Shown: positions 1-64,000 of the stretch, one piece after another
Position numbering within the stretch: the first letter of the stretch is position 1
Layout of the letters: each line of letters opens with the position of its first letter
Source of the DNA: a virus
Lineage: Duplodnaviria; Caudoviricetes
Strand: one strand, 5' to 3'
IMG/VR virus record: IMGVR_UViG_3300027760_000553
Location: 1-64,000 of that record
Length of the DNA stretch: 64,000 bases
Program-made: the position numbers and the translations under genes
Notes under the pieces: model-generated
Databases searched by the model: none
What the model was told of the DNA's origin: nothing
The model's input: the letters and a program-made list of their open reading frames with translations, nothing else

Positions 1-676
1 CAGGTGTTACTGCGGGTGTAACTGCTCCTGGCCATGGTCTGCCATCACTATCACAACATGTATCTCCACATTGTGAATCATAACTTGAACTCATGCCAGG
101 GAATGGGCATGTTGCTGGTGTAACTGCAGGAGTTACAGCAGTATACCTATAAATATATAATTCAGCAGCGTAACCACATTCAACAGAAGTATTTGCTCCT
201 GGAATCTGTGATGCAACTGTTCCATTATTTTGTGCAGTTGCTCCTTCAGCATTATCAAAATAATACGACCATTCATATATTAGGCCAGCATTATTGATTG
301 CATTTGCTGCCTGTGATTCAGTTAGTCCTAATACAGAAGGCATTGTACATCTTCCTGGAGTAACTGGTGTAACTGCAGGTGTAACTGCGGGTGTAACTGC
401 TGGAGTAACGGCTGGTGTTACAGGGGTGACTCCAACATATGTGTAATATCTTATGCTGATTATAGTTTCATAATTAACCAGCGTACCTGCTTGAACTGAT
501 TGTGATTCAACTTTATTATTTAGATTTTGATCTGATGTAGAAACTGGAGTACTTATAACAGCATAATTAAGATGAGATGATGAAAATGCACTTAAAGCAT
601 CTGATGATGTCATTCCAACTACATTTGGTACTAAAACCATACCTTTTGAAGATGCCCAGGATCCAAAGTTTAGCAT
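1..676 (-). CDS. PASTA-domain virion/tail-associated protein with (VTPA)n repeats; continues off the left window edge
   Basis: Manual translation from ATG 676: MLNFGSWASSKGMVLVPNVVGMTSSDA...VTPVTPAVTPAVTPAVTPAVTP...CTMPSVLGLTESQAANAINNAGL. Two VP/MPxVxG PASTA-like units; absent from the ORF track because it is truncated. Confidence 0.75.
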   Translation of the reverse strand, partial: MLNFGSWASSKGMVLVPNVVGMTSSDALSAFSSSHLNYAVISTPVSTSDQNLNNKVESQSVQAGTLVNYETIISIRYYTYVGVTPVTPAVTPAVTPAVTPAVTPVTPGRCTMPSVLGLTESQAANAINNAGLIYEWSYYFDNAEGATAQNNGTVASQIPGANTSVECGYAAELYIYRYTAVTPAVTPATCPFPGMSSSYDSQCGDTCCDSDGRPWPGAVTPAVTP

Positions 677-683
677 CTTTTAC

Positions 684-1313
684 CTACGCCGTTAAATCGC
701 CTATTAAAAGCCAAGTGTTTGTATCAATTTTTACCAATATTGCACCAGAGTATTGTGCTGCAATCTTTTTATTTGAAAACTTACTATTAATTGTTACTCC
801 GACTGCTCCTTGAAAAATAACATTGCCAGAACCATTGCGAACAATCTCAACTTTTTGACCCTTAATAAATGGAACAGAACTATTTAGTGGAACTGTAATT
901 GTTACATCAGAAGATGAGTCAACATTTAATGTTTTCCCAGCATCTGTTTTTGCAATTGTATAATTAGATAGAGTTGTCACTAAATCTGTAGCATCTCCAT
1001 AATAACGCCATTCACCATTATGGTAATACTGAATTTGATTAATTACATCACCATTATTATTTTGTCTTACAAAACAAACTACTCCATTGCTTGGAGAAGT
1101 AATTGCTGCATCTCTTGCAGTAAGGTTTTGAAAATTATTAACTCCAGCCTTTGCATTTGCAACGGTATCAAAAGTTACTACAGAACCAAATCTTTGATCT
1201 GCTGTCCATGTATATTGAGCGTTAGTATTAACTGCTCCACCCAACGCATACCAAGTCTGATTTGATGCATTATAGATATATGCTACTTTTCCATCTGAAT
1301 TAATTGTTGCCAT
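684..1313 (-). CDS. Putative virion/tail fibre-associated protein
   Basis: ORF track; C-terminal QYSGAILVKIDTNTWLLIGDL module is typical of phage tail accessory proteins; structural gene context. Confidence 0.55.
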   Translation of the reverse strand: MATINSDGKVAYIYNASNQTWYALGGAVNTNAQYTWTADQRFGSVVTFDTVANAKAGVNNFQNLTARDAAITSPSNGVVCFVRQNNNGDVINQIQYYHNGEWRYYGDATDLVTTLSNYTIAKTDAGKTLNVDSSSDVTITVPLNSSVPFIKGQKVEIVRNGSGNVIFQGAVGVTINSKFSNKKIAAQYSGAILVKIDTNTWLLIGDLTA

Positions 1314-1436
1314 CTGATGTTATCCCCAATGCTCTTAATTCTGCTTCTGTAATTCCAGTTGTTGCAACTAATTTTGCAATTCCAATTTCACGAAGTTGTT
1401 GTTCTGTAGTTTTTTCTATTGTTTTTGCTTTAGCCA

Positions 1437-1862
1437 TTATGCACCAATCTCTCTCCATGCAGAACCTGACCATACATACATTTTAAGCGGTGTTGTATCT
1501 GAATCTACCCATAGGGCACCAGTTGATGGATTTGAAGGTTGTGATGTTTGATATGATGCCGTAGCATATTGAATATTTGTTGTAACTGCAGTTGTTGAAT
1601 CAACCCAAATATATCCATTATCAATACCAGTTGGCATTGATGCTAATACAGCAGATCCAAGTCCATCTGCCTCAATATTATCAATTCTTGTATCTAGTGC
1701 CTTGATGTGTCCAACTACTGAGTTTGGAATTATTTCTGCTTCTGTAGATACCGTGGCAGATGTGCCATAATGATACAACTTAAACGCTGCTTGAATATCC
1801 GCTGCCTCATCAAGACCTGGGATTTTTGTGGGATAAACTGATCCAATATTTTCAGAAGCCAT
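1437..1862 (-). CDS. Putative virion structural protein
   Basis: ORF track; repeated GxxWVDS motifs and a WSGSAW ending, as seen in tail-associated proteins. Confidence 0.5.
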   Translation of the reverse strand: MASENIGSVYPTKIPGLDEAADIQAAFKLYHYGTSATVSTEAEIIPNSVVGHIKALDTRIDNIEADGLGSAVLASMPTGIDNGYIWVDSTTAVTTNIQYATASYQTSQPSNPSTGALWVDSDTTPLKMYVWSGSAWREIGA

Positions 1863-1870
1863 ACCTTAGA

Positions 1871-2446
1871 TTATACCACAGTAATGAATAAATGTACTGT
1901 TTGTACTCCAGTTAAACTTGACCAGGAATTATCAGAATATTTTACTGCTTTTACTGTCAGTGGCAGAGCAAGATTGTCTCCATCTGTAATAATTTCACCA
2001 ACACTGATAGAAGAAGATACTGGATTTTGATTTAAAATGCTATATTGAATATTAAAATTTTCTGCAGTAACAGATCCAATAAGTTCTGCTGGAACGATAT
2101 TAATTAATGGTACGTTTATCTGTCTTACTCCACTTGAATTAAATGTTCCAGTATTATTTAGGCTATGGGTATTTGGAATTAATTTAAATAGTTTTACCCA
2201 CTCATTAGTTCCAGCATTATTGATATATTGATAGTAGGCCAGATAGTCTTCATGGGATCTAAGATTGTTTATGCATAGGTCAAAAACTTTTGGTGTTTGT
2301 CCAATTGCAGTTTCGTTTGGATCTCCATTACAAATAAAAATTTGACTTCCACGATCACCTTGTGGACCAAAATCAACTTCTAGATTTATAGTTGCTGGGC
2401 CACCTAAAACTGTTATTTCGTCATTAGATAATAAAACATCAGGCAT
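1871..2446 (-). CDS. Putative virion/baseplate-associated protein
   Basis: ORF track; GPQGDRGS motif; context. Confidence 0.45.
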   Translation of the reverse strand: MPDVLLSNDEITVLGGPATINLEVDFGPQGDRGSQIFICNGDPNETAIGQTPKVFDLCINNLRSHEDYLAYYQYINNAGTNEWVKLFKLIPNTHSLNNTGTFNSSGVRQINVPLINIVPAELIGSVTAENFNIQYSILNQNPVSSSISVGEIITDGDNLALPLTVKAVKYSDNSWSSLTGVQTVHLFITVV

Positions 2447-2820
2447 TAGGATGTTGCTCCAGTAATTTGATCTGTAACATTTAATGTTCCAGTCAACAAT
2501 GTATGAACATAATTGTATGGTGTTGAATTCTTTGTAATTTCAACATCGTAAACATAGGTTGTAGAAGAATTCATAGTAGTTGAATCACCAGGACGAATTG
2601 TACAAGTAATATAGTTTCCAACATCACCACTTGTAATAACTGCAAGTGCTTCAATTTTTGAAGACACTCCAGCAGATCCACGGGCAGTTGAAATAGTAAA
2701 CTTAGGGTTTGTGTATTGTGTCAAATCAAATGTTGCACCATTAGAATCTTTAGGGTAAATACGAAATTCGTAAGTATCACCCTTATAGTATGAAATATTA
2801 TATGTACCTGGAAATGCCAT
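2446..2820 (-). CDS. BppU-N-like baseplate/tail adaptor protein
   Basis: YKGDTY...YVYDVEI...LLTGTLNV pattern. Confidence 0.5.
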   Translation of the reverse strand: MAFPGTYNISYYKGDTYEFRIYPKDSNGATFDLTQYTNPKFTISTARGSAGVSSKIEALAVITSGDVGNYITCTIRPGDSTTMNSSTTYVYDVEITKNSTPYNYVHTLLTGTLNVTDQITGATS

Positions 2821-2827
2821 AGTTTTA

Positions 2828-3556
2828 TTATACCACGCTGACGTATATTGATTTGATAATTACTGATGCATCATAATCTGTACGTATTTGAGGGATTGCC
2901 CCATTACCCCAAATTTTTTGATTTTCAATAAATACATGTTGAGTTACAGTAATTGGATATGTGTGCTGATATTTGAGGGAACCAATAAATTGAGCAATAT
3001 CTAACTGGCTATTAGCAGAATAAGTTCTAACCCATACCTCTGTATTGCTGCTATGGGTTGTTAGTTCAAAACTGTAGGTTATAAAAACTTGAGAGCCTTC
3101 TTTTAACCCTTTAAAATTAAAAGATCTAGAGTGATCATTCCACAAAGATGTACAACCTTTTGGAATATATTTTTCATTTGAAAGTCCTTCAGAATTTAAG
3201 AATACTGTTACCCATCCATCATCTCCTTCTGAAATTCCAAGTTTTATTGGTTTTTCAATTTTGTTAGTATAAGAAGCCCACCCTGCTTGTTGACCTGAAG
3301 AGGATAGACTGCTAAGTCCATCTGCCCCTTTTGGTCCCTTTTCACCTTTTGGTCCAATGTTTCCCGTGAAACCTTGTTCTCCTTTTTCTCCATCTTTCCC
3401 ATCTCTACCTGCTGGTCCTTGAGGACCTACTGGGCCAGGTACTGGAAGAAAAGAAAGTACATTATCTTGAGAAGCACCAGGTTGAGTTTGTTGAACTTGT
3501 GCTGCATAACTTGATTTTTGAGCACCAGGGAAATCCATAGATTTAGAAACAGCCAT
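2828..3556 (-). CDS. Collagen triple-helix (Gly-X-Y) fibre protein
   Basis: GPVGPQGPAGRDGKDGEKGEQGFTGNIGPKGEKGPKGADG. Confidence 0.8.
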   Translation of the reverse strand: MAVSKSMDFPGAQKSSYAAQVQQTQPGASQDNVLSFLPVPGPVGPQGPAGRDGKDGEKGEQGFTGNIGPKGEKGPKGADGLSSLSSSGQQAGWASYTNKIEKPIKLGISEGDDGWVTVFLNSEGLSNEKYIPKGCTSLWNDHSRSFNFKGLKEGSQVFITYSFELTTHSSNTEVWVRTYSANSQLDIAQFIGSLKYQHTYPITVTQHVFIENQKIWGNGAIPQIRTDYDASVIIKSIYVSVV

Positions 3557-3585
3557 GGTTAGATTATCTCACGTTTATTTAAAAA

Positions 3586-3672
3586 TTAGTTATTTGTTTT
3601 AAATGATTTACCATCAACACGGATAACAGGTGGTAATTCAGGTCTTGGTGTAGTAACTTTAACAACAGCCAT
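3586..3672 (-). CDS. 28-aa hypothetical micro-protein
   Basis: MAVVKVTTPRPELPPVIRVDGKSFKTNN; start overlaps the upstream stop (TAATG). Confidence 0.45.
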   Translation of the reverse strand: MAVVKVTTPRPELPPVIRVDGKSFKTNN

Positions 3673-4049
3673 TAAAGTGCTCCAGAGACGTCACCAATGA
3701 CTCGTATGGTACCAATTACAGGTGTCCACACAACAGTATCAATTGTAACTTCTAAATCAAATGTTAACTCTGCAATAGCAGATCCATAACCTGTTCCCCA
3801 AAATTTTGTTATCTCTGGAGAAGCCTTAATATCTACATATCCATTATGTGAGACAACCTCTAGTTCATCAATAATGTCACCCTTAAAGTCATAGGCGCTT
3901 GAAACATATGTCCAGTCAGAAGTATCAAAGTATGTGGATTCGTCATTATCTAGGAATTCAACTCTAATGGAAGCAGAGTCACCTCTAACAACATTCCACT
4001 TAATTTTTACGGGATCAGCACCAAAAACATCAGGTCCACAAATAGTCAT
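3672..4049 (-). CDS. BppU-N-like tail adaptor protein
   Basis: VRGDS...FDLEV...GTIRV pattern; leaderless TATAAT-N7-ATG start at 4049. Confidence 0.5.
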   Translation of the reverse strand: MTICGPDVFGADPVKIKWNVVRGDSASIRVEFLDNDESTYFDTSDWTYVSSAYDFKGDIIDELEVVSHNGYVDIKASPEITKFWGTGYGSAIAELTFDLEVTIDTVVWTPVIGTIRVIGDVSGAL

Positions 4050-4344
4050 AATCTTGATTATACCATAAAAATTCAAAAAGATACTCAGGATAGGTGGGTA
4101 TGAAGAGACTATCCTAAGTACCTATAATAAAATTATATCATATGAGCGTATATTAAAAATAAATCTTCAGGTTATAAAAAGTTTATCAAATCGTTATAAT
4201 TAAGAATGTCCGTTTTGTCTATTAAGAAATCAATTGTCAGAAGTAGGATGGTGTATACTTAAATATATATAAGAAAAGAACTATCTTTAAAAGTTTTATA
4301 TTTATATATCTTATATATTATATATAGCAAATAGGCAAATTAGA

Positions 4345-4611
4345 TTATTTTTTAGTCGAAGCAATATGTTCAAGCAAAATTTTATACATTTCGTCAAGTT
4401 TCTTTTCTTGGCGATCTCTAGATTTTATAGAGTCAATTCGTTGATCGTCCAAAGCGGTTTCTAATCTCGAAATTTGGTCTTTCATCGATGATCCAGAATT
4501 GGGTTTAAGTTCGACGAGATAATGCTTTACAAGCCATTTAATTCCAAAGGCGATTGTAGATACAATTGTAAGAATTGCTACTATTAATGAGGCCCAGTCT
4601 TGAATTGTCAT
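4345..4611 (-). CDS. Single-TM membrane protein (holin/lysis accessory-like)
   Basis: N-terminal hydrophobic helix followed by the PNSGSSMKD motif common in actinophage membrane proteins. Confidence 0.5.
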   Translation of the reverse strand: MTIQDWASLIVAILTIVSTIAFGIKWLVKHYLVELKPNSGSSMKDQISRLETALDDQRIDSIKSRDRQEKKLDEMYKILLEHIASTKK

Positions 4612-4767
4612 AACTAGATTATTATACATAGTGTTTTTTATTTTTTGAAACGGTATTTATGGCGTCGCCGAAATAGAAGTACTACAAACCACTATATGCT
4701 CTACTATGACAAACATTGACTTATATGAGCAAGTTATGGTATTATAGACATAGGAAAGTGGTGATTT

Positions 4768-5367
4768 ATGAAATGGTTAGATGATGTAGTTCCAAGACGC
4801 CTGGATAATTTTTTCACCCAAGAACAAATGAATGAAGCCTATAGGTATGTTAGACAAATGGAAAAACCATATGTATCCGAGCATACTGGATATTTTTCAT
4901 CTTTTATCTTTTATCCAGAAAGAATAATAAAAGAATTATTTGCAATTGTTGATAAATATGCTGAAGATGAAGGTGTTGATTTTAAATCAACTAGTCTTCA
5001 AACCCATATAGGTAAATATACGCTAGATACTGGGTTTAAACCAAAGTTAACACCACATACAGATCTAGGCCTTGAGTTTCATAGTATTACTATAAGTGTG
5101 TTGTTAAAAAAGAATATTGAATGGCCTATTGGGGTTAATTCAGATAGTTGGATTTTAAATCCTGGAGATGCCGTGATTTTTTCTGGCACAACACAAGTTC
5201 ATTGGAGACCTACTATTGACTTTAAAGAAGGTGACTTTGTAGAATCTTTGATTATTCAAGTTACAGATCAAAGACAAAGAAGAACTAAAGAAGATCAAGG
5301 CCTACAACAGAAAAAACTAATAGATTTTTACAACAAACTATTTACTGATGGTAGATTTATCATATGA
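4768..5367 (+). CDS. 2OG-Fe(II) oxygenase-like protein (HWR subfamily)
   Basis: PHTD...WPI...GDAVIFSGTTQVHWR; HxD...H triad. Confidence 0.7.
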   Translation: MKWLDDVVPRRLDNFFTQEQMNEAYRYVRQMEKPYVSEHTGYFSSFIFYPERIIKELFAIVDKYAEDEGVDFKSTSLQTHIGKYTLDTGFKPKLTPHTDLGLEFHSITISVLLKKNIEWPIGVNSDSWILNPGDAVIFSGTTQVHWRPTIDFKEGDFVESLIIQVTDQRQRRTKEDQGLQQKKLIDFYNKLFTDGRFII

Positions 5368-5555
5368 ACAAAGAAGATGTAGTAAAGTTGATGTCTGATG
5401 TAGTTGAAAAAGAAAACATTAAGATGGCTCAACATAGTAATGTCTCAGCCGAAATGATTGATGAGTATGTAAAACAATCTAGGCCAATGTTAGATCATTT
5501 AAATGAAAAAATATATGATGTACTTTTAAATGTTGGAATTATTAACAATGGTTGA
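5364..5555 (+). CDS. Hypothetical protein
   Basis: ORF track; overlaps both neighbours. Confidence 0.5.
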   Translation: MNKEDVVKLMSDVVEKENIKMAQHSNVSAEMIDEYVKQSRPMLDHLNEKIYDVLLNVGIINNG

Positions 5556-6273
5556 TGACTTTATTACAATTTACTATTGCACGGATCTTTATGTTAAAAA
5601 TGAAAAGTCTTATATACTAAGCAAAATGTTTTCAGATTTAATTAATGAAAAAGATCAGAATAAAAATACTGGTTCATTTTTGTCATGTCCTGCTGTAGGA
5701 CCACATTTTAAAAAGACAATTGTTGCAAATAGTACAAAATACTCAGAGCATATGATTGAAGGAGATAGAATACGTCCTTTAGGTCATGATCCATATCATG
5801 TAAAAAATGTAAGACCAAGAACACTTGGTATGGGGGCTACGTTTGAGTATCAAAGCCTTAGTATATTTTTTGCAGATTCACCACTAGAGACATTGTTTAC
5901 ATCTCCGTATTTTCATAAGGCTGGATATACTCAGTATGCAAGTTTAGTCCCTGGAAAATTTGACATAGGAAGTTGGTTTAGACCTTTTAATTTTGAAGTT
6001 CAGTCTTGGATAGAAAATGGAAAGATTATTATAAAAAAGGGTGAGCCACTTTTTTATATAAATTTTCTTACCGATAAAAAAATTGTTATGAAAGAGTTTA
6101 AGTACAATCACAAGTTTGCTGATTTTGCAGAATCACTTATCAAAACATCTTCTTTTCTTAAAGGAGAAGGTTTAGAAGGTCGATATGAGATTTTTAGCAA
6201 AAGTGATATTAGAACTAAGATTATGGAAGAGATCAAGAATAATTTATTGGATACGCCAGATATAATACTATAA
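5530..6273 (+). CDS. Hypothetical protein (DUF6065-like)
   Basis: CPA...VPGKFDIGSWFRP...KKGEPL; resembles 43604..44335. Confidence 0.5.
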   Translation: MLELLTMVDDFITIYYCTDLYVKNEKSYILSKMFSDLINEKDQNKNTGSFLSCPAVGPHFKKTIVANSTKYSEHMIEGDRIRPLGHDPYHVKNVRPRTLGMGATFEYQSLSIFFADSPLETLFTSPYFHKAGYTQYASLVPGKFDIGSWFRPFNFEVQSWIENGKIIIKKGEPLFYINFLTDKKIVMKEFKYNHKFADFAESLIKTSSFLKGEGLEGRYEIFSKSDIRTKIMEEIKNNLLDTPDIIL

Positions 6274-6446
6274 TGAAGAAACATGAAGATAAGGCTTGGC
6301 TTGAAGAACAATATGTGGATAATGAGAAATCATTAGATACCCTCGCACAAATGTGTAATGTAGATAAGAAAGTTATTATTAAAGCATTAAACGATTTTAG
6401 GATATACCGTAAATATGATCATACCAAACACCCTAAGCGTTGGTAG
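6273..6446 (+). CDS. Small HTH DNA-binding protein
   Basis: Manual translation MKKHEDKAWLEEQYVDNEKSLDTLAQMCNVDKKVIIKALNDFRI; resembles 54191..54346. Confidence 0.55.
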   Translation: MKKHEDKAWLEEQYVDNEKSLDTLAQMCNVDKKVIIKALNDFRIYRKYDHTKHPKRW

Positions 6447-6636
6447 AGCAAGTACAGTTATCGCAGCACTCTTCTTTAAACATTTTTAGTGCCAAACCAT
6501 CATTTTCTGGTCTTCCCAAATCATTCCAAAATATTTCCCTACCCATGTTATCTTTATCAAATATAGGTGTTGACTCAAACTGAAACTCTGGATCCCAGGC
6601 GTTTTCCAAATTGTCTAATATTCCCATAATGTCCAT
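6433..6636 (-). CDS. Hypothetical protein with Cys-rich C-terminus
   Basis: ORF track. Confidence 0.45.
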   Translation of the reverse strand: MDIMGILDNLENAWDPEFQFESTPIFDKDNMGREIFWNDLGRPENDGLALKMFKEECCDNCTCSTNA

Positions 6637-6777
6637 TATACACCAAATCTGAAAAATTTTAAAAATTGGGTTTTATGAAAATCTGAATATTTTGTCCAAA
6701 TGTATGATACACGATCTAAAAAATAAAACACCAAAAAGATAGTGTGCACATAATATACACACTACCTAGTAAAGTTG

Positions 6778-6957
6778 TTACACTTTTGTGCCTTGTATCC
6801 ACCCGCTATGGATTCCGACTAGTGGGGCATCTATGCACACCGCTTGTCCTTGATGTAGGGTGGCCTTGTATAATGTGATGAACTCTAATAGATGTTCCTT
6901 AGTATCAAACGACATTTCTTTAGTCGCTCCTGATGTGCTTGTTAGTGTTACTTTCAT
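6778..6957 (-). CDS. Hypothetical early protein, paralog of 10004..10186
   Basis: Manual translation MKVTLTSTSGATKEMSFDTKEHLLEFITLYKATLHQGQAVCIDAPLVGIHSGWIQGTKV; AGGAGAG RBS. Confidence 0.6.
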   Translation of the reverse strand: MKVTLTSTSGATKEMSFDTKEHLLEFITLYKATLHQGQAVCIDAPLVGIHSGWIQGTKV

Positions 6958-7099
6958 TTGTTTCTCTCCTTAGATACGCATTCACATTGTGTTACATTTA
7001 TTGTATCCTTACCTACTGATACATAGGCGATAGTTTCACACTTATCGCATATCCACATACCCGCAATTGGACCTAGTTCATCAAATAGATTTTCCATTG

Positions 7100-7315
7100 T
7101 TAGTTACCTACCTTGTTAGCAAATACCCATTTGCTCTCGTTAGGGGATAGGTATTTGTGAGAGATAAGGTTCTCACTTGCTACCATATAGACATATGCCA
7201 TACGGCTAATATAGTTACCATTAGCAAGGCGAAAGATATTGTTATTCTTAGTATTGCTACTAGACATAGGGTGAGTAGGTTCTGCTACTACAGTTATTTC
7301 ATTTAGTGATATCAT
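7100..7315 (-). CDS. Hypothetical early protein
   Basis: ORF track; RBS; lies downstream of a strong leftward promoter. Confidence 0.55.
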   Translation of the reverse strand: MISLNEITVVAEPTHPMSSSNTKNNNIFRLANGNYISRMAYVYMVASENLISHKYLSPNESKWVFANKVGN

Positions 7316-7435
7316 TTTGATACCCTTTCTTTTATTCGATAACCTTGTGTTATCTTTTTCCTTGACCTAGGTTATTTGCTCTTATTGAGAGGCTCACTAG
7401 GATTTTTCTTACTATTCAATTTTTCTTATACTAGA

Positions 7436-7464
7436 AGTATAGCATAAAAATGTCAAAAAGTCAA
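7436..7464 (-). promoter_or_regulatory. SigA-type leftward promoter
   Basis: TTGACT-17bp-TATACT with an extended -10 TG. Confidence 0.75.
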
Positions 7465-7495
7465 GTTTAGACACGGACAAATCGGACATTTTCTA

Positions 7496-7595
7496 TGTGA
7501 TATACACCACACTGATCGGCCAGCCCCCTGTGGATAACTTGTGTATAACTTGTGTATAACTAATGTGATGTATCTCATATGTGACTAATCTCACA
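7496..7595. promoter_or_regulatory. Cluster of CRP/GlxR-type palindromes and DnaA-type boxes
   Basis: TGTGA-N6-CCACA at 7496, TGTGA-N6-TCATA at 7564, TGTGA-N6-TCACA at 7580; TGTGGATAA at 7529 and TGTGTATAA at 7540 and 7551. Confidence 0.65.
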
Positions 7596-7622
7596 ATGTC
7601 CGAATTGGTATGATTTGTACCC

Positions 7623-7651
7623 CTGTAAATGTCAGACCCCCCTGCTATACT
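7623..7651 (+). promoter_or_regulatory. Early promoter with ATGTCAG spacer element
   Basis: CTGTAA-ATGTCAGACCCCCCTGC-TATACT. Confidence 0.65.
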
Positions 7652-7707
7652 TACAGTATAAAGAAAAACAAGAGGTAAAGAAATCCTCTAAAGAAAGGTG
7701 GTCTAAA

Positions 7708-7887
7708 ATGACTACACTAGAAATAACAAAGTGCGTAGAGCACACTCCTAATAAATCTGCTATCTCAGAATACGCAGATACACAATTCACATTCTGTGAG
7801 TCTTGTGAAAATAACATTGAGCGTTGGTATAACGATACCGACCCAGAGCGTCTACCTATGTGGACAGAATGGAAGGTGTCTAAGTAA
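7708..7887 (+). CDS. Small Cys/His zinc-binding protein, paralog of 8894..9073
   Basis: GAAAGG RBS; CVEH...QFTFCESCENNI...MWTEWKV. Confidence 0.65.
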   Translation: MTTLEITKCVEHTPNKSAISEYADTQFTFCESCENNIERWYNDTDPERLPMWTEWKVSK

Positions 7888-8051
7888 TGGCTACTGTAAT
7901 TGACAAAAACGAATTCTATTGGATTTGGGACATCTCGCACTATTGTTGTAATGAAGTACAATTCCGCTACCAATGTAAAGCGCATAGCGAACTAATGGGT
8001 TGCTACTATTGCGAATTTGATTACTCTAAAGAATGTGAGTGTGCCGAATGA
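7887..8051 (+). CDS. Small Cys-rich protein, paralog of 9073..9258
   Basis: YCCNEVQ...CKAH...GCYYCEFD...ECEC. Confidence 0.6.
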   Translation: MATVIDKNEFYWIWDISHYCCNEVQFRYQCKAHSELMGCYYCEFDYSKECECAE

Positions 8052-8710
8052 GCATTTGGACTAAATTCGCTACTGTAAACGACTACCCTAAAGGGCTAAT
8101 GAATTTATGCCCTTGCGGTCAAGTGGTATTAGCACCCGCTATGTATCACGAAGGTTTCCCTTGGTGGGAAAACCCTAATAAATGTAAAGAACTATTTGAG
8201 GGAGTAACTAAATGAGTACCTATGTACCTATCAAGTCAGTATGCGGTGCGGTTAGCACTACCATTGACATCTATGACTATGACCTAAACCCTAATGGGGT
8301 TGTGTGTTGTGATAATTGCGAAAGCATACTGTTGTGCCGTAAGGCTTGGGATTTCTTGTATAAGGTAGGTAAATAATGCCAGTATTTGAGTTCACTACAT
8401 TCATTGACATTGTTGCCGATAACTATGATGAGGCAATAAACGAATTTGATTTTAAATTAAAATACGGTGACATAGATAGAGGCTCTGTCTATGTCGCAGA
8501 CATTGAGGAGAAAGAATGAAAACACTTCAAGAAAAATTAGATGAAAGCGCAAAAGCGTTAGAACCAATACTTTGGGAATTACTAAATGAAATTGAGGAAA
8601 AATAAATGAGTAACTTTTTTATTAGCGGTAATGCTTTATTTTGGTTTTCTTTTATTTGTTTATTCTATGGATCTTATTTATTCGTGAAAGGCGAATAAAT
8701 TTGGCCAGCC

Positions 8711-8777
8711 AGTTATCCACATGATGCATATCACACCTACGATTTACGCTCAAGTTATCCACATGATGTAAGTCACA
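8711..8777. promoter_or_regulatory. Tandem DnaA box plus CRP-like box units
   Basis: Direct repeat AGTTATCCACATGATG at 8711 and 8753, each continuing to TCACA. Confidence 0.65.
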
Positions 8778-8810
8778 TTTCAAAATGTCCGTTTTGATAC
8801 GATTACTTGC

Positions 8811-8839
8811 GGGTAGATGTCAGACCCCTCTGTTATACT
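8811..8839 (+). promoter_or_regulatory. Early promoter with ATGTCAG spacer element
   Basis: GGGTAG-ATGTCAGACCCCTCTGT-TATACT. Confidence 0.6.
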
Positions 8840-8893
8840 TACTAGTATAAAGATTGAAAAAGAAGTAAATCTCATAAAGAAAGGAAGTCCAAA

Positions 8894-9073
8894 ATGACTT
8901 CACTAAACACAATAGTATGCGATACGCATACACCTCAAATGTCCGCTATCTCATCTCACAACGATGAGCAATTTACATTCTGCAAAATGTGTGAGCAAAA
9001 TATCTCACGATTTTGGTTAGAATTTGGTGGTGACCGCTTAGATATGTGGTCAGAATGGAAGGTGACTAACTAA
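8894..9073 (+). CDS. Small zinc-binding protein, paralog of 7708..7887
   Basis: Manual translation MTSLNTIVCDTHTPQMSAISSHNDEQFTFCKMCEQNISRFWLEFGGDRLDMWSEWKVTN. Confidence 0.65.
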   Translation: MTSLNTIVCDTHTPQMSAISSHNDEQFTFCKMCEQNISRFWLEFGGDRLDMWSEWKVTN

Positions 9074-9258
9074 TGAGTACACCTACACTTATTCTTTCTC
9101 ATATGCCTTTAACAAAAGTTTTCTTGCGTGGCACAAAACAATTCTTGTGTTGCGAGGAAATGCAAACCGCAATTTATTGCGATGAACACTTTGAATTTCA
9201 GGGTTGCCAATATTGCGACTTTGACCTATCTGCCTCAGAATGTGAGTGTGAAAACTAA
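9073..9258 (+). CDS. Small Cys-rich protein
   Basis: ORF track; LCCEEMQ...CDEH...GCQYCDFD...ECEC. Confidence 0.6.
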   Translation: MSTPTLILSHMPLTKVFLRGTKQFLCCEEMQTAIYCDEHFEFQGCQYCDFDLSASECECEN

Positions 9259-9372
9259 TGCAAAAAGAAATGATAACTTTATCTTGTCAGATTTGCGAAG
9301 AGCCTACTGTAGAGGTTGCTCTTGAAGATGCAAAACTTTTAACCGCTACTTGTCAAGAATGTTGGGGATAAA

Positions 9373-9498
9373 ATGTTAAAAGAAATAAAAAATAAAGTAA
9401 TTCGTATTCAAGAATTGCGCCGTAGTAATGCGGCAACACCAATTCCAAATAAAAAAAAATATACTAGAAAAGTAAAACATAAAAATAAATTGCAATAA
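9373..9498 (+). CDS. 41-aa basic protein (ELRRSNAA family)
   Basis: MLKEIKNKVIRIQELRRSNAATPIPNKKKYTRKVKHKNKLQ. Confidence 0.6.
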   Translation: MLKEIKNKVIRIQELRRSNAATPIPNKKKYTRKVKHKNKLQ

Positions 9499-9774
9499 AA
9501 AACCCGAGTTGACGCTGGCGCAGACGGCGTGTCGTTTAAGTACAATGTGGTTAAGATCACAGAAATATTTTCCTGAATTACGGCGTGTCGATTTGACTTT
9601 TTGACATTTATCTGGTAGTATTTTCTTATACAATTAAATAAGTAACAAAAACGATGTGACGAAACTCACACTCGTTGAGCGTCTCAAAGGTTGAGATTTT
9701 ATCGCTAGGATTTGATTTCTAGTAATAAAAATGCTAAAATAGATACATAAACAAAAAGAAAGAAGGTTCGCCTA

Positions 9775-9981
9775 ATGGCTACCAAACTATTTACAATAGA
9801 AAACCTACTCGTAGGAAAAACTTATCGCTCACGCTCTCGCCACTTTGAGGGTGAAATCGTATCGGCTACACCTCGCCCAGAAATCTGGTATGGAGAAAAC
9901 ACCGAAGCCTATCTAATCGGCGTATACGCTAAAAATAAATTGTCTACACAATACGCAACTATCGCAGTAAAAACAAAGTAA
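9775..9981 (+). CDS. Hypothetical early protein (SH3-like)
   Basis: ORF track; RBS. Confidence 0.55.
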   Translation: MATKLFTIENLLVGKTYRSRSRHFEGEIVSATPRPEIWYGENTEAYLIGVYAKNKLSTQYATIAVKTK

Positions 9982-10003
9982 AAAGAAAGTAGGAAACTAA
10001 CTT

Positions 10004-10186
10004 ATGTATAAACTCACAATAGAAACTTTTAATGGTTCAGTAAAAACCATTCAACTACCCTCAAAGGGTGCGGTTGCTCAGTTCGTATCAACTTACCCAA
10101 CACAATTACCCGTTGGCGTATCCGTAAAAATTGCTTGTGACGCTTTAGGCGTATCAGGAACACTTAGAGGAAAGGCGGTTCTATAA
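10004..10186 (+). CDS. Hypothetical early protein
   Basis: ORF track; paralog of 6778..6957. Confidence 0.6.
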   Translation: MYKLTIETFNGSVKTIQLPSKGAVAQFVSTYPTQLPVGVSVKIACDALGVSGTLRGKAVL

Positions 10187-10307
10187 TGGGATTTATTGAA
10201 TTCGCTAGAATTGACAATGAAGGCGTGGAGTGGGTAGACTTAGAGTCTGCAACTCCCGCAGAATTACTAGATTTAGAAATTGGACTATTTCAGGAAGGTG
10301 CTATCTA

Positions 10308-10463
10308 ATGATAAACTCCGTTCTTTCTATTCCCTGCGAGGAATGTCACTCAACAGGTCTTATCTTTTGGGGTAATGACCTTGACTATGATGTCGAAACT
10401 TGCGTATGCGATTTCGGTATGGAACAAGACTTAAATTTATTCAACACCCCCGAAGCAAACTAA
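10308..10463 (+). CDS. Small zinc-finger protein
   Basis: CEECHSTG...CVC. Confidence 0.5.
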   Translation: MINSVLSIPCEECHSTGLIFWGNDLDYDVETCVCDFGMEQDLNLFNTPEAN

Positions 10464-10482
10464 AGAATAGGAAATAAAATAA

Positions 10483-10689
10483 ATGACTAAAGTAGAACAC
10501 ACACTAAAGTTCGTAACCGAATTTGACGAAACTCACCCAATAGCACAACAAGCACTTGCTCTTGCTCACTCAGATTTAATTGCAATGCTTGAGGGAATGC
10601 TAAAGGACATTCTAGTGCCTTCACTAAAACCAGTGCTTGATGAAATAAATGCTCGTGGCACTTACGCAATTCTAAAGGTGGCAGAATAA
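10483..10689 (+). CDS. Hypothetical early protein
   Basis: ORF track; RBS. Confidence 0.55.
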   Translation: MTKVEHTLKFVTEFDETHPIAQQALALAHSDLIAMLEGMLKDILVPSLKPVLDEINARGTYAILKVAE

Positions 10690-10869
10690 ATGATGACACG
10701 CAAGGACTATGTAGCAACTGCTGAAATTCTTTCATCTTTCAAAGATTTGATAGGTGATGAATTTACTTTTCACGATTTAGTTGATGAGTTTGCTTCTATG
10801 TTTGAAGCAGATAATGAACGCTTTGACTCCCAGAAATTTTTTGAAGCGTGTAACAAAAATAATTACTGA
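10690..10869 (+). CDS. Hypothetical early protein
   Basis: Manual translation MMTRKDYVATAEILSS...FEADNERFDSQKFFEAC. Confidence 0.6.
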   Translation: MMTRKDYVATAEILSSFKDLIGDEFTFHDLVDEFASMFEADNERFDSQKFFEACNKNNY

Positions 10870-10873
10870 AATG

Positions 10874-10901
10874 AAATCCTGAGCAAGATCTAAAACTGCT
10901 C
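10874..10901 (+). ncRNA. Repeated H-type pseudoknot, copy 1
   Basis: AAATC-CT-GAGCA-A-GATCT-AAAAC-TGCTC. Confidence 0.6.
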
Positions 10902-10995
10902 AATTTTTGGCCAGCGTGTCGTCCACAGACTTATCCACAGGCTTTACGTGTGATTAAAAACACACCCATTATTTCCCAGATTTAGGGCTTTGAGT

Positions 10996-11024
10996 TTGAA
11001 AATGTCAGTAAAGTCTGATAGGAT
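10996..11024 (+). promoter_or_regulatory. Early promoter with ATGTCAG spacer element
   Basis: TTGAAA-ATGTCAGTAAAGTCTGA-TAGGAT. Confidence 0.65.
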
Positions 11025-11203
11025 TGACTTATCAACAAGAAAGGAAAACTAATGGGAAATTTGATAGATGAGGTTTGCATAGGTTGTAATGAGAATGCCG
11101 TTACTATGACAGAATTGTATTGCACTAATTGCTACCTTGAAAAAAATTCAGAAATAGACTACGATAGTCTTGACCTACTATGGACAACGAAAGAGGCTAA
11201 CTA

Positions 11204-11419
11204 ATGGAATACCTATACTCAGTAACTTGCACCTATGACTCAGAGGCTACCCCTAAGTGGGTTGGTCGTTATTCAGATGCTTTATCTGCCGTTGAAGTTT
11301 ATCAAAAGTTTGTAGACCACGGACTTGCTAAGGAATACTCAACAATAAACTTATCTGAACCTTCAGGTAAGATGCACACAAAAACTTTCTACAAAACAGG
11401 AATGGTGGTAACAAGATAA
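11204..11419 (+). CDS. Hypothetical early protein
   Basis: ORF track; GAGG RBS. Confidence 0.55.
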   Translation: MEYLYSVTCTYDSEATPKWVGRYSDALSAVEVYQKFVDHGLAKEYSTINLSEPSGKMHTKTFYKTGMVVTR

Positions 11420-11706
11420 TGGGAAGCGTAACCGCAATTGGATTAGCAGATAGCGTCCTAGATTTAGAAACACAGATAGCCTATCACTTACAGGGTAATC
11501 ACTACCCACCCGTTCCACTTTCTATGGTGCAACCTTGCATAGATGCTATTGACGCATACTATGATGAGGACTATGACCGATTTATTGCTATGCCTGAAGG
11601 CGTATTCTATAAGGGGATGAGCCACGCACCTGCACACGCTATTGTAGACCAACACCACTTATCTTGGTTTATTGACCCAGTAGACAACTATGAGAATGAG
11701 GAATAA
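11419..11706 (+). CDS. Hypothetical early protein
   Basis: ORF track; HLQGNHYPPVP motif. Confidence 0.6.
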   Translation: MGSVTAIGLADSVLDLETQIAYHLQGNHYPPVPLSMVQPCIDAIDAYYDEDYDRFIAMPEGVFYKGMSHAPAHAIVDQHHLSWFIDPVDNYENEE

Positions 11707-11707
11707 A

Positions 11708-11950
11708 ATGTCTGATACAATGGAAACTATGGAATTGATCCACGCAGATAACTTAACACCAGACCAATTAATGATTGGTGATTTAATTAAAATTGATGAT
11801 GACATCGTTGAAGTTATTTTTATTGAAAGTGATTCTACTGGAGATAACTATGACATACAAACTGAAAATGAATTTGGTGAATTAGATATCACTCAACATT
11901 CTTTTGATAACCTAATTCCTTTATACGTTTTTATTGAAGAAGGTTTATAA
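11708..11950 (+). CDS. Acidic hypothetical protein
   Basis: ORF track with refined start. Confidence 0.55.
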   Translation: MSDTMETMELIHADNLTPDQLMIGDLIKIDDDIVEVIFIESDSTGDNYDIQTENEFGELDITQHSFDNLIPLYVFIEEGL

Positions 11951-12043
11951 ACTTCAACCCTTCGGGGCCAGCCGCAAATTCGGACATATAGGACATAGTT
12001 TACGGTATTTGATATTTTTCCCCTAATCTGCTAAGATAGTTAT

Positions 12044-12196
12044 ATGAAAAAAAATGCTGAGGAATTAAGACGCCTAATGGAATTACGTAGGTCTAATGCT
12101 GCCTCTGCTATCCCTAATAAAAAGAATTACAATAGAAAAAAATGTCAGTCCCTTATGTTAGAATTAAAGAAAGAAAGAGGCCCACACTATGAGTAA
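12044..12196 (+). CDS. 50-aa basic protein (ELRRSNAA family)
   Basis: MKKNAEELRRLMELRRSNAASAIPNKKNYNRKK...; leaderless start after TAAGAT. Confidence 0.55.
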   Translation: MKKNAEELRRLMELRRSNAASAIPNKKNYNRKKCQSLMLELKKERGPHYE

Positions 12197-12911
12197 ATTA
12201 CTAAGATCTAAAGATAGGAAAGTAGCAAATGCCGTTACCCCAAATGGAAAACAAGCAAGTATCGCCAACACATTCGGACTACCTGCAGGAAAAAACTTTT
12301 CATGTCCTGGTGCAACGAGTGTCTGCGAGAGTGTTTGCTATGCAGGTAAACTTGAAAAAATATTCCCAACAGTAAAGAAAAACTTATTGCACAATTGGGA
12401 ACTAATACGCAATGCAGATATGGATACTATGTTGCTATTGCTTGATGAGATGATTGTTGATTTTGTCAATGATTGTAATAAGAAAGACGCACCTAAACTA
12501 TTCCGTATACACTGGGACGGTGATTTTTTTAATGATACTTATGCCAATGCGTGGAAAACAATTATCACTAATCATCCTGAAATTCAATTCTGGGTTTATA
12601 CTCGTGTAAAGTCAGCCGCCCTAATCTTGCAGGGTATTGATAATCTATCTTTATACTATTCGACAGATAGCGAGAATAAGGATACTGGAATTGATCTAAA
12701 AACTAATCACGGAGTCCGTCTTGCTTACCTTGCTAAGAATTTTCAAATAGGGCAAGAAGATATGAAAAACTTAATTGGTAAGGTAGGGGCTAAGTGTCCT
12801 GAGAATAAGAAGGCTATTCCACTTATTAGCACTAAGGGCTCGGCTTGCGTTTCTTGCTCACTTTGTGTATACTCTAAGAGTGACATAGTATTTTCTGCGA
12901 CTAAGAAATGA
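12189..12911 (+). CDS. GP88-like (radical SAM-related) Fe-S protein
   Basis: SCPGATSVCESVCYA, FRIHWDGDF, FWVYT, CP...CVSCSLC. Confidence 0.75.
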   Translation: MSKLLRSKDRKVANAVTPNGKQASIANTFGLPAGKNFSCPGATSVCESVCYAGKLEKIFPTVKKNLLHNWELIRNADMDTMLLLLDEMIVDFVNDCNKKDAPKLFRIHWDGDFFNDTYANAWKTIITNHPEIQFWVYTRVKSAALILQGIDNLSLYYSTDSENKDTGIDLKTNHGVRLAYLAKNFQIGQEDMKNLIGKVGAKCPENKKAIPLISTKGSACVSCSLCVYSKSDIVFSATKK

Positions 12912-13065
12912 GCCTAATGGAATTATTAGCAATAGTATTGGTAAGCATAACCTTGCTTATCTTGTTTGACTCCCCCTTTTAGAAAGGGTGTCCCAAATGT
13001 CCGTTTTATCCCCTAGAAATGTGAGGAAGGTCACAAAAATAAATCTAAAAAATGCCATAAATAAC

Positions 13066-13094
13066 TGGAAAATGTCAGTAGGAAATGTTATACT
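13066..13094 (+). promoter_or_regulatory. Early promoter with ATGTCAG spacer element; CRP-type box upstream at 13020
   Basis: TGGAAA-ATGTCAGTAGGAAATGT-TATACT; TGTGAGGAAGGTCACA. Confidence 0.65.
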
Positions 13095-13128
13095 TGATAC
13101 ATACAACAACAACAAAAGGAGAAACACA

Positions 13129-13293
13129 ATGTCAGTAGCAACAGCAACATACAAAGTAGGAGATACCTACACAACACAGAAGTCAAAGGTTACAGGAACT
13201 ATCGTGGAAATCAACCCACAAGCAAATGGTAATGTTCGTGTAAAGTTAGATGTCAATGGTTCACACCGCTACACAACTTGGACGGCTAAGTAA
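13129..13293 (+). CDS. Small SH3-like hypothetical protein
   Basis: AAAGGAG RBS; MSVATATYKVGD. Confidence 0.6.
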   Translation: MSVATATYKVGDTYTTQKSKVTGTIVEINPQANGNVRVKLDVNGSHRYTTWTAK

Positions 13294-13302
13294 TCTAATC
13301 AG

Positions 13303-13331
13303 TATTTCCTGAGTATGAAATAAAACTGCTC
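13303..13331 (+). ncRNA. Repeated H-type pseudoknot, copy 2
   Basis: TATTTC-CT-GAGTA-T-GAAATA-AAAC-TGCTC. Confidence 0.65.
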
Positions 13332-13373
13332 AACACCCCCAACTAAAACCCCACAAAAGAAAAGAGAAAACAA

Positions 13374-13796
13374 ATGGCAAGAGGCAAAGCAATCTCAGTA
13401 AAAATCCCTACACAACGAGTAATCGCAGGACTAGAAGCATCACTAGCAAAACTAGAGATGGACTACGCATCACAAGAAGCAAACGAAGCAAAGTATCAAG
13501 AACTACACAAGGCTTGGAAAGATGAAATTGGTAAGTGGGCTATTGCCAACTACGCAAAGTCAGAAAACCTACGCACAAACTATCGTTCTTGGAACAACAC
13601 TCTCAATGTTGATTTTGACATCATCACAAAAGAGGGAACTTTCCCTGCTGAACCTGAAAAGGATTTTGAGGTTATTCACAATCACACCTATAAGGAAATG
13701 AAAGATGAAATGACTAACGCAATTCGTATCCTAAAGATGACAGATGAGGAAGTAGTTTCCACATCAACTTATCAAGCGGTTGCTCGTTATCTCTAA
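13374..13796 (+). CDS. Hypothetical coiled-coil protein
   Basis: ORF track. Confidence 0.65.
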   Translation: MARGKAISVKIPTQRVIAGLEASLAKLEMDYASQEANEAKYQELHKAWKDEIGKWAIANYAKSENLRTNYRSWNNTLNVDFDIITKEGTFPAEPEKDFEVIHNHTYKEMKDEMTNAIRILKMTDEEVVSTSTYQAVARYL

Positions 13797-13805
13797 ATAA
13801 ATAAA

Positions 13806-13832
13806 CGACCTGAGCAAGTCGCCAAACTGCTC
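13806..13832 (+). ncRNA. Repeated H-type pseudoknot, copy 3
   Basis: CGAC-CT-GAGCA-A-GTCG-CCAAAC-TGCTC. Confidence 0.65.
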
Positions 13833-14019
13833 ACACAACTAAATAAGATTAGGGTAAGAGGCTCAGCGCCTCTCCTATGTTCGCCAGGCTGATTAGGGCG
13901 ACAATAGAAATACTATAGAGCCACCTTATTGGGCAGGTGTAAGAACCCATACGAAACAGATCCAGTTTGAGAGTGTTCTCGGATAATGTCGTAAGTAAGA
14001 ACTCTACCCTTCGGGGTCC

Positions 14020-14048
14020 TTGACAATGTCAGTGGCCACGAGTACAAT
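14020..14048 (+). promoter_or_regulatory. Consensus SigA promoter with ATGTCAG spacer element
   Basis: TTGACA-ATGTCAGTGGCCACGAG-TACAAT. Confidence 0.75.
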
Positions 14049-14079
14049 TGAATTAACCAACTACAGAAAGAGGCCCCCA

Positions 14080-14511
14080 ATGGACCAACAAGATATACCA
14101 ACACTAACAGGCACAGTCAACGCAACAGAAGAGTTTCTTCGTGATTCACTGGCCAAGGCAACATTGCGTGTAACTCAACTAGAGGAGCACATTCAGAAAG
14201 TAACTCAGCGTTCATATGCAGATTCTGCAGATAAGAATCGTATGGTAGAAGCAATGCAAGAGTGGACCTTTGAAGCACTTGAGCAAGGAACTATCAATGA
14301 ATCAGAAGCAGAAGAAATTGCTGAGATTATGGGCTTTGAATTAACAAAAGAATTCGAAGTTGAAGTAACAGTTCTTTATTCTGTTACTGTTAATGCACGT
14401 ACAGAAGAGGATGCACAAAATGCAATTCACGATATTGATTTTGATACCGTGCAATACAATTCAGATTCAATCGGGTACCTATCGTCTTCAATTGATAGAA
14501 TAGATATTTAG
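14080..14511 (+). CDS. Acidic hypothetical protein
   Basis: ORF track with refined start; C-terminal VNARTEEDA motif. Confidence 0.6.
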   Translation: MDQQDIPTLTGTVNATEEFLRDSLAKATLRVTQLEEHIQKVTQRSYADSADKNRMVEAMQEWTFEALEQGTINESEAEEIAEIMGFELTKEFEVEVTVLYSVTVNARTEEDAQNAIHDIDFDTVQYNSDSIGYLSSSIDRIDI

Positions 14512-14525
14512 TAGGGGGCTACTAA

Positions 14526-14553
14526 TAAACCTGAGCACGTTTACAAACTGCTC
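14526..14553 (+). ncRNA. Repeated H-type pseudoknot, copy 4
   Basis: TAAAC-CT-GAGCA-C-GTTTA-CAAAC-TGCTC followed by a U tract. Confidence 0.65.
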
Positions 14554-14664
14554 ATTTTTTATTTAAATTTGCCAGCCCATTTTTTATAAATGTCAAGCGA
14601 CACGCCGATGTGTTTAAGATCACACCTAAAAATGTCCATATTGTCTATGTTTAACTATCCCGAT

Positions 14665-14693
14665 TTGCATATGTCAGCCCAGACTGCTACACT
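14665..14693 (+). promoter_or_regulatory. Early promoter with ATGTCAG spacer element
   Basis: TTGCAT-ATGTCAGCCCAGACTGC-TACACT. Confidence 0.65.
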
Positions 14694-14724
14694 TAGAATA
14701 TCAACAACAGAAAGAAGGAAAATC

Positions 14725-15747
14725 GTGGCTCACGACTTAGAAACACAAAACGGCAAAACCTCATTCGCATCATTCAGACAACCTGCTTGGCACGGATTAG
14801 GAACAGTCTTTACAGAAGAAAAAACAACCGCAGAAATGTTAGAGGCTGCAAATCTTAATGGGTGGAATGTTCGCCTTGAAGATTTGGAAACCCCTACACA
14901 TCTAACAAGCGACAAGGCATACCAATATGTCTTGCGAACAAACCCTACCGATAACACACAAACCGATATTCTCGGAATCGTTGGTGAGCGTTATCACCCA
15001 TTGCAGAATGAAGACCTATTCTCATTCGGTGATAATATTCTTGACGGTGGTGGTCGTTGGGAAACTGCTGGGTCAATCAAGGGTGGTCGTGTCGTGTTCG
15101 GTGCATTAGCATTAGAGCGTGAAACAATTCTTGACCCTAATGGTGTAAGTGATAAGGTAAAAACTTATTTGCTCATCAACACATCTCACGATGGTTCTAT
15201 TGCTATTCAAGCAAGTATCACACCCGTTCGTGTTGTGTGCGCTAACACTCTCAACCTTGCTCTCGGTGGCGTAGGTCGTAAGAAGAATAAGGGAATCAAG
15301 CAATCATTCAAGATTCGCCACACACAAACCGCTAATGGTAAAGTTCAAATTGCTCGTGAGACTCTTGGTCTTGCTAATGCTTATATGGACGAATTTGATA
15401 TTATGGCTAAGGCTATGATTGAGAAAGAGGTCAATGCGATTGACTTCAACAAAATCATTCTTGCTGCATATCCTAAGCCAGAAAAAGATGCTAAGGGTGC
15501 TTTCAAGAAATGGGAAAACAAGGTAGATGTCATCAACGATATTTACACAGGCGAGTTCAATGGAATGATTGCGGGTAATGCGTGGGGTGCGTTCAATGCA
15601 CTAACTGAGCGCCTTGACTGGTATCGTTCTGCTCGTGGTGGTTCTAACGAATCCATTCTTGCATCAGCATCAGGATTTGACCCTGCTATCAACGCAGAAA
15701 AAAATCGTTTGCTAAAAGTTGTGCAAGGCGTAATGTCTCTCGCATAA
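14725..15747 (+). CDS. DUF932 family phage/plasmid protein
   Basis: AWHGLG, ETAGSIKGGR, YLLINTSHDGS, TPVRVVCANTL, IRHT motifs; GTG start after GAAGG. Confidence 0.85.
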   Translation: MAHDLETQNGKTSFASFRQPAWHGLGTVFTEEKTTAEMLEAANLNGWNVRLEDLETPTHLTSDKAYQYVLRTNPTDNTQTDILGIVGERYHPLQNEDLFSFGDNILDGGGRWETAGSIKGGRVVFGALALERETILDPNGVSDKVKTYLLINTSHDGSIAIQASITPVRVVCANTLNLALGGVGRKKNKGIKQSFKIRHTQTANGKVQIARETLGLANAYMDEFDIMAKAMIEKEVNAIDFNKIILAAYPKPEKDAKGAFKKWENKVDVINDIYTGEFNGMIAGNAWGAFNALTERLDWYRSARGGSNESILASASGFDPAINAEKNRLLKVVQGVMSLA

Positions 15748-15753
15748 TAAAAA

Positions 15754-15781
15754 AATTCCTGAGCAAGAATTAAAACTGCTC
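15754..15781 (+). ncRNA. Repeated H-type pseudoknot, copy 5
   Basis: AATTC-CT-GAGCA-A-GAATT-AAAAC-TGCTC. Confidence 0.65.
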
Positions 15782-15790
15782 TCCATAACT

Positions 15791-15864
15791 GGAGTGTTAG
15801 CATAGTTGGTTAATGCGCTACCCTGTCACGGTAGAGATCACGGGTTCAAGTCCCGTACACTTCG
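15791..15864 (+). tRNA. tRNA-Asp(GTC)
   Basis: Acceptor GGAGTGT/ACACTTC; anticodon arm CTACC-CTGTCAC-GGTAG; T arm GGTTCAAGTCC. Confidence 0.92.
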
Positions 15865-18008
15865 CAATTAAATAAATCGGCCAGCAGTGTGACCAAGATA
15901 ACATTTTTGCAAACATTCGATTACGAAGGGCCTTGACTTTTCCCTAAATTTCTGCGATAATTAGTATATGACCCAACAAGTTGCAATATATGAAATGAAC
16001 TACTCCTGCTCTCCTGGTGGCGTTGACTGCTGGGAAGCAACCATTCAAGGATATGGGACAAGCACTACTGCCTCTGACTTTAAAACTGCTGGAGAGGCCC
16101 TTAATTGGGTTATTGACAGACACCCTGACGAAGTGCTAGAATTGGTAGTAACATCACTACCTGCCTATGAAAAGGAATATGTATGACCCAAACAATATCA
16201 GACCCAATGCTACAAGACTACTATTCTTGTGATCTTGCTATCTCTATTACAAATATCAAGGCTAAGAATAGACACCACGCAGAAGCCGTTATGCAAACCT
16301 TCATAGATGAGATTGGCAAGATAATGACTGATGAACTTAGTTGGGATGACGCTCAATGGGATATAGAGGAAAATGTATTCCTACCTGAACTTGGAGAGTG
16401 GCATACAAAGTGAATACCATTGACGAACTAATCAATGAAATATATGAAAGCAATTTCTCTCACTTAGAGTTTGAAGAAAATATGGGTGGAGATGCTTGCG
16501 ACTGCCATATCCACACTACACTAAACACTATTGCCCACTATGCTGGAATTGAGGTAGGAGAATGAAGGTTAGAATCAGTCTTGAACAAACCATAGATATA
16601 GATGATGCTATGTCTAATGATATAGGGTTTGAACTCTATGGTCCACCTGATATGAGTAATGAGGATAAGGTTGATTATCTAATTGCCCGATTTGCTGAGG
16701 ACATAGATACTATGGTAAAGTACGATGAAGTAATGGGCAACATCTCAGTAGAATACATAGAGGACTAGATGTTAGGCTATACTGAAACTGATATTGCAGT
16801 AATGACAGATGCTATGGAAGATGCTATCAAATCAGGTAGACTCTCTTCTGAGGTAGTAGATGGTTTAGAAAAGGCTCAATCATTCCTTGATGGTTTATGG
16901 GCAGAAGGGTACTTTGACTAATGTGGAGTAAGTATACATTTGTTTGTGACCCTGATGAGTGTGATGCTCTTCTTGAGTTTACCGCCAGGGACGGATACGG
17001 ATTCCCCAATGGATCTGTAGAGATGAAATGCCCTTGTGGAAGAATGATGAACTATATTAGTTATGAAGATGCTTGGGAACCGATCATTACAGATGTGAGC
17101 AAGGTCACACCCGTAACAGTTGTAAAAATCAACACTAACCCGTATAATTAATACTATGGACCTAAATACACTTAAAGAATATATACGCTTACACGCCATA
17201 TCCCTTGAACAGGATTTGGAAAACGAGGACGGTGCTGATAGCATTGTTCCTTACCTAGAAGGTGCAATTCATGTATCCCGTCACTATTTGGAGGTAGCAG
17301 GTGAATAATATAGAACTTGACCCATACCTAATGAAACAAGTAGAAATGGGTATGGACGGAGCAGACATCCTGCACGGACACCTAAAGACCCTTATGTATG
17401 AGGCTGAGCAAGTTCTTGACCGTTGCATTGAGGCAGAGGAATACTCAGAGGAAGCCATGGACTCTATGGCTCGTACAGAAGCAACGGGATACTTAGACGC
17501 CCTTTCTGAGGTATATGCATTAACTTATGCTATTGCATTTGCCAAGGAAGATGTTAAGAACCGTAAGGAGATTCTTGGTGGATAACTTTATTGAGATGAC
17601 GGAAGATGAGTGGTTTGACACTTATAAGCCTATTAAGAATCATCTAGATGAGAATGCTAGTTTTGATGGGCATATGTTTGAGACCTACGATGGGGAAGTG
17701 GCCTTTGTAAAAGAACAAGACCCTGCCTATATCTGGATGTATGGTGATGGTGACGACGGTGGTAGTTACATCTGGAACGGATGGCACATCGTAAATAGAA
17801 TAGGATACTTTATCACTTCCGTACCCTGCCCTCCTGACACGACTATTCAGGTCTTGGTCAGTCATAACTGGTTCTATTGTGAGAACTGCAGCGCTGAGTT
17901 TGAAGACCCTGATAATATAATCAGAGATGCCTTTGATGAGCACGATTTGGAAAAATGCCCAGAATGTGCTACACTTGATGAAATGACCCTAGTAGGAATG
18001 GATAAAAA

Positions 18009-18341
18009 ATGAAAACATCAATTAGTGGGCTAACATACATTGGCTCTTTTACGGTAGACTCAGGACAAGCAATTGTCGGTGACCCTTGTTACCTTGATGA
18101 GTGGAAAACGTGGGATTCAGATAAACAAAACTTTGAGGACCACCCTAAGCATAAAGGTGAATACGGTTATCTAGGTGCCTCTAATGCCACACTAGTAGAG
18201 GGATACGGCTCTTTAGGTCTTGGTTCGGCTGTTGCTTTCTCTACAGGATACGGGGACGGTATCTATCCTGTTTATGCTGAGTTAGACGGAACTCGTGTTC
18301 TAAAGATTATTATTGATTTTGATAATGAGGATGATGAGTAA
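18009..18341 (+). CDS. DUF4241-like protein
   Basis: VDSGQAIVGDPCY and STGYGDGIYPVY motifs. Confidence 0.65.
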   Translation: MKTSISGLTYIGSFTVDSGQAIVGDPCYLDEWKTWDSDKQNFEDHPKHKGEYGYLGASNATLVEGYGSLGLGSAVAFSTGYGDGIYPVYAELDGTRVLKIIIDFDNEDDE

Positions 18342-18906
18342 TGCCTAAGTATATTATAACTGCAACACGAGAAACTTACTATGAGATTGATATTGACGCT
18401 GACAGTGAAGATCAGGCTATAGCAGAGATTGAACGTATTGAACGTGAGGAAGATATTGAAATTTATGCCTATGACTGGTACCCTTTAGAGATACAATCCG
18501 TTGAAGAGGAAGAGGAAGAGGAGCAAGAATAATGGGAGCACGAATTAATTTTGTATTTAAAGATAGTGAGTCAGGGCCTATGGTTGTACTCTATAGCCAC
18601 TGGGGTCAGACTGAATGGGAGCGGGACCTAGCAATGGCCCTGCAGCATTCTAAACCACGGTGGGGAGATTCATCCTATGGGACCCGTATGATTATTAGTT
18701 ATCTTATGCAAGATAGCATTCTAGATGAGACAGGGTTTGGTATCTATGCTATTAGTAATGATGGCTATGACCTAGGTGAACAAACCATCCTTATCGACTT
18801 CACTACTAATACTGTCACTGATAATGTATCGGTAGATTTTGATAAATTTGTGGCCGCTTATTCGCCACTTATCAACGCCTAGAGAGGGGTCTACTAGGCT
18901 GATACA

Positions 18907-18955
18907 AAGGTGGGGCGTGGGACTTTTGCCTGTCTTGCGCCCCCCTTACTTTTTT
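18907..18955 (+). terminator. Probable intrinsic terminator
   Basis: AAGGTGGGGCGTGGGAC...GTCTTGCGCCCCCCTT followed by ACTTTTTT. Confidence 0.5.
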
Positions 18956-19549
18956 GGTATAATGGAATAGAGGAGAGATATGACTTATAGTCTACGCAGA
19001 AAGCCTGAGATGACTAAAGAGATTCGTTACGCAGAAAGAATTGCCAAACTCCTCAACGAGGATATGGGATTAAATCTAGAAGCGGTTGGATTTCATTTAG
19101 TTCGTAACAATCCTGTTATCGCATACAAACGATTAGAGGTTGTGAGTTTGATGGCAGGGGAAGAATATGATACACTTATGGAAGAGATGAGAGGCAACTA
19201 ACTATGGCAATACCAAGTGCAGACAAGGCAGCAATACTATCCCATTTTTGGATGGAATTTAGAGATGACGAAGTACTAAAAGATTTTGTAGAGTTTAACG
19301 ATATGGGATTACCCCTAGCATTTTTTGTGGCAACTGGAATTGTACAAGATACTCCAATGTCAGAGGAATATATATCTGAAACCTTTAATTTATTTTTAGT
19401 TGCGTTAGAGATTGAAGAAGAAGAGATAGATGGGTTAGATAACCTTAATGACATTTTAGACTATGCAAGATCTAAAAAAGAAGGCGACATCTAACAAGTT
19501 TAGCACACATCTTGCTATCGCAGGAGGGTGGGGCTGGCCACACTATATC

Positions 19550-20320
19550 ATGTCAAACCACATTTGTCAAACCTTATTACGATGGATGTAAAAATTTTCC
19601 AGATTCTTGCCCAAACCTTATTACGAAGAGTCTAAATTTTTCCAGATTCCTAGCCAAACCTTATATCATACAAACCTTTATTTGTCAAACAGGTGTATAA
19701 TAATCTTATGAGCCCAAGACATATGTCAAGAATGCTATATCCAAAAATGGCAAAACAAGAAGATAAAGGTTTGGAACAAGTCTTTACTTCCTTTACTGTT
19801 CTTATAGGGTTGGGTAGATACTTTTCTCCAGATCCCGTCGTGGCAATGTCTAATAAGACTATCGAAGATCCCGAAGCGGGACGGGATCAAAAGATAAACC
19901 ACTCTTCCCTATATAACTAATACCTGATATACAAACACTTTTATCCAAACATTATTTTCTGATGTTTTGGATATTTTTTATATCTTTTTAAATAAAATAT
20001 TACGATAATCAAACATTTTTCCCCAAATTTGGATATTTTTTTATATGGTTTTTGGGCTATAAAGGTTTGACAAATAAGGGGTTTGGGTATATAATGCATA
20101 GCCCATATAGAGTTGACAAAGGTTTGGATATGTGGTATAAGGTTTGGGGATAGGGGGTTTGGGGCCCCTGGGATTACGACGCCCTTCTATAAATGCTCCA
20201 TTCTCCACTATCCTCCACTTCACTCCACTATTAGAATGTCAAACAACATAATCAGTAACATTTATTTGTGGATAAACCTGTGTATAACTAACATTTTCAG
20301 GGTATTGACATGTGGATAAC
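19550..20320. repeat. Iteron-like CAAACC repeat region with DnaA boxes (putative origin)
   Basis: CAAACCTTATTACGA at 19568 and 19612; CAAACC on + at left and GGTTTG at right; TGTGGATAA at 20267 and 20311, TGTGTATAA at 20279. Confidence 0.5.
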
Positions 20321-20668
20321 TTTCGTTGACATCCTATCCAAACCAGTGTATACTTGAAGTATGAACATATATAAAATCTCATTGTTAGATTACGACAGAG
20401 CATTCGATCTAGAAATGTTTGCCTCAACCGAAGAAGAAGCCAAGCAAATGGCTATGAGAGAAGAACCACATATGAACATTACGAAGGTGGTTTGTCTAAC
20501 CTCAATCGAGTATATACCATGACACATGTCTGCAACTATGAACTAGACCTTGATGGTCAGGTAACCTGCACTGTATGTGGTGCTATGGATGACGATATGA
20601 GTCACTCTGATGATGTGGATATCTTTGAGTCTCAGATTGACTTTGAGTGATGGCTCTGATATAATAAT

Positions 20669-20863
20669 ATGATGCTAACAATAACTCTAATCCTAATAAC
20701 CTGGTATGCCACAAAGGTATACTATACAAAAACCTTAAATCTTCAAACACCAGCCAAAGAAGAAGGTTTTATGGTTCATGCAAAATGTTATAAATGTTCT
20801 CAAACCATATACACCCATAGAGACAATCTTCGTGCTCCATACTACTGTTTGATGTGCAAATGA
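20669..20863 (+). CDS. Small TM plus zinc-ribbon protein
   Basis: N-terminal hydrophobic stretch; CYKC...CLMC. Confidence 0.5.
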   Translation: MMLTITLILITWYATKVYYTKTLNLQTPAKEEGFMVHAKCYKCSQTIYTHRDNLRAPYYCLMCK

Positions 20864-21082
20864 CAAAATCTAATTTTCCTCTGAAACTACACTATGGCAC
20901 AATGACATCAAACTACTGTATTGGGATATATCTTAATAACTGGGGGTATCCTGTAAAGCATCAATGGGATATAGGCCTTTATCTCTTTAAGTGGTATATA
21001 GGTATAGACTTCTTTAAGGATTGATACTAGGGGTAATTGGGTCTTTATTGACTTCCCCGTCAAAAATTGCTATACTTAAGGT

Positions 21083-21289
21083 ATGATCAATATGCAAATC
21101 CCTGATCCATTTCAAACCTTTGTAGCCAAAAAATATGCTAATGCCAAAGGCTATGTTCATGATTGGTTTACTGGTGAATGGTCTTATACTTGCTCTACTT
21201 GTAAGGAAGATCTTTTTGGTCCATCCCGCAAAATTCTGACAAAGATCAGGCTATATCATACAAGAAATGAGTGCTTAGGTGGCTACTAA
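21083..21289 (+). CDS. Small zinc-finger protein
   Basis: CSTC...H...C; TTGACT/TATACT promoter with leaderless start. Confidence 0.55.
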   Translation: MINMQIPDPFQTFVAKKYANAKGYVHDWFTGEWSYTCSTCKEDLFGPSRKILTKIRLYHTRNECLGGY

Positions 21290-21781
21290 ATGTACACATA
21301 CCTGGTATATGCGAGAGCCAGGAATACAATGTACAAAATGTTTAATTATTTGGGAGAGTGATGAGGATATTAATCTGTCCAATTTGTAAGAAAGAATGGG
21401 ATTTAAGATGGGGTATATTTGGACACGACTCCCTATCTAGGCATATGAAGGATGCTCACCGATAGTGCCCGTGTAGGGCATTGGAAGGTTTTATAACTCT
21501 TATTTTGCGCCGAACTCTAATAATAAAAACCTGATATACTTAAAGTAATCAGCAAATTAGGAGAAAAATGAAGACAACATACAAGTGTACAGAGTGTAAG
21601 ACAAGTATTGTTATTACCACCAAGGTTCACGAATTACCTGAGTCAATCATATGCCCGTGTGAAATGGTAATGCCAAAGGTATGATTCTTTATGTTTATTG
21701 GGTATATGCTATGATAGGCATATCTGCAGTAGTCATAGTAGAATCAATGTATCAATATTTTAAATCATTTAAGGAGAAATA

Positions 21782-22315
21782 ATGCATGTAATAATTTCAC
21801 AACCAAGATCTGGATCAAACTTCATAATTGAAAATGTAAGAAAATTTTCAGATATTACAATAGACAAACATCCATATACTCATCTATGGAATAAAGATTT
21901 TATAGAAAAAAAGTTTGAAAATAAATACATTTTGGTTCTTAGAAAACCAATGGATGTTGTTGTTTCATCATTGATACATAGTTTTGCAAATAAAGAAGAA
22001 GAAGTTCAAATAAACGAAGATGCTTTAATAAAATCTGCTGCAAGGTATTCAAGACACATTCTGCCGTGTTCAATTGACGAAGTGCTTAAGTTTGATTTTA
22101 ATGATCTAGCGTCTCAACCTCATAGAGTTATATCAGCGATTACAGATTTAGACTTCAGTGATAAAGAGTTAGTAGAACCAGAAGGTTTACATGGATCTTT
22201 AAAAATGCACAAAAGTTATGAAGATTCATATAATTTTGCACTAAAACATTCTAGTATTTTTGATGAAGCAAACATTTTATATGAAGAAGCACTTCTAAAA
22301 ACTATAAAGTTTTAA
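21782..22315 (+). CDS. Sulfotransferase-like P-loop protein
   Basis: PRSGSNF 5'-PSB-like loop; LRKPMDVVVS 3'-PB-like motif. Confidence 0.6.
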   Translation: MHVIISQPRSGSNFIIENVRKFSDITIDKHPYTHLWNKDFIEKKFENKYILVLRKPMDVVVSSLIHSFANKEEEVQINEDALIKSAARYSRHILPCSIDEVLKFDFNDLASQPHRVISAITDLDFSDKELVEPEGLHGSLKMHKSYEDSYNFALKHSSIFDEANILYEEALLKTIKF

Positions 22316-22619
22316 TAGTTTTATTTACTAATCGAATCAATGATTTTTTCTTGATTTGTTTTGATGAGAATGTTTCAGTGTATCCATTTTGAGGCATATC
22401 TTCTTTACTAAGGAATACTGCATGTTTCTTTCTTAGTGTTTGTATTACTAGGGATTCTACTGCTCTTGCCTTATCCCGCTCAAAAAAATGCCAATAACAA
22501 ACCAATTTCCACCCTTTGTTCCTATGTGTAGCAAACCTCTTACCTGATATATCTGATATGCCTATCTTAATAGCCTTGTGTGTAGGGCTATAAATGATAT
22601 ATAGGATTGCTTCATTCAT
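22302..22619 (-). CDS. GIY-YIG/T5orf172-like nuclease domain protein
   Basis: LYII...IKIGIS...RF...GYTETF. Confidence 0.6.
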   Translation of the reverse strand: MNEAILYIIYSPTHKAIKIGISDISGKRFATHRNKGWKLVCYWHFFERDKARAVESLVIQTLRKKHAVFLSKEDMPQNGYTETFSSKQIKKKSLIRLVNKTIKTL

Positions 22620-22673
22620 AGCACTATTATACTTTACATACCTTGAAATAATTAAGAATGCTATAATTAAAAT

Positions 22674-23558
22674 ATGCAAAAAGATTCGAACATACTAAAT
22701 ATGCTTCGCTTAGAGATGTATAGCACTGGAGTACTTAATGGATATGGTATGCCATTTGGCCCAAAGATCACGATTGATCCTAATACAAAGTACATCACAA
22801 ATTCCCTTGGATTTCGCACACAAGAGTTTGGTAGAACACCAGACTTTATTTTTTCTGGATGCTCTCATACTTGGGGATGGGGTATTGACGAGTCTTTGAT
22901 TTGGGGCAACCGTATTGCAAAAGCAAAGCAGATCGAGACACGAAACCTTGGTATTAGCAATGGTGCCATAACAACAATCATAGATAATCTAATCGCATAC
23001 TTTGACAAATTTGGTAAGCCAAAAGTATTATTTTGTTTATTTCCAAGTTTAGCAAGAATGAATGTTTGGACAGATAGGAGTGTTTTTGTTGGAAGACATG
23101 GTTTTGATTTTGCAAGAGATACTGCTGTTCCAACTCAGGGGGATTTACCAAAATATTCACAAAAACCACATAAGTTGGAAGAGGTTATAACCTCAAAACT
23201 GCCAACTCTATTGTCACTAAAATATATTTTAAACTTTGAGCAATACTGCGTTTCTAATAATATTATTTTTAAATATGCTTTTTGGGATCCAACAGATGAT
23301 TTCATTATGGATGGCTTACCACATAACAACAGTTACAGTGGATATGTTAAGTCTGATTCTGCTTTATGGGTTAGAGATGGTATTGTTGAGGTGTTTAATG
23401 GATCTAAGGATTGTCACACACCATGTAACGAATTAGAGCAGTACGCATGGCTTCATGGTATGGATATAGAGTTATCAAGTTTGCCCCATATTGGCGCACA
23501 TAGACAAATTCACTACTACGAACTATTTCTTAATGAATATGATAAGATTTATTCATGA
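22674..23558 (+). CDS. SGNH/GDSL-like hydrolase or acyltransferase
   Basis: NSLGFR...FSGCSHTWG...RNLG...PHIG. Confidence 0.55.
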   Translation: MQKDSNILNMLRLEMYSTGVLNGYGMPFGPKITIDPNTKYITNSLGFRTQEFGRTPDFIFSGCSHTWGWGIDESLIWGNRIAKAKQIETRNLGISNGAITTIIDNLIAYFDKFGKPKVLFCLFPSLARMNVWTDRSVFVGRHGFDFARDTAVPTQGDLPKYSQKPHKLEEVITSKLPTLLSLKYILNFEQYCVSNNIIFKYAFWDPTDDFIMDGLPHNNSYSGYVKSDSALWVRDGIVEVFNGSKDCHTPCNELEQYAWLHGMDIELSSLPHIGAHRQIHYYELFLNEYDKIYS

Positions 23559-23638
23559 AATTTATACTATTTTATTTAGAAAGACTTATTAGGTCCATAT
23601 TAAAGAAAAATAAAAAGAAAAAAGACTATATTTATTAG
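23555..23638 (+). CDS. 27-aa basic micro-protein ending in DYIY
   Basis: MKFILFYLERLIRSILKKNKKKKDYIY; ATGA overlap with the SGNH-like gene. Confidence 0.5.
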   Translation: MKFILFYLERLIRSILKKNKKKKDYIY

Positions 23639-24290
23639 ATGCTTTAAAATACAAGTATGTTATAATTTAACTATGGATAAAAATATAGAAAAATGTAATA
23701 GTTGCGATCTACCTGCCAAATATGACGATGTTGATGAGGTATCAGAGGGACAATACGAAGTTGTTGGTTTTTGTCAATGCCATATGACCAACTATCTTGT
23801 TTCTTAATCTATAGTAACCGCTATAATTGACTTCTTGTGCGCTTTAGTATATAATAGATATAAAGGAGGTAAGTTATGATTCATTCATTATTTTTAATTC
23901 CCGCTTTTATTATGGGATATGTAGCATGCTATATTGCTATGACATATAAGGTTGATCAAGATTAAAGAACCAAAGATCTTTCAAATGGACTGGCGCAGCC
24001 TTGGCTATTGGCCTGTTTGGAAAGATGGAAAGAAAATATGGGTACCTAAAGATGATAAATCATTTGACAAAGATTGAAAGAACCAAGGTCTGGCCATTAC
24101 GATGGATAGGCAATTTCCTTGGTGGATATGCTGGTAATCATTTAGTTAAGGCTATTGATTTAGATGAGTCTTTAGATAGTAATTTAGGATTTCGTTATAA
24201 ATACCACGCAAAAATGTGGAAGTATCTTAACAAACCTTACGAGTGGTGGGGAACTTATTACGAATTTGATATGGAAAGATGGAATAAAGA

Positions 24291-24527
24291 TTAAGCAATA
24301 CTGCCAGAACCAGTTACTGATCCAGCGCCGTCTATACCTTTAGGCATAGTGTATATTTCCCAGTTGTTTGTATACCCTGGAGCATATCCTGGGTTTCCAC
24401 CATTTGTAACTCTGATGTAGTATGCTCCGTTAATTCCGTATGGGTTGCCATCTGTAAGAACTACTGCGCCTAATGGATAGGCTGCGCCGTTGTTATAAGC
24501 GCCTTGGTAATTTGGTGGAAGCGCCAT
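24291..24527 (-). CDS. Small carbohydrate-binding-like (CBM5/12-like) protein
   Basis: YQGAYNNGAAYPLGAVV...YYI...PG...W pattern. Confidence 0.45.
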   Translation of the reverse strand: MALPPNYQGAYNNGAAYPLGAVVLTDGNPYGINGAYYIRVTNGGNPGYAPGYTNNWEIYTMPKGIDGAGSVTGSGSIA

Positions 24528-24940
24528 TATGCATACCAACTAATCGTGAAGCCGTCATACAGTAGGACACTGTTTCCTGTTAATCCCCAGTTTGCTTGCC
24601 ATTGTGGGAATGAAAGATCTGTGCCAGGAACTTCTCCATAGTTGTTTACTCCTGGAATTAAAGAAATACCTGAATTTATAACCTGGAATTGCATTCCGTT
24701 AAAAGCCATACCTGCGTTAGTCAAACCAGAGATTGTGATTATTGTGTTTTCTCCAGTAGGCATGTGATCCATTATATAAGAAGGGGCTGAAAAATTTTGC
24801 CAACTAAGGACTACGCCATCAAATATTGCATCTTGATTGTTTGCAGTAAAGTTAAATGACCATGACTGTAATGGATTTCCATTAATGTTACCTGAGCCTG
24901 TTACTGTTCCTGCTCCGAATATTCCTCTTGGTGCTACCAT
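24527..24940 (-). CDS. Hypothetical beta-rich protein
   Basis: ORF track; leaderless start. Confidence 0.55.
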   Translation of the reverse strand: MVAPRGIFGAGTVTGSGNINGNPLQSWSFNFTANNQDAIFDGVVLSWQNFSAPSYIMDHMPTGENTIITISGLTNAGMAFNGMQFQVINSGISLIPGVNNYGEVPGTDLSFPQWQANWGLTGNSVLLYDGFTISWYA

Positions 24941-24996
24941 GAGATTATTATATCATCTGTTTTGACATAACCTGCCAAGTAGGGTATACTGATTAT

Positions 24997-25410
24997 ATGA
25001 TTAACGAAAAGAATAACTACTTTCAATCTGAATCTAAAAGAATTGGGGATGAATTTGAAGAACTTGTTTACCAAGACCTACTTGGTCGTGGATTTAATAC
25101 TATTGATCGAGATTATTATTTTGCTGGTTCTGGGTGCGAAGTAGATTTTAGAGTACATTCAGATACCCGTTTTGAATATATAGAGGCAAAGGGCGGAAAA
25201 GCAGGGGAAGGCAAAAGACCTGGGGCGCAAAGAACAGATAATGTAAAAAAAGCAATTGCCAATGGTGCTTTAATAAAAACATTTAACGACATATATTATG
25301 TTGTTTATTTTTCTGCAAAACCTGAAGTTGGAAGTTATTCTGATGAAATGATTAACATTGCACTTAAATATAAAATAATTGATGAGGTTAGGTATCTACA
25401 AGATGCATGA
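24997..25410 (+). CDS. PD-(D/E)XK restriction-like endonuclease
   Basis: GDEFEELV...EVDF...YIEAKG. Confidence 0.65.
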   Translation: MINEKNNYFQSESKRIGDEFEELVYQDLLGRGFNTIDRDYYFAGSGCEVDFRVHSDTRFEYIEAKGGKAGEGKRPGAQRTDNVKKAIANGALIKTFNDIYYVVYFSAKPEVGSYSDEMINIALKYKIIDEVRYLQDA

Positions 25411-25975
25411 CATTAAGATTAGTGGAACAGATAACAAAAATATAGTTATTGCAAAAAATTGTTTTTCAAAAGAAGATTTAACAAATGAATCTGCCGTTTT
25501 GCAAGTAATCATTGGATCTCTAACTGCTAAATATAAAGATTTTTCTTTTAGTCTTGAAAGTTCTGATGATTTACCAAACTGGGTAAATGTATTGTTGCCA
25601 CTAAAAGGATTTAAAATAATCTTTAACTGTAATCCCAGGATATACCATGATGCGGATGAGGGGGACTTTTTAACTTTCCCATCTGAAATTGGTTTTATGA
25701 TATCAAATCAATATAATACTAACGAATTAACTAAACAGTATAAGATATATTATTACCCTAAAATTAAAAAACAAGAAGGTAGAAACAAATATACTATTAA
25801 AGCAACCCTTCAAGATAACTACAATATAGATATTTATGCAGACAGCGAAGAAGAAGCATTGCAAAAAGCATATAATATACCGCTGCCAGAATGGAATCAT
25901 GAAGAGATAGACGATAAACCAGAAAAAATGAAAATAATTAGATGGTCACGGTGGGGAAACTTTAAAATAATATGA
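25403..25975 (+). CDS. Hypothetical protein
   Basis: ORF track; C-terminal IYADSEEEALQKA motif. Confidence 0.55.
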   Translation: MHDIKISGTDNKNIVIAKNCFSKEDLTNESAVLQVIIGSLTAKYKDFSFSLESSDDLPNWVNVLLPLKGFKIIFNCNPRIYHDADEGDFLTFPSEIGFMISNQYNTNELTKQYKIYYYPKIKKQEGRNKYTIKATLQDNYNIDIYADSEEEALQKAYNIPLPEWNHEEIDDKPEKMKIIRWSRWGNFKII

Positions 25976-26538
25976 AATCAAAACAAATTCATCTAAGTTA
26001 TTATCCAAGATCTGGAACAACATTTTTTATAAAAAATTCTAAGATATTATTTCCAAGTAGCCTTATTGTTTCATATGCAACAGGAAATGGTATTCAAAAA
26101 TTTTTAAATAATAAAAGTTTGTTTCATTTTTCAATAATTAGAAACCCAATTGATTTGATATCTTCTGAGGTTACATTAGAGATGATGAAAAATGTAGAAA
26201 GTGTAAATAGAATTGAATATAGATCAATAAAGCGTATAGACTTGCTGGAAAATTTTTATAATTCAATAAAAGAAAACGAACATGTAAGTATATTTGATTT
26301 TAATGATTTGACTTTAAAACCTAAAGAACTTTTTAGTTATTTGGCAAAAAATAATGATGTTCAATTAAACAATAAAGATATTGTAAAGGTTAGTCCCATG
26401 CCAAATGTTTTTTTTGCATCTGCAAAAGAAGTTGAAAGTTATGAAAAGGTAAGGGATGTCATTTTAAACAATGTAGACTTATACAAAATTAATAAAATGT
26501 ATGATGAATTAATTAATAAAAAATTTGCTATAAGTTGA
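25972..26538 (+). CDS. Sulfotransferase-like protein
   Basis: YPRSGTTF; IRNPIDLISS. Confidence 0.6.
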   Translation: MKSKQIHLSYYPRSGTTFFIKNSKILFPSSLIVSYATGNGIQKFLNNKSLFHFSIIRNPIDLISSEVTLEMMKNVESVNRIEYRSIKRIDLLENFYNSIKENEHVSIFDFNDLTLKPKELFSYLAKNNDVQLNNKDIVKVSPMPNVFFASAKEVESYEKVRDVILNNVDLYKINKMYDELINKKFAIS

Positions 26539-26719
26539 CTTAACCACTGATTTGATGTATACTAATTACATGGTAAAAGAAATCAATATTGAGGATATTC
26601 CAGATAACATTAAAGACAAAATAATTAAAAATTATTTAATTAGATATTATCATTGGACAATTGGGTGCTTTTCTTTTCTTGTTGGCATATTGCTTGGCAT
26701 ATTAATATCTTAATTACAT

Positions 26720-26793
26720 GCACCAGTAGCCAAGTTGGTTAAGGCACCGAACTCATAATTCGGCTATCGTAGGTTCAAGTCCTACCTGGTGTA
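26720..26793 (+). tRNA. tRNA with CAT anticodon (elongator Met or Ile2)
   Basis: Acceptor GCACCAG/CTGGTGT; anticodon arm CCGAA-CTCATAA-TTCGG. Confidence 0.9.
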
Positions 26794-26797
26794 CGAT

Positions 26798-26871
26798 GCG
26801 GATGTTGCATATTGGTAGTGCCTCTGCCTTCCAAGCAGAAGGGGTGAGTTCGATTCTCATCATCCGCTCCA
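26798..26871 (+). tRNA. tRNA-Gly(TCC) with encoded CCA
   Basis: Acceptor GCGGATG/CATCCGC; anticodon arm TCTGC-CTTCCAA-GCAGA. Confidence 0.92.
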
Positions 26872-26872
26872 A

Positions 26873-26945
26873 GTCTCCATGGTCTAGTGGCCTAGGACTC
26901 CACCCTTTCACGGTGGCAACACGGGTTCGAATCCCGTTGGAGATA
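26873..26945 (+). tRNA. tRNA-Glu(TTC)
   Basis: Acceptor GTCTCCA/TGGAGAT; anticodon arm CCACC-CTTTCAC-GGTGG. Confidence 0.92.
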
Positions 26946-26954
26946 CAATATCAT

Positions 26955-26996
26955 TCCTAGATCGTCTAACGGCAGGACAGGGGCCTCTCAAGCCCT
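26955..26996 (+). pseudogene. Truncated tRNA (5' half only, CTC anticodon)
   Basis: D arm GTC-TAACGGCAG-GAC and anticodon arm GGGGC-CTCTCAA-GCCCT; no T arm or 3' acceptor strand. Confidence 0.6.
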
Positions 26997-27010
26997 TATA
27001 AACCTATTAC

Positions 27011-27083
27011 ACCTCTGTAGTTCAGTGGACAGAACGATGGACTTCTAAGCCATGCGTCGCAAGTTCGATTCTTGCCAGGGGTA
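27011..27083 (+). tRNA. tRNA-Arg(TCT)
   Basis: Acceptor ACCTCTG/CAGGGGT; anticodon loop CTTCTAA; T loop GTTCGATTC. Confidence 0.88.
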
Positions 27084-27112
27084 CAACATGATATACTTTT
27101 AACGGAGGGCAT

Positions 27113-27814
27113 ATGCCAAAAATACCAGTAAATGGATTTAATGATGATGGAAGTCTTAAAAAATTACAAGATGATCAAATTGAGCATACCCCATTAATAT
27201 CCCAGGATCAGTTAAATAATGCAAAAATATTTTCTTCTAGAGAAGAATACATAAAGCATTTACCTAAAAATATTAAATATATGGAGATTGGTGTTTCTTG
27301 GGGATATTATTCAAAACTAATAGCCGATATATGTGAACCAAATGAGATATGGCTTTTAGATAGATATTCAATTGACTCAAGATGTTGGAGTTGGATTAGA
27401 ACTGGATCCTGTCAATGCGAGCCAACAAAGCATACAATTCTTTTTACACCAGAAACCCATGAAAAATATATTAAAGATGAATTTTCTAAATATAAAAATG
27501 TTTACATTATTAAGGGAGAAGCAGAAAATACTTTGCCAAACCAAGATAAAGATTTTGATTATATATATTTTGATACACACAACGATAGAGAACATACAAA
27601 GATAATGCTTGATGAAATATCAAAGCATGTCAAAGTTGGTGGAATAATTGGAATAAATGACTATTTAATTTATGACGGAATGAATTGGGATGATTTTTAT
27701 GGAACTTATTTTTCTGTTAATTGGTTCTTAAATAATAATAAAAATTGGTCTGTTAAAGCATTGGCTTTACAGAATTATAGTTTTAATGATATATATCTTA
27801 CAAAGGATTTTTAA
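27113..27814 (+). CDS. Class I SAM-dependent methyltransferase (Methyltransf_24-like)
   Basis: MEIGVSWG; FDYIYFD.H; VKVGGIIGINDY. Confidence 0.75.
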   Translation: MPKIPVNGFNDDGSLKKLQDDQIEHTPLISQDQLNNAKIFSSREEYIKHLPKNIKYMEIGVSWGYYSKLIADICEPNEIWLLDRYSIDSRCWSWIRTGSCQCEPTKHTILFTPETHEKYIKDEFSKYKNVYIIKGEAENTLPNQDKDFDYIYFDTHNDREHTKIMLDEISKHVKVGGIIGINDYLIYDGMNWDDFYGTYFSVNWFLNNNKNWSVKALALQNYSFNDIYLTKDF

Positions 27815-28704
27815 TGATAGAAAACTATGATTTAAAAAATAAAGTTTATTTAAATGCAAACGACATATTTAATTATGAGTTTGATATAACTTGGATGAAT
27901 ATGCAGGAGCATCAAGGTAACAGGAATTATACACTTTTACCAATAGAAAGAGCCGAAGATGATTTTACTATAGAATATAATTTTAATAAAGATGGTTTTA
28001 GATCAGATGATTTTACAGATAAACATACCCCAGGCAAGCACATACTTTTTGCTGGTTGCTCACAAACTGAAGGGGTTGGAAGTTCGTTAGATACTGTTTG
28101 GTCAAAGATGCTTCATGATAAACTTCAATTAAATAACTTAACAGATGGCTTTTATTCTATTGCTAGATCTGGCTATGGGTGGCAAAAAATAATTGCAAAC
28201 TTTATGGCATATTCAAAAAAATATGGATTTCCAGACTATCTTTTTGTTTTAATGCCTAATATAACCAGACATTTTATTTGGCACAATAATGATTATCTAT
28301 ATATTCAAAGATATAAAGATGATGGAAATATAAATGAACCTGAACCAAAAAGTATTGTAGATGATCAACCAGCAACAATTGAAGATTATCACGAAGAGTT
28401 TTTAAATTTTTCATTAGGTTGGAAAATTTTTATAGAATATTGCAAAAAAAACAATGTTAAAATTTTATGGTCTACATGGGATTATTCAGATAATCATAAC
28501 ATAAAATTATTTAATCAGCATGAAGATTTTTTTGAAATGAATCATGAAGAGTATATGAAGATGATAAAAGATAAAAGACCAAACGGAATTTTAGAAAGAT
28601 ATGATATTAAAAGAAGAGATGGTCATGCTGGTGTTTTATCTCACGAGTATTGGTTGAATTCTTTTGTAAAAGAATTAAGGAGGTTTGGAATTGAAATTAA
28701 TTAA
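27814..28704 (+). CDS. SGNH/GDSL-like hydrolase or acyltransferase
   Basis: FNKDGFRSD...FAGCSQTEGVG...RDGHAG. Confidence 0.55.
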   Translation: MIENYDLKNKVYLNANDIFNYEFDITWMNMQEHQGNRNYTLLPIERAEDDFTIEYNFNKDGFRSDDFTDKHTPGKHILFAGCSQTEGVGSSLDTVWSKMLHDKLQLNNLTDGFYSIARSGYGWQKIIANFMAYSKKYGFPDYLFVLMPNITRHFIWHNNDYLYIQRYKDDGNINEPEPKSIVDDQPATIEDYHEEFLNFSLGWKIFIEYCKKNNVKILWSTWDYSDNHNIKLFNQHEDFFEMNHEEYMKMIKDKRPNGILERYDIKRRDGHAGVLSHEYWLNSFVKELRRFGIEIN

Positions 28705-28777
28705 TAAAATAATTGTTTGGTACAGATTTAAAAAAATAGAAAAACAGATCAAAAAACAAGAAAAATATATATATTAA
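28691..28777 (+). CDS. 28-aa basic micro-protein ending in KYIY
   Basis: TTG start after AGGAGG; LKLINKIIVWYRFKKIEKQIKKQEKYIY. Confidence 0.5.
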   Translation: MKLINKIIVWYRFKKIEKQIKKQEKYIY

Positions 28778-28923
28778 TTATCTTTCAGATTTTGGTTTTA
28801 ACTGTGTTGTTCGATCAAAATAGCGTTCAATCTTTGCTTTAATAGTTCCATCTTTACGCATCTTAACAATCCAACCATCTTTGATTTGAGTATCATTAAA
28901 TGATCCCGCTTTTTTCTTTGGCA

Positions 28924-29913
28924 TTATAGTGAGTGTCTTTCTGTGTTAACTCTTGTGTAATCTTTTCCAAAATCAGCAAATAAGGCCTTATCCTTTTCAC
29001 GATTAACTATTGATCTTGACCAAGAGAATCCTGCGTCTCCACCCCATGCTAACCACATGATGTATCCGTTAGATGGGTTTGCTGAGTTACCCCAGTCCTT
29101 ACCTTTCTTGTCTACTTCATGGCGTGAGAAGTATGAGTACATCCTCTTAACAGTACTAAGAGAGATTGATTCTCCTCTTGCTAACTGCCCTGCACGAGTC
29201 CAACCTACAGATGTTCCAGCACCATTTGCTTTTCCATCTTCCTTAAACTTAATTGCTCTACGAGCAGCAGATCTTGCTCCTGCTGGTGGTGAGTATCCAT
29301 CTGCCTTTGAAACTGTATCTGTATCATATTCAACTGTGTCATCATCTTCAAACAGATCATCTGCTTTTGCATCAGGAACACAGTTAGGAACTGGTTTACC
29401 ATTATCTCCTGGTTTCATTCCTCTTTGTACATATCCATCCCAACAAGGTGCTTGCTTATTTAGATCAGCACAACAATCACTTTTCATTTCATTTGCTTGA
29501 CAAACAGGACAGTTTTCACAATTTACATTTAGTTCTTTACATGTCGGACATCCACAACCATCATACTCTTTACCTTGATATGTATTTGTTGGCATCATTG
29601 AATCATCTGCTTTGCCCATCTGAGCATCAAACATTGCCATTCCTATTTCTGAGTCCATTGTGTGGTTTTCCATTTCTACTTTTGTAGCATCCTTGTACAT
29701 CATTCCAATACTGTATGCTGTTGGTTCCCATTTACCGTTTTCTTCTTTATAAATTCTAACAGCCATTGCTGGGTTCTCTGGTGGCATAGACTGAATTGCA
29801 TACTCTGTTCCAGGTGTACCGTAAATTCCACCCTCTGTCATTATGTGTTCAACTACACCATGAACAACACCCTCTGATGTTGAACCCATAACAAAATCTC
29901 CTTCTTTTATCAT
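28924..29913 (-). CDS. Multi-domain protein, probably head-associated (Tudor-like N-terminus, Cys-rich segment, PCWDGY motif, conserved C-terminal domain)
   Basis: ORF track, start refined to MIKEGDFV; TVKRMYSYFSRH...WLAWGGDAG domain. Confidence 0.55.
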   Translation of the reverse strand: MIKEGDFVMGSTSEGVVHGVVEHIMTEGGIYGTPGTEYAIQSMPPENPAMAVRIYKEENGKWEPTAYSIGMMYKDATKVEMENHTMDSEIGMAMFDAQMGKADDSMMPTNTYQGKEYDGCGCPTCKELNVNCENCPVCQANEMKSDCCADLNKQAPCWDGYVQRGMKPGDNGKPVPNCVPDAKADDLFEDDDTVEYDTDTVSKADGYSPPAGARSAARRAIKFKEDGKANGAGTSVGWTRAGQLARGESISLSTVKRMYSYFSRHEVDKKGKDWGNSANPSNGYIMWLAWGGDAGFSWSRSIVNREKDKALFADFGKDYTRVNTERHSL

Positions 29914-29917
29914 AATA

Positions 29918-30367
29918 TTAGTCGTTTCCAACTTCTTTAAGTGATGCAGTAAGCATCCAGTGCCATCTCTGGTGCATGTCCATGCGTTCTGCAAAGAAGT
30001 TTGCAATTGCATGTTGTCTATTTTGTGTAGCAAGATCAACAGCATCTGTAAGTTTTGCAAGAACCATATCATTAGCCATAAGTAAATCTGCAGACATCAT
30101 CATTGGATCTGAAGTAACATCAGGCTCTCCAACTTCATTTAATACAATAAATCTTGATAGTTTAAATGGTGCATATGTATCTAACTTACGAAGCCATTCA
30201 GCATAGGTGTCTGTTGCTTGATCGTAGTCTGTATAAATATTTTCAAAAAGTTCGTGGAATTGAACAAAATCATCGCCTTCTACATTCCAGTGATACCCAT
30301 GAGCCTTCAGTTTAAGGGTAATATTATCTGCAAGCAGGACCTTAAGGGTATTAATTAGTTCTTCCAT
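29918..30367 (-). CDS. dps: Dps-family ferritin-like DNA protection protein
   Basis: HGYHWNVEGDDFVQFHELFENIY...DTYAE...HWML. Confidence 0.9.
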   Translation of the reverse strand: MEELINTLKVLLADNITLKLKAHGYHWNVEGDDFVQFHELFENIYTDYDQATDTYAEWLRKLDTYAPFKLSRFIVLNEVGEPDVTSDPMMMSADLLMANDMVLAKLTDAVDLATQNRQHAIANFFAERMDMHQRWHWMLTASLKEVGND

Positions 30368-30391
30368 GCTTATCATTATAGCATAGTAAGT

Positions 30392-30479
30392 GAGCAGTTT
30401 TTTACAGTCATGCTCAGGACTATACCAGTTATTTAGTGTCGCTGTCTCCCCCGACATTTTTCCTATTCGGAAAAGTCCT
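30392..30479 (-). ncRNA. Putative ~88-nt small RNA ending in pseudoknot copy 6
   Basis: Own TG-A-TATAAT at 30485-30490; hairpins UUUUCC/GGAAAA and UGUCG/CGACA; TATAGTC-CT-GAGCA-T-GACTGTA-AAAAAC-TGCTC. Confidence 0.55.
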
Positions 30480-30537
30480 ATACTATTATATCATATGCTA
30501 TAATTGAATTAAGTTTTGATCTATCAGAGGAGAACAA

Positions 30538-31239
30538 ATGGATTCACGTAAACTTGAAAATGAAAAAAATAGCATTACAGAAAGTAGAAATTTTAATAAA
30601 TTTAAATATACGTTGCTTGCCCCTGGAGTACACATCTATGATAATGTTTGGGATCAAGGAATGGATTTCATGAAGCAACTAGAAGACAAGGGATCTTTTG
30701 TTAGAGAAGATTATATTGTTGACTCTGAGGGTAATAAGATTCCAAAAGAGGTTGGGAAGCGTGGAGTAAGCACATGGGTAAAAAGACATCAAGATCCTCA
30801 AGGTGCTGCACTTATTGCTAACGCTTTTGAGGAAGTTATAGACTCTTATTTATGGCATTATGATTTAGATCCAAAAAGTAGGGAAGAGTGGAGAATCAGC
30901 AAGTACACTGATGGAGATTATTTTGGAATGCACCCTGATGACTCTTATGGAACTCCAAGAACAATATCCATGGTGTATTATCCAAACGATGATTACGAAG
31001 GTGGAGAACTTGAATTCATTCATTTTGGTGTAAAGGTTAAACCAAAAGCAAATCAACTTATAATATTCCCATCTTCATATATTTACGAACATAGGATAAC
31101 CGATATTGGTGCTGGAAATCCAAGATACACAATCGTGTCTTTTCTTTCAAATATAACACAAAAAGAAAGAAACGAAAGACTTAAAGATCTTCCAAATCCT
31201 TATAAAACAGATTTAAAGTATATCTCAGAAATTAAATAA
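30538..31239 (+). CDS. Prolyl 4-hydroxylase-like 2OG-Fe(II) oxygenase
   Basis: HPDD...YPNDDYEGGELEF...FPSSYIYEH...RY. Confidence 0.85.
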   Translation: MDSRKLENEKNSITESRNFNKFKYTLLAPGVHIYDNVWDQGMDFMKQLEDKGSFVREDYIVDSEGNKIPKEVGKRGVSTWVKRHQDPQGAALIANAFEEVIDSYLWHYDLDPKSREEWRISKYTDGDYFGMHPDDSYGTPRTISMVYYPNDDYEGGELEFIHFGVKVKPKANQLIIFPSSYIYEHRITDIGAGNPRYTIVSFLSNITQKERNERLKDLPNPYKTDLKYISEIK

Positions 31240-31240
31240 A

Positions 31241-31277
31241 AAATAGGCTAAGAGTTTTTATTCTCCTAGCCTATTTT
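31241..31277. terminator. Bidirectional terminator hairpin
   Basis: AAATAGGCTAAGAG...CTCCTAGCCTATTTT between convergent genes. Confidence 0.7.
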
Positions 31278-31286
31278 ATTTTTATA

Positions 31287-31571
31287 TTACTTCTTTGGTG
31301 CAGCCTTCTTTACTGCTGCCTTCTTACGGGCTGGAGCCTTCTTAACTGTTGCCTTCTTTACTGCAGCATCTACTTCTGCTACTTCTGGAAGACGACCAAA
31401 TGCTGTGTCATTTGGATTAACTGCTCTCAATGCTACTGGTGCGATTGCAGCAACCAATGAGTATGCAAGAGTCTTTGGATCAGTGACGCCAGACATGTAT
31501 AGTGCAAGTGCTGCACCCAGTACTGATCGTCCGTATGATGCCAAGATAGCCTTAATTTGTTCTGTATTCAT
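31287..31571 (-). CDS. Holin-like membrane protein with Lys/Ala-rich tail
   Basis: Two hydrophobic segments; LRAVNPNDTAFG; KKAPARKKAA tail. Confidence 0.5.
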   Translation of the reverse strand: MNTEQIKAILASYGRSVLGAALALYMSGVTDPKTLAYSLVAAIAPVALRAVNPNDTAFGRLPEVAEVDAAVKKATVKKAPARKKAAVKKAAPKK

Positions 31572-31581
31572 TTTATTCCTC

Positions 31582-31740
31582 CTAGGATATAATCTGTGTT
31601 AGTATTGTTGCACCAAGCCAAATACCAATAATTCCTGCGAGTCCCGCAAAAATTGGTGGTGCTGGCACTGGCAATTTGAATGCTGCGAACACGGCACCGC
31701 ACCCAAAACCTGTTATTGTTGATAAAATAATGTCTTTCAT
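31582..31740 (-). CDS. XapX/DUF1427-like small membrane protein
   Basis: Manual translation GAVFAAFKLPVPAPPIFAGLAGIIGIWLG. Confidence 0.75.
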   Translation of the reverse strand: MKDIILSTITGFGCGAVFAAFKLPVPAPPIFAGLAGIIGIWLGATILTQIIS

Positions 31741-32126
31741 TAATCTTCCTTTGGTAGTAATTGCTTTAACTGGTCATAAGAATCAACAATCTTTTTCATA
31801 GAGTAATAGTTTGGACCCATTGCAGTAAGATCGCTATATTCCCTAAAATATTTAATTTCTGGCTCAACATCATTAATAAACTTGTTTAGGCCACTCTGAA
31901 CTTCTTCTATGTATTTAAATGCATCTTGTCTTGAACCTTCAACAAAGTTTAAAAAAGATTTACTATTTTCAATTTTCATTCTATCAAGAATTATTGCTTT
32001 ATCTAAATTTGATTGAGTTAGTTCATTTTTTGTTTTTATTGATTTAAATCTTGTTATAAACAATTGAAAAATTAAAAAAATAAAAACAGAAATAAATACA
32101 GTAAAAACAATATAATCAAAAATCAT
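31740..32126 (-). CDS. Hypothetical membrane-anchored protein
   Basis: ORF track. Confidence 0.55.
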   Translation of the reverse strand: MIFDYIVFTVFISVFIFLIFQLFITRFKSIKTKNELTQSNLDKAIILDRMKIENSKSFLNFVEGSRQDAFKYIEEVQSGLNKFINDVEPEIKYFREYSDLTAMGPNYYSMKKIVDSYDQLKQLLPKED

Positions 32127-32359
32127 AGTTCTTTTCCTCCCTCTCTCACAAGTAGTACTATTGCACCATTATCCTCTAAGGCTTTTTTTACACGAATCAT
32201 ATATTCTACGGCAGCAACACGATCTTCAACTGTTAGCCTCATAAACTCTGGCTCACTGGCTTTTACAGTAATAAAATTATCATTATCAACCAAAGTAACA
32301 TTAAAGTTTTTAGGTGCATGAATGGAGCGAAATGCTCTTTTCATTTGATCTGTATACAT
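32123..32359 (-). CDS. Hypothetical protein
   Basis: ORF track. Confidence 0.55.
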   Translation of the reverse strand: MYTDQMKRAFRSIHAPKNFNVTLVDNDNFITVKASEPEFMRLTVEDRVAAVEYMIRVKKALEDNGAIVLLVREGGKEL

Positions 32360-32571
32360 TACTTTCTACCCCATTTAACTTTATTCCAACCACGCTCATG
32401 GAAGTAGTAAAGTATTGTCTTTGTTAGTACTTCAAACCCTGCAATTGATGCAGCAGTAATTGCCTTATGTGTTATAAAGTATGACAATACAAAGGTATCT
32501 GCCGTTCCAATAATACGCCAAGTGATTGCTTTTAGCGCTGATCTTTGTTTGGTTACTTTCATGATGGCCAC
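32359..32571 (-). CDS. DUF2061 membrane protein
   Basis: RSALKAITWR...YYFHERGW. Confidence 0.8.
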   Translation of the reverse strand: MAIMKVTKQRSALKAITWRIIGTADTFVLSYFITHKAITAASIAGFEVLTKTILYYFHERGWNKVKWGRK

Positions 32572-32607
32572 TCCACATTATTATCTTTAGTAATCCAGTC
32601 GCAGATT

Positions 32608-33375
32608 TTAGATACCCATCTCTTTACGTTTTTGCGTAGCCGAAATAGCATGAATGTCTGCCCCCAAATCTACTTGCTCAATCTTGTATCCTACATCACG
32701 ACCATAAACTATGTTAGTAATGTTAGGAACCTTGATAACATTTGCTGTAGGCATATCCTGATGGATATAATCACGAACTTCTTCAAAGTGCAAAGGATCT
32801 TTCTCTGACATTCCAACTGTATGTCTTACACCAATTACAACCTGGGTATTGCGCTTAGCAGCCTCATCATACAATGCTCTATGGCCTTCATGCCATGGTT
32901 GATAGCGACCTAATAAAAGAACTGTGTTTTCTTTCCAGTCAAACATTCCAAATTTACGAATAACTGTGATTGCTCTTGTTGGAATTGCATCTTCATAATC
33001 ATCACCAGTATTAATTATTCTATGATCATAGTGTTCTGGATCTTCCCATAACTTATTTGTATCTTCAAAACGACCTTCTTGAATGGTATCCATCCACACA
33101 ACAACATCTGCCTCACCAAAAGCCTCACGAGTTTCTTTTGTTGGACAAACAAAGTCAACAATAACTGGCTTGTCTTGAATCTTTTCAAGAAGTCTGGCAA
33201 GTTCTCCCATTCTTCGTGCTTGCTCAATTCTGTCTTCTGGGCTAAACCCCAAATCTTTATTTAAACCAGCCCGTACCTGGTCAGCATTAACATGTATGCC
33301 GTTTGTTCTTTCTTTAACTGCATCTGCAATTGTTGTCTTGCCTGAGCCTGGTAGCCCAATAAACTGAATGATCAT
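32608..33375 (-). CDS. cysC: Adenylyl-sulfate kinase-like domain fused to an HxGH nucleotidyltransferase domain
   Basis: GLPGSGKTT, NADQVR, DLGFSPEDR; C-terminal GRYQPWHEGH...ISAT. Confidence 0.75.
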   Translation of the reverse strand: MIIQFIGLPGSGKTTIADAVKERTNGIHVNADQVRAGLNKDLGFSPEDRIEQARRMGELARLLEKIQDKPVIVDFVCPTKETREAFGEADVVVWMDTIQEGRFEDTNKLWEDPEHYDHRIINTGDDYEDAIPTRAITVIRKFGMFDWKENTVLLLGRYQPWHEGHRALYDEAAKRNTQVVIGVRHTVGMSEKDPLHFEEVRDYIHQDMPTANVIKVPNITNIVYGRDVGYKIEQVDLGADIHAISATQKRKEMGI

Positions 33376-33581
33376 TCTTCTTTTCTCCAATGTATGTAAG
33401 ATCTTATGTATATTGTAGCATAAGCAATAGCCATGGCGATGAAGCCATACTGTTTGGTAGATAGCCCATAGGCAATCCATAATACTTCATTAACACAAAG
33501 AACTACCCAGCCCCATATTGTTTTTTGGCCAACTAAAAAAATTCCACAAACACCTATTACTGCTAATATCCATGACCACAT
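33372..33581 (-). CDS. Small PnuC-like membrane protein
   Basis: Three short TM segments; WGW...WIAY...QYG. Confidence 0.5.
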   Translation of the reverse strand: MWSWILAVIGVCGIFLVGQKTIWGWVVLCVNEVLWIAYGLSTKQYGFIAMAIAYATIYIRSYIHWRKEE

Positions 33582-33582
33582 A

Positions 33583-33867
33583 TTATTTATCCATCGTTAA
33601 ATATTGCCAGGTATTGGTCCAGTCTTGTTTTTCTTTATGAGAATTAAACTCTTTTGAAATAGTACCATTTTCTAAATATATACCGCCCCACACACCCCAC
33701 TCTTTTCCAGAGATGCCATGTGCAAAACAAGTTTTTGAAACAGGGCAACTAGAACACAACTTGTCTATTGCTAACCTCAAATCAACTTCATCTTCATATT
33801 TTTCAAAAAATATATTTGTATCATATTCAAAACAAGCCCCATCATCTTTCCATGCATGTCTATTCAT
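33583..33867 (-). CDS. whiB: WhiB-family Fe-S transcriptional regulator
   Basis: Four Cys (AC...CSSCPV..C) and GVWGG. Confidence 0.9.
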   Translation of the reverse strand: MNRHAWKDDGACFEYDTNIFFEKYEDEVDLRLAIDKLCSSCPVSKTCFAHGISGKEWGVWGGIYLENGTISKEFNSHKEKQDWTNTWQYLTMDK

Positions 33868-33869
33868 TT

Positions 33870-34079
33870 TTACCTAACAAACTTGTCTGGTATATCCCAG
33901 CCATCTCTGTTTGGTTCAAATCTTTTTGAAATGCTCCACTTTCCATCAAAGTATTTACCATTTTTAGCAGTCCTTGCACTATCTGCAGGATGCATGCTAA
34001 CAACTGTCCACCCGTCCCAAGTAAGAAACTTATTGTTCTTTACTATGGTTTCCATCTTTTCTAGTTCTGTAATCTTCAT
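33870..34079 (-). CDS. Hypothetical protein
   Basis: ORF track with refined start; LTWDGWTVV. Confidence 0.55.
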   Translation of the reverse strand: MKITELEKMETIVKNNKFLTWDGWTVVSMHPADSARTAKNGKYFDGKWSISKRFEPNRDGWDIPDKFVR

Positions 34080-34089
34080 TTCTATCCCT

Positions 34090-34440
34090 CTAGTAGTTAA
34101 ATATTCCTGTTTCAATATTTTTTTCTTGTGCTTCATATACTAGTTTTGTCTTTTGCTCATTTGGCTTTGACAAAAAAGCAAAATAGTTAAACTCTTCAAA
34201 ATTTTCACTTATCCAAGATGGTGCAACTTTATACATCTTAATCTTTTTACCACGAGACTTCATGCTTCGTTCAGATAGATTTACAAACTCACTTACCATT
34301 GAATTGATGTTTGCTGGACCAGCAGAATAAATGTAAAAGTTTTGATCCTGATCTGTAAGATTTGAAAGAGCAACACCAATTGCTCTAAGGAAAACCTGGT
34401 AGTCATCAAAACTACCTGTTCCCTGTACTCCCACTATCAT
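34090..34440 (-). CDS. SLOG/YspA-like protein
   Basis: IVGVQGTGSFDDY N-terminus. Confidence 0.45.
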   Translation of the reverse strand: MIVGVQGTGSFDDYQVFLRAIGVALSNLTDQDQNFYIYSAGPANINSMVSEFVNLSERSMKSRGKKIKMYKVAPSWISENFEEFNYFAFLSKPNEQKTKLVYEAQEKNIETGIFNY

Positions 34441-34840
34441 TGTCTAACCCTTCTCTAAGTTTATCCATTATAAACAACATCTTATCTAATTGTATACTAT
34501 CCATACCTATTGTGTCAACTGTAGTTGTGGTGTCTGGATCTATTAAATTGTTTACCATCTCTGCCTTGTAAAACTGATTTTCTTTAATCCAATAGGCATA
34601 GTTATCAAGTATGATTACCTTAACATTGATCTTTCTTTGATAATTAAGCGATTGAGTATTTTTTATTTTTTTTATATTTGACATATCTGGCAAAAGCGGT
34701 CTGATGTACATAAAAATATGGCTTTGACTATACTTAACATTATTTTTATTTATGTTATTTTTATTTATACTATTTTTAAATAACATGCTAAAAAATATTA
34801 GTAAGGCAAAAGTAGTAAAAGATCCAAGTAGGTATTCCAT
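34412..34840 (-). CDS. Hypothetical membrane-anchored protein
   Basis: ORF track. Confidence 0.55.
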   Translation of the reverse strand: MEYLLGSFTTFALLIFFSMLFKNSINKNNINKNNVKYSQSHIFMYIRPLLPDMSNIKKIKNTQSLNYQRKINVKVIILDNYAYWIKENQFYKAEMVNNLIDPDTTTTVDTIGMDSIQLDKMLFIMDKLREGLDNDSGSTGNR

Positions 34841-34861
34841 TTTTCTCCTAAATACATTATA

Positions 34862-35203
34862 CTACTTTTTTGATTTTAAAAATTTTATAATCTCTTTAAG
34901 AGTTAACCTATTACTTGTTTTTAAGTTTTGAATCTCCGCATCATTCAATGCTTTTTCTGTAACACTGACGATTGGATTTTTTTTAGTAATATCCATCTCA
35001 ATAAAACCATATTCCCATAACTCCATCATTTCCTGAGTAAAATATAGATTTGACTCATTATGTAATTCTGGAGAAAAATGTTTAAGTTTATCTGTAAACC
35101 TATATAGAACTTCTCCAGATTCTTGATCTATTCCAGAAAACTCCAGACTTCCATTTAAGATTAGTTCTTCCATAAAACTGTCTTCGCTCAAATCTGACCC
35201 CAA
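34862..35203 (-). CDS. Hypothetical protein, paralog of 35439..35660
   Basis: GID..SGEVLYRFTDKLK. Confidence 0.55.
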   Translation of the reverse strand: MGSDLSEDSFMEELILNGSLEFSGIDQESGEVLYRFTDKLKHFSPELHNESNLYFTQEMMELWEYGFIEMDITKKNPIVSVTEKALNDAEIQNLKTSNRLTLKEIIKFLKSKK

Positions 35204-35439
35204 AAATCTAAAAGTTGTTGTTTGTTTTTTGCACCATTCATTCTTGAAACCTCTTGGCTGTCTTTAAATAATATAAAAGTTGGAATACTTTTTACCTCTA
35301 AATCTTTAACAAGTTGACCCTCAAGATCGGCATCAACAAACTTAATGTTGTACCCTTCCTTAATTAATTCTTCTGCAAATGGCTTTGTTCTTGCACATGG
35401 ATTGCACCAATCTGCTGCAAAGTAAAGAATATGCTTCAT
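35188..35439 (-). CDS. Thioredoxin
   Basis: YFAADWCNPC; VKSIPT. Confidence 0.85.
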   Translation of the reverse strand: MKHILYFAADWCNPCARTKPFAEELIKEGYNIKFVDADLEGQLVKDLEVKSIPTFILFKDSQEVSRMNGAKNKQQLLDFWGQI

Positions 35440-35660
35440 TATCTTATTTTCCATTTCATTGTTTTGGGACCAAGATCAATTAGTTTAAACATGTGATGCT
35501 CATATTGATCCTTTAAATCTTCATAAAGTTCTGGATTTACCAACTTTAGTTTATCCGTAACAGAGTATAACATTTCGCCATTTGCATCGATGCTATGCAT
35601 TGATATGGCACCTTGATTTAGCAAATGCTCTATCATGGCTTCTGTTTTAGGATTAATCAC
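35439..35660 (-). CDS. Hypothetical protein
   Basis: SIDANGEMLYSVTDKLK. Confidence 0.55.
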   Translation of the reverse strand: MINPKTEAMIEHLLNQGAISMHSIDANGEMLYSVTDKLKLVNPELYEDLKDQYEHHMFKLIDLGPKTMKWKIR

Positions 35661-36064
35661 TTACCAGATTTCTTTCTTGCTTTTGCAAGCGCTCCAAAAT
35701 CTTTAACCTTGGTATCTCCTAGGTATCCCCATGCATAACCGTCGTTAATCATCATGTCATTAAGAGATACTGTGTTTCCATCTACATATACCCAACCTAA
35801 AATGCGACCATACTTTTCAGATGAGTCCATCTTTTCAGTCTTAATCACAACAGACTTGGCATCTTTTAAAGCCTTCTTTAGGTACTCTTTGGCCTCAAGA
35901 CCAAGAGCCTTTTCAGCAAGGTCTTTTGTACGAGACTCAGGTGTGTCAATACCAGCCAATCTTACACGGGATTGAAATAAAATATCAAACCCTAAATCAA
36001 TAAGAACATCAATGGTATCTCCATCTACGACATTCTCTACTTTTCTTACATAGTATTCATACAT
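35657..36064 (-). CDS. Thermonuclease (SNase-like)
   Basis: VVDGDTID...RVRLAGIDTPE...KYGRILG. Confidence 0.9.
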   Translation of the reverse strand: MYEYYVRKVENVVDGDTIDVLIDLGFDILFQSRVRLAGIDTPESRTKDLAEKALGLEAKEYLKKALKDAKSVVIKTEKMDSSEKYGRILGWVYVDGNTVSLNDMMINDGYAWGYLGDTKVKDFGALAKARKKSGK

Positions 36065-36066
36065 TT

Positions 36067-36711
36067 TTATTCTCCATTTTTATTTAGTGTAAAACAAATA
36101 TTTAATAAAATTCTCAAATCATTTTCTTTTGGTGAAAACCCAGTATGCAACTTTTTTCCATCAAAAACAACGCCCTTGCCAGCAGTTGGAGAAATTGAAT
36201 TTAAAACCTTCAACTCACCAAAATTGCCAGCAGTTTTTAAAACATCAAGTATTTTTTTATCGTATACTTCTGTTACTCCATCCGAATCATTAAAGTAATA
36301 AAGAAAAACCATATGGTCTTCTATTGAATCAACATGGGGATAATTTCTAGAATCTTTTTCTTTATAAGATCTTGTTGCTATGTTAATTTTACTTCTTATA
36401 ATTTTGTCATATTTTATGTTGTGCTTAAAGCAAAACTTTTCAAAAACATCTTTTACAATATCAAAATCTAATCTGGAAACAATTTGAAAATATGGTTCAG
36501 ATTTTTGATCTTGCATATATACTGTTGGTGCATTTTTCCATTGCCAAGATTTATCTTTGGTTTTTTGAAAATCAATTATCTCTGGAACATATTCAGGAAT
36601 CCAATTAATTTTTCCATACAAAAAACTTTGATCAGAGAATATTCTTCTTAAAAACTCATCCTGCTCTTCTTTGGTTAAAAAAGAATCATCTTCAATAAAG
36701 AAATCACTCAC
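36067..36711 (-). CDS. 2OG-Fe(II) oxygenase
   Basis: PHVD...LYYFNDSDG...VFDG..LH...R. Confidence 0.75.
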   Translation of the reverse strand: MSDFFIEDDSFLTKEEQDEFLRRIFSDQSFLYGKINWIPEYVPEIIDFQKTKDKSWQWKNAPTVYMQDQKSEPYFQIVSRLDFDIVKDVFEKFCFKHNIKYDKIIRSKINIATRSYKEKDSRNYPHVDSIEDHMVFLYYFNDSDGVTEVYDKKILDVLKTAGNFGELKVLNSISPTAGKGVVFDGKKLHTGFSPKENDLRILLNICFTLNKNGE

Positions 36712-36928
36712 TTAATCTAGATCTTTCATCAACAACTTCTACCATAAAACTCATCATTTTTGCATAACCAACAGCATTATCCATGATTTTATTATAATGA
36801 TGGGAACAAAAGAGTAGTCCTCCAGATTTTCCAATTACCTTTACATACGCCTGTGCAGAACAAGAGTCGCATCTGTCTGTGGCGTCTAGCATCCACAGTT
36901 TTGAGTCTTCTGAAATCATTGTATTCAT
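36704..36928 (-). CDS. Small actinobacterial-type zinc-binding protein
   Basis: DRCDSCSAQAYV...LLFCSHH. Confidence 0.6.
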   Translation of the reverse strand: MNTMISEDSKLWMLDATDRCDSCSAQAYVKVIGKSGGLLFCSHHYNKIMDNAVGYAKMMSFMVEVVDERSRLSE

Positions 36929-36934
36929 AGTATA

Positions 36935-37120
36935 CTACCTCTTTCTATTATCGGTGGAATAAAAACCAGAACCGTTAAAAACTGCTCCTACATTAGAGTA
37001 TACACGAACTAAAGGAGAATTGCAAGTTTCACAATTGTACCCAGGATCACCATCCTTAATAGACCTTTCTTTAATATACCTTTGTGCACAAGGCATGCAA
37101 TCATACTCATATACTGCCAC
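36935..37120 (-). CDS. FmdB-family zinc ribbon protein
   Basis: YEYDC..C...C..C...FNGSGFYSTD. Confidence 0.8.
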   Translation of the reverse strand: MAVYEYDCMPCAQRYIKERSIKDGDPGYNCETCNSPLVRVYSNVGAVFNGSGFYSTDNRKR

Positions 37121-37838
37121 TAGAAACCTCCATGTAAAGTTCTTGTAATTTTGAAAAATCTTCTTCTTCTTCTATTTGCTTAGTTAAAGTTTCATACATT
37201 TTTGTTTTTTGAATATCATGGGGGCCATGATGCTTCATCTTTGCAACTTCTTGATTTGATAGACTACCAAAAGTTTTAGCATCTCTATTTTTAATTACAT
37301 CTTTCACCTCTTCTGATGAAATTTTGTTTTCATAGTGCATATTTATTTTTGATAAAACAAAAGTAATTATACTATCTGGATCATTAACTAATTTATCAAA
37401 CTCAATTACAAAAGCATTTTTATTTTCTATTTGAATAGTTAAATAATCTAAATAGTTTTCAGTTATACTCTTGATAATTCCTTTAAAATTATGGTGTGCT
37501 CCATTTAGCACATCCTCTATTGTTTTATCGTCTTGTGAGTTAGAGAGTGCAATAAAACAATAAGATTTGATAACCTCCATTGGACTTCTTACATTTGTAA
37601 ACTGAATAAAACTATCAGACTGCTCCAACTTTAGCATAGATGGTATGTGAAAAAATGGGTGCAAAATAAATGTTTTATTTGTATCTAAAACAAGTGTTTT
37701 ATTTGTTAATTTTTTTAAATTATTTTCATTCTTAATATTTTTGGTCAGTGCACTATCGATACACTCTGCTAAAAAATTATTACCAGATCTTGGTACAGAA
37801 TTAAAAATAATATCAGTGGTGGTGAAATATTTTGACAA
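37107..37838 (-). CDS. Sulfotransferase-like protein
   Basis: VPRSGNNF; VRSPMEVIKS; FDKLVNDP. Confidence 0.6.
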   Translation of the reverse strand: MSKYFTTTDIIFNSVPRSGNNFLAECIDSALTKNIKNENNLKKLTNKTLVLDTNKTFILHPFFHIPSMLKLEQSDSFIQFTNVRSPMEVIKSYCFIALSNSQDDKTIEDVLNGAHHNFKGIIKSITENYLDYLTIQIENKNAFVIEFDKLVNDPDSIITFVLSKINMHYENKISSEEVKDVIKNRDAKTFGSLSNQEVAKMKHHGPHDIQKTKMYETLTKQIEEEEDFSKLQELYMEVSSGSI

Positions 37839-37942
37839 TTACTTCTTCTTTGCTTTTACTGTCCAGACTGGGGCTTTAAGTGCATCTCCACCCCACTCAT
37901 AACCAAGTGCCTTTACAACAAACTTAATAATTTTAATACGCA

Positions 37943-38143
37943 TTATTTAATCCCCTTTCCAAATTTAGCCCAGACTCTTTCATGTAAGAAGTATCCAAGG
38001 GCTTCCCATCCAATATAAATAAGGGCACCAAGACTTGCGTACTCCCATTCGCCAGTAAATAAATAAATGACTCCAGCGACACCAACTAGGTGAAAGGTTT
38101 CCCAACTTGCTGTTTTAAGTAAAGTTCTTTTTGTTGATTCCAT
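37943..38143 (-). CDS. DUF2061 membrane protein
   Basis: RTLLKTASW...YFLHERVW. Confidence 0.75.
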   Translation of the reverse strand: MESTKRTLLKTASWETFHLVGVAGVIYLFTGEWEYASLGALIYIGWEALGYFLHERVWAKFGKGIK

Positions 38144-38685
38144 TACTTAACCTTGCTTAACAATGGAGCATCTTCTTCTCCAACATATACTGGACGACCC
38201 CAACCAACTACAGCATTAACTAACTTCTTCTTGTTATTCTTTACATAACCACGAGTCTTCTCTACGCACATTCCTCCGTTGCGCTGATCTCCCTTTGCAG
38301 TCCCTGAAGTGTTTCCTTCAATAACTTGGATTGTTCCATCGCCATTGTTCTTAATGCAAAGACCAACATGCGAAATACGATTTACGCCATCTTCTGGGAA
38401 ATCAAAATAGATCCAGTCTCCTGGTGTTGGATCGTCATTACGAGCATCTGCCCATCGACCCTCTTTCTTAAACTGATCTGATGCTGCTACGGTTGATGCA
38501 GACTTAGGAAATGATTTTACTCCCGCTGTAAATGCACACCATGAAACGAATGATTGGCACCATGGTTGGAAGTTAACCTTCATCCATGCACCGTACTTTG
38601 TTTCATTATCTTTAGGGCCTTCAATTGTGCCCACTTCTTTCTTTGCAACCTCAACGATTGCTTCTAGACTACCTTTTACTGACAT
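38143..38685 (-). CDS. CHAP-domain peptidoglycan hydrolase (endolysin candidate)
   Basis: PWCQSFVSWC...PGD...SHVG...IEGNT. Confidence 0.85.
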   Translation of the reverse strand: MSVKGSLEAIVEVAKKEVGTIEGPKDNETKYGAWMKVNFQPWCQSFVSWCAFTAGVKSFPKSASTVAASDQFKKEGRWADARNDDPTPGDWIYFDFPEDGVNRISHVGLCIKNNGDGTIQVIEGNTSGTAKGDQRNGGMCVEKTRGYVKNNKKKLVNAVVGWGRPVYVGEEDAPLLSKVK

Positions 38686-38714
38686 TTTATTCTCCCCTTT
38701 CCTATATAATTATA

Positions 38715-39374
38715 TCAAACTTTGTTTAAATCTTCAAGGTATCTTGTATTAAAGCGATTGGCCCAGAAAGACTGATAAACAGTACCTTGGTCTCCATTGT
38801 CCTTTTTAATGGTTAGATGTGGGTGCTTATTTATTAAATAATTTATTTGACCTAGTTTTGGCTCTTGAAATCTTGTATCGACATACTGATATAAAGTATT
38901 CGGATTTTCAGCAATGTAATTTTTTACTTCTTTATCTAGATTAATAGGCCCATCATACTGCTGATTATCTGAACAAGTCCAATAAAACTTTATATCTTTA
39001 AACTTATTTTCAAGTTCTACTAAACTATTAATAAAGTCTTCAAAAATAAAATCAGAATTTTGTACTTCTGAAAACAAAATAAAAATAACATCTGGAGAAT
39101 ATTCAGCAAAATATTCTTTTGCATTTTTTATAACATTTTTATAGTATATATCTTTATCATCTAATGCAAAAAAATCAGAAACTAAAGTATGCTTTCTTAG
39201 TAGTTTGTCTAGTCTAAATGGCCAAACATTTTTAAAAGTTTCATCGTCATGCATTAGATCTGAAGATCCAAAATATACTACATGTAGTTTACTATCATGA
39301 TCCTTTTTAAATTCTTCACACATATAGCCATGAGTATTTTTTGTTCCATCATATTTGCTTAATACTTCTGTCAT
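38715..39374 (-). CDS. Degenerate SGNH-like hypothetical protein
   Basis: N..GY...F...HVVYFGSS; weak similarity to 27814. Confidence 0.4.
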   Translation of the reverse strand: MTEVLSKYDGTKNTHGYMCEEFKKDHDSKLHVVYFGSSDLMHDDETFKNVWPFRLDKLLRKHTLVSDFFALDDKDIYYKNVIKNAKEYFAEYSPDVIFILFSEVQNSDFIFEDFINSLVELENKFKDIKFYWTCSDNQQYDGPINLDKEVKNYIAENPNTLYQYVDTRFQEPKLGQINYLINKHPHLTIKKDNGDQGTVYQSFWANRFNTRYLEDLNKV

Positions 39375-40810
39375 TTATTATAATCCATTCCTGTTAAAAT
39401 TTTAAAGTCGTATTCTTTTTCCCAATTTAAAATATCGTTGTTATCGTTTAATAAAGGTTGACCCTTAATATTCAGACTTGTATTCAATAATAATGGTACA
39501 CCTGTTTTAAGATAAAACTTATTAATAGTCCTCCACAAACCTCTATGCTGATGCTTGTTTACGGTTTGCACCCTAGATGTACCGTCAGCATGGACTACAG
39601 ATGGAATCTTTTCTGGTTGTAAACATTTAACTGTGTACTGCATATAAGGGCTTGCAAAGTCCATATCAAACCACTCAGAAGCACACTCCTCCATAACTAC
39701 TGGAGCAAATGGTCTAAACAACTCTCTTTGTTTAATTAAATTAACTTTATCTTTAATGTTTGGATCTCTTGGATCTGCAAGAATACTTCTATTTCCTAAT
39801 GCTCTTGGACCGTATTCTGCTCTACCTGATGCTACTGCCACAATTCCATCTTTTAATATACCGTCCACAATTTGCTGAACAGGATACTCTCCACCAAGAT
39901 CGTACCCCAAGTATGGATCTTTCCACTCAATATGTTTTCCATATAGTGCTGCTGCTGCTCCCAAAGAACTTCCAGCATCTCCAGGGTTAGGCATGATCCA
40001 AATCATATCAAATATCTTCCAAAGTAAAGTATTTGCAGAAGAGTTTAACGCACATCCACCCATAAAAACCAAATTCTTTTTACCAGTCATTCTTTGTGCC
40101 ATACGCATAAAATCGTTAAGCCTTTGCTCGTATACCATTTGTACTGACGCTGCTATGTCAAATTTATCTTCTTCTGAAACCCATCCCCAGTCAGTAATTC
40201 CCTTATGAAGGTTATATTTTTGTTGATCGTAATGTGGAAAATATTCATCTACCTTTTTGTAATACTTTGTCCAGTCTCCGTATGCTGCCATACCCATCAT
40301 AATATATTCTTCTTGGTTTGGCATAAGTCCAATCAACTGCGTGAAGGCTGAATAAAATAATCCAAAACTGACTGGATAGTTTTGCTTGTATTTTAACTTA
40401 ATTTTATTTCCTTCACCTGTCCAAATTGTAGAAGTATTGTATTCTCCAATAGCATCTAGGACCACAATCACGGCATCATTAAAGTCACTGGTGTAGTAAC
40501 CTGCTGCTGCATGGGAATAGTGATGACTAAAAGATTTTCTTGGAATACCAGGAAGTTCAAACCTTGGCTTCCATTCCCCAGATCCACCCCTTAAAGCCAG
40601 TCTGGAGGCCTTTAGGAGGGGCTTTTCGTAGTAAGCAATGTGATCTGGTCTGCCGTACTGTAAAGCATCTTTTATTAAACTATCATTCACATACCAATCA
40701 TTTTTTTGCTTACTATATCTTTCAGCATGCCCTGCAAATAATATTTTTTCATCTTTAATTAAGGATACAGAAGCATCATGCGATGTTTCATTTATTCCAA
40801 GAACTATCAT
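39371..40810 (-). CDS. Carbamoyltransferase (NodU/CmcH family)
   Basis: SHDAS, HHYSHAA, GGCALN, EYGPRALGNRS, FRPFAP, LLNTSLN. Confidence 0.92.
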   Translation of the reverse strand: MIVLGINETSHDASVSLIKDEKILFAGHAERYSKQKNDWYVNDSLIKDALQYGRPDHIAYYEKPLLKASRLALRGGSGEWKPRFELPGIPRKSFSHHYSHAAAGYYTSDFNDAVIVVLDAIGEYNTSTIWTGEGNKIKLKYKQNYPVSFGLFYSAFTQLIGLMPNQEEYIMMGMAAYGDWTKYYKKVDEYFPHYDQQKYNLHKGITDWGWVSEEDKFDIAASVQMVYEQRLNDFMRMAQRMTGKKNLVFMGGCALNSSANTLLWKIFDMIWIMPNPGDAGSSLGAAAALYGKHIEWKDPYLGYDLGGEYPVQQIVDGILKDGIVAVASGRAEYGPRALGNRSILADPRDPNIKDKVNLIKQRELFRPFAPVVMEECASEWFDMDFASPYMQYTVKCLQPEKIPSVVHADGTSRVQTVNKHQHRGLWRTINKFYLKTGVPLLLNTSLNIKGQPLLNDNNDILNWEKEYDFKILTGMDYNK

Positions 40811-41514
40811 TCTTCACCATTGGATAATCTTTTAGTGTCAAAATCAATATTGTGATACCAGTTTGGCAGAGCATATCTTGGACCTTTTGTAACTGGATAC
40901 ACCTCATGAACATATAAAAAATTTGAAGGGAAAAACAAAATACTACCAGCAGCAGGTTTAAACTTAATTCCTGAATGTTTAAATTCTATTTCTCCACCTT
41001 CATAATCATCATTGAGGTAAAGCAGCACGGATAAAACACGACTGCTGACACCCTGATCTTGATGGGCTGGAAGATGTCCACTTTCATCATATTTTAATAG
41101 ATGCATTGTGTGTTCTCTAGACTTAATGTTTTTTTCTGCAAATGGATAAATTGCAGTTGAGTAGTGCTTTAATGTTGAATCTAACGCCCCAAATAATTCA
41201 GAAGATATACTTAACTGTTCATTAAAGTATGGGTCACAACTAGAAATATCTTTTACCTGTGGAATAAGTTTTTGCCAACAAAACATAAGTTCATTTGAGC
41301 CATTGTTATACGTCCACTTTGTCCAAGGACCCACACACGTATCTTCCAACTGACCATCTTCAACATACATTTTGTCTAGATTTTCTATTTTTTCTATAAT
41401 TGATTTAGGATCTTTAATTACATCTTTATAATAAACTAATCCTAAATCTAATATCTCAAAATTAAAGTTTTGCAAGATGGTACTCCCTTGCCATCCATTT
41501 AGGATTTTTTTCAC
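40807..41514 (-). CDS. Prolyl 4-hydroxylase-like 2OG-Fe(II) oxygenase
   Basis: AHQD...YLNDDYEGGEIEF...VHEV.PVTKG.RY. Confidence 0.85.
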   Translation of the reverse strand: MKKILNGWQGSTILQNFNFEILDLGLVYYKDVIKDPKSIIEKIENLDKMYVEDGQLEDTCVGPWTKWTYNNGSNELMFCWQKLIPQVKDISSCDPYFNEQLSISSELFGALDSTLKHYSTAIYPFAEKNIKSREHTMHLLKYDESGHLPAHQDQGVSSRVLSVLLYLNDDYEGGEIEFKHSGIKFKPAAGSILFFPSNFLYVHEVYPVTKGPRYALPNWYHNIDFDTKRLSNGEE

Positions 41515-42064
41515 CTATCATAAAGTCTGGATCTGCATGTTTTGGCAAACTTGTATGCATGTATAGGCCAGTAAATCTATGACCGCTTGTTACTTCTGTA
41601 ATGCCATGAATATATTCACTTCCAGAACTTGGAAAAAATACTGCAGAATATTGCTTTGGTTGATACTCAAATCCTTGATTTGGGAAATAAATTTTTCCTC
41701 CAGTGTATTCAGATTCATGGTTTAAATACATTATTGTGCTCCACTCAATAAAAGGTTCTGGGCCTTGAGCGTCTAAATGCAACTCTCCCTTAGTGCCCTC
41801 TGTCCAATGTGAACCAAATGATTTGTATACATATATTGGGTTTAAAAAACCATTGTCTTGTCTGTGTACCTCATTTGAAATGTTTCCATACCTAACCATT
41901 ATATCCATAACTATTTTATTATATGGTAATGATGTTCCTCCATATCTTTGTGCATAGTATGCGGGATAAGGATTTCTTTCTGCAAATGGATCTGTCTGCT
42001 GATCGATCAAAGTCTTTGCGTCTTCTGGACTAATAAAGTTTTCTATTATTTTTATTCTGTGCAT
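41462..42064 (-). CDS. Prolyl 4-hydroxylase-like 2OG-Fe(II) oxygenase
   Basis: LHLD...YLN...GG.IYF...IHGITEVTSG.R. Confidence 0.85.
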   Translation of the reverse strand: MHRIKIIENFISPEDAKTLIDQQTDPFAERNPYPAYYAQRYGGTSLPYNKIVMDIMVRYGNISNEVHRQDNGFLNPIYVYKSFGSHWTEGTKGELHLDAQGPEPFIEWSTIMYLNHESEYTGGKIYFPNQGFEYQPKQYSAVFFPSSGSEYIHGITEVTSGHRFTGLYMHTSLPKHADPDFMIGEKNPKWMAREYHLAKL

Positions 42065-42924
42065 TTTTCCTCCTCAACCATTATATCATTTATGTGATAT
42101 ATAGAATTATAGCCGTTATGAAATCTTCCAGTTCCCTTTCGATCTAGATTAAAGTCCTGGGTCCTAAACTTATACTCAACATCATTGGTTTCAAATTTCA
42201 TTATTTTTAAATTTTCAATAATAATATTATGAATACTGTTAAACCTTTTTGCAACATCTGTATTAAAATATTTATATATTTTTTTATAATTATGGTTTTC
42301 AGAATATGGCAAATAATCTATTTTTAATTTTGCCTTATTAATATAAACCTTATCTCCAAGAGAAAATATTTTAGTATTATCTTTTATTAAAGTTAGGCTT
42401 AACAATAGATCCTGTCCATATTTTTTTAAAGATTGGTTGTTAAATTCAAACATACTTGAAATATTTTTTTTATCTATTGCAATAAAATCCATATCTATCC
42501 AGTTAGTCTCAAAAACAAAATTGCTACAATCTCCTAAATTTTTTACATAAAAGCCATCAGTGATTAACTTTGCTTCTTTGTTTCCAGAAAAAACAACATT
42601 TGGAATATTTGTAAAATTATCAACCAGATAAAGGTCCCAGTCTTTTTTTAATTCTACTGAATCCGAAACCTCAACATAGTAGTCGTAATCCTTTTTTATT
42701 ATATCTTTTCTATATTCTGTAATTGGAAAATAAGAGTCCCAATATATATGACTATATTTTACTGAGGGTATATTTTTAAAATATGCCGTCCTGTCTATAT
42801 TATTTTGGTCATATACATAAAGTCTTATTCTATTTTTATTGCTATATGAGTCTACCATATTTGCAACAATATCAATTAAGTTATTATTTTTATAAGAATA
42901 TAAAAATATTACTATTTCTTTCAT
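42052..42924 (-). CDS. Glycosyltransferase-like protein (GT-A, GT60/Gnt1-like)
   Basis: IVIFLYSYK...RIRLYVYDQ and DYYVEVSDSVELKKDWDLYLV resemble GT60 motifs; the DxH position is altered. Confidence 0.45.
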   Translation of the reverse strand: MKEIVIFLYSYKNNNLIDIVANMVDSYSNKNRIRLYVYDQNNIDRTAYFKNIPSVKYSHIYWDSYFPITEYRKDIIKKDYDYYVEVSDSVELKKDWDLYLVDNFTNIPNVVFSGNKEAKLITDGFYVKNLGDCSNFVFETNWIDMDFIAIDKKNISSMFEFNNQSLKKYGQDLLLSLTLIKDNTKIFSLGDKVYINKAKLKIDYLPYSENHNYKKIYKYFNTDVAKRFNSIHNIIIENLKIMKFETNDVEYKFRTQDFNLDRKGTGRFHNGYNSIYHINDIMVEEEKCTE

Positions 42925-43583
42925 TATGCCAATGGAATGTAGTGTTGTTCTTCTGCTTTTTCAATAAATCTTAAAGGAATTATATCGTAAGCAACGGTAA
43001 TTCTTGGACCATCCCAGTCCCAATTTCCTTGTGCATGTGGGTGCCCCATCTCAGAAATAATTAATCTGTTGTCAATATTCTTATTTTCAAAAATAAGTTC
43101 TTCTTTATTTTCTATTTTATAGAATGTTGATGATGGCTCTGCCTTAACACAGTAGTATCCATGAAAGTTTGGTGCCCAAGGTCCACCGTGATCGTGCCAG
43201 TCAAGTTTACCAACCTTTGAGTGATTTATATTAAACCAACCCTGAATCATATATTTTTCTTTTGCGAAGTCTATTCCGTAATATTCACAGGCTTCTTTTA
43301 CTAAATCCCTAACTCCAACATAAAGGTTGTATATTTCTTCGCTGTGAAACTGAAAAACATTATACTCTCTCCACTTTACTGTAGAAATACTTCCAGACTC
43401 AAGCCAGTATTCTTGTTTCTCTGAATGCAATTTTGATACGCCAAAAACCTCACCCTGCTCAATTTGATCATATTTCTTATGCAAGAATTTAGACATCTTG
43501 TCTAGATCATTATTTAAAAACTTTTCAAAAAACTTATGAGGCTTATTGTATAGTTTTGGTATGTTGTAAAAGTCGTGATTCAT
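42924..43583 (-). CDS. 2OG-Fe(II) oxygenase-like protein
   Basis: WFNIN...WHDH...FHGYY...HPH...RITVAYD. Confidence 0.7.
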   Translation of the reverse strand: MNHDFYNIPKLYNKPHKFFEKFLNNDLDKMSKFLHKKYDQIEQGEVFGVSKLHSEKQEYWLESGSISTVKWREYNVFQFHSEEIYNLYVGVRDLVKEACEYYGIDFAKEKYMIQGWFNINHSKVGKLDWHDHGGPWAPNFHGYYCVKAEPSSTFYKIENKEELIFENKNIDNRLIISEMGHPHAQGNWDWDGPRITVAYDIIPLRFIEKAEEQHYIPLA

Positions 43584-43603
43584 TTTTCTCCCTTTAGTTT
43601 TTC

Positions 43604-44335
43604 TTAATATCTCTTTTTATTCCATGCAAACTTTTTATAGTGTGCAGTAATATGTGATCTTCTTTGTTCTTCTAAAATCTTATGTTTTTCATAAGACTCC
43701 TTTGACATATCTATGTCGATTTCCCAATCATCTCTCTTGATTGGTATCATTTGCATTATTGGTGTCCCCTGCTCTATTGTACCAAAAAAGTCTCTTTTTA
43801 GAAAAAATGGTATAAATACTGGAAGACCCCAAACATCTGCATCTACAATTCCAGATGGTACATAGAATGGCAAGTCAAAACGGTTGAGTGGGTGAGTGAT
43901 TAGTATTGAGTATCCTGGTGGTGTTTCATAGTACCAGTTCATTTTAAACCCAAAATGTATGGGGTGGCAATCTTTTGGTATTGCCATATCAACATTAAAT
44001 CTTTTATCTATAATTGGAATATCTTTTTTCCATGACACAACTGGCATATTGTCATTATCAAAATCAACATGTACGTCATCCTCTAATCTGTAAATGTACC
44101 CAGCAGTCATTGAGTCTAAGAATGGTACACAAAGTTTTGTTGAAACATCTGAGCCATCAGAGCCACGATCATTAATTGGAAAGAGGTTTTTCATATCATT
44201 GCTAGTTCCATATTTGTAACCAACAAGATCTTTATACCAATCTGGAATCATCCTACTTGCACTTACTGGCTCTACCAACATATCTATAAATTTAGGATCA
44301 TTTGATGCTGGAACAAACTTTACCTTATTAGTCAT
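43604..44335 (-). CDS. DUF6065-like protein
   Basis: CVPFLD...TPPGYSILITHPLNR...SGIVDAD...GTPIMQMIP. Confidence 0.55.
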   Translation of the reverse strand: MTNKVKFVPASNDPKFIDMLVEPVSASRMIPDWYKDLVGYKYGTSNDMKNLFPINDRGSDGSDVSTKLCVPFLDSMTAGYIYRLEDDVHVDFDNDNMPVVSWKKDIPIIDKRFNVDMAIPKDCHPIHFGFKMNWYYETPPGYSILITHPLNRFDLPFYVPSGIVDADVWGLPVFIPFFLKRDFFGTIEQGTPIMQMIPIKRDDWEIDIDMSKESYEKHKILEEQRRSHITAHYKKFAWNKKRY

Positions 44336-44990
44336 TATATTCTTTCTTTATTTGCTCAATTGTTTCTGAATCTTTTATAATTATATCACATATAGGAGTT
44401 CCTGTGTCTATAATGCCGTATCTTTCATCTTTCATGTGCTTACCACTTTTATTGATAAAAAAATGTATCCATTTTGTATCTAGTATGTGTTTTGAAAAAT
44501 CAACCTTATTGAAATAAACAGTATCTGTTATTAAATTAAATACAGTTTCATCACCAAAATTATTTGATATTTTGCATTCAATATCTTTATTTATTAACCA
44601 TGGAAGATAAAACTTATACAAGGCATTAAAACTAATATCTTGCTTATCGTAGGCGAGTTCCGATGGGTAGAACTGTCTTTGCCAACATTTGTCAAGTGCA
44701 TAGAGTCCATTGTACTTTGGTTCAACCCAAATTTCGGCGTGAGTTTTTTGACGCAAAACAACATGATCATCATTAACAATTAACTCTGGTTTATTATGAA
44801 ATATTTCTGCATACCTATTTACTGGAACTAAAAATTTATTAATGTAACTTTGATCAAACACATGACCAGAGACTCCCCACTCTGGATAAAGTCTACTACC
44901 TATAACCAAATCAGAAAAACTTTTGTTAGCAGAATTAATCCAATACTCAGAACCAACTATGCCATTTTTGGATAAATCATCATTTGGCAT
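44328..44990 (-). CDS. Hypothetical protein
   Basis: ORF track. Confidence 0.55.
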   Translation of the reverse strand: MPNDDLSKNGIVGSEYWINSANKSFSDLVIGSRLYPEWGVSGHVFDQSYINKFLVPVNRYAEIFHNKPELIVNDDHVVLRQKTHAEIWVEPKYNGLYALDKCWQRQFYPSELAYDKQDISFNALYKFYLPWLINKDIECKISNNFGDETVFNLITDTVYFNKVDFSKHILDTKWIHFFINKSGKHMKDERYGIIDTGTPICDIIIKDSETIEQIKKEYND

Positions 44991-45716
44991 TTAATTATCC
45001 TTAATAATAAAGTTACTAACAACAAGAACTATCCTTGTGTTATCATTTATTTGTTTTATTTTATCATGGTTTGCTACAAAATCTATATCACCAATCACAG
45101 AAAACTCTGTAGGCAGTGTCATGTTGCAGCAAATTGCAATCTGCTTTTTTACTTTTTCAAAATTATAATTTTTAATTAAATAATCAAGTACTTCCATAAG
45201 ATTATCCGCATATAGTGGTGTTACAAATGACCCTGCAGTATCCTTATGTTTCTTTAAGTTTTCTATAACTGTATGGATACCATGCGATATAGTGATATCT
45301 CCACCAACAAAGCCACTAATTACATAGGCATTAAGGAATGCGTTTGGTCCAGGTACAACCACATACTCAAAGTTATTTTTAATGCATTCCTGAATAAACT
45401 GACTTCCTGGATCTGCAACCCCAATTAGACCTTCTGATGCTACAAGCAATACTGTTTTTCCAGATTCAATATATTCTTTGAAAAGTTTGATTTGATCTGG
45501 ATCAGCATATGTTGAATCTTTGCTTTTTAAAACAACTATGTCTTTTTTAATTTTAAGTTGTTTTATTATGTTTATAGCATTAATCTCTGAATCATCACTA
45601 AAAATAACATCTGAACTAACAAAATAGTCTAGCATTCTTTGAGACATATCGGAAATATTACCAATATGCATTGATCCAACAATTAATTTACCACTCTTTG
45701 CTGAGGTGGCAGGCAT
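44991..45716 (-). CDS. rsmI: RsmI-like tetrapyrrole-methylase-family methyltransferase
   Basis: GKLIVG...IGN..D.S.R; ASEG...ADPG; VVVPGPNA; start codon uncertain. Confidence 0.7.
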   Translation of the reverse strand: MPATSAKSGKLIVGSMHIGNISDMSQRMLDYFVSSDVIFSDDSEINAINIIKQLKIKKDIVVLKSKDSTYADPDQIKLFKEYIESGKTVLLVASEGLIGVADPGSQFIQECIKNNFEYVVVPGPNAFLNAYVISGFVGGDITISHGIHTVIENLKKHKDTAGSFVTPLYADNLMEVLDYLIKNYNFEKVKKQIAICCNMTLPTEFSVIGDIDFVANHDKIKQINDNTRIVLVVSNFIIKDN

Positions 45717-45773
45717 CGATCCTGCGACATCCGAATTAACAGTTCGGCACTCTACCATCTGAGTTACACCCCA
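45701..45773 (-). tRNA. tRNA-Asn(GTT)
   Basis: Acceptor TGGGGTG/CACCTCA; anticodon arm CCGAA-CTGTTAA-TTCGG; atypical T loop ATCGATG. Confidence 0.85.
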
Positions 45774-45780
45774 AAACCTT

Positions 45781-46566
45781 TTATGCTGTTACTTTTACTG
45801 GCTTGCCAATAATAGATCCCACAGAAACATATTGTGCTGCAACAGATGCTGTAGCAGAAGATGTTGTTAGTGGAATAGTCTTAAACAGTGTTGATGAAAA
45901 GTTGTCACCAATCAAAGGTAGTCTGACAAGATTTGCAGAGTATTTAACTGATGTTGAATCAGCAAAACCTGGTGTAGTTACAGCATTGACTGATGAAAGA
46001 CACGCTGGATAGTCAATCTTTGTGCTTCCAAATGTATTTCCTGCTGAGGCAAATACTTGAATTCCCTTAGAGTTAAGAGAACTAATTAAGGATTTAATCA
46101 TTGCATCTGCAGCATCAACTGTGTATGGTGCAGAAGATGATGGCATGCATGGCTTTGATGGACTATTAAAGTATCTTGAAAATGATACTGCACCAATATT
46201 TTGAGAATTACTATCTACCCATTTTAAAGCCTCAATAAACATTACTGGTGTTACATCTGCAACAGACTTTGAACTTGCTGGTGCTGATCTAAGAGCAATA
46301 ATTTTAATACTTGGGTTTTGACGCTTTGCAACTTCAACCATTGCATTGCCATGATTAATGTTATTTCCAATACTTGAATTTGTAATAGTAACAACATCTG
46401 TGCATGAAGATTTTGTTTCTACAACAATGCATGAAACATTTAAACCCGAAACCTTAGAATCAAAATAACTATCAATAATGACAAGTGACTTTGAGTCTGC
46501 TCCATTTGCTTGAACTGGTACTACAACTGAAAATAATACTACTGCTAGTGCTACGATCTTTTTCAT
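45781..46566 (-). CDS. Secreted subtilisin-like (S8) peptidase
   Basis: Signal peptide; IIDS, HGN, ASAGN, YPAC, TSSA motifs. Confidence 0.65.
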   Translation of the reverse strand: MKKIVALAVVLFSVVVPVQANGADSKSLVIIDSYFDSKVSGLNVSCIVVETKSSCTDVVTITNSSIGNNINHGNAMVEVAKRQNPSIKIIALRSAPASSKSVADVTPVMFIEALKWVDSNSQNIGAVSFSRYFNSPSKPCMPSSSAPYTVDAADAMIKSLISSLNSKGIQVFASAGNTFGSTKIDYPACLSSVNAVTTPGFADSTSVKYSANLVRLPLIGDNFSSTLFKTIPLTTSSATASVAAQYVSVGSIIGKPVKVTA

Positions 46567-46583
46567 TTTATTCCTTTTCATTT

Positions 46584-46787
46584 TTACGATATCATCAATC
46601 TGACGACATGTTGGCATGGGTCGCCACCTGCTTCCCATTCTTCTGCTTCTTCTTCACCTATGTATTCATATCCACCATCATGGGTATTGCAATATGGTGG
46701 TGTTACCCAACCACGATCAATACCGTTTGACAACCAGATACCAAATTCTTGTTCTTCAGGTGACAAATCATCGTGTGTGTGATTCAT
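46584..46787 (-). CDS. Hypothetical protein
   Basis: CNTHDG...GGDPC; leaderless start. Confidence 0.55.
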   Translation of the reverse strand: MNHTHDDLSPEEQEFGIWLSNGIDRGWVTPPYCNTHDGGYEYIGEEEAEEWEAGGDPCQHVVRLMIS

Positions 46788-46802
46788 ACTTTAAGTATAC
46801 TC

Positions 46803-47327
46803 CTAGATACTAACTACATCAACTGGCCCCATACATGATGGGTTAAATTTAATTGCAGCATTTACTGCTTGTACTACTCTATTTCTTGCATTTTTTTGTT
46901 TATCTGTTGCATATAAAACACCGTAAGCATATTCTGCTCCAGAACCCATAGCAAGATATGGAAGTGTGTATTTAGATAAAGACATATCTGCAGAACTGTG
47001 TTCATATATGTTTCCACGAACTGCAATGATCAAACCAAGGTCTCCATCTTTAGATGTGTCAACCCAGAACTCATTGTAGAATTCACGAAGTTCTTTGATA
47101 AATTTTGTTTGCATGTGCTTGTCAGTATCTTTTAAGATTGGAGCAGTTGGTTTAAAGTTGTAACGAATTCTTTCTCCGTCCATTGCACCAGCATATCCAA
47201 TTAAGTATGGACCTATCTTCCAAACCTTTGGTGCTTCAAGTGCTAGAATGGTACCATCATCTGATGCTCCACGATCTCCAGCCATATAAATTTTATCTTC
47301 ATGTCGTACAACTGCAATACAAGTCAT
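46803..47327 (-). CDS. Ntn-hydrolase (proteasome beta/HslV-like) peptidase
   Basis: N-terminal MTCI, AGD, AMGSG. Confidence 0.75.
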   Translation of the reverse strand: MTCIAVVRHEDKIYMAGDRGASDDGTILALEAPKVWKIGPYLIGYAGAMDGERIRYNFKPTAPILKDTDKHMQTKFIKELREFYNEFWVDTSKDGDLGLIIAVRGNIYEHSSADMSLSKYTLPYLAMGSGAEYAYGVLYATDKQKNARNRVVQAVNAAIKFNPSCMGPVDVVSI

Positions 47328-47404
47328 TACAAAGCCCTCTCCAGATAGGTGATACTCAAGTATACCATTTTCCAGAGAGGGCTGTCAATTAGGGGTAATA
47401 ATGA

Positions 47405-48131
47405 CTAATTAGCCTTTTTATCTACCGTTTTAAAGGCATCATTTATTTCTGCTAATGATAGCCTTCCATCGTCCAAAAAAGCCCTTGCCAGTCTTTCAAT
47501 AACTGTTGCTACTCCTAAGAGTCCTGCAAGCATAACTGCCTGAACTGTGTCAATTCCTACTACGGCTCCTGCTCCCAAGACTGATAGTCCTGATGCTGCA
47601 AATACCGCAAGAATTCTCATTAGAATATTTGTTATTGCTTTCTGTGGGTGCTCCTGCTTTGGTGGTTCTACTATTTTTTTAGTTGCCATTATTTATCTCC
47701 TTTTCCTGCAAAGTATCCACCAATAATTCCTATTAGTCCTACTAATGCATTTTGTACTAATGCGATTGCATCTTCGTTTGTTCCATATTTTTCACCTGAT
47801 GTTGATTGTTGGAGAAGCATTGAAGCATATTCCCCAATAACTACAAGACCAATGAACCCTAATATACCTAGGGTAATTACCCACATTAATTTATCTTTCA
47901 TTATTTATCCTCTTTTCTTAGCGGGATTGTAATTAGCCAAATAATTGTTGTTGCCATTACAGCAATACCAACAATGTCTCTTGCTGATCCCGTCAAAGTT
48001 AACCATGCGATAAAGAAGCCAAGGAGGGTAAATGCCTGTGCAATTAATTCCATTCCTGCATCCTTAAACCATTTAACTAATCCTTTGAGCATTTTGCCTA
48101 CTAGGTTGATGGCTTTATTGATTATTTTCAT
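47405..48131 (-). other. Three small membrane proteins (47405..47689, 47689..47901, 47901..48131)
   Basis: ORF track; two TM segments each. Confidence 0.6.
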
Positions 48132-50224
48132 TTGTTCCTCCTTATCATTGCCCCTGCAATTTGTGATGCAATGACCACTGGGACAATTACTTCTTGTGCT
48201 TTTTCTCTCTGATCATCTGTCATGTCCATACCCAACTCAGAAAAATTGGATAGGAGTTCTAATGGATCCACAGCAAATACTGCTCCAAGTGGATCTGATA
48301 AAAATGCATCTGTTTGTACTTCTGTTACTGCATCTGCAAGTGTAAATGGCATTGGAGTATCTCCTGCCTCTGCTGCTTTATCATTAAAGGAAACAAATGC
48401 AGCAGCAAGTGCTGGGTTAGATTTCATTTGATCTGCAACTTTTGCAATTTCTGATGCGGAAATGCCAAGGCTTTCAGCAACTTGTGTTTTTGCTTCTTGT
48501 GTTAAAGCCTTTAGTGTTTGACTAACTGCTGCTGTTTGCTCTGCAGAAAGTTTAACTAACTTATTATCCTTGCTTGTAAGGTTTGCAATAACACCAGATA
48601 AATCTTCTTTGTTTCCTGTGCCATTTTGTGGGATAAGTGCTGCCAACTCTGCATCCTTGATTACTGGATCAATGTTTTCTGATGGCTTAAAGTCTGGCCT
48701 TGGAAGTGGCTTAGGTTCTGGTTTTGGCTCTACAGAAGGCTCTGGAGCAGGTTCTGGCTTTGGTTCAGGGTTTGGGGCAGGTGTAGGCTTAGGCTCTTCT
48801 GGCTTTGGCTTGTCTGTTGGTTCTGGTTTAGGTCCAGGCTCTTCTGGCTTTGGGCCTGGCTGTGTTGGCTTAGGACCTGGTTCTTCTGTAACAGTATTAT
48901 TAGTTGGCTTAGGCTCAGGTTTATCTGTTGGTGGTGGTGAAGGCTTTGGTTTTTCTGGTTCAACTGTTGGCTTTGGTTCTGGTGTAGGCTGATTTGCTGC
49001 AGCATTGGCTGCTGCTTGAGCAATTGCTCTTTGAATTTCTCTTTGCGACTGCTTATCATAGTAACGCCATGCGTCATCAATTGCACTATTAACATCAAGT
49101 ATCGCATTATTAAAATTAGATATAGCATTATTCTTTTCAGATAAAGCATCTTCTGTTTCGTTAACAGCGTTGTTATACTCAGATGTCTTATTAGTTAAAT
49201 CTTGATTATATGAGTTTAATGTTGCAACCTCTTGATTATAAATATTTAATTTATTATTATATTCTTGCTGTGCTGCATTCTTTACACTTAATGCTGCTTG
49301 ATAATCTGCAGTCTGTGTTGTACTTGCTCCAGATCCAGAAGAAAATGTATCAAGATTACAACTAAAGTTTTGTCCCCACACTCTTGGATTTCCAGCATAG
49401 TCGCAACCTGCACCAGTCCAACCTAAACTGCCAGATGAATCATAGGGTATTCCCCATCCAAGATGATAAGATCCTGGTCCTCCACCGTTGTACCACCAAA
49501 TCTCTACATCAAATGTTTTATCTGTGGTTACATCATATATTGGAGAGTATTGACTCCATGTTGTTCCCTGTTCCTTCCAGTTATTAATGACAAGGTTTCC
49601 ATCAATATACATCCTAAAACCATCATCTGTATATCCTGCAAATTTTGTTGATGTAAACCATGACGGTACTGTTATTTTTCCAGTAAATTTAACTATAAAG
49701 TTTTCATATCTATTACCACAAACTGGACGAGTCATGTAGTTTCCATTTAGTGTTCCACTACATAAGAATTGATCTGTGGCTGCAAGGTCATCAACCCTGA
49801 TTAAACTATAAACATTGTATGATAAACCAGCACCACCAGCATTATTTAATGCTTGTTGGGCTGTTTGTAGATTAATATTGGCTACGCCAAGGGCATCATA
49901 GGCATTATTCTTATTTGTTAGGGCAGTGGCTACTGTTGCTGTTTGTCCATCTACATTAGACTGGGCAAGATTTTTTGCTTCCAGTGCTAGGGTTTCTACA
50001 TCTACTGCATCATCATAATTTTTAATTGCTAGGTCTCTGACATCCCGTAGATTTTTAGCATACATAAACTTATTCTCTGCTATATCAATTAGGTTTATTA
50101 GACCATCTTTATAGTCTAATTTATCTACTGCGCTATTGAGGTTTTCAATTTGTTTTGCTGCTACTGTTAAGGGATCGTCAGAGTGAGCATCTTGTGGGGA
50201 TATTAATAGCCATCCAAAAGCCAA
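48128..50224 (-). CDS. Membrane-anchored/secreted coiled-coil protein with PA14 domain and Pro-rich linker
   Basis: FTGKI...TDDGFRMYIDG...IWWYNGGG (PA14); PEPKP repeats; C-terminal hydrophobic segment. Confidence 0.7.
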   Translation of the reverse strand: MAFGWLLISPQDAHSDDPLTVAAKQIENLNSAVDKLDYKDGLINLIDIAENKFMYAKNLRDVRDLAIKNYDDAVDVETLALEAKNLAQSNVDGQTATVATALTNKNNAYDALGVANINLQTAQQALNNAGGAGLSYNVYSLIRVDDLAATDQFLCSGTLNGNYMTRPVCGNRYENFIVKFTGKITVPSWFTSTKFAGYTDDGFRMYIDGNLVINNWKEQGTTWSQYSPIYDVTTDKTFDVEIWWYNGGGPGSYHLGWGIPYDSSGSLGWTGAGCDYAGNPRVWGQNFSCNLDTFSSGSGASTTQTADYQAALSVKNAAQQEYNNKLNIYNQEVATLNSYNQDLTNKTSEYNNAVNETEDALSEKNNAISNFNNAILDVNSAIDDAWRYYDKQSQREIQRAIAQAAANAAANQPTPEPKPTVEPEKPKPSPPPTDKPEPKPTNNTVTEEPGPKPTQPGPKPEEPGPKPEPTDKPKPEEPKPTPAPNPEPKPEPAPEPSVEPKPEPKPLPRPDFKPSENIDPVIKDAELAALIPQNGTGNKEDLSGVIANLTSKDNKLVKLSAEQTAAVSQTLKALTQEAKTQVAESLGISASEIAKVADQMKSNPALAAAFVSFNDKAAEAGDTPMPFTLADAVTEVQTDAFLSDPLGAVFAVDPLELLSNFSELGMDMTDDQREKAQEVIVPVVIASQIAGAMIRRNK

Positions 50225-50320
50225 TATTGACGCTATTATTATGCGTATTAATCTTTTAATTTACCTTTCCCCCTTAGAGACAAGATGTCTACTAGGATGA
50301 TTATACCATTTTATTGCACA

Positions 50321-50352
50321 AAAAAGGGGCTACCGTAATTGGCAACCCCTTT
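50321..50352 (-). terminator. Intrinsic terminator
   Basis: On the minus strand AAGGGGTTGCC-AATTAC-GGTAGCCCCTT followed by a T tract. Confidence 0.7.
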
Positions 50353-50365
50353 AGTGTTGGACTAA

Positions 50366-51493
50366 TTACTTAACTAAAGTAACCTTAGCCTTTGGATTCT
50401 TTGCATTCCACTGCTTAGCAAGTGCATTGAATGATGCCTTAAGATTTGCAATTGTAGCAGCATTATCTGCAGTCAACTTAGCAATCTGTGCATCCTTAGC
50501 AACTACAACTGCATCGTGTGCAGTCTTTGCATCAGCAAGTGCCTTTGCAGAAGCAGCCTTCTCTGCTGCAAGAGCAGCATCTGAAGCAACCTTAGCAGCA
50601 GCAGCATCAGCGTTAGCCTTTACAACTGCAGCATCTGCAATAGCCTTAGCAGCAAGTGCTGCATCCTTAGCAGCAACCTGTGCAGCAAGTTCTGATACTA
50701 GATCACGAACTGCAATTTCTGCAAATGGTGCAAGTGCACGAGCAGGAAGACCAACTACATCTGCAGTTGTTGCATCAGATGATGTTGTTGGTGCAAATGT
50801 GATTAGTGAGCGTGTTCCAGTTGTTGGAAGTGTTGCCTTAAATGTAGCAACTCCAAAGTCTGAAAGTGTAGCGCCAGTTGTTGCTGTTGCTGTATCTAGT
50901 GTTGCTGTAGCAGCAAACACTGTTGCAGTAATTGACTTACCTGATACCTTGTTACCAAATGTATCTGTTGCAGTTACTGTGATGTCCTGCTTTGTTCCAG
51001 CAGCACCTGATGTAGGTGCAGACACTGTAAGAGAGTTAATCTTACCAGCAGTTCCCTGTACATAGTATGTAAGAGTTGTTCCTTGATTGTTGATTACAAC
51101 TGTACCAATTGCTGTTGTTTTTGTGTAGACATAAAATGTTGCTGTTGTTCCTGTACCAGTGGCAATTGTCAAAGATGATGATCCTGATGTTGCTCCTACT
51201 GGTGCAGCAGTTGTGTGTAGTGCAGACACGATTGTTGCGTTTGTTGCTACGACTGAAACGCTTGTTCCAACATCAACTGTTGCAATAAACTTTAGTGCGT
51301 CAGCAGCATCAACAGAGTTGTCTGCAGGGACTGGCAATGATGCAGGTGTAGCGATTGCTGATGCTGTAGTGTTTGCTACAGAGTCAAGCGATACAGCGAC
51401 TGTCATTACAGCAGCACTTGCAGGTGTTGCTACGATTGTGCCCAAAGTCATGGCTGCAACCATGGCTAGTGCGATTTTCTTAAATGAATTCAT
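50366..51493 (-). CDS. Secreted Ala/Thr-rich Ig-like surface protein with C-terminal coiled coil
   Basis: Signal peptide MNSFKKIALAMVAA...PASA; ATDTFGN Ig-like motif. Confidence 0.65.
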   Translation of the reverse strand: MNSFKKIALAMVAAMTLGTIVATPASAAVMTVAVSLDSVANTTASAIATPASLPVPADNSVDAADALKFIATVDVGTSVSVVATNATIVSALHTTAAPVGATSGSSSLTIATGTGTTATFYVYTKTTAIGTVVINNQGTTLTYYVQGTAGKINSLTVSAPTSGAAGTKQDITVTATDTFGNKVSGKSITATVFAATATLDTATATTGATLSDFGVATFKATLPTTGTRSLITFAPTTSSDATTADVVGLPARALAPFAEIAVRDLVSELAAQVAAKDAALAAKAIADAAVVKANADAAAAKVASDAALAAEKAASAKALADAKTAHDAVVVAKDAQIAKLTADNAATIANLKASFNALAKQWNAKNPKAKVTLVK

Positions 51494-51508
51494 TCATTTC
51501 TCTTTTCT

Positions 51509-53290
51509 TTATAGTAGATTAAATCTATCCAAATAATCTTTTACATCATCTGGCATAGGCTTTAATTGTATCACGTTTCCTGGCTGTAAGTCAAGTCCTG
51601 ATTTAGGTCTATCCCTAAATGTATGGATCTCAACCTCTTCGTCCATATTTTTTGGGGTATGTGATATTGCCCCAAATATTGCTCCACACACAGCATCTGC
51701 TAAGTCCTTAGAAGATTTTCTTGGGTGGTCAACTCTATTATTTTTCATGATTTTTAATTCTGTTAGTTCTTCGAACAAAAGTTCGATTGCAGGCATAACA
51801 AGTCTTTCCTCATAAACTAGCATGGCCATATCTTCATAATGCTTTTTTGCAACAGAAACAGTCTCAGTTCTCATGCCTACCTGTTTTAGTTCATTCTGAA
51901 TATCAAAGGATTGCCAACGGTCAAAAGAAACCATGCCAATATCAAAACCTTGCCTTCTAAGATTTTGAATCCACAACTTAACCTCAGACAGGTTTACTGG
52001 TCCTTCAGTTTTTGGTTCCCAATAGACTACTGCATCTACAACAACTACTGGTGCTACTTGTTGATAATCTTTAATTACCTGAATATTTACCCACTTATCC
52101 ACATGTGCAATTGCTACTGCACATTTGTCATGCTTTTGTGCAAGGTCAGCATGTACATAATATTTTTTATTTGGATCTGGTTTAAATGTTTCATCAAATC
52201 TTTTGTATGTATCAATTGGGTTTCTTATGGTCATACATGATCTTACTTTTTCTACCTGTTTAAAAAACGCATCAGTTGAATATGTTGGAACACATGCAAA
52301 TCTTTGCATTGCATCTCCAAGGTCTGTATAAAATGCCAACTTGAAGTCATCAATTTTTCTAGTAGGATTAACAACCCAAGTAGGACGCTTTAATGCAAAC
52401 ACTCCTGGATACTTGTAAGAAACTATGTTGTCTTCATCCCAAGTAATTTTTAATGTATTTCCCTCAGCATCTTCAGGTAAGTCCTCATTCATAACAAATG
52501 TATGATCTTTTGATACAACATCTTTTTCCATAATTACAGCATCATATCTTTGTGAAATAAAGTCGCCTGGATAACGAGGGAATGAAAGGAGTGCAACTTT
52601 TCCAAGATCTGGAAAACGAGAATCTACAGAGGCACGGAAAGCCTTGTAGATGTTATCTGCGGTCTTTCCTTGATCGTTTCCAGTACCTACATCATTAGCA
52701 AAGCCAGATATCTCATCAAGGACAGCAAGGATAAGGTTCAAGCCCTCATGAGACTCACGCTCTGAGTGACCAGAGTAAACAGTAATTGCTTTATCAAATT
52801 CAATACTTTCTGCTTTAGGGTTATACTTACCAGCAAACCATGGAGACTTTTCGATCTTTGTTTTAAATCCTTTAAAGAAAACATTTTTTGCTTGTTGAGC
52901 ATTTATAGCAACATTGATTAAGTCAATGGCATCTCCAGAGGGCTTACCGAAGTATCTTGCAGGATCTTTAAGACATAGCAGTTTGTATACAATATATGCA
53001 CAGGCTACTGTTGATACAAAGTCTTTCCCAGATCCCTTGCCAAGTTGCAGAATAACTTCGTTCTTTGTATATTTTTTATAATAGCGTCTTCCTTCTTCAT
53101 TACCAAGAAGATCAATCAAGTCCTCCTGTTTATATATTTGGCTCATGGCCTCAACAATGTCATATTGCACTTGAGATAGCGGAGGCTGACCAAGATAGTC
53201 TTCACCCTCAACAAATGTTTTAGCATCTACGGGAGTTTCTTCAAAATTATTATTTTTTAAAGCCTCAAGAAAATCACCAAAATCAGCCAT
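51509..53290 (-). CDS. terL: Terminase large subunit
   Basis: GKGSGKD Walker A; AVLDE Walker B; HADLA...D and DH...KDLADA nuclease motifs. Confidence 0.85.
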   Translation of the reverse strand: MADFGDFLEALKNNNFEETPVDAKTFVEGEDYLGQPPLSQVQYDIVEAMSQIYKQEDLIDLLGNEEGRRYYKKYTKNEVILQLGKGSGKDFVSTVACAYIVYKLLCLKDPARYFGKPSGDAIDLINVAINAQQAKNVFFKGFKTKIEKSPWFAGKYNPKAESIEFDKAITVYSGHSERESHEGLNLILAVLDEISGFANDVGTGNDQGKTADNIYKAFRASVDSRFPDLGKVALLSFPRYPGDFISQRYDAVIMEKDVVSKDHTFVMNEDLPEDAEGNTLKITWDEDNIVSYKYPGVFALKRPTWVVNPTRKIDDFKLAFYTDLGDAMQRFACVPTYSTDAFFKQVEKVRSCMTIRNPIDTYKRFDETFKPDPNKKYYVHADLAQKHDKCAVAIAHVDKWVNIQVIKDYQQVAPVVVVDAVVYWEPKTEGPVNLSEVKLWIQNLRRQGFDIGMVSFDRWQSFDIQNELKQVGMRTETVSVAKKHYEDMAMLVYEERLVMPAIELLFEELTELKIMKNNRVDHPRKSSKDLADAVCGAIFGAISHTPKNMDEEVEIHTFRDRPKSGLDLQPGNVIQLKPMPDDVKDYLDRFNLL

Positions 53291-53816
53291 TATGTATTAC
53301 CGTAATAACCTCATCTTGCTTGGCGATAGAGGAGAGTCGTCTCATAATTTCATCACGAATTTCTGGATACTCAGAGGCAATATCTTTTAGTATTGACATT
53401 AAGACCTCTTGTCGTTTTTCAATCTCAACCATCTCTTCTGCAAGTTCTTTGTTCTCAAGCAATCCAGCCTTTTGTAGCATGTCAATTCTCTTAGACTCAA
53501 TATCCATAACAAGTTTAATCGCTGTTGTTTTTGCAGTAAGATTATTTGTCATTGACGCTTCATCAATAACTTCATAAGATTTTGATATAAGTTTGCTATA
53601 GTGTGTGTCTGCTGCTACAAGTGCTTCTTTTGCACGAGCACGAATTGCAGCATTATCGGAAGCCATAGTCTTCCATTCATCAATATAAGCAACCACTCTT
53701 TGTCTTGGAATATCTAATTGTTTTGAAATGACAGTTGGGTCATTACCTTTTAGGTATTCTTCAACTACATTATTTACCTGATCTAAATGCTTTACTAGGT
53801 CTTCTTCAGTTGACAT
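53283..53816 (-). CDS. Probable terminase small subunit (HTH plus coiled coil)
   Basis: Immediately upstream of terL; N-terminal HTH-like segment. Confidence 0.5.
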   Translation of the reverse strand: MSTEEDLVKHLDQVNNVVEEYLKGNDPTVISKQLDIPRQRVVAYIDEWKTMASDNAAIRARAKEALVAADTHYSKLISKSYEVIDEASMTNNLTAKTTAIKLVMDIESKRIDMLQKAGLLENKELAEEMVEIEKRQEVLMSILKDIASEYPEIRDEIMRRLSSIAKQDEVITVIHNG

Positions 53817-54078
53817 CTAATAGCACCTTTGAAACCTTAAACAAGATTAGATATCCAATTAGATCGTCTATGTCATTGTCCCCATAAAACTCAGAGCCTC
53901 TAGATATTCTAGAAAGTTTATCATCTATTCTAATCTTAATCTGCTCATCTGTGTTTGCCTTTGAAAAAATTCTAATTGGATCAATGGCAGAATCACCGTA
54001 TGATTGATTCTTCTTAATAAGCATATCTTTTATTTCATCACAAATATTTGAAATAACATATTGTGTTTGAACGCTCAT
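53806..54078 (-). CDS. Nucleotide-modification-associated domain 1 (DUF1599-like) protein
   Basis: KKNQSYGDS...RIDDKLSR...DLIGY. Confidence 0.7.
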   Translation of the reverse strand: MSVQTQYVISNICDEIKDMLIKKNQSYGDSAIDPIRIFSKANTDEQIKIRIDDKLSRISRGSEFYGDNDIDDLIGYLILFKVSKVLLDVN

Positions 54079-54190
54079 TCGTCATCCTCCCAATCAAATG
54101 TTTCTGGCAAACCCTTTAATGTATAGAGTGCATAACTAATTCCAACTGCACCAGCAATAGTTAAAACTGCAACAACCTTTTGTAATTTAT

Positions 54191-54346
54191 TCATCGTTTA
54201 GATTTCCTTAATCCGTATTTTGCCAAATAAACATATATTGTCTCTACGCTTGTCCCACACTCTGAAGCAATTTCTTTTGGTGTTTTTTTATCCACAAGAA
54301 ATCTTTTCTTAAGCCAAGTCTCACTAGTATATAGTTTAGCAGCCAT
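54191..54346 (-). CDS. Small HTH protein
   Basis: MAAKLYTSETWLKKRFLVDKKTPKEIASECGTSVETIYVYLAKYGL. Confidence 0.65.
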   Translation of the reverse strand: MAAKLYTSETWLKKRFLVDKKTPKEIASECGTSVETIYVYLAKYGLRKSKR

Positions 54347-54350
54347 AGTG

Positions 54351-54941
54351 TTATTTGTCAACTCCTATTGCTTTAATCCAGTTTTTTATAGCCCAATGCC
54401 CAATACCGCAGGCATCTGCCACATCATTATCAGTAATAGTCTTATCATACTGAATATTGATAAAATTAATAGTTCTTTGTTTACGCAGATCTCTTTCAAA
54501 AGTTTTATACCATGACTCAGATTTTCCTGGACTTTGAGACCTAATGTATAATTTTTCATCTTTAGAAATCTTTTTATTTCCAATAAAGTTTTGCCATGTG
54601 ATTGGTGACACCTTGCCAATAGTTCTAATGCCAGATTGACCTGCTGCACCTAATAAAGCACCTTGGACTAACGCAAGATCAGCAGCAGTCTTAGGGCTGT
54701 TCATAAATACTGTATGTTCAATTACAATCGCATCTACATTTATAACATGTTCAAACAAGCCCTTAGACTTTCTGCCAGCGTCAATTACTTTTTCATATAT
54801 ATCTTTGCCTTCAAAATTAATCTTTCCAACTTCTTTTAAGTATTCACCATGAAATGTTGCATAGGCAAAACTGTTAGTACTAGCATCAATAGCACAAATT
54901 CGTTCTGGTTTTATTTCTACACCCCACTTATTTTGTACCAT
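54351..54941 (-). CDS. RuvC-like Holliday junction resolvase
   Basis: AIDAS, VIE, DVADA. Confidence 0.75.
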   Translation of the reverse strand: MVQNKWGVEIKPERICAIDASTNSFAYATFHGEYLKEVGKINFEGKDIYEKVIDAGRKSKGLFEHVINVDAIVIEHTVFMNSPKTAADLALVQGALLGAAGQSGIRTIGKVSPITWQNFIGNKKISKDEKLYIRSQSPGKSESWYKTFERDLRKQRTINFINIQYDKTITDNDVADACGIGHWAIKNWIKAIGVDK

Positions 54942-55212
54942 TTATTTTTCCTTTTATTTCTTTTAAAGCCTTTACAACATCTGATGGATTAACTAAACAC
55001 AAATTACATAAATTATCATCATTGTATATTGATAATTGTTTTAAACAAGATTTGCATAAACGGTCTTTACCTTTTCGTTTTTGTCTTCTTGAAACTACAT
55101 ATCTTTGTGCAATTTTTTCCTTAGTTGCTTTTTCTCTACAAATAACAGAGCAATAAATTTGATAACTTATATCAGTTTTAAATTCTGTGTCACACCAACT
55201 ACAATGTTTCAT
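54928..55212 (-). CDS. Zinc-finger protein
   Basis: Four CxxC-type pairs. Confidence 0.6.
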   Translation of the reverse strand: MKHCSWCDTEFKTDISYQIYCSVICREKATKEKIAQRYVVSRRQKRKGKDRLCKSCLKQLSIYNDDNLCNLCLVNPSDVVKALKEIKGKINGTK

Positions 55213-56050
55213 CTTCCAGCAACTCCAGAGGTTTAATTTTAATTACCCCTGTCTCTGCTTCGGCACAAGTTTTTTGTAATGGACAAACCTTACAGATCTT
55301 TGAATTTGATCTATATGTTTTTTGAGGCAAAGTTTTATCTTCCCATGCCTTGCGAACTGTTCGCATCCAATCAAATGCCTGGTCTACCCACCGACGGTAA
55401 TGATCGTTTACTTCTACAGGAATAATAAGTAGGTCATGGTTATTTTTATTTTCATAAATCAATGCACCCTTATCTTTCTTGAGAATCTTCATATACATAA
55501 TTAATTGCATTAGGTGGCCAACCTTTGGCTTCCTGCTTGCTTTTCTATACTCAAAGCCTTCATTCATCATGGTTTTAATTTCACCAAGAATAGTTTGACC
55601 ATTATAATTAAGCATTACATCGCCATACCCTGAAATTGGTGGGTCATCATGCTTGATTCTAAACTCTAATGCTGGATGAATTTGCTTCTTGTACTTGCTT
55701 GGTTCTGGATCAAACTCCATATCTTCTGCCAAAAGCCCAGCATTCATAACAGCATCTTGGATTCTATCATGGCTCAGTGTTCCGCTGGTTCTGTTTGCTA
55801 CACCAAAAGCATCTGCATCATCATGGAAAATTGCACCATCAAATGCAAGGTACCAATATCTAGCACACTCACCTGCTCCGTATGTCAAAGATGAAGGAGC
55901 AAAGGTTGTCTTCTTTTGAAAGCGTGGTTTTAGGTTAACTGTATAGCCATTCCTAATTGCCTCAATAAGTCCATCAGCAAAAGTTGGCTCTTCCGATTTA
56001 TTGCTTGTTTCTGGTCTGATCATAACTTGCTTTAGTAAATTTTTTGTCAT
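55199..56050 (-). CDS. Cas4-like PD-(D/E)XK exonuclease
   Basis: C.R..Y; G..D...EIKT; Q...Y; CKVCP....C. Confidence 0.8.
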   Translation of the reverse strand: MTKNLLKQVMIRPETSNKSEEPTFADGLIEAIRNGYTVNLKPRFQKKTTFAPSSLTYGAGECARYWYLAFDGAIFHDDADAFGVANRTSGTLSHDRIQDAVMNAGLLAEDMEFDPEPSKYKKQIHPALEFRIKHDDPPISGYGDVMLNYNGQTILGEIKTMMNEGFEYRKASRKPKVGHLMQLIMYMKILKKDKGALIYENKNNHDLLIIPVEVNDHYRRWVDQAFDWMRTVRKAWEDKTLPQKTYRSNSKICKVCPLQKTCAEAETGVIKIKPLELLEDETL

Positions 56051-56091
56051 TATCTTAAAACTCTTTTCTATTCTTATAAGTATAGCAGATA

Positions 56092-56394
56092 TCAGCGTGT
56101 GATGTATTTTAGTGCAGACACTAAATTGTTAATTGATTCAGCAGCAGTGTAGTAAAGATTTTTTTTGCCTCTATCAGATTTATCTACATTTGCCATCCAT
56201 GTTGCTTTAAATGCCATCTTTGCTGCGATTGCCTGAAGCCTTACAATCTCTACATGAGCCACATTGATTGGAATATCTGGCTTTATAATTAGTTTAGCAA
56301 TCATTGTTAATGCAGTTGTCAGTTCTTCATCTTCCATATAGTCTGCAATTTCTACAAGACCATTTACCATATCAATAGTTGTTTTTTCTTCCAT
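56092..56394 (-). CDS. Hypothetical helical protein
   Basis: ORF track. Confidence 0.6.
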   Translation of the reverse strand: MEEKTTIDMVNGLVEIADYMEDEELTTALTMIAKLIIKPDIPINVAHVEIVRLQAIAAKMAFKATWMANVDKSDRGKKNLYYTAAESINNLVSALKYITR

Positions 56395-57170
56395 TAAAAA
56401 TCATCTCCAATTACTCCGTCTTTCATACCATCCTGATGATAAAGATTCCACGCTGCTTTAAATTCTGGCAAATAGTTTAAAGAATTTGTGTAAGCACTTC
56501 TTTTTTCTGGATATGTGTATGCATCTAGTGGATTCATTTCTCCAGTAAACCTATAGTTAGTTATTGGACAATAGTCCATGCTAACAATCTCAAGAAACTC
56601 GCCATCTTTAAATTTGCGCTTTGGTCTCCAGTGAACCTGATTGACTGCACTGAAAACTATTGTTTGCCCAGGCTCTAGTGTATATCTTGTAAAGGTGGTC
56701 CCGTCTTCTTGGTTTCCAATATAAAGATCCCACTCAATGTTTCCATCAACACAGTGATTAATAGTTATTAGATTTTCATCTGCGTCTATATGTGGAGGCA
56801 ACTTTGGACTATTATTTCCATTGCCATACTTTTTATTATATTCAATATAGTTATAATGACATAGAGCAACATCTCCATCATAAATTGGTTTTGCAATATT
56901 GTCTAGTTTTTCTTCTAAGTTTTTGGGCATCTGAAACTCAACAAGCACTCTTGACATATACTCAATTGTTTTTGGTCTAAACCTATCCCAATTTTTTTCA
57001 CTAGTCTGCTCATTTGGTTTATGCACAACTGGATCTAGCATATTTTTATTTTGATAAATAATATCCATTAACTGTTTTGATTCAGCATCAGTAAATAAAT
57101 TATCTACATAAAATGGAACTTTTGTTTTATATTTATTAAAATCAGTTAGGTACTTGTGAATTTCAGCCAT
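56394..57170 (-). CDS. 2OG-Fe(II) oxygenase-like protein (HWR subfamily)
   Basis: PHID...QVHWR. Confidence 0.7.
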   Translation of the reverse strand: MAEIHKYLTDFNKYKTKVPFYVDNLFTDAESKQLMDIIYQNKNMLDPVVHKPNEQTSEKNWDRFRPKTIEYMSRVLVEFQMPKNLEEKLDNIAKPIYDGDVALCHYNYIEYNKKYGNGNNSPKLPPHIDADENLITINHCVDGNIEWDLYIGNQEDGTTFTRYTLEPGQTIVFSAVNQVHWRPKRKFKDGEFLEIVSMDYCPITNYRFTGEMNPLDAYTYPEKRSAYTNSLNYLPEFKAAWNLYHQDGMKDGVIGDDF

Positions 57171-57172
57171 AA

Positions 57173-57832
57173 TTAATTTGACTCTTTCGGATTGTACTTT
57201 AGCAAGCCGTCTTCTGACTTGTTAGATGAAGCACCCGTTTCATCATTCCAAACTATATATTTTTCTTTTGCTCTTTTTCTCATAATGTTTACATGATCAG
57301 CAGTGAGAGTTTCTGATGTAGTTGGTGAGAAGTGCAAAAATATTGCTTCTAAAAATTCACCATCTACAAATTCTCTTTTTGGTCTCCAGTGAACCTGATG
57401 AGAACCAGAAAAAGAAAGTAGTTGATTGTCTTTGAGTGTATATGTTGCTTCAGACTCCCAGTTATCTACTGTAATTCCCCAAGATACATTTGAACCTATC
57501 TGATAGTCTAAAGTGAGTCTTGACTCATTAAATACCTCGTCAGTATGTGGAAAGAGCAATGGATAAAAAGTATACTTTCCACAATTTGAAACTGTTTTTT
57601 GATATCTAGAAAAATTATATTCCTTTAGAACTAATGATTCTCCAGCAATACCCTCAGCATATTTTGTAAACTTATCAATAATATGTTGTGGTAATTGAAT
57701 ATGCCAACTGTTATATCCAAGATCTTCAACAAAGGTTTGGCTGGTAGTTGAAGAAACAATCTTATATATTTCTGCTACATCTTCTTGTGTTAAAGCATTG
57801 TCGATTAATACGTTTGGTAAATCTTTTTTCAT
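57173..57832 (-). CDS. 2OG-Fe(II) oxygenase-like protein (HWR subfamily)
   Basis: PHTD...QVHWR. Confidence 0.7.
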   Translation of the reverse strand: MKKDLPNVLIDNALTQEDVAEIYKIVSSTTSQTFVEDLGYNSWHIQLPQHIIDKFTKYAEGIAGESLVLKEYNFSRYQKTVSNCGKYTFYPLLFPHTDEVFNESRLTLDYQIGSNVSWGITVDNWESEATYTLKDNQLLSFSGSHQVHWRPKREFVDGEFLEAIFLHFSPTTSETLTADHVNIMRKRAKEKYIVWNDETGASSNKSEDGLLKYNPKESN

Positions 57833-57851
57833 AGTATCTCCTTTTATTATA

Positions 57852-58136
57852 TTATACACCATCTAGAATTTGATCTAATAAATCAAATTCCAGTATAGCA
57901 AGTCTAACTTTTGTATTTCCAGAGCCAAGAACAACTATTATTAACGGATCGCTATTATTTTTAATTGCATCTGTTGTGGCCTTTGCCCATACATCTTTAT
58001 TTAATGTGAAAGACTTTGAAGCCTCTTTAAAATCTACAGTAAAGTTTTGCCATGTTGCATCACCTTTATGTGTGTTTCTGCCAGAATTCTTGTGCTGTTT
58101 TGCACCAATTCTTTTTGACTCACTCTTTTCTGTCAT
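57852..58136 (-). CDS. Hjc-like PD-(D/E)XK resolvase/nuclease
   Basis: NSGR...KGD...VDFK. Confidence 0.6.
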   Translation of the reverse strand: MTEKSESKRIGAKQHKNSGRNTHKGDATWQNFTVDFKEASKSFTLNKDVWAKATTDAIKNNSDPLIIVVLGSGNTKVRLAILEFDLLDQILDGV

Positions 58137-58767
58137 TTGTTTCTATCTGACTGTCAATACCAGTGTCCATCATTAAAGCACGAGTTCTTTTTTCTAATAT
58201 CGCTACATGATTTTCTTGAAGAGGTCTATCATTTTTATATGCAAGATGACAAAACATCATATCAATTTTTGTATCTTGTCCTATACGTTTATCTTCTCTC
58301 CAGTGCATCTGTTGGCTTCCCGCAAAGATCAAAGCATCATTGTAGTTTAGATTGTATTGATTACCCTCTACTATAATTCCCCAATTTTCATTTGACTCTA
58401 GTTGAATATCACAAGTTATTCTTTGTGATTTTTTTGTATCATAATGTGGAAACAATTTGCACTTATAGCCATATTCTTCTGAGTATCTAGCAAAAGAGTA
58501 TTCCGCCATAATCATTTCTTCACCAACTATTTGCGATACTCTTTTTTCTATTTGCGAAATAACATCCTTTGAAAATTTGGTATGATAGGCTTTATGCCCA
58601 GCCCAAGGCTGAGTTATTGTTTGGGAGTCATCTGTTTGAGCAACCTTATAGTATATTTCTGCAATATGCTCATCAGATAAAATGTTTTCAATTTGTACAA
58701 CAGGAAAATCTTGATTGTCAATAAAGTCTTCTGCTTTTGTTTTTGTATACATAGGAAAATTATTCAT
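58120..58767 (-). CDS. 2OG-Fe(II) oxygenase-like protein (HWR subfamily)
   Basis: PHYD...QMHWR. Confidence 0.7.
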   Translation of the reverse strand: MNNFPMYTKTKAEDFIDNQDFPVVQIENILSDEHIAEIYYKVAQTDDSQTITQPWAGHKAYHTKFSKDVISQIEKRVSQIVGEEMIMAEYSFARYSEEYGYKCKLFPHYDTKKSQRITCDIQLESNENWGIIVEGNQYNLNYNDALIFAGSQQMHWREDKRIGQDTKIDMMFCHLAYKNDRPLQENHVAILEKRTRALMMDTGIDSQIETNDRKE

Positions 58768-58937
58768 AGTACTATTATACCTCAAAATCTTTTTTAGTTT
58801 TTTTGCCTAAATATACAGTAGTTAGGTGCTTATCCTTACACATCCAAGTCAATGTTTTTGTTTCAGCATAACATCTTAATGTTGGCACTGTAGTTTTACA
58901 TGTGTGACAAATCCATTGACCGTGATAAACAGTATAA

Positions 58938-59948
58938 CTAGCCATTTAGTTTTGACTTAATTGATTCTTGCAAGTCAAGGTCCTCTCTAACACGATTAAC
59001 AAATGCTTCCTTACCTTGAACTTTTGTACCATCAGGAAGTATATACCAAGCACCTGTGCGTTCTACAATACCATTTAGTTCAGCAGTAGTAACAAGATCA
59101 CCGATGGTGTCAAGACCAATATCATCACCTCTAAAATAAAAATCATACTCACCAGATTGAAACCCTGGAGAGGTTTTAGAGAATTGTAATTCCCAACGAA
59201 TAGTTCTGCCAACTTTTTCTTCAATTAATTTATCTCCTACCTTGATCTTGCCTTTAATTGCTTGATTGTCTGACTCTGAAGAAAAGAGTTTAACAATACA
59301 TGAGGAATAAAACTTAGTAGCCTGACCACCAGAAGGCTGCTGACTAGTATACATAGCATTAATATTATTACGAGACTGGCTAATAAGCACAAGCAGAGTA
59401 GGCTTAACTTTATTATTAGCATAGTTAAGCATTTTCCATGCATTGCTAAAGTCACGGGATTCTGCTCCAATTTGTTTTGTATTTTCCAAAGCCTTCATTT
59501 CATCAGTATCTTTTTCAAAATAGATTGCAGGAAGCATTGATGTAATAGAGTCTACCACTATTATATCAACTCCTGCATTCATTAACCCAACACCAACATC
59601 TACCATATCACTGATAGTTCTTGCTTGTGAGTAAATAAGTTTTTCTGGATCTACCCCTAAAGACCTAGCCCAATCTTCAGAGTATGACATCTCTGAATCA
59701 ATCCAGGCACACAACTTTCCTTCTGCTTGTGCTAGGGCAATCATTTGAAGGCACATAGAGGACTTTGCAGATGACTTTGAACCCCAGATAAGAACTTGTC
59801 TACCATAAGGAAGTCCACCTCCTAGAGCACGGTTTAAACCATAACTTGGGGTAGGCTGGTATTCATAGTTTACTCCTACTCCTGTTCCTAGTTTTTTTCT
59901 TAACTTTGGATCAAGTTGAGCCATTGCCTCTTCAACACTAACTGACAT
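58938..59948 (-). CDS. recA: RecA/UvsX recombinase
   Basis: LGGGLPYGR; WIDSE; IVVDSI; GGQATKFYSS. Confidence 0.9.
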   Translation of the reverse strand: MSVSVEEAMAQLDPKLRKKLGTGVGVNYEYQPTPSYGLNRALGGGLPYGRQVLIWGSKSSAKSSMCLQMIALAQAEGKLCAWIDSEMSYSEDWARSLGVDPEKLIYSQARTISDMVDVGVGLMNAGVDIIVVDSITSMLPAIYFEKDTDEMKALENTKQIGAESRDFSNAWKMLNYANNKVKPTLLVLISQSRNNINAMYTSQQPSGGQATKFYSSCIVKLFSSESDNQAIKGKIKVGDKLIEEKVGRTIRWELQFSKTSPGFQSGEYDFYFRGDDIGLDTIGDLVTTAELNGIVERTGAWYILPDGTKVQGKEAFVNRVREDLDLQESIKSKLNG

Positions 59949-62900
59949 TTATATCCTCCAATATAACGGTTCCATCTTTTGTTTTTCCTAGTTCAAATCT
60001 ATAAGCATTTCCTTCTTCAATTTTCATATATGCCTTTGCAAAAGATGTTGGGAATACAGTTATTGAGTGAAGATCTCTTGCTGTATCTGCAACTGTTAAA
60101 GATGCCATCTTTTTTCCAGCCTTTGTAACTCTTGGTTTAAATGATAAAACAAACATTTCGTTATCTTTGTACGGCAATTGCTTGTAATTTAAAAATTTAA
60201 CAAGACCAGATGTTGAACCTTTTATTTGATCGATAGGGATAGCAGAAAGAATCCGATTATCATTAACAAGAATGAGATACGATACGCCTGCTTCAATAGT
60301 TGTTTGCTCTTCATCAAAAATTCCTACACTTCCTGTTTTATCTAATAGTTCTACTCTTGACCAACCTTTTGCTCTTTTAATAGATTTTACCATACCCATT
60401 ACAATCAAAGAACCCTTTTCTTCATAATCCTGAGCCTCTGTTATAAAGCCGTAATAATGAGATGGAACCGTAATATTAAATTCTGGTAGGTTTAAATATT
60501 CGTAGAGATTTTGTTTAATCTCTTCGTCATTTCTTGGATTATCACTAAATGTCGCTGCGCCAATAACTCGTAATGCTTGAAGAGCACGAGAGTTAACTCC
60601 ATTTCCTTTAGTAAAAGTAAACTCTTCAAGTTGAGCATACGAAGAGAAAGGTCTTGCAGAAATGTAACGTTCTGCAATTTTATCGGAAATATACTTAATA
60701 GCAGTAAGACCAAATCTAATACCCTTGCCTTCAATTTTAAAATCAATATCTGAGTCATTGATGTGAGGTAGTTTAATGCTAATGCCCATTCTTTTTGCCT
60801 CAATAAGGTATTCAGTTCTTGCATCTTTGTCCTTTTCATTCTTTAGTAGTGAGTACATAAACTCTAATGGGTAGTGATACTTAAGCCATGCTGTCCAATA
60901 AGATAATGTTGAGTATGCCACTGCATGTGACTTGTTGAATGAGTACCCTGCGTGAGCCTCAAAGTCATGCCAAAGATCACGAGCAGTATTAGGAGCAACA
61001 AAGCGGGAAGCACCCTCAACGAACCTATCTTTAAATACATCAAACTCTTTAGCATCTTTTTTCTTTCCAATGATCTTTCTAACTTTATCTGCTTCCGACA
61101 TGGACATACCGCCAAGCGATACGCATGCTTGCATAACCTGTTCCTGATAAAGAATGCAACCATATGTGTCCTCCGTAAACTCTTTTAGTACTTGGTGAGT
61201 ATACCCAATATTTTGACGACCATGCTTACGCTCAATATAATCTTTTCCAATTGTGTTCATTGCACCTGGACGAACTAGGGCGTTTGAGGCAGCAAGTTCT
61301 GAAAGATTTTTGACACCCATCTTTATTAGAAGATTTGTATATGGTGCTGCTTCACACTGAAACACACCTTTGGTATATCCATCTGAAAGCATTTGATAAA
61401 CATTCTTATCATCCATATCAATCTTAAGTAGGTCAATTTTCTTATTGTCTCGCTCCTCAATAATATCAAGCGTGTCCTTAAGAACTGAAAGAGTCTTTAG
61501 TCCAAGTGCATCAATCTTGATAAGGCCAATCTTTTCAGCCTCTTCCATGTCAACTGCAACAACAGGAATACGCTCATCGCTACCAGTAGAAGAGCGTGTC
61601 TCCATTGGTGCGTACCTAAAAATAGGATCTTTACTAGTGACAACACCAGCAGCGTGAATGCCAGTGCCCCTAATACGACCACGAAGTTGTTCTCCATAAA
61701 TTTCTACCTCTGGATATTTCTCACGGAATTCCCGTGTTGTCTTTGAACCACAATATTCATCCCAAGTATCAACCATCTTTAAAACCTTGTTGACATCTGT
61801 AAGAGGAATATTTAATACTCGTGCAATATCTCTTACAACACCCTTGTCTTTAAAAGAAAGAAAAGTAGCAATAGATGCAACATGTCGATACTGTCTAACT
61901 AAATAGTCTTTTACTTCTTCACGGCGAGAGTCTTGAATATCAGTATCAATATCAGGAAAGTCATTTCTGTCTGGATTAATAAAACGGAAAAACAGAAGTC
62001 CATGTTTGATTGGATCAATGTCCGTAATTCTTAATGCATAGCAGAGCAATGAACCTGCTGCAGATCCACGACCTGGACCAACCATGATTCCTTCTTTTTT
62101 TGCCCATGCAATCATATTTCGTACAACCAAAAAGTATGGTGCAAACTTTTTATCTTTAATTACTTGTAACTCTTCATCAAGTCTATCCAAATACTCTTGA
62201 CCATCTACACCACGCTCAGTTAATCCAGCAAGTGCAAGTTCTTTTAATTCTTTATCTGGATTCTTATATTGTACTGGAAGCAGGTCTAATCCTTCTTGAA
62301 TTCCATAGTCACCAACTTTTTCAGCAACCTCTAAAGTATTTTTATAAATGTCTGGACGGTCAATACCCTGTGCCTCCATAGCAGACTTCATTTCTTCATA
62401 AGAAAGCAAATGAATATCAAACTTGTTAAATGTTATCTGACGATCCTCACCATAAAGATAGTCAAGTCTTTTCATCATGTCTGAGTGCTTCTTGGATTTT
62501 TCAAAAGTATGCTCTTTGTCAATCTTAACATGTGTATTAAGTAGCAACTTAAACTCTTGAATTTCTTTTTGATCTGTTGAACTATGATGACAGTCTGGAG
62601 TTACAACAACCTTTACACCAAACTCATCGGCTAATTGAATTAATTGTTTATTTATCTCTGCCTCATTATGGGGCATGACTTCAATATAGTAGTCATCATT
62701 GAAGACACGCTTAAACCATTGAATATAATCTTTTGCTATAGCAAATTCATTATTCTCAAGTGCTTTTACCAATACACTGCTTGGACATGCAGATGTTACT
62801 ATAATTCCTTCAGAATATTTTTCAAGAATTTCAAAGTCAAACCTTGGTTTCTTAAAGTATCCTTCTGTCCAAGATATCTCACTAATCTTATTTAAATTCT

Positions 62901-63210
62901 CTAAACCAATTTGATTCTTGGCGAGAAGAACTATATGGTTGTAGACTAGATCTAGATCTCCATCTCTTTCAGACTTATCTCTAGTATCAAATCTATCTTT
63001 ACACATATAGCCTTCTACGCCAAGTATAGGCTTAATACCCTTTGCTTTTGCAATACGGTGCAGTTCCCTATGCCCAGATAAAGTACCGTGATCAGTGATG
63101 GCTATTGCTGGCATCCCTAACTCAACTGCACGGTCAATGTATTCTTCTGGAGTAGCAATCCCGTCAAATAACGAGTAGTGGGTATGTACGTGTAAGCCTA
63201 CGTAAGACAT
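59938..63210 (-). CDS. dnaE: DNA polymerase III alpha subunit
   Basis: PHP domain HVHTHYSLFDG/ITDHG; GPGRGSAAGS; PDIDTD; YSFNKSH. Confidence 0.95.
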   Translation of the reverse strand: MSYVGLHVHTHYSLFDGIATPEEYIDRAVELGMPAIAITDHGTLSGHRELHRIAKAKGIKPILGVEGYMCKDRFDTRDKSERDGDLDLVYNHIVLLAKNQIGLENLNKISEISWTEGYFKKPRFDFEILEKYSEGIIVTSACPSSVLVKALENNEFAIAKDYIQWFKRVFNDDYYIEVMPHNEAEINKQLIQLADEFGVKVVVTPDCHHSSTDQKEIQEFKLLLNTHVKIDKEHTFEKSKKHSDMMKRLDYLYGEDRQITFNKFDIHLLSYEEMKSAMEAQGIDRPDIYKNTLEVAEKVGDYGIQEGLDLLPVQYKNPDKELKELALAGLTERGVDGQEYLDRLDEELQVIKDKKFAPYFLVVRNMIAWAKKEGIMVGPGRGSAAGSLLCYALRITDIDPIKHGLLFFRFINPDRNDFPDIDTDIQDSRREEVKDYLVRQYRHVASIATFLSFKDKGVVRDIARVLNIPLTDVNKVLKMVDTWDEYCGSKTTREFREKYPEVEIYGEQLRGRIRGTGIHAAGVVTSKDPIFRYAPMETRSSTGSDERIPVVAVDMEEAEKIGLIKIDALGLKTLSVLKDTLDIIEERDNKKIDLLKIDMDDKNVYQMLSDGYTKGVFQCEAAPYTNLLIKMGVKNLSELAASNALVRPGAMNTIGKDYIERKHGRQNIGYTHQVLKEFTEDTYGCILYQEQVMQACVSLGGMSMSEADKVRKIIGKKKDAKEFDVFKDRFVEGASRFVAPNTARDLWHDFEAHAGYSFNKSHAVAYSTLSYWTAWLKYHYPLEFMYSLLKNEKDKDARTEYLIEAKRMGISIKLPHINDSDIDFKIEGKGIRFGLTAIKYISDKIAERYISARPFSSYAQLEEFTFTKGNGVNSRALQALRVIGAATFSDNPRNDEEIKQNLYEYLNLPEFNITVPSHYYGFITEAQDYEEKGSLIVMGMVKSIKRAKGWSRVELLDKTGSVGIFDEEQTTIEAGVSYLILVNDNRILSAIPIDQIKGSTSGLVKFLNYKQLPYKDNEMFVLSFKPRVTKAGKKMASLTVADTARDLHSITVFPTSFAKAYMKIEEGNAYRFELGKTKDGTVILEDINVS

Positions 63211-63213
63211 CTA

Positions 63214-63867
63214 TTACCAGTCGATGTTGGTGCTGGTAACAGAAGGTGTGTCAAATCCAAAGTAGAACGCTTCTTGCTCTGGATATGGAACCTCACGAAC
63301 AACCTTTTCTAGGTTGAAGAATTCAAAGCCATCCCAATTGAATGGCTCTGCATCTGGCTTTGATGGTAGAAGTGTGTAATTAGTTTCAGTTCCCTGACCA
63401 TTACGCTTTAACTTCCACTCAAGATTAGAGATGCTACCTGTATCAAGAGCATACTCACGAATGTTATTAAATGCTGATTGCTTTGAAATTCCTTGTGACC
63501 AAACAGCAATATATGGATCTTCAAGTCCATCGTTGATTAGTACATTGCAGTAAAAACGAAGTCGTGCTCTCCAGCCTGACTTTGGTTCTTTACGTGCCAT
63601 CTCACAACCGAAACAACGACCTTCTGATTCTTGTGTACAAGCAGCCTTACGCTTGTAGTCCTTTGGATTTGTGTGTTCTGAAACTACTACAGAAAGGCCA
63701 CGGGCTTCTGAATAGTTTGCTGAGTCCTGGTCTAGTTCTTCAACAAAACGAACTTTTCCTGATTGTCCGTCAGCCAACTTAACCCAACGAACCTTTTGTC
63801 CTGTTCCTTCATACTTTGGTTTTTCGAGCAGGGCGTTGATATCTTTTAATCCCTTAATTACGCTCAT
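63214..63867 (-). CDS. gp32-like single-stranded DNA-binding protein
   Basis: His/Cys zinc motif; KLKRNGQGTETNY; acidic/aromatic C-terminus; replication context. Confidence 0.65.
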   Translation of the reverse strand: MSVIKGLKDINALLEKPKYEGTGQKVRWVKLADGQSGKVRFVEELDQDSANYSEARGLSVVVSEHTNPKDYKRKAACTQESEGRCFGCEMARKEPKSGWRARLRFYCNVLINDGLEDPYIAVWSQGISKQSAFNNIREYALDTGSISNLEWKLKRNGQGTETNYTLLPSKPDAEPFNWDGFEFFNLEKVVREVPYPEQEAFYFGFDTPSVTSTNIDW

Positions 63868-63890
63868 ATATTTCTCCTTTGTTTGTTATA

Positions 63891-64000
63891 TTAGTTTAGC
63901 ATAGAGATAATGTCTTTGTCAAATGAAACTTCCAATTTCTTGATATCTTCATCTGACATATCACCAATATCTTTATATTCTTTATTTAATTGTATAACGG
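63891..64000 (-). CDS. 3' end of a probable primase (TOPRIM) gene, partial
   Basis: VIQLNKEYKDIGDMSDEDI...; context. Confidence 0.5.
   Translation of the reverse strand, partial: VIQLNKEYKDIGDMSDEDIKKLEVSFDKDIISMLN

Follow-up and report, generated by a model that had tools for sequence, protein, structure and literature searches.

What kind of element recurs six times, with changing sequence, in the genome of a lake-water phage, and what could it do there? In the window, by which we mean the whole 64,000-nt stretch of DNA analysed, the pattern CTGAGYA-N5-12-AAACTGCTC has exactly six matches (Table 1), compared with a mean of 0.00 in 100 dinucleotide shuffles of the window. The whole virus record (99,582 bases) contains the same six copies only, and a reversed-pattern control over that record gives 0 matches. 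These are the sites at which the first-pass annotation had placed six copies, and the stem-1 arms are as it described them, including the mismatch in copy 1 and the GAGTA/TGCTC variant of copy 2.

Table 1. Pseudoknot copies in the 64,000-nt window, with the adjacent tRNA gene and immediate surroundings.
Feature	Span	Strand	Pattern match	Stem 1	Other parts	Upstream	Downstream
Copy 1	10874-10902	+	10879	AAATC/GATCT, one A.C mismatch	S1a 10874-78; CU 10879-80; S2a GAGCA 10881-85; A 10886; S1b 10887-91; L3 AAAAC 10892-96; S2b UGCUC 10897-10901; A 10902	TGA of ORF 10690-10869, 4 nt before S1	T-run 10904-10908 directly after
Copy 2	13303-13332	+	13309	6 bp, UAUUUC/GAAAUA	S2a GAGUA, U.G wobble against UGCUC	stop of ORF 12988-13293, 9 nt before	next gene begins 13374
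Copy 3	13806-13833	+	13810	4 bp, CGAC/GUCG	L3 CCAAAC	stop of ORF 13374-13796, 9 nt before	
Copy 4	14526-14554	+	14531	5 bp, UAAAC/GUUUA		stop of ORF 14020-14511, 14 nt before	T-run 14555-14560 directly after
Copy 5	15754-15781	+	15759	5 bp, AAUUC/GAAUU		double stop of DUF932 gene (14590-15747), 6 nt before	tRNA-Asp begins 9 nt 3'
tRNA-Asp gene	15791-15865	+					
Copy 6	30391-30424	-	30392-30417	7 bp, UAUAGUC/GACUGUA, one G.U	L3 AAAAAC	divergent intergenic region	ferritin/Dps-like gene

Each copy is a true H-type RNA pseudoknot, 28–34 nt long, on the sense strand of the phage mRNA. Its layout is S1 - CU - S2a (mostly GAGCA) - W - S1' - (N)AAAC - S2b (mostly UGCUC) - A. Stem 1 (S1) consists of 3–7 bp of free sequence closed by a C-G pair, and stem 2 (S2) of 5–6 bp, usually U/GAGCA with UGCUC/A, the 5' strand being purine-rich. 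A single base, U or A, joins S2a to S1', and the A-rich loop L3 ends in AAAC. A G-poor tail of ~8 nt follows on the 3' side; among the matches listed, A occupies position +1 in 107/155 copies and G appears at +2 in 3/155 and at +3 in 6/155.

The stems follow in the order S1a-S2a-S1b-S2b, with compensatory changes in each. Among the matches listed, 111 copies from other viral contigs served for stem 1, and two of its pairs change freely while remaining paired: pair 6-19 is GC in 40, AU in 30, UA in 21, CG in 19 and other in 1, and pair 7-18 is UA in 55, AU in 44, CG in 8, GC in 2 and other in 2. The covariation score of these listed copies was reached by 0/500 shuffles, and 89.5% of cells pair in register versus 25–39% when the partner is slid. 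Stem 2 is invariant within the window apart from the copy 2 wobble but covaries in an outside sample in which it was left unconstrained, anchored only by C-CU-NNNN-A-N-G, a stem 1 of at least 3 bp and AAAC-U (262 distinct copies among the matches listed). There, S2b is fully complementary to a canonical S2a in 220/222 listed copies (2/222 at a downstream control) and to a non-canonical S2a in 31/40 (control 2/40), with types that include AAGCA/UGCUU, GGGUA/UACCC, GGACA/UGUCC, GGCCA/UGGCC, AGGCA/UGCCU, AGACA/UGUCU and GAACA/UGUUC. In nested folds, the S2 hairpin has an energy of -4.5 to -8.4 kcal/mol.

G.U pairs far outnumber A.C pairs and the copies are oriented with the genes, so it is the sense-strand RNA that folds. 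With S1 fixed as CGAC/GUCG, the matches listed contain 82 U.G or G.U pairs versus 5 C.A or A.C pairs; the first S2 pair alone is G-C in 102, A-U in 11, G.U in 9 and A.C in 2. Of the covariance-model matches listed, 299/300 lie on the gene strand, and of 138 listed copies, 127 share the strand of their nearest upstream ORF and 11 lie opposite to it. Among copies with an S1 of at least 3 bp, the distal S2 pair is A.C in at least 79, and a common 3'-half variant, AAAAGGCUCA, places an A.G at the junction in ~40 of the 58 non-UGCUC cases among the matches listed. The proposal that this is a structure-selected cis-acting RNA pseudoknot is borne out by covariation in both stems and by a strand-specific arrangement co-oriented with the genes.

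The element belongs to no named family and is so far an unnamed motif, as the first-pass annotation had suspected. At gathering score, Rfam 15 (4227 models, including riboswitches, ribozymes and phage motifs) reports only six tRNAs across the whole window; at E<=10 over 13280–15800, it gives nothing on copies 2–5 and one unrelated weak match at 14390–14429. In fifteen other carrier loci, the same models find just six tRNAs and one tmRNA-like match. The motif is, moreover, highly abundant among phages whose hosts span many bacterial phyla: four motif-pattern scans of a viral-contig collection each returned at least 114–120 loci. Canonical copies occur in the cultured Mycobacterium phage Labelle, Lactobacillus phage phiEF-1.1 and Lentibacter phage ICBM1, and further copies lie on contigs of Saccharibacteria, Clostridia, Chloroflexi and cyanobacteria; the carriers include phages of Actinobacteria, Firmicutes, Proteobacteria, candidate-phyla-radiation bacteria and others. 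A genome can carry up to six copies, and some are arrayed in tandem, with three in ~170 nt at locus L119 and two at locus L055. This host range fits a factor-independent mechanical role or a universal target.

The earlier description of the copies as marking the 3' ends of genes applies to five of the six in the window, where the short gaps after stop codons and the position of copy 5 just before tRNA-Asp were found as described (Table 1). It fails for copy 6, which has no upstream co-oriented gene, as is also true of 11/138 copies in a wider listed sample; the S1a of copy 6 overlaps a promoter-like TGGTATAGT, with a TGCTATAAT box next, ahead of the ferritin/Dps-like gene. In listed copies, the stop-to-S1 distance has a mode of 5–6 nt, a minimum of 4, a median of 14 and an upper quartile of at least 74 nt, and the next start codon is a median of 103 nt away. 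Among 147 copies of a wider sample of the matches listed, a long-ORF stop lies within 20 nt upstream in 89, a T-run follows directly in 23 (15.6% versus 4.3–4.5% at control positions, a 3.5-fold excess), a tRNA (Asp, Arg twice, Ser) starts 4–13 nt downstream in 15 (10%) and in 39 a Shine-Dalgarno sequence with a start codon is no more than 50 nt away. The first-pass remark that most copies lack a U tract holds for the other window copies and needs correction for copies 1 and 4, which are directly followed by T-runs. A small hairpin (GTAGGGGGCTAC) is also present between the stop of ORF 14020-14511 and copy 4.

The flanking genes are unrelated, with DUF932, GP88, Hsp20, ribonucleotide reductase, PhoH, helicase and scaffolding protein all represented. 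Downstream genes in the window encode 140-aa and 163-aa proteins of unknown family, DUF932, tRNA-Asp and a ferritin-like protein; those outside it encode a nuclease, PhoH, helicase, glutaredoxin and scaffolding protein.

The first-pass annotation listed several functions without choosing among them; the context statistics favour a 3'-end block or processing boundary. Our leading reading, to which we tentatively give a little less than an even chance, is that the pseudoknot acts as a compact decay and processing barrier, giving cistrons stable 3' ends, and as a terminator stem where a U-tract follows. It would work in cis, as a mechanical obstacle where a cistron ends. Placement 5–6 nt past the stop codon could be as near as a terminating ribosome permits, and the knot would stay folded on translated mRNA because it is sited at that limit. 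Once folded, it could halt 3'-to-5' exonucleolytic trimming from a nearby 3' end, which might arise in any of three ways: by termination at a following U-tract, with S2 as the terminator stem; by RNase P cutting at a tRNA 4–13 nt downstream; or by endonucleases that cut within the A/U-rich leader of the gene that follows. For example, RNase P cleavage at the 5' end of tRNA-Asp would leave a 9-nt tail behind the copy 5 pseudoknot. The upstream message would then remain stable and complete, and neighbouring cistrons would be insulated from one another.

Several observations count against such a barrier. Half of the copies among the matches listed (74/147) have no T-run, tRNA or nearby start codon; some copies lack an upstream co-oriented gene; and in phiEF-1.1 the element lies 48 nt past the stop, behind an ordinary terminator. 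RNA-library contigs span copies 2 and 3 unbroken, and these copies are therefore not efficient stop or cleavage sites. The absolute number of A.C pairs and the A.G junction of AAAAGGCUCA also weigh against it. In addition, it is not obvious why a purely mechanical block should need L1, L3 and most of S2 to be near invariant across phyla when S1 is free, features equally typical of a protein, ligand or RNase P binding site. The pseudoknot is not an intrinsic (Rho-independent) terminator as such: T-runs follow 2/6 window copies and 23/147 listed copies, and a terminator scan called none of the six window copies on the sense strand.

Of the alternatives, a sequence-specific operator for an RNA-binding protein survives best and is, in our judgement, unlikely. 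The partner could be encoded by the phage or be a host factor of universal occurrence (the ribosome or RNA polymerase, for example), and its binding would control termination, antitermination or the translation of flanking genes. Near invariance of L1 (CU), the A-W junction, L3 (AAAC) and the purine-rich S2a alongside a free S1, the tandem arrays at L119 and L055 and the G-poor unstructured tail are all what an operator might show. However, no protein family is common to the carriers (121 sources, namely 120 listed loci and the phage's own genome), and the largest cluster of nearby proteins reaches 23/121 listed sources, all relatives of this phage. The flanking genes share no relationship. 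A phage-encoded partner would need equal spread, because carriers infect at least three phyla in culture, and within ~5 kb of the listed elements no such partner appears.

A processing signal, with polycistronic phage transcripts cut between cistrons, seems rather unlikely. In one version, a tRNA-acceptor-like coaxial stack would be cut by RNase P in L1, with U at -1, G at +1 paired to C and then A; in the other, the element would be a new small self-cleaving RNA. A universal target suits the cross-phylum spread, 15/147 listed copies lie 4–13 nt ahead of a tRNA, and ribozymes typically combine covarying stems with unpaired bases that are conserved. A conserved U before a G-C pair, with A at +1 in 69% of listed copies and C or U at +2 and +3, also resembles RNase P determinants. 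Yet ARAGORN and the Rfam tRNA and ribozyme models call none of the copies, the S1+S2 stack is not of constant length (S1 is 3–7 bp), ACCA follows just 14/156 copies among the matches listed and the RNA-library contigs bridge copies 2 and 3 uncut. On the first three of these grounds the copies do not fit a tRNA or tRNA-like structure, and no natural self-cleaving class is known to be as small as a 30-nt motif. We give a similarly low probability to an active module in place of a passive block, either a tRNA-acceptor mimic that recruits the universal RNase P or a new class of self-cleaving RNA that would be the smallest, with the cut in L1 between the conserved U and G. If true, phages of all bacterial phyla would share one portable 'cistron separator' of 30 nt, after whose cut the downstream message keeps a protected hairpin at its 5' end.

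The remaining readings, namely recoding, riboswitch, ribozyme and DNA-site functions, are less likely than a decay and processing barrier. It is distinctly improbable that the element sits at the mRNA entrance of a ribosome with the stop codon in its A site, modulating termination, readthrough, frameshifting, or post-termination scanning and reinitiation. Stop-to-S1 spacing does peak at 5–6 nt, the same geometry as slippery-site-to-pseudoknot spacers, and compact viral frameshifter pseudoknots match the element in topology and size. In 89 listed copies with a stop within 20 nt, however, the median extension would be 7 codons by readthrough, 8 in the -1 frame and 4 in the +1 frame, and an in-frame slippery heptamer is found in 2/89. 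Copy 5, moreover, follows a double stop and precedes a tRNA, and many copies have no stop nearby (upper quartile at least 74 nt). As a -1 frameshift or readthrough stimulator, the element thus has the spacing but neither the heptamer nor the extended product.

Very improbable is a ligand-sensing riboswitch aptamer, a preQ1-I-like small H-type knot controlling termination or a downstream ribosome-binding site. The smallest known aptamers resemble the element in size, topology and an A-rich L3, its loop bases are highly conserved and a U-run or Shine-Dalgarno sequence sometimes comes next, but Rfam riboswitch models do not match the copies even at E<=10, no alternative-pairing expression platform is seen and the downstream genes, tRNAs included, are functionally unrelated, with up to six copies per genome. 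Least probable of all is a DNA-level signal (for example a promoter, an operator, a hotspot of recombination where modules meet or a hairpin site in single-stranded DNA): extended -10-like boxes follow copy 6 and one related family, the S1a of copy 6 is itself -10-like and homologous upstream sequence is joined to differing downstream genes at copy 6, L056 and L096, but the conserved halves vary in spacing (core length 21–28 nt among the matches listed), both stems covary, strand bias tracks genes and the listed 82 G.U versus 5 A.C would be indistinguishable to double-stranded DNA.

If these findings hold, phages carry a structured RNA motif that is among their most abundant and has gone unnamed. 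At ~30 nt, sequence-defined and with both stems covarying, the motif suits structural and mechanistic study. It could be used to annotate cistron and transcript boundaries in uncultured phage genomes and possibly as a compact, host-independent mRNA-insulator or stabiliser part.

Among known systems, the BWYV-type -1 frameshifting pseudoknots of luteo- and poleroviruses are ~28 nt long, with a first loop of 2 nt that starts with C, one junction base, an A-rich last loop along stem 1 and a position ~5–6 nt downstream of the ribosome's waiting codon. The phage element is like them in size, loops, junction and placement. In contrast, it follows a stop codon rather than a slippery heptamer (2/89 listed copies), extends no ORF in any frame and occurs on DNA-phage mRNAs with many copies to a genome, some of them ahead of tRNAs and promoters. 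PreQ1-I (Rfam PreQ1), the smallest known natural aptamer class, is likewise an H-type knot with an A-rich third loop; our element has no covariance-model match to it at E<=10, differs in loop lengths and conserved bases, is multi-copy and has no link to queuosine genes. Like intrinsic terminators and REP-like 3' stabiliser hairpins, the element lies just past stop codons, with a U-run in 16% of listed copies; unlike them, it is a pseudoknot rather than a GC-rich hairpin, its loops are conserved across phyla and most copies lack a U-tract.

In T4, the gene 32 pseudoknot, which PMC10690425 mentions, occurs once, at the gene for the ssDNA-binding protein, and that gene's own product binds it. Autoregulation of that type does not apply here, as the downstream genes are unrelated. 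Nevertheless, the gene 32 mRNA operator is also an H-type pseudoknot of compact size that lies in an intercistronic leader of a phage and precedes an unstructured stretch poor in G, and in these respects the elements are alike. More broadly, the flaviviral xrRNAs and the plant-virus coremin appear in PMC10321173 as small, sequence-defined, pseudoknotted 3' UTR elements that stall a processive enzyme, can stall ribosomes too and are at times tandem. The phage element shares the small size, defined sequence, pseudoknotted fold, place in 3' untranslated regions and occasional tandem arrangement given there. By contrast, xrRNAs block the eukaryotic 5'-to-3' enzyme Xrn1, whereas the putative opponents of the phage element are bacterial: PNPase, RNase R/II, RNase J or scanning RNase E. 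Judged by its position, the phage element may be xrRNA-like; a bacterial-virus counterpart of the xrRNAs of eukaryotic viruses, if that is what it is, would make the control of phage mRNA decay directly testable.

Exactly six sites in the window match the pattern CTGAGYA-N5-12-AAACTGCTC, against an expected mean of 0.00 from 100 dinucleotide-preserving shuffles, and the full virus record of 99,582 bases, whose first 64 kb form the window, contains the same six copies only; a reversed-pattern control over this record gives 0 matches. At all six sites we confirmed the sequence letters reported in the first-pass annotation, as well as its description of stem-1 (S1) arms that differ in each copy and still pair. 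Its placement of the element at the 3' ends of genes holds for plus-strand copies 1–5, which begin 4, 9, 9, 14 and 6 nt past the stop codon of an ORF in the same orientation, but not for minus-strand copy 6, which occupies a divergent intergenic region; its statement that most copies lack a U tract is corrected by T-runs directly 3' of copies 1 and 4. The tRNA-Asp gene, 9 nt past the end of copy 5, is the only window tRNA preceded by a pseudoknot, as neither the cluster of tRNAs Met, Gly, Glu and Arg nor tRNA-Asn has one. Two copies have further local features. Copy 4 is preceded, downstream of the stop codon, by a small hairpin that is kept in L011 and L042, two of the carrier loci from other viral contigs (designated by L-numbers). 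A stretch 5' of copy 6 is conserved in loci L056 and L096; the gene 3' of copy 6 is ferritin-like, that of the L056 and L096 counterparts encodes an SNase-type nuclease, and the copy 6 element is at a mosaic junction, with its 5' S1 arm doubling as a –10-like box.

Positions of the pseudoknot copies and of other features in the window
Feature	Position	Strand	Detail
Pseudoknot copy 1	10874-10902	+	pattern match at 10879
Pseudoknot copy 2	13303-13332	+	pattern match at 13309
Pseudoknot copy 3	13806-13833	+	pattern match at 13810
Pseudoknot copy 4	14526-14554	+	pattern match at 14531
Pseudoknot copy 5	15754-15781	+	pattern match at 15759
Pseudoknot copy 6	30391-30424	-	pattern match at 30392-30417
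Small hairpin 5' of copy 4	14512-14523		GTAGGGGGCTAC
Conserved stretch 5' of copy 6	30391-30460	-	AGACAGCGAC ... TGGTATAGTC
Arrangement 3' of copy 1	10909-10965
DnaA-box-like nonamer	10919-10927		TCGTCCACA
DnaA-box-like nonamer	10931-10939		TTATCCACA
Similar arrangement	7519-7555		GCCAGCC plus TGTGGATAA
GGCCAGC/GCCAGCC heptamer	10909-10915
GGCCAGC/GCCAGCC heptamer	11966-11972
GGCCAGC/GCCAGCC heptamer	14571-14577
GGCCAGC/GCCAGCC heptamer	15879-15885
Transcription-unit end with hairpin	11950-12040		CCC-TTCG-GGG
TGTGA-N6-TCACA-type palindrome	14609-14624
TGTGA-N6-TCACA-type palindrome	15888-15903
tRNA cluster (Met, Gly, Glu, Arg)	26720-27084	+
tRNA-Asn	45700-45773	-
Auxiliary gene cluster	21782-22315, 32608-33480, 39371-46638

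The proposal of a structure-selected RNA pseudoknot is borne out by covariation, which supports both stems, S1 among 111 copies and S2 among 262 and 124 copies. In a gap-free alignment of the 111 copies, all five S1 pairs are changed on both sides; pair 6-19, for example, is GC in 40, AU in 30, UA in 21, CG in 19 and another combination in 1. C-G closes S1 in 107/111, and the stem is usually 3–5 bp long because the fifth pair is formed in only 40/111. The S1 covariation score was matched by 0/500 shuffles, and pairing is 89.5% in register versus 25–39% with the partner slid. This alignment is uninformative on S2, as its copies were chosen with S2 fixed, and we therefore resampled the fetched loci using an anchor (C-CU-NNNN-A-N-G, S1 of at least 3 bp, ...AAAC-U) that leaves four positions free in each of the S2 arms (S2a and S2b). 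Among the resulting 262 distinct copies, which are not independent events because many are homologous positions of related phages, S2 is fully complementary in 220/222 with GAGC or GAGU and in 31/40 with other S2a sequences; a control tetramer a few bases downstream is complementary in 2/222 and 2/40. Compensated S2 types include AAGCA/UGCUU (10), GAGUA/UACUC (4), GGGUA/UACCC (3) and GGACA/UGUCC (3), together with GGCCA/UGGCC, AGGCA/UGCCU, AGACA/UGUCU and GAACA/UGUUC. When S2 combinations compete with S1 fixed as CGAC/GUCG (124 listed copies), the distal S2 pair is G-C in 102, A-U in 11, G.U in 9 and A.C in 2, and the U-with-A association at pair 4 is not significant (6/9 versus 73/115). In absolute numbers, A.C at the distal pair is not rare, occurring in at least 79 copies with S1 of at least 3 bp.

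Constant features include the closing C-G of S1, the CU of L1, the final A of S2a, the U/A junction, the AAAC that ends L3 and the first U of S2b; S2a is purine-rich (RRRYA). The core is exactly 23 nt in 116/156 listed copies, and thus the combined length of S1' and L3 is constant, with L3 becoming shorter as S1 becomes longer. The first base 3' of S2b is A in 107/155 listed copies, lengthening S2 by a U-A pair, and the roughly seven positions that follow this A are G-poor. A variant 3' half, AAAAGGCUCA, which has A.G at the junction, makes up ~40/58 of the non-UGCUC cases. It replaces AAACUGCUCA, occurs together with the canonical form in individual phages (L127-L206, L014, L042, L064, L071, L081) and is absent from the genome carrying the window. 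In nested folding of the six copies, the S2 hairpin has energies of –4.5 to –8.4 kcal/mol, and S1 by itself is weak, becoming visible through covariation only. An anchor-free structural descriptor was swamped by background (8538 matches versus 8487 on reversed sequence).

The evidence points to RNA and not to duplex DNA as the form that folds: sense-strand wobbles are asymmetric (82 U.G and G.U versus five of the mirror forms C.A and A.C in the fixed-S1 sample), the spacing between the conserved halves is variable, and the copies are co-oriented with genes, the nearest upstream ORF sharing their strand in 127 cases and lying on the opposite one in 11.

As the first-pass annotation anticipated, this RNA matches no named family. 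At gathering score, Rfam 15 models identify only tRNAs in the whole window, a permissive search (E ≤ 10) of 13280-15800 places nothing on copies 2–5, and fifteen other carrier loci yield only tRNAs and one tmRNA-like match. No published description was found in the full-text literature searched, and the strings CCTGAGCA and AAACTGCTC occur in phage literature as primer coincidences only. The motif is absent from the main text of the Minerva preprint and from that of PMC10690425, a study of ~10,000 candidate viral RNAs whose supplements may list it. We conclude that the element is an abundant, cross-phylum phage RNA pseudoknot, so far unnamed, for which the structural reading is right and the function is one that we infer.

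A scan of viral contigs for the canonical halves finds at least 120 loci, and at least three consecutive S1 pairs form in register in 146/155 matches listed, although the pattern does not demand S1; further scans covered two S2 variants and one fixed S1, and the counts from all of these scans are minimum values. Viral contigs contain 354 relatives of the DUF932 gene, and the best 80 of these 354 loci give 311 matches at E ≤ 1, or about four per 7 kb, to a covariance model built for the element; 299 of the 300 listed are on the gene strand. Cultured carriers of a canonical copy include Mycobacterium phage Labelle (one copy, after gene 85, at 56437-56471), Lactobacillus phage phiEF-1.1 (at about 22278-22310) and Lentibacter phage ICBM1 (at about 14305-14335, with a ribonucleotide reductase gene on one side and a glutaredoxin gene on the other). 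Among matches in contigs of bacterial genomes and MAGs, S1 is at least 4 bp in 30/120, from Saccharibacteria, Lachnospiraceae and other Clostridia, Eggerthellaceae, Anaerolineae, Calothrix, Coxiellaceae and others; the other 90 lack an S1 of 4 bp and are attributed to chance. Bacillus phage poppyseed/Page (4663-) and Pasteurella phage PMP-GADVASU-IND (15307-) have look-alikes whose S2b does not fully pair; these were excluded as uncertain. Flanking genes in other carriers include those for Hsp20, ribonucleotide reductase, PhoH, helicase, nuclease and scaffolding protein. GC-richer phages carry tandem arrays in non-coding stretches, with three elements in ~170 nt in L119 (7408-7575) and two within ~80 nt in L055 (11873-11955). 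In L119, ~90 nt 3' of an element, a tmRNA model match at gathering score (11486-11558; 47.3 bits) may be a tRNA-like domain.

A near-mode search of the phage collection found no close DNA relatives of the window, and the distant mode gave tRNA and short coding matches only; the DnaE-type polymerase of this phage is ~54% identical to Streptomyces phage counterparts. Genes adjoining the copies are of the Pfam families GP88 and DUF932, with a ferritin/Dps-like gene after copy 6, and the 58 window ORFs scanned yielded neither an RNA polymerase nor an RNA-processing enzyme. One cluster of auxiliary genes, possibly a module for modifying glycans or DNA, encodes a sulfotransferase, an APS-kinase-like protein, a Nol-type carbamoyltransferase, three 2OG-Fe(II) oxygenases and a TP_methylase-fold protein. 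Copy 1 is followed, in order, by GGCCAGC, two DnaA-box-like nonamers and the inverted repeat GTGTGATTAAAAACACAC; two to three DnaA-like boxes are kept after the homologous element in L011, L013, L017, L026 and L108, and this arrangement may represent an origin of replication or a promoter under DnaA control. The GGCCAGC/GCCAGCC heptamer recurs a few bases 3' of each apparent transcription-unit end, at one of which a hairpin replaces the pseudoknot. Palindromes, presumably CRP/FNR-like, lie 5' of the next genes at two sites, with clearer versions (TGTGACCAAGATCACA) in L081, L042 and L011. Because the first of them falls inside the mechanical ORF 14590-15747, the real DUF932 gene probably starts near 14713.

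In a context sample of 147 listed copies with S1 of at least 3 bp, the spacing between the upstream stop codon and the start of S1 is most often 5–6 nt, with a sharp floor at 4 nt and a median of 14 nt, and the next start codon follows the element at a median of 103 nt. A T-run comes directly after the element in 23/147 (15.6%), compared with 4.3% of random positions and 4.5% of positions 30–40 nt after other stops. A tRNA gene starts 4–13 nt downstream of 15 copies (12 at the homologous tRNA-Asp site, two at independent tRNA-Arg genes and one at tRNA-Ser), 39 have a Shine-Dalgarno sequence and start codon within 50 nt, and 74 have no T-run, tRNA or nearby start. Two lake-water metatranscriptome libraries contain more than 80% of sampled words of 10500-16500. 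Contigs from these RNA libraries span copies 2 and 3, which, if the contigs are RNA, let transcription and the transcript pass. Coverage by contigs breaks off at 10887/10894 (within copy 1), 14514/14517 (9–12 nt 5' of copy 4) and 15743/15617 (5' of copy 5) in the two libraries and restarts 150–240 nt past those stops, positions that, as contig boundaries, cannot show RNA ends; these gaps carry no weight in our reading, which draws on the spanned copies alone.

A ribosome holds 4–6 nt of mRNA downstream of its A-site codon, which corresponds to the floor in stop-to-S1 spacing; the knot could thus sit as close to the ORF as possible and still escape melting whenever a ribosome terminates. Each of the downstream features, whether a U-tract, a tRNA with its RNase P site or the A/U-rich leader ahead of the following gene, would be a place where RNA 3' ends are made, and for this reason we favor, tentatively and at somewhat less than an even chance, a compact decay barrier that sets a stable 3' end a few nucleotides downstream of the stop and insulates neighboring cistrons. 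Where a U-tract is present, as at copies 1 and 4, the pre-organized S2 helix could provide the terminator stem. Weighing against a barrier, all three downstream features are missing in half of the copies and the upstream gene is missing for a few.

The conserved loops are not obviously needed for a passive block and, like the tandem arrays, would suit a protein-binding operator, which is nevertheless unlikely, as no partner protein shared by the carriers was found within ~5 kb and the hosts belong to several phyla. A signal for RNase P or for self-cleavage could account for the universality of the element, its U/G-C/A arrangement and its tRNA neighborhood, but tRNA and ribozyme models give no support and RNA-library contigs bridge copies, making this reading distinctly doubtful. 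Ribosome-directed recoding fits the stop-to-S1 spacing and is improbable, given slippery sites in just 2/89 cases and median frame extensions of 4–8 codons. A riboswitch is highly improbable, and a DNA-level site, against which the wobble asymmetry stands, is the least probable of all.

In structure, the closest analogues of the phage element are the 28-nt frameshifter knots of luteoviruses. For a decay barrier, the closest functional analogues would be the exoribonuclease-resistant pseudoknots of eukaryotic RNA viruses (PMC10321173).

Follow-up and report, generated by a model that had tools for sequence, protein, structure and literature searches.

Comparison with related viral loci revealed that the gap at 13797-14079 of the window (the whole 64,000-nt stretch of DNA analyzed here) is a mosaic of separately conserved, predicted small RNA modules that are shuffled between early genes of uncultured freshwater actinobacterial phages. 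We consider it somewhat better than an even chance that, in the early plus-strand gene block, short structured RNA modules serve as punctuation between genes, with the stretch 13806-14017 holding five of them. The initial annotation had proposed a single large structured noncoding RNA in this stretch; the dense structure it described is genuine and includes at least three covarying pseudoknots, but the notion of one RNA does not hold, as the modules are separate and reordered in relatives.

The window constitutes the first 64 kb of a 99.6-kb source record with an estimated completeness of 90%. Its genes include those for WhiB, RecA, a DnaE-type polymerase, a primase, a helicase, a portal protein and a very long tail protein, and ARAGORN located six tRNAs in it. 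Because of the WhiB gene and a large terminase that is 54-55% identical to the terminases of Streptomyces phages (phages of ~128-133 kb), we read the phage as a probable uncultured freshwater actinophage. The stretch 13806-14017 is contained in lake metatranscriptome libraries. The gap of 284 nt separates two small plus-strand genes of unassigned function, the upstream one having 510 relatives in viral contigs. The only open reading frames overlapping 13806-14017 are a 63-aa GTG frame (minus strand, 13913-14104) and a TTG extension of the downstream gene; the shuffling of modules among relatives makes neither likely to be coding, in agreement with the earlier statement that no credible open reading frame is present. 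The genes and the modules between them, with the conserved blocks delimited by blastn, are:

13374-13796, plus strand: upstream (UP) gene, 140 aa, no Pfam or PHROG family
13806-13833, plus strand: module A, CCUGAGCA-type H-type pseudoknot (copy 3), starting 9 nt past the stop codon; blastn block A, 13797-13846
13850-13877, plus strand: module B, two-tier hairpin with outer helix UAGG/CCUA, inner helix AGAGGC/GCCUCU and loop UCAGC; blastn block B, 13848-13879
13880-13921, plus strand: module C, nearly invariant 42-nt element made of box 1, a semi-variable spacer and box 2; blastn block C, same limits
13922-13949, plus strand: PK1, compact H-type pseudoknot adjoining C, S1 CACCU/AGGUG and S2 UGGG/CCCA; blastn block PK1, same limits
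13950-14005, plus strand: module D, conserved 56-nt pseudoknot motif (covariation, covariance model); blastn block D, same limits, with the hairpin to 14017
14006-14017, plus strand: tetraloop hairpin ACCC-UUCG-GGGU, beginning at the base after the last pair of D, stacked straight onto the second helix of D, and adjoining promoter E
14020-14079, plus strand: module E, sigma-70-like promoter, TTGACA 14020-25, 17-nt spacer, TACAAT 14043-48; blastn block E, 14014-14079
14080-14511, plus strand: downstream (DN) gene, 143 aa, no family

All pairings listed in the initial annotation are present at 13806-14017 when the sequence is read. In one sequence, the structure of this stretch is no more than chance, and neither its fold nor its pseudoknot count is informative. 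The minimum free energy z-score is -0.75 on the plus strand and -1.12 on the minus strand, and the two perfect compact H-type pseudoknots found in 13797-14020 are a count reached by 7 of 300 shuffles and by 57 of 285 natural 224-nt tiles of the window. Since natural tiles attain this count so often and the z-score is only -0.75, the single sequence is not decisive, and it is the more than 300 related loci that show most of the pairings to be real. A set of 160 related loci was obtained from IMG/VR by retrieval with both flanking proteins, many contigs being in both sets.

Aligned to these 160 loci with blastn, the gap breaks into separate blocks (query 1-50, 52-81, 84-127, 155-220 and 218-283) whose order varies, and among the 112 loci with both genes the UP-DN distance ranges from 123 to 2075 nt. 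The most frequent order is UP-C-E-DN (30 loci); in 31 loci module D is found 5' of the UP gene, its usual place, and module B precedes A in five. The order seen in the window occurs, among 161 loci, only in L001 (the window itself) and in L006. Modules A, B, C with PK1, D with its hairpin, and promoter E are thus found separately, reordered and beside other genes in relatives. The feature tested in the individual modules was an H-type pseudoknot with crossing helices and compensatory changes in each helix, and it was found in A-type elements, PK1 and D, all three on the plus strand; the compared sequences are mutually related, so that the shuffle controls given below overstate significance.

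Module A is one of six A-type copies in the genome, which share the form N3-5 C / C / UGAGYA / N / G N3-5 / (N)AAAAC / UGCUCA. In the copy under study, S1 pairs CGAC 13806-09 with GUCG 13818-21 and S2 pairs UGAGCA 13811-16 with UGCUCA 13828-33, the loops are L1 C and L3 CCAAAC, and a conserved tail, CACAACUAAAUAA, extends to ~13846. The other plus-strand copies in the window are:

10876-10902, plus strand: copy 1 (AUC/GAU), 7 nt past the stop of the open reading frame 10690-10869, followed by AUUUUU
13304-13332, plus strand: copy 2 (AUUUC/GAAAU; UGAGUA/UGCUCA), 10 nt past the stop of the open reading frame 12988-13293
14526-14554, plus strand: copy 4 (UAAAC/GUUUA), followed by UUUUUUAUUU
15754-15782, plus strand: copy 5 (AAUUC/GAAUU), 6 nt past the stop of the open reading frame 14590-15747, with tRNA-Asp beginning 9 nt downstream

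All five plus-strand copies in the window begin 6-14 nt past a stop codon, and they are dispersed at distances of 501-2430 nt with no tandem array. A script search of the relatives returned at least 291 distinct copies in 279 loci with 94 distinct S1 helices, and compensated variants of S2 include UAAGCA/UGCUUA and GGGCA/UGCCU. In a MAFFT alignment of 140 copies, 89.0% of the cells are paired (74.2% in shuffles; 30-35% in slid controls) and the covariation score is 0.44 (0.167 in shuffles, reached by 0 of 500), where it is the variety of pairs and not the percentage that constitutes the evidence, this set having been preselected by a script that required pairing. A less selected count is provided by the CTGAGYA contexts, of which 480 of 1034 distinct ones (382 loci) have an S1 of at least 4 bp, as compared with 378 of 5170 when the upstream 7 nt were shuffled. 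Where a same-strand open reading frame lies upstream, 130 of 282 copies begin 3-18 nt past its stop and none at less than 3 nt; 27 of 291 copies lie inside a same-strand open reading frame.

The gene-end position of these pseudoknots is that of a terminator, and a U run does follow copies 1 and 4 in the window; none follows copy 3. As a T-rich run (at least 5 T in 9 nt) follows only 65 of the 291 copies, any terminator role of A-type pseudoknots is partial at best. No promoter-like site lies between copy 2 and the UP gene, and a gene starts 25-45 nt after an A-type pseudoknot in four relatives (L199, L200, L263 and L272). Promoterless genes 3' of several copies indicate that these are transcribed through and are probably not efficient terminators. 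Two other functions were considered and rejected, namely a recoding signal, as the distance to the stop codon varies from 3 to 18 nt, and a DNA operator formed by TGAGCA...TGCUCA, which would leave the covariation of S1 unexplained.

PK1 (CACCU 13922-26/AGGUG 13935-39; UGGG 13930-33/CCCA 13946-49; L1 UAU, L2 C, L3 UAAGAA) is likewise supported as a structure that changes its letters and keeps its fold. A perfect compact H-type pseudoknot begins 0-1 nt after the GAGC end of C in 48 of 49 distinct sequences, whereas among 1960 shuffles an equal score was obtained in 70. The family comprises more than 12 different S1 and eight different S2 helices, together with an A-rich, conserved third loop (UAAGAA, AAAGAA). 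An unstructured MAFFT alignment of 46 sequences, from which the three lacking this pseudoknot (L098, L147 and L165) were left out, has 81.6% of its cells paired versus 58.6% in shuffles and a covariation score of 0.656 versus 0.273 (0 of 500 shuffles), with both sides changed in seven of nine pairs. The proposed pairing of the UGGG loop of CACCU/AGGUG with CCCA is therefore borne out, as both stems covary in relatives.

The same is true of the AUCC/GGAU helix, whose loop had been suggested to pair downstream (AGAGUGUUCU/AGAACUCU); both helices covary across copies of D. The motif consists, in order, of CGAAACAG, S1 (AUCC 13960-63/GGAU 13981-84), a loop with AGUUU and the 5' strand of S2, the second strand of S1, the linker AAUGUCGUAAGUA, and the 3' strand of S2, AGAACUCU. 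S2 is formed by AGAGU 13970-74 and UCU 13977-79 with AGA 13998-14000 and ACUCU 14001-05, with a 2-nt bulge. The linker is invariant in 23 distinct copies found by blastn; in the larger set of 61 distinct copies, columns 39-56 are invariant by construction because the copies were collected by an exact 18-nt core. In these 61 copies, S1 is paired in 100% of the cells with GC, AU, UA and CG variants in three of four pairs, and four pairs of S2 are changed on both sides (GAGAG/CUCUC, GAGGG/CCCUC, GCUAG/CUAGC, GUGAG/CUCAC and more). The covariation score is 0.284 versus 0.125 (0 of 500 shuffles), and 94.4% of the cells are paired versus 34-54% in slid controls. A covariance model of D, R1, matches the window at 13950-14008 with an E value of 1.9e-14; its 28 matches in 81 sources are all on the plus strand and all at E ≤1.9e-14, with nothing weaker up to E 1. 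Downstream of D, a promoter spacer motif lies within 50 nt in 73 of 106 distinct contexts and a G+C hairpin in 61 of 106, while some of the remaining contexts lead directly into a ribosome-binding site.

The two simple hairpins proposed earlier, GAGGC-UCAGC-GCCUC and the final ACCC-UUCG-GGGU, also fare well, both retaining their pairing with changed letters in relatives in alignments read by eye. The former is the core of module B (AGAGGC 13857-62/GCCUCU 13868-73, UAGG 13850-53/CCUA 13874-77), which relatives carry as UUGAG/CUCAA, UUAAG/CUUAA or GGGGCU/AGCCUC. The latter has counterparts in the same place, CCCCC-CUUC-GGGGG, CACC..GGUG and CCC-GCAA-GGG, and no U run was found 3' of it in the sequence or by the terminator scan. 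That scan listed no plus-strand site anywhere in 13797-14020, where the tails are CACAAC and CCUUGACA, with no U run. Module E, with -35 and -10 hexamers within the sought spacing of 16-18 nt, would be a sigma-70-like promoter by its 11 of 12 consensus matches in the sigma-70 scan. Its spacer contains ATGTCAG, a motif also present in the spacers at 7625 and 8813 (repeat family D14), and it is 80-92% identical in relatives; in the window, the leader and Shine-Dalgarno sequence belonging to the DN gene come next.

The strand of the structures can be read from their wobble pairs. At one A-type pair, 37 of 140 cells are U-G, and at the closing pair of PK1 the figure is 21 of 46; as frequent G-U pairs would be A-C mismatches on the opposite strand, the structures belong to the plus strand, i.e., the coding strand of the flanking genes. 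Four RNA runs contributed assembled contigs, from which no starts, ends, strand or level can be read and whose libraries may contain DNA. Two lake libraries, X1 and X2, yielded identical contigs that extend unbroken over 13200-14517 and stop at 14514-14517, just before A-type copy 4, a weak hint that may fit transcription through the modules with an end near that copy. An X16 contig covers 13880-14079 in the order C-PK1-D-E and starts at 13879, the left edge of C, a start that branching of the assembly graph at the border of a shared element would explain equally well.

Known RNA families do not account for these modules. Rfam yielded no match in the stretch at gathering score, and a cmscan of 13300-14500 at E ≤10 found no tmRNA, ribozyme or riboswitch (hammerhead, pistol, twister, hatchet, HDV-like, preQ1, SAM-II and others), the only matches being PK-IAV at 14390 and ceN65 at 14438, both at chance level and outside the stretch. 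ARAGORN found no tmRNA or tag peptide in the window. A blastn search of 13300-14600 against 50,697 isolated-phage records gave no match. At the level of listings and abstracts we found no published description of the motifs, some of which may be among the 8,495 candidate RNAs from IMG/VR in PMC10690425; that paper states that Rfam has no model of the T4 gene 32 pseudoknot.

Element C differs in kind from its neighbors. Box 1, UCGCC-AGGCUGAUUAG-GGCGA, occupies 13881-13901 (UCGCC 13881-85/GGCGA 13897-901) and box 2, AAAUACUAUAGAGC, 13908-13921; in 45 distinct sequences located via the flanking genes C is nearly invariant, and the two boxes never vary. The UCGCC/GGCGA stem is likewise invariant and offers no covariation. 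The initial annotation had its GGCU loop pair with a downstream AGCC, a proposal that finds no support, its fourth pair being lost in most relatives (AGC followed by A, G, U or C). The spacer changes from ATAG to ACAG, ATAT or ATAA with no compensation in the invariant CTAT/CUAU, which leaves a second hairpin (AUAG/CUAU) unsupported. As judged from these copies, C is conserved as sequence and not as structure. Its edges are sharp and its flanks variable: upstream lies a gene end, a hairpin, an A-type pseudoknot or D, and the gene downstream is one of several (the DN gene in 70 of 106 distinct contexts). The exact 20-nt core occurs in at least 118 viral contigs, one copy each, and this genome has C only once. 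A search of 185,579 species genomes located C in just two MAG contigs, arguing against a host-derived attachment core. It was not found, with ≤2 mismatches allowed, in any of five complete relatives; C is hence accessory, and a role as origin, packaging or attachment site was rejected.

Most likely, C is a candidate promoter with TACTAT (13911-16) as the -10 hexamer and a transcription start at ~13922-13923. TACTAT fits TANNNT and conservation stops 5 nt past it; an invariant block that ends where a variable, fold-conserved RNA begins is the pattern expected of a promoter followed by a 5'-terminal structure. Against this assignment, C occurs only once, although promoters of one class tend to recur, its 42 invariant nt exceed what a promoter usually needs, and the match to sigma-70 is poor. 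The sigma-70 scan listed no site at 13880-13921 and no -35 hexamer fits by eye, and Pfam and PHROG scans detected no phage RNA polymerase or sigma factor. A T7/SP6-like promoter (ACTATAG) was rejected, as these scans contain no single-subunit RNA polymerase; ACTATAG occurs eight times in the genome with no common context. A 1244-aa orphan protein looks lectin-like in Atlas and has no PDB relative.

In the favored reading, compact pseudoknots with A-rich third loops are probably cis-acting mRNA barriers that would shield cistron ends from exonucleases and/or insulate adjacent cistrons from each other. C would serve as a promoter whose transcript opens with PK1 as a 5'-terminal stabilizer and, in this window, may continue through D and the hairpin into the DN gene. 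D would be a regulatory RNA that is conserved on its own and probably binds protein; as a rule it lies between a stop codon and the hairpin and promoter of the next gene.

The serious rival to the promoter is a protein-recognized site, to which we assign a smaller yet substantial probability, in which C would function at the RNA level, its hairpin and single-stranded box being recognized by a protein of phage or host; it might be the site of a processing endonuclease that leaves PK1 at the new 5' end, or a put/nut-like antitermination element placed before the barriers. C often follows a gene end or pseudoknot with no space for an upstream promoter, implying read-through transcription, and RNA-library contigs extend across it. 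The weak sigma-70 match points the same way, 42 invariant nt with a 5-bp stem suit a protein-RNA site, and an adjoining PK1 fits a cleavage product no less than a transcription start. However, the AUAG/CUAU hairpin lacks compensation, the first stem is invariant and hence without support, no candidate nuclease or antiterminator emerged from the Pfam and PHROG scans, and conservation stops exactly where a transcript from TACTAT is expected to start.

A broader combination of ideas is doubtful, namely that in a widespread lineage of uncultured freshwater actinophages nuclease- and ribosome-resistant compact pseudoknots past stop codons replace hairpin punctuation, that a mobile cassette RNA acts as a decoy in trans, and that D represents a new ribozyme or ligand-binding class, all jointly. 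The cassette in this combination would be an invariant 42-nt promoter-like box driving a 60-100-nt RNA consisting solely of tandem pseudoknots, with a host RNase or an RNA-guided or abortive-infection defense as the target of the decoy. On its own, a mobile small-RNA gene acting in trans, with C as its promoter, is a little less probable still. Its transcript would be PK1-D-hairpin (~96 nt) here and PK1 plus an A-type pseudoknot (~60 nt) in most relatives, and it might use its pseudoknots to decoy a host nuclease or abortive-infection toxin; antitoxin RNAs with pseudoknots are known, as are their phage mimics. The C-PK1-A-type cassette does occur beside several unrelated genes, is accessory (missing in five of five complete relatives), and in some copies ends in a T run. 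Nevertheless, what follows C is not constant (between one and three pseudoknots, or D), which is unlike one specific trans-acting RNA, and in several loci a promoterless gene follows directly, so that the transcript is probably an mRNA leader. The copies are also dispersed and not tandem, and no discrete small-RNA ends are seen in the contigs, which cannot show ends.

ToxI-like antitoxin RNAs form a tandem array of ~34-36-nt repeats beside a ToxN-type toxin gene. A type III toxin-antitoxin RNA of this kind was rejected, as the copies here are dispersed and the Pfam scans of 98 open reading frames contain no ToxN-type toxin family.

It is quite improbable that D is a ligand-sensing or self-cleaving RNA of a new riboswitch or ribozyme class. 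Such a function would suit covarying helices that surround the invariant single-stranded CGAAACAG, AGUUU and AAUGUCGUAAGUA, a discrete family with no weak relatives, and a position that is sometimes immediately 5' of a ribosome-binding site. Yet the promoter motif before the next gene in 73 of 106 contexts places D in a 3' region, unlike a riboswitch, the neighboring genes are small, have no assigned function and share no metabolic theme, Rfam offers no matching ribozyme or riboswitch model, and hammerhead-like CGAAAC and GUC are present without a CUGAUGA box. D was accordingly rejected as a hammerhead, pistol or hairpin ribozyme (no CUGAUGA box by eye, no Rfam match).

The weakest alternative, a single large structured noncoding RNA, possibly a ribozyme or something remotely like tmRNA, could draw on five structured elements arranged head to tail without gaps and on a C-PK1-D-E order common to L006 and the X16 contig, and is rejected as very improbable on the grounds that the full order is found in 2 of 161 loci, window included, that modules occur alone elsewhere, that only weak long-range stems link them in MFE and centroid folds (z -0.75), and that no tmRNA, tRNA-like, ribozyme or riboswitch match exists. 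Of the checks proposed with the initial annotation, alignment of homologous regions upheld the pairings of A, PK1 and D, whereas Rfam (Infernal cmscan) and ARAGORN returned no tmRNA or ribozyme in the stretch; the two programs thus give no backing to the loose likeness to tmRNA that the annotation had noted and agree with its observation that tRNA-like ends are missing.

Close parallels to intergenic punctuation by small RNA modules are found in known systems. REP/BIME elements are repeated extragenic hairpins that act as intercistronic stabilizers of bacterial operons, and the A-type copies resemble them as short repeated structures just past stop codons in operons, with a conserved core, many copies and a polymerase that reads through; unlike them, the A-type copies are phage-borne compact H-type pseudoknots and not palindromic hairpins, and their protective role would be by inference. 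Another parallel is the promoter-early stem-loop (PeSL) cassette of T4-type phages, in which units of promoter and stem-loop bracket small early genes at mosaic borders. Here, too, conserved promoter and structure modules flank small early genes at the borders of mosaic shuffling, but in an actinophage-like lineage and with modules that include pseudoknots and an invariant 42-nt box.

In their dimensions (S1 4-6 bp, L1 0-3 nt, S2 4-6 bp, L2 0-1 nt, L3 5-6 nt such as UAAGAA or AAAAC), the pseudoknots resemble the compact H-type pseudoknots with A-rich third loops of luteovirus frameshift sites, the preQ1-I riboswitch and the T4 gene 32 leader. They differ from the first in lacking both a slippery site and a constant distance to any recoding site, from the second in that preQ1 models fail to match, and from the third in that the Pfam scans detected no gene 32-like protein. 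Several pseudoknots follow one another on the same strand, namely PK1 and D in the window and as many as three downstream of C in L002, L034 and L049. This succession recalls the pseudoknot string of tmRNA and the tandem pseudoknots of tobamovirus 3' ends, although tmRNA differs in its tRNA-like domain and tag reading frame, and the number and kind of pseudoknots here vary between close relatives. Finally, Rho-independent terminators share the gene-end position and, in A-type copies 1 and 4, the U run, but not the missing U run of copy 3 and ACCC-UUCG-GGGU, nor the promoterless genes that follow several copies.

The three supported motifs, namely the CCUGAGCA pseudoknot, the cassette of the C box and PK1, and the D pseudoknot, are present in hundreds of lake-derived phage contigs and have no counterpart in Rfam 15 or in 50,697 isolated-phage records. 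D and the C box are small, concrete targets for biochemistry, and the sharp-edged modules mark recombination joints of a mosaic early region. Were pseudoknots to serve as recurring punctuation at gene ends, this would be an uncommon way of stabilizing mRNA or insulating cistrons in actinobacterial hosts.

In relatives with the C cassette in other surroundings (L109, L173, L175, L185, L229, L230, L241 and other IMG/VR loci), a conserved palindrome resembling an operator, GTGAT-N4-7-ATCAC, comes after the cassette, which comprises the nearly invariant element C and the pseudoknot or pseudoknots behind it. A TCTCAATATGTAAGAT box is also found there, and at these same loci the palindrome and box lie upstream of a TTGCAT...TGTCAG...TAGAAT promoter. 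This palindrome and box module is absent from the window's own gap (13797-14079). At L098 and L147, the place of PK1, the compact pseudoknot right after element C, is taken by another structured segment that belongs to no assigned class, GGAAACAUAGGUAGUU...ACCUAAUGUCC. Within the invariant linker of the pseudoknot motif D, AUG-UCG-UAA constitutes a minimal reading frame (13986-13994), which may have arisen by chance.

The wider window harbors recurring promoter and repeat sequences, six tRNA genes, a further pseudoknot of the A-type (H-type) family, and auxiliary genes typical of large actinophages, namely those for the WhiB-like regulator, the carbamoyltransferase and the 2OG-Fe(II) oxygenases.

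Features of the window
1-431 and 2828-3556 (minus): repeats of GGTGTAACTGCx with a 12-nt period; ORF matching the collagen triple-helix repeat
7625-7654, 8813-8842, 14026-14048: recurring promoter spacer motif, AATGTCAG-N10-TAYAMT
7846-7894 / 9032-9080: repeat pair
15791-15865: tRNA-Asp
26720-27084: tRNA cluster (Met, Gly, Glu, Arg)
30391-30417, minus strand: sixth A-type pseudoknot
33583-33867 (minus); 39371-40810; 40807-42064; 30538-31239: WhiB-like regulator, carbamoyltransferase, several 2OG-Fe(II) oxygenase genes
45700-45773, minus strand: tRNA-Asn

Copies within two of the window's repeat families, D14 and D20, are spaced 1186-1188 nt apart, suggesting that an early gene cassette was duplicated in tandem.

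The tRNA-Asp gene starts 9 nt 3' of A-type pseudoknot copy 5, and the sixth, minus-strand copy, in which the third loop is longer, is placed between divergent gene starts, not after a stop codon. Located 3' of many A-type pseudoknots, at 13333-13373 and in many relatives, are C-rich, G-poor tracts such as ACACCCCCAACUAAAACCCCAC, which run on into the next gene and could be Rho-loading or ribosome-recruiting leaders.

Follow-up and report, generated by a model that had tools for sequence, protein, structure and literature searches.

The window (the whole 64,000-base stretch of DNA that was analyzed) belongs to a 99,582-base record of a large siphovirus from lake water, with genes for a 3074-aa tape measure, portal, protease, capsid and terminase proteins. 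A WhiB-like gene (33679-33852) scored above the Pfam cut-off and the best matches of the DUF932 protein were mostly to actinophages, which together suggest an actinobacterial host; the virus is a WhiB-encoding siphovirus and probably an actinophage.

The locus under study is a 171-base spacer (30367-30537) with the ATG of a dps gene at one side (30367, minus strand) and the ATG of an oxygenase gene at the other (30538, plus strand). The following features were assigned to the spacer and the genes that flank it:

29918-30367, minus strand: dps/ferritin-like gene, 149 aa, ATG 30367 (Pfam Ferritin, E = 1.4e-16)
30383-30375, minus strand: promoter P2, extended -10 TGCTATAAT (TG-C-TATAAT), then 7 bases to the dps ATG
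30423-30391, minus strand: H-type pseudoknot (AUAGUC-C-UGAGCA-U-GACUGU-AAAAAAC-UGCUCA), with covariation and compensatory changes
30423-30418 with 30409-30404, minus strand: pseudoknot stem S1, AUAGUC paired with GACUGU
30416-30411 with 30396-30391, minus strand: pseudoknot stem S2, UGAGCA paired with UGCUCA
30417, 30410 and 30403-30397, minus strand: pseudoknot loops L1 (C), L2 (U) and L3 (AAAAAAC)
30424-30436, minus strand: single-stranded conserved linker CUAAAUAACUGGU, in which AAA, A and CU do not vary among the 59 sequences of alignment A1
30456-30437, minus strand: hairpin P1, 5-bp stem UGUCG/CGACA and 10-base loop GGGGAGACAG, the most conserved part of the unit
30457-30479, minus strand: variable 5' hairpin, UUUUCC (30474-30469), loop GAAUA and GGAAAA (30463-30458), preceded by AGGAC
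30493-30485, minus strand: promoter P1, extended -10 TGATATAAT, hexamer 30490-30485, start predicted at about 30479/30478
30496-30504, plus strand: divergent extended -10 TGCTATAAT, back to back with promoter P1, serving the oxygenase gene
30538-31236, plus strand: 2OG-Fe(II) oxygenase gene (Pfam 2OG-FeII_Oxy_3), ATG 30538

Promoters P1 and P2 are predicted to be of the sigma-70 type, each with a -10 hexamer and an upstream TG. A two-hexamer scan found no -35 hexamer 16-18 bases upstream of either one, and both are taken as candidate -10-only promoters. With the mirror-image extended -10 on the plus strand (30496-30504), the spacer appears to hold back-to-back divergent promoters. The 88-base RNA stretch covers 30479-30392 on the minus strand, and the sequence features on which the first-pass annotation was built (TGA-TATAAT, 88 bases and a second TATAAT) were all found where it had placed them.

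A conserved RNA unit and its pseudoknot

The exact 18-base core of hairpin P1 was present in at least 118 viral-contig stretches and a pseudoknot pattern, CCTGAGCA-N7-16-AAACTGCTC, scanned against IMG/VR was present in at least 120, both being counts of contig stretches, many of which may represent one phage sampled repeatedly. When the anchor was placed outside hairpin P1, 43 of 57 matches had the exact core and the other 14 differed from it by a single loop base. The outer (closing) pair of hairpin P1 covaries and was paired in 84% of 69 distinct sequences vs. 49% of shuffled ones (UA 32, AU 17, UG 4, CG 3, GC 2). The usual architecture of the unit is TAYAAT, 6 bases, zero to two variable hairpins, hairpin P1, the linker AAAUAACUGG and the pseudoknot; a minority of members have a domain of about 100 bases in the pseudoknot's place. 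The variable 5' hairpin segment is missing in some relatives or swapped for other hairpins. Among 86 distinct contexts, the end of TAYAAT and the unit's first hairpin were 6 bases apart however many hairpins were present, the distance to hairpin P1 being 6 bases in 24 contexts, 37-38 in 27 (one extra hairpin) and 57 in 16 (two extra); it lay at other distances in 10 contexts and none was found in nine. This fixed distance suggests that transcription starts at the foot of the structure.

The order promoter P1-RNA-promoter P2-dps was seen in three relatives (L148, L235, and L172). The RNA core was identical to that of L148 at 70 of 72 positions and to that of L172 at 64 of 72, while the dps coding sequence of L172 matched at 372 of 471, so that the RNA core is conserved more than the adjoining coding sequence (about 79-90%). 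Sequence and comparison thus bear out a non-coding, structured RNA unit with its own predicted promoter, and the minus-strand region 30391-30493 is almost certainly a member of a conserved non-coding RNA family.

The RNA family is new, widespread in uncultured lake phages and absent from Rfam. Rfam 15 at gathering thresholds detected six tRNAs and nothing else in the whole window; between 30200 and 30700, with E values up to 10, only ncS54 (14.8 vs. the 43 bits needed, opposite strand) and a snoRNA fragment appeared, and ten related loci gave only tRNAs and their mirror matches. Cultured phage genomes held no relative of the region or the RNA by blastn, and tblastn with Dps returned only matches of 27-33%. 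A covariance model (R1) applied to 98 pseudoknot-only loci revealed no diverged full-length unit. Among bacterial and archaeal genomes (one for each of 185,579 species), two of 28 matches look real, both on contigs of low GC content and about 23 kb that were binned into metagenome-assembled genomes (MAGs), and the other 26 are chance matches in high-GC DNA. A text search found no paper that prints the motif sequences and a conceptual search returned general motif-discovery papers only. The same collection was mined in 2023 for covarying structures in IMG/VR intergenic regions (PMC10690425), yielding 8,495 candidates without names, of which some lie immediately ahead of genes and others are terminator-like; the motif is absent from passages of that paper's main text and may be in its supplements.

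The pseudoknot recurs on its own. The pattern CTGAG-N10-22-ACTGCTC had six matches in the window compared with 0.08 expected, a number reached by none of 100 shuffles, and these six were the only clean copies across the full record. The statement in the first-pass annotation that the RNA carries the same element as the early mRNAs is confirmed by these matches. The early-gene block holds the five other copies, all on the plus strand and each beginning 6-15 bases past the stop codon of a plus-strand ORF:

10876-10902, plus strand: 6 bases past the stop codon that ends ORF 10690-10869, with a T run after it
13304-13332, plus strand: S1 AUUUC/GAAAU, S2 with a G.U pair; 10 bases past stop 13293 and 42 bases from its end to the next ATG
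13806-13833, plus strand: S1 CGAC/GUCG; 9 bases past stop 13796
14527-14554, plus strand: S1 AAAC/GUUU; 15 bases past stop 14511, followed by a T run
15754-15781, plus strand: S1 AAUUC/GAAUU; 6 bases past stop 15747 and 9 bases before a tRNA-Asp gene (15791)

A promoter-like site is predicted at 14685 behind copy 14527, with no canonical terminator between them. Weaker promoter-like sites lie about 115-190 bases behind copies 10876 and 13806, and the promoter-like site that follows copy 15754 is behind the tRNA.

The folding of the element was evaluated with 113 distinct minimal copies, in which the closing C-G pair of S1 is invariant. The pair beside it was formed in 99% of copies vs. 46% after shuffling (UA 55, AU 47, CG 8, GC 2), the next pair in 100% vs. 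41% (GC 47, AU 25, CG 21, UA 20) and the fourth pair in 79% vs. 44%; S1 covaries in alignment A1 as well. Conservation falls on S2, the C of L1, the closing C-G pair and the AAAC of L3, which are invariant, while the distal part of S1 covaries freely. S2 (UGAGCA/UGCUCA) is nearly invariant; alignment A1 has 12 U.G wobbles in it and the rare compensatory variants GGGCA/UGCCC and UAGC/GCUA. The A-rich L3 ranges from 3 to 12 bases among copies. The shortest permitted spacing was used in 104 of 145 pattern matches among the loci listed, unlike what chance would give. The S1 covariation and the compensatory variants of S2 indicate that the element is a genuine H-type pseudoknot with a 1-base L1 and a 1-base L2, and its status as a separate, reusable module of the RNA unit is well supported.

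A stop codon was located 0-10 bases upstream of 65 of 147 distinct short copies found elsewhere and 0-15 bases upstream of 78, and short pseudoknots were frequently 100-300 bases away from the next ORF. The 8-10 bases past the pseudoknot are G-poor. Position +1 is A in 157 of 227 contexts (69%), an A that lengthens stem 2 to 6 bp, and positions +2 and +3 are pyrimidines. About 53 of 226 contexts have a T run next, and 17 of 227 have ACCA, which is absent at the dps-locus copy. Genes for tRNAs begin about 8 bases past the pseudoknot in 16 contexts, and a -10 hexamer often lies 8-13 bases behind it. When a Shine-Dalgarno (SD) sequence is present (73 contexts), it starts 7-11 bases past the pseudoknot in 47, most often at 9-10. 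In related phages the pseudoknot also ends other small promoter-driven RNAs.

Genomic contexts and expression of dps

The arrangement downstream of the RNA was compared among 65 distinct contexts. In 40 of these, the RNA runs directly into an SD sequence and start codon with no promoter between; in nine, the dps locus included, the pseudoknot is followed by a -10 and a leaderless start; three have a new -10 and a second small RNA, again ended by a pseudoknot; and in two a convergent gene follows within 13 bases or less (L168 and L174). The remaining contexts have other promoter-like arrangements. A new -10 and second small RNA behind the RNA were seen in L151, L178, L270, and L230, and the RNA lies ahead of a tRNA in L189/L221. 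The genes downstream of the RNA encode an SNase-like nuclease, an FmdB-type zinc ribbon protein, an APS-kinase-like protein, a 2OG oxygenase, unknown proteins and Dps, and the gene upstream is usually a phage hsp20 (Pfam HSP20 in six of six tested). The cassette of promoter P1 and RNA, with or without promoter P2 and dps, is behind hsp20 in L148 and L172 and in a divergent spacer in the dps-locus phage and L235.

Since the RNA can be followed by a convergent gene or by a second promoter-driven small RNA, it can stand alone; it is physically a 5' leader in most relatives, given the SD sequence and start codon that come straight after it in 40 of 65 contexts. Because no promoter precedes the gene in those 40 contexts, the pseudoknot there cannot be an efficient terminator. 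The suggestion that the RNA need not be a dps leader is upheld by the -10 that dps has of its own and by the stand-alone contexts.

The expression of dps was evaluated from the spacing of promoters and starts. The offsets from an extended -10 to an ORF start peak at 6-7 bases, with 12 genes compared with 0-4 genes at any other offset from 0 to 30. These 12 starts suggest that leaderless messages are a regular feature of this phage, and dps fits the pattern. The extended -10 geometry of promoter P2 is kept before dps in L148, L235, and L172 and before other genes in L145 and L176. The earlier observation that dps has its own TATAAT just before its ATG therefore stands, with a geometry that recurs at 12 genes and is kept in three variants. 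Transcripts from promoter P1 would, because of the second -10 between the RNA and dps, carry an internal AUG without an SD sequence. We consider it probable that dps is expressed from its own leaderless promoter.

The first-pass annotation also proposed two mutually exclusive folds, with the 5' AGGACU (30479-30474) complementary to AGUCCU (30421-30416) on the minus strand. The complementarity is real, and the nested minimum predicted by RNAfold pairs the two segments (-22.2 kcal/mol, z = -2.27, with two of 200 shuffles as stable). However, a 5'-leader complement of at least 6 bases to the stem 1 region was present in one of 67 distinct contexts, the dps locus only, and it is mismatched in the nearest relative (L235). 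Its occurrence in a single context argues that the alternative fold is not under selection, and the AGGACU/AGUCCU pairing appears to be a local accident. That the RNA precedes unrelated genes and a tRNA makes a dps or metal riboswitch unlikely. It is very likely that the RNA is not specific to dps and that the switch is not conserved; the element is general rather than metabolic, and the idea of a dps-linked riboswitch is wrong. The RNA is more general than the first-pass annotation had assumed, and the functions proposed for it below are putative.

Candidate functions of the RNA and its pseudoknot

The pseudoknot is found after stop codons, at the 3' ends of small RNAs, before the next promoter, before tRNAs and 9-10 bases before SD sequences. 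A 3'-boundary signal is the simplest common denominator of these positions. The explanation that we favor for the whole locus, and consider close to an even call, is that the RNA is a promoter-proximal short RNA whose pseudoknot is reused to mark the 3' boundary of transcripts. That the pseudoknot by itself is a 3'-boundary (termination or processing) module is plausible, though we hold it tentatively. The pseudoknot would act as a leaky terminator or as a processing or stabilizing site that is read sequence-specifically. Promoter P1 would then give rise to a discrete transcript of about 88 bases and to some graded read-through, and dps would be expressed separately as a leaderless mRNA from the -10 directly behind the pseudoknot. 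If this reading is true, a group of abundant lake phages, whose hosts are probably hard-to-culture freshwater actinobacteria, shares an unannotated RNA "grammar" in which promoters have only a -10, genes are leaderless and both transcripts and small RNAs are closed by a pseudoknot of conserved sequence. The family is large, with hundreds of examples and clean covariation, and would provide a compact element for forming or stabilizing RNA 3' ends in actinobacteria and their phages.

The module resembles intrinsic terminators and the ends of short phage transcripts in that it ends transcription units and small RNAs, has a G-poor, A/U-rich tract after it with a T run in about a quarter of contexts, and often has the next promoter directly behind it. 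Unlike them, it is a sequence-conserved pseudoknot rather than a free-form GC-rich hairpin, and a promoterless gene follows in most relatives, so that termination would be partial at most. The dps-locus copy lacks a T run, being followed by ACUUACUAUGC, and the terminator scan called no site at 30391-30423 on the minus strand. The missing T run, the 40 read-through contexts and the conservation of S2 and the loops all argue against a plain terminator. A plain terminator or roadblock does not need a near-invariant S2, L1, and L3, which suggests that a specific protein, RNase or ligand reads the element. RNase III sites between the genes of phage T7 are intercistronic processing structures of phage mRNAs. 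The phage module is like these in being a repeated, co-oriented structure between early genes, after stop codons and before ribosome-binding sites, but it is a pseudoknot where the T7 sites are long, irregular hairpins, and its cleavage is putative.

RNA-library contigs from four lake metatranscriptome runs, which may include DNA and for which depth is given per contig, were compared over 12300-32200. In two of the runs (X4 and X5), contigs break off at 14514/14517, and one does so at 15743, these points being some 10-13 bases short of pseudoknots 14527 and 15754; they resume at 14717/14723 and 15980/15993, near predicted promoters, although such gaps prove nothing. Other contigs bridge copies 13304 and 13806, which is no proof of read-through and no support for termination. 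Contigs of two relatives (X12 and X16) end at 30523/30525; none of these ends is taken here as an RNA end or as a sign of expression level.

Among the alternatives, the one that survives best is a cis-acting 5' leader cassette in which the promoter and RNA would stabilize the downstream message or tune its translation; we rate it as unlikely but still a serious competitor. The SD sequence and start codon directly after the RNA in 40 of 65 contexts are consistent with such a cassette, as are the preferred SD spacing and the start of the RNA at the predicted start site of the promoter. A 5'-terminal hairpin would be part of the stabilizing structure. The GGGGAG of the hairpin P1 loop is purine-rich and SD-like, which suggests that it could hold a 30S subunit, with the pseudoknot just outside the ribosome-binding site. 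A leader function is difficult to reconcile with the second -10 and leaderless start that intervene at the dps locus and in at least eight other contexts, with the RNAs that precede a tRNA, convergent genes or other small RNAs, and with short pseudoknots that are often 100-300 bases from the next ORF.

The RNA could alternatively be a target or decoy for a specific RNA-binding factor that reads the conserved S2, the junction, L3 and the hairpin P1 loop, which we regard as rather unlikely; it corresponds to the trans-acting sRNA or decoy of the first-pass annotation. Candidates would be a phage regulator or endoribonuclease that shuts off or matures early-gene RNA, one of the host's processing enzymes, or a host defense nuclease that the abundant small RNA sponges. 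Such a factor would account for an invariant S2, L1 C, closing C-G pair and L3 AAAC next to a distal S1 that is free to covary, and the multiple co-oriented copies confined to early transcripts, the promoter and stand-alone contexts of the RNA and its restriction to phages (the two real matches among the 185,579 species both being on short MAG contigs) are consistent with it. Against it, no candidate partner protein was found, the only complement of the hairpin P1 loop and linker in the phage genome is their own antisense strand, and the copies are dispersed rather than tandem with no toxin-like neighbor. A type III toxin-antitoxin system (ToxI-like) was considered in particular; the copies form no tandem array, being 500 to 15,000 bases apart, and the PHROG and Pfam scans detected no toxin-like neighbor genes.

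The pseudoknots at the 3' ends of plant-virus RNAs of the turnip yellow mosaic virus (TYMV) type are tRNA-like acceptor arms. The phage module may be a minimal mimic of this kind, a "tRNA punctuation" handled by host tRNA maturation, but we judge this improbable. RNase Z or RNase P, followed by the CCA-adding enzyme, would cut and cap the pseudoknot, giving mRNAs and small RNAs defined, protected 3' ends and releasing the downstream RNA. The proposed substrate would consist of two stacked stems from which the 3' strand exits the helix into an unpaired A and a pyrimidine-rich trailer. The phage copies are like the TYMV-type ends in that stem 2 releases its 3' strand from the stacked helix with an unpaired A next to it (the +1 A, present in 157 of 227 contexts). 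ACCA comes next in 17 of 227 contexts, and in 16 contexts a tRNA gene begins about 8 bases past the copy, all of which fits this possibility. An encoded CCA is missing from five of the six phage tRNA genes, which implies that the host must run a CCA-adding pathway. Unlike the viral ends, CCA is not general among the phage copies, and a role in aminoacylation or for RNase P or RNase Z is only putative. ARAGORN predicted six tRNAs, none of them at the element, and the Rfam tRNA model also detected nothing there.

Promoter-plus-stem-loop cassettes are known from T4-type phages, and the unit could be a DNA-level element (a cassette that shuffles genes by recombination, or else a promoter or upstream element) whose RNA fold is incidental. 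The mobility of the unit, behind hsp20 in two relatives and in a divergent spacer in the dps-locus phage and another, and the -10 hexamer that often follows the pseudoknot are consistent with such an element. We consider it very unlikely given that S1 covaries with four pair types around a fixed loop, L3 varies from 3 to 12 bases, G.U pairs are tolerated, every copy is co-oriented with genes and PHROG scans of 83 ORFs turned up no phage RNA polymerase. A DNA-hairpin promoter of the N4 type for a phage RNA polymerase was rejected on related grounds: the 3074-aa ORF is the tape measure, no polymerase was found among the 83 ORFs, and the presumed polymerase subunits are GP88 and DUF932 proteins by Pfam.

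A ligand-sensing, riboswitch-like pseudoknot has only a slim chance of being correct. Its attraction is that the topology and conservation logic are those of the smallest pseudoknot aptamers, for example preQ1-I (an H-type fold in which a variable S1 has 4-6 bp, the loops and S2 are conserved and L3 is rich in A), and that CUCCU past S2 could pair with the SD sequence in L051, L146, L157, and L210. Like the preQ1-I aptamer (RF00522) and other minimal H-type aptamers, the module has about 30 bases, a covarying short stem 1, sequence conservation in a loop and in stem 2, and a third loop, rich in A, that would occupy the groove of stem 1. The phage module differs in giving no covariance match to RF00522 (or to any Rfam family, even at E up to 10) and in having a stem 2 of 6 bp, which looks constitutive and should fold without a ligand. 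It is also multi-copy, being located after stop codons, before tRNAs and unrelated genes and at small-RNA ends, and shows no link to queuosine genes, and the SD pairing is not general, +1 being A in 69% of contexts.

The notion that the stretch encodes an N-terminal extension of Dps (MSGETAT...) can be set aside for all practical purposes: a frame is open from ATG 30457 into dps, but L148 has ATT in place of this ATG, L051 and other members with near-identical RNA have a closed or shifted frame, conservation is at the nucleotide level with RNA-type covariation, and PHROG 3636 aligns Dps residues 2-144 to profile positions 6-148 of 149, so that the 149-aa form covers the profile and the extension is not needed. 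The extension is thus not conserved as coding.

Two other interpretations of the conserved segments were rejected. Few members resemble a NusB/NusE boxA-like sequence past UGCUC, and the compensatory changes in S2 favor pairing. A pairing of the hairpin P1 loop with the 3' strand (GAGACAG:CUGCUC) as an alternative to S2 was likewise discarded, as the S2 variant in L144/L163 covaries with S2a and not with the loop.

Promoter-like motifs, gene starts and terminator-like hairpins

Twelve open reading frames (ORFs) in the window and in G000, the whole 99,582-base record that holds it, start 6-7 bases past an extended -10 (a -10 hexamer with an upstream TG) and lack a Shine-Dalgarno sequence, which suggests that leaderless mRNAs, as predicted from these start sites, are widespread in the phage. 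The starts are:

window 1862, 2820, 4049, 11729, 20672 and 21083
window 22674, 24940, 30367 (dps, minus strand) and 39994
G000 85664 and 94260

A repeated early-promoter-like motif, AAATGTCAG followed after about 8 bases by an extended -10 (TGnTAnAcT), was observed on the + strand of the window, with small + strand genes downstream of its copies:

7625-7651, +
8813-8839, +
11000-11024, +
12140-12164, +
13070-13094, +
14667-14693, +

In this motif the spacing between the ATGTCAG box and the -10 is too short for the box to serve as an ordinary -35, and a phage or host factor may therefore recognize it.

Two terminator-like hairpins were located:

30437-30462, +: hairpin followed by TTTTT, formed by the reverse complement of P1 (the near-invariant hairpin of the small RNA unit upstream of dps) and the A run of the unit's first, variable hairpin
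31240-31277, both strands: 15-bp hairpin between A and T runs

The former, which gave a weak Rfam match to ncS54 (E = 1.3), looks like a terminator that would face antisense transcription across dps. The latter lies where the gene at 31287-31571 converges with the 2OG-Fe(II) oxygenase gene (30538-31236). Judged by its sequence, it is a bidirectional terminator of the canonical type and shows that ordinary terminators are indeed used by the host polymerase.

Structured RNAs in the window and in related contigs

Small promoter-driven RNAs occur in tandem arrays in related contigs (L151, L178, L270 and L230; also L008, L009, L046, L059, L066 and L098). The second RNA of the arrays is about 125 bases long, with a T-loop-like hairpin and a 3' end that is a variant of the pseudoknot closing the small RNA unit (...UAAUAGACCUGAGCAGUCGUCUAUAAACUGCUC). 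In other contigs, a third domain is joined to P1 and substitutes for the pseudoknot. Neither the array RNAs nor this P1-fused domain matched Rfam when the related loci were searched.

Sequences behind two pseudoknot copies of the window were as follows:

10903-10940, +: conserved GC-rich motif …GCGTGTCGTCCACAG…, downstream of the pseudoknot copy at 10876-10902 with its T run
13834-14019, +: ORF-free spacer of about 190 bases, from the pseudoknot at 13806 to a promoter-like site
14020-14048, +: promoter-like site TTGACA-17-TACAAT, 3' of the spacer

The GC-rich motif also lies downstream of pseudoknots in two other contigs (L011 and L038). The spacer is covered by RNA-library contigs and may hold another structured RNA.

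Probable host group and repeated gene families

A gene predicted by Pfam to encode a WhiB-like protein, a type characteristic of actinobacteria and of the phages that infect them, points to actinobacteria as the host group:

33679-33852, -: WhiB-like protein gene (PF02467, E = 2.1e-12, above the cut-off)

Genes for 2OG-Fe(II) oxygenase-like proteins are unusually numerous for one phage genome, with at least five to seven paralogues:

window 4768-5364, 30538-31236, 40810-41370 and 41465-42064
window 56397-57170 and 58123-58767; G000 98029-98550

Runs of a 12-base repeat (GGTGTAACTGCn) at window 1-430, within a tail-fibre-like ORF, encode collagen-like Gly-X-Y repeats, and a structural gene at about 50.5-51.3 kb (window 50540-51350) carries similar low-complexity, Ala/Ser-rich repeats.
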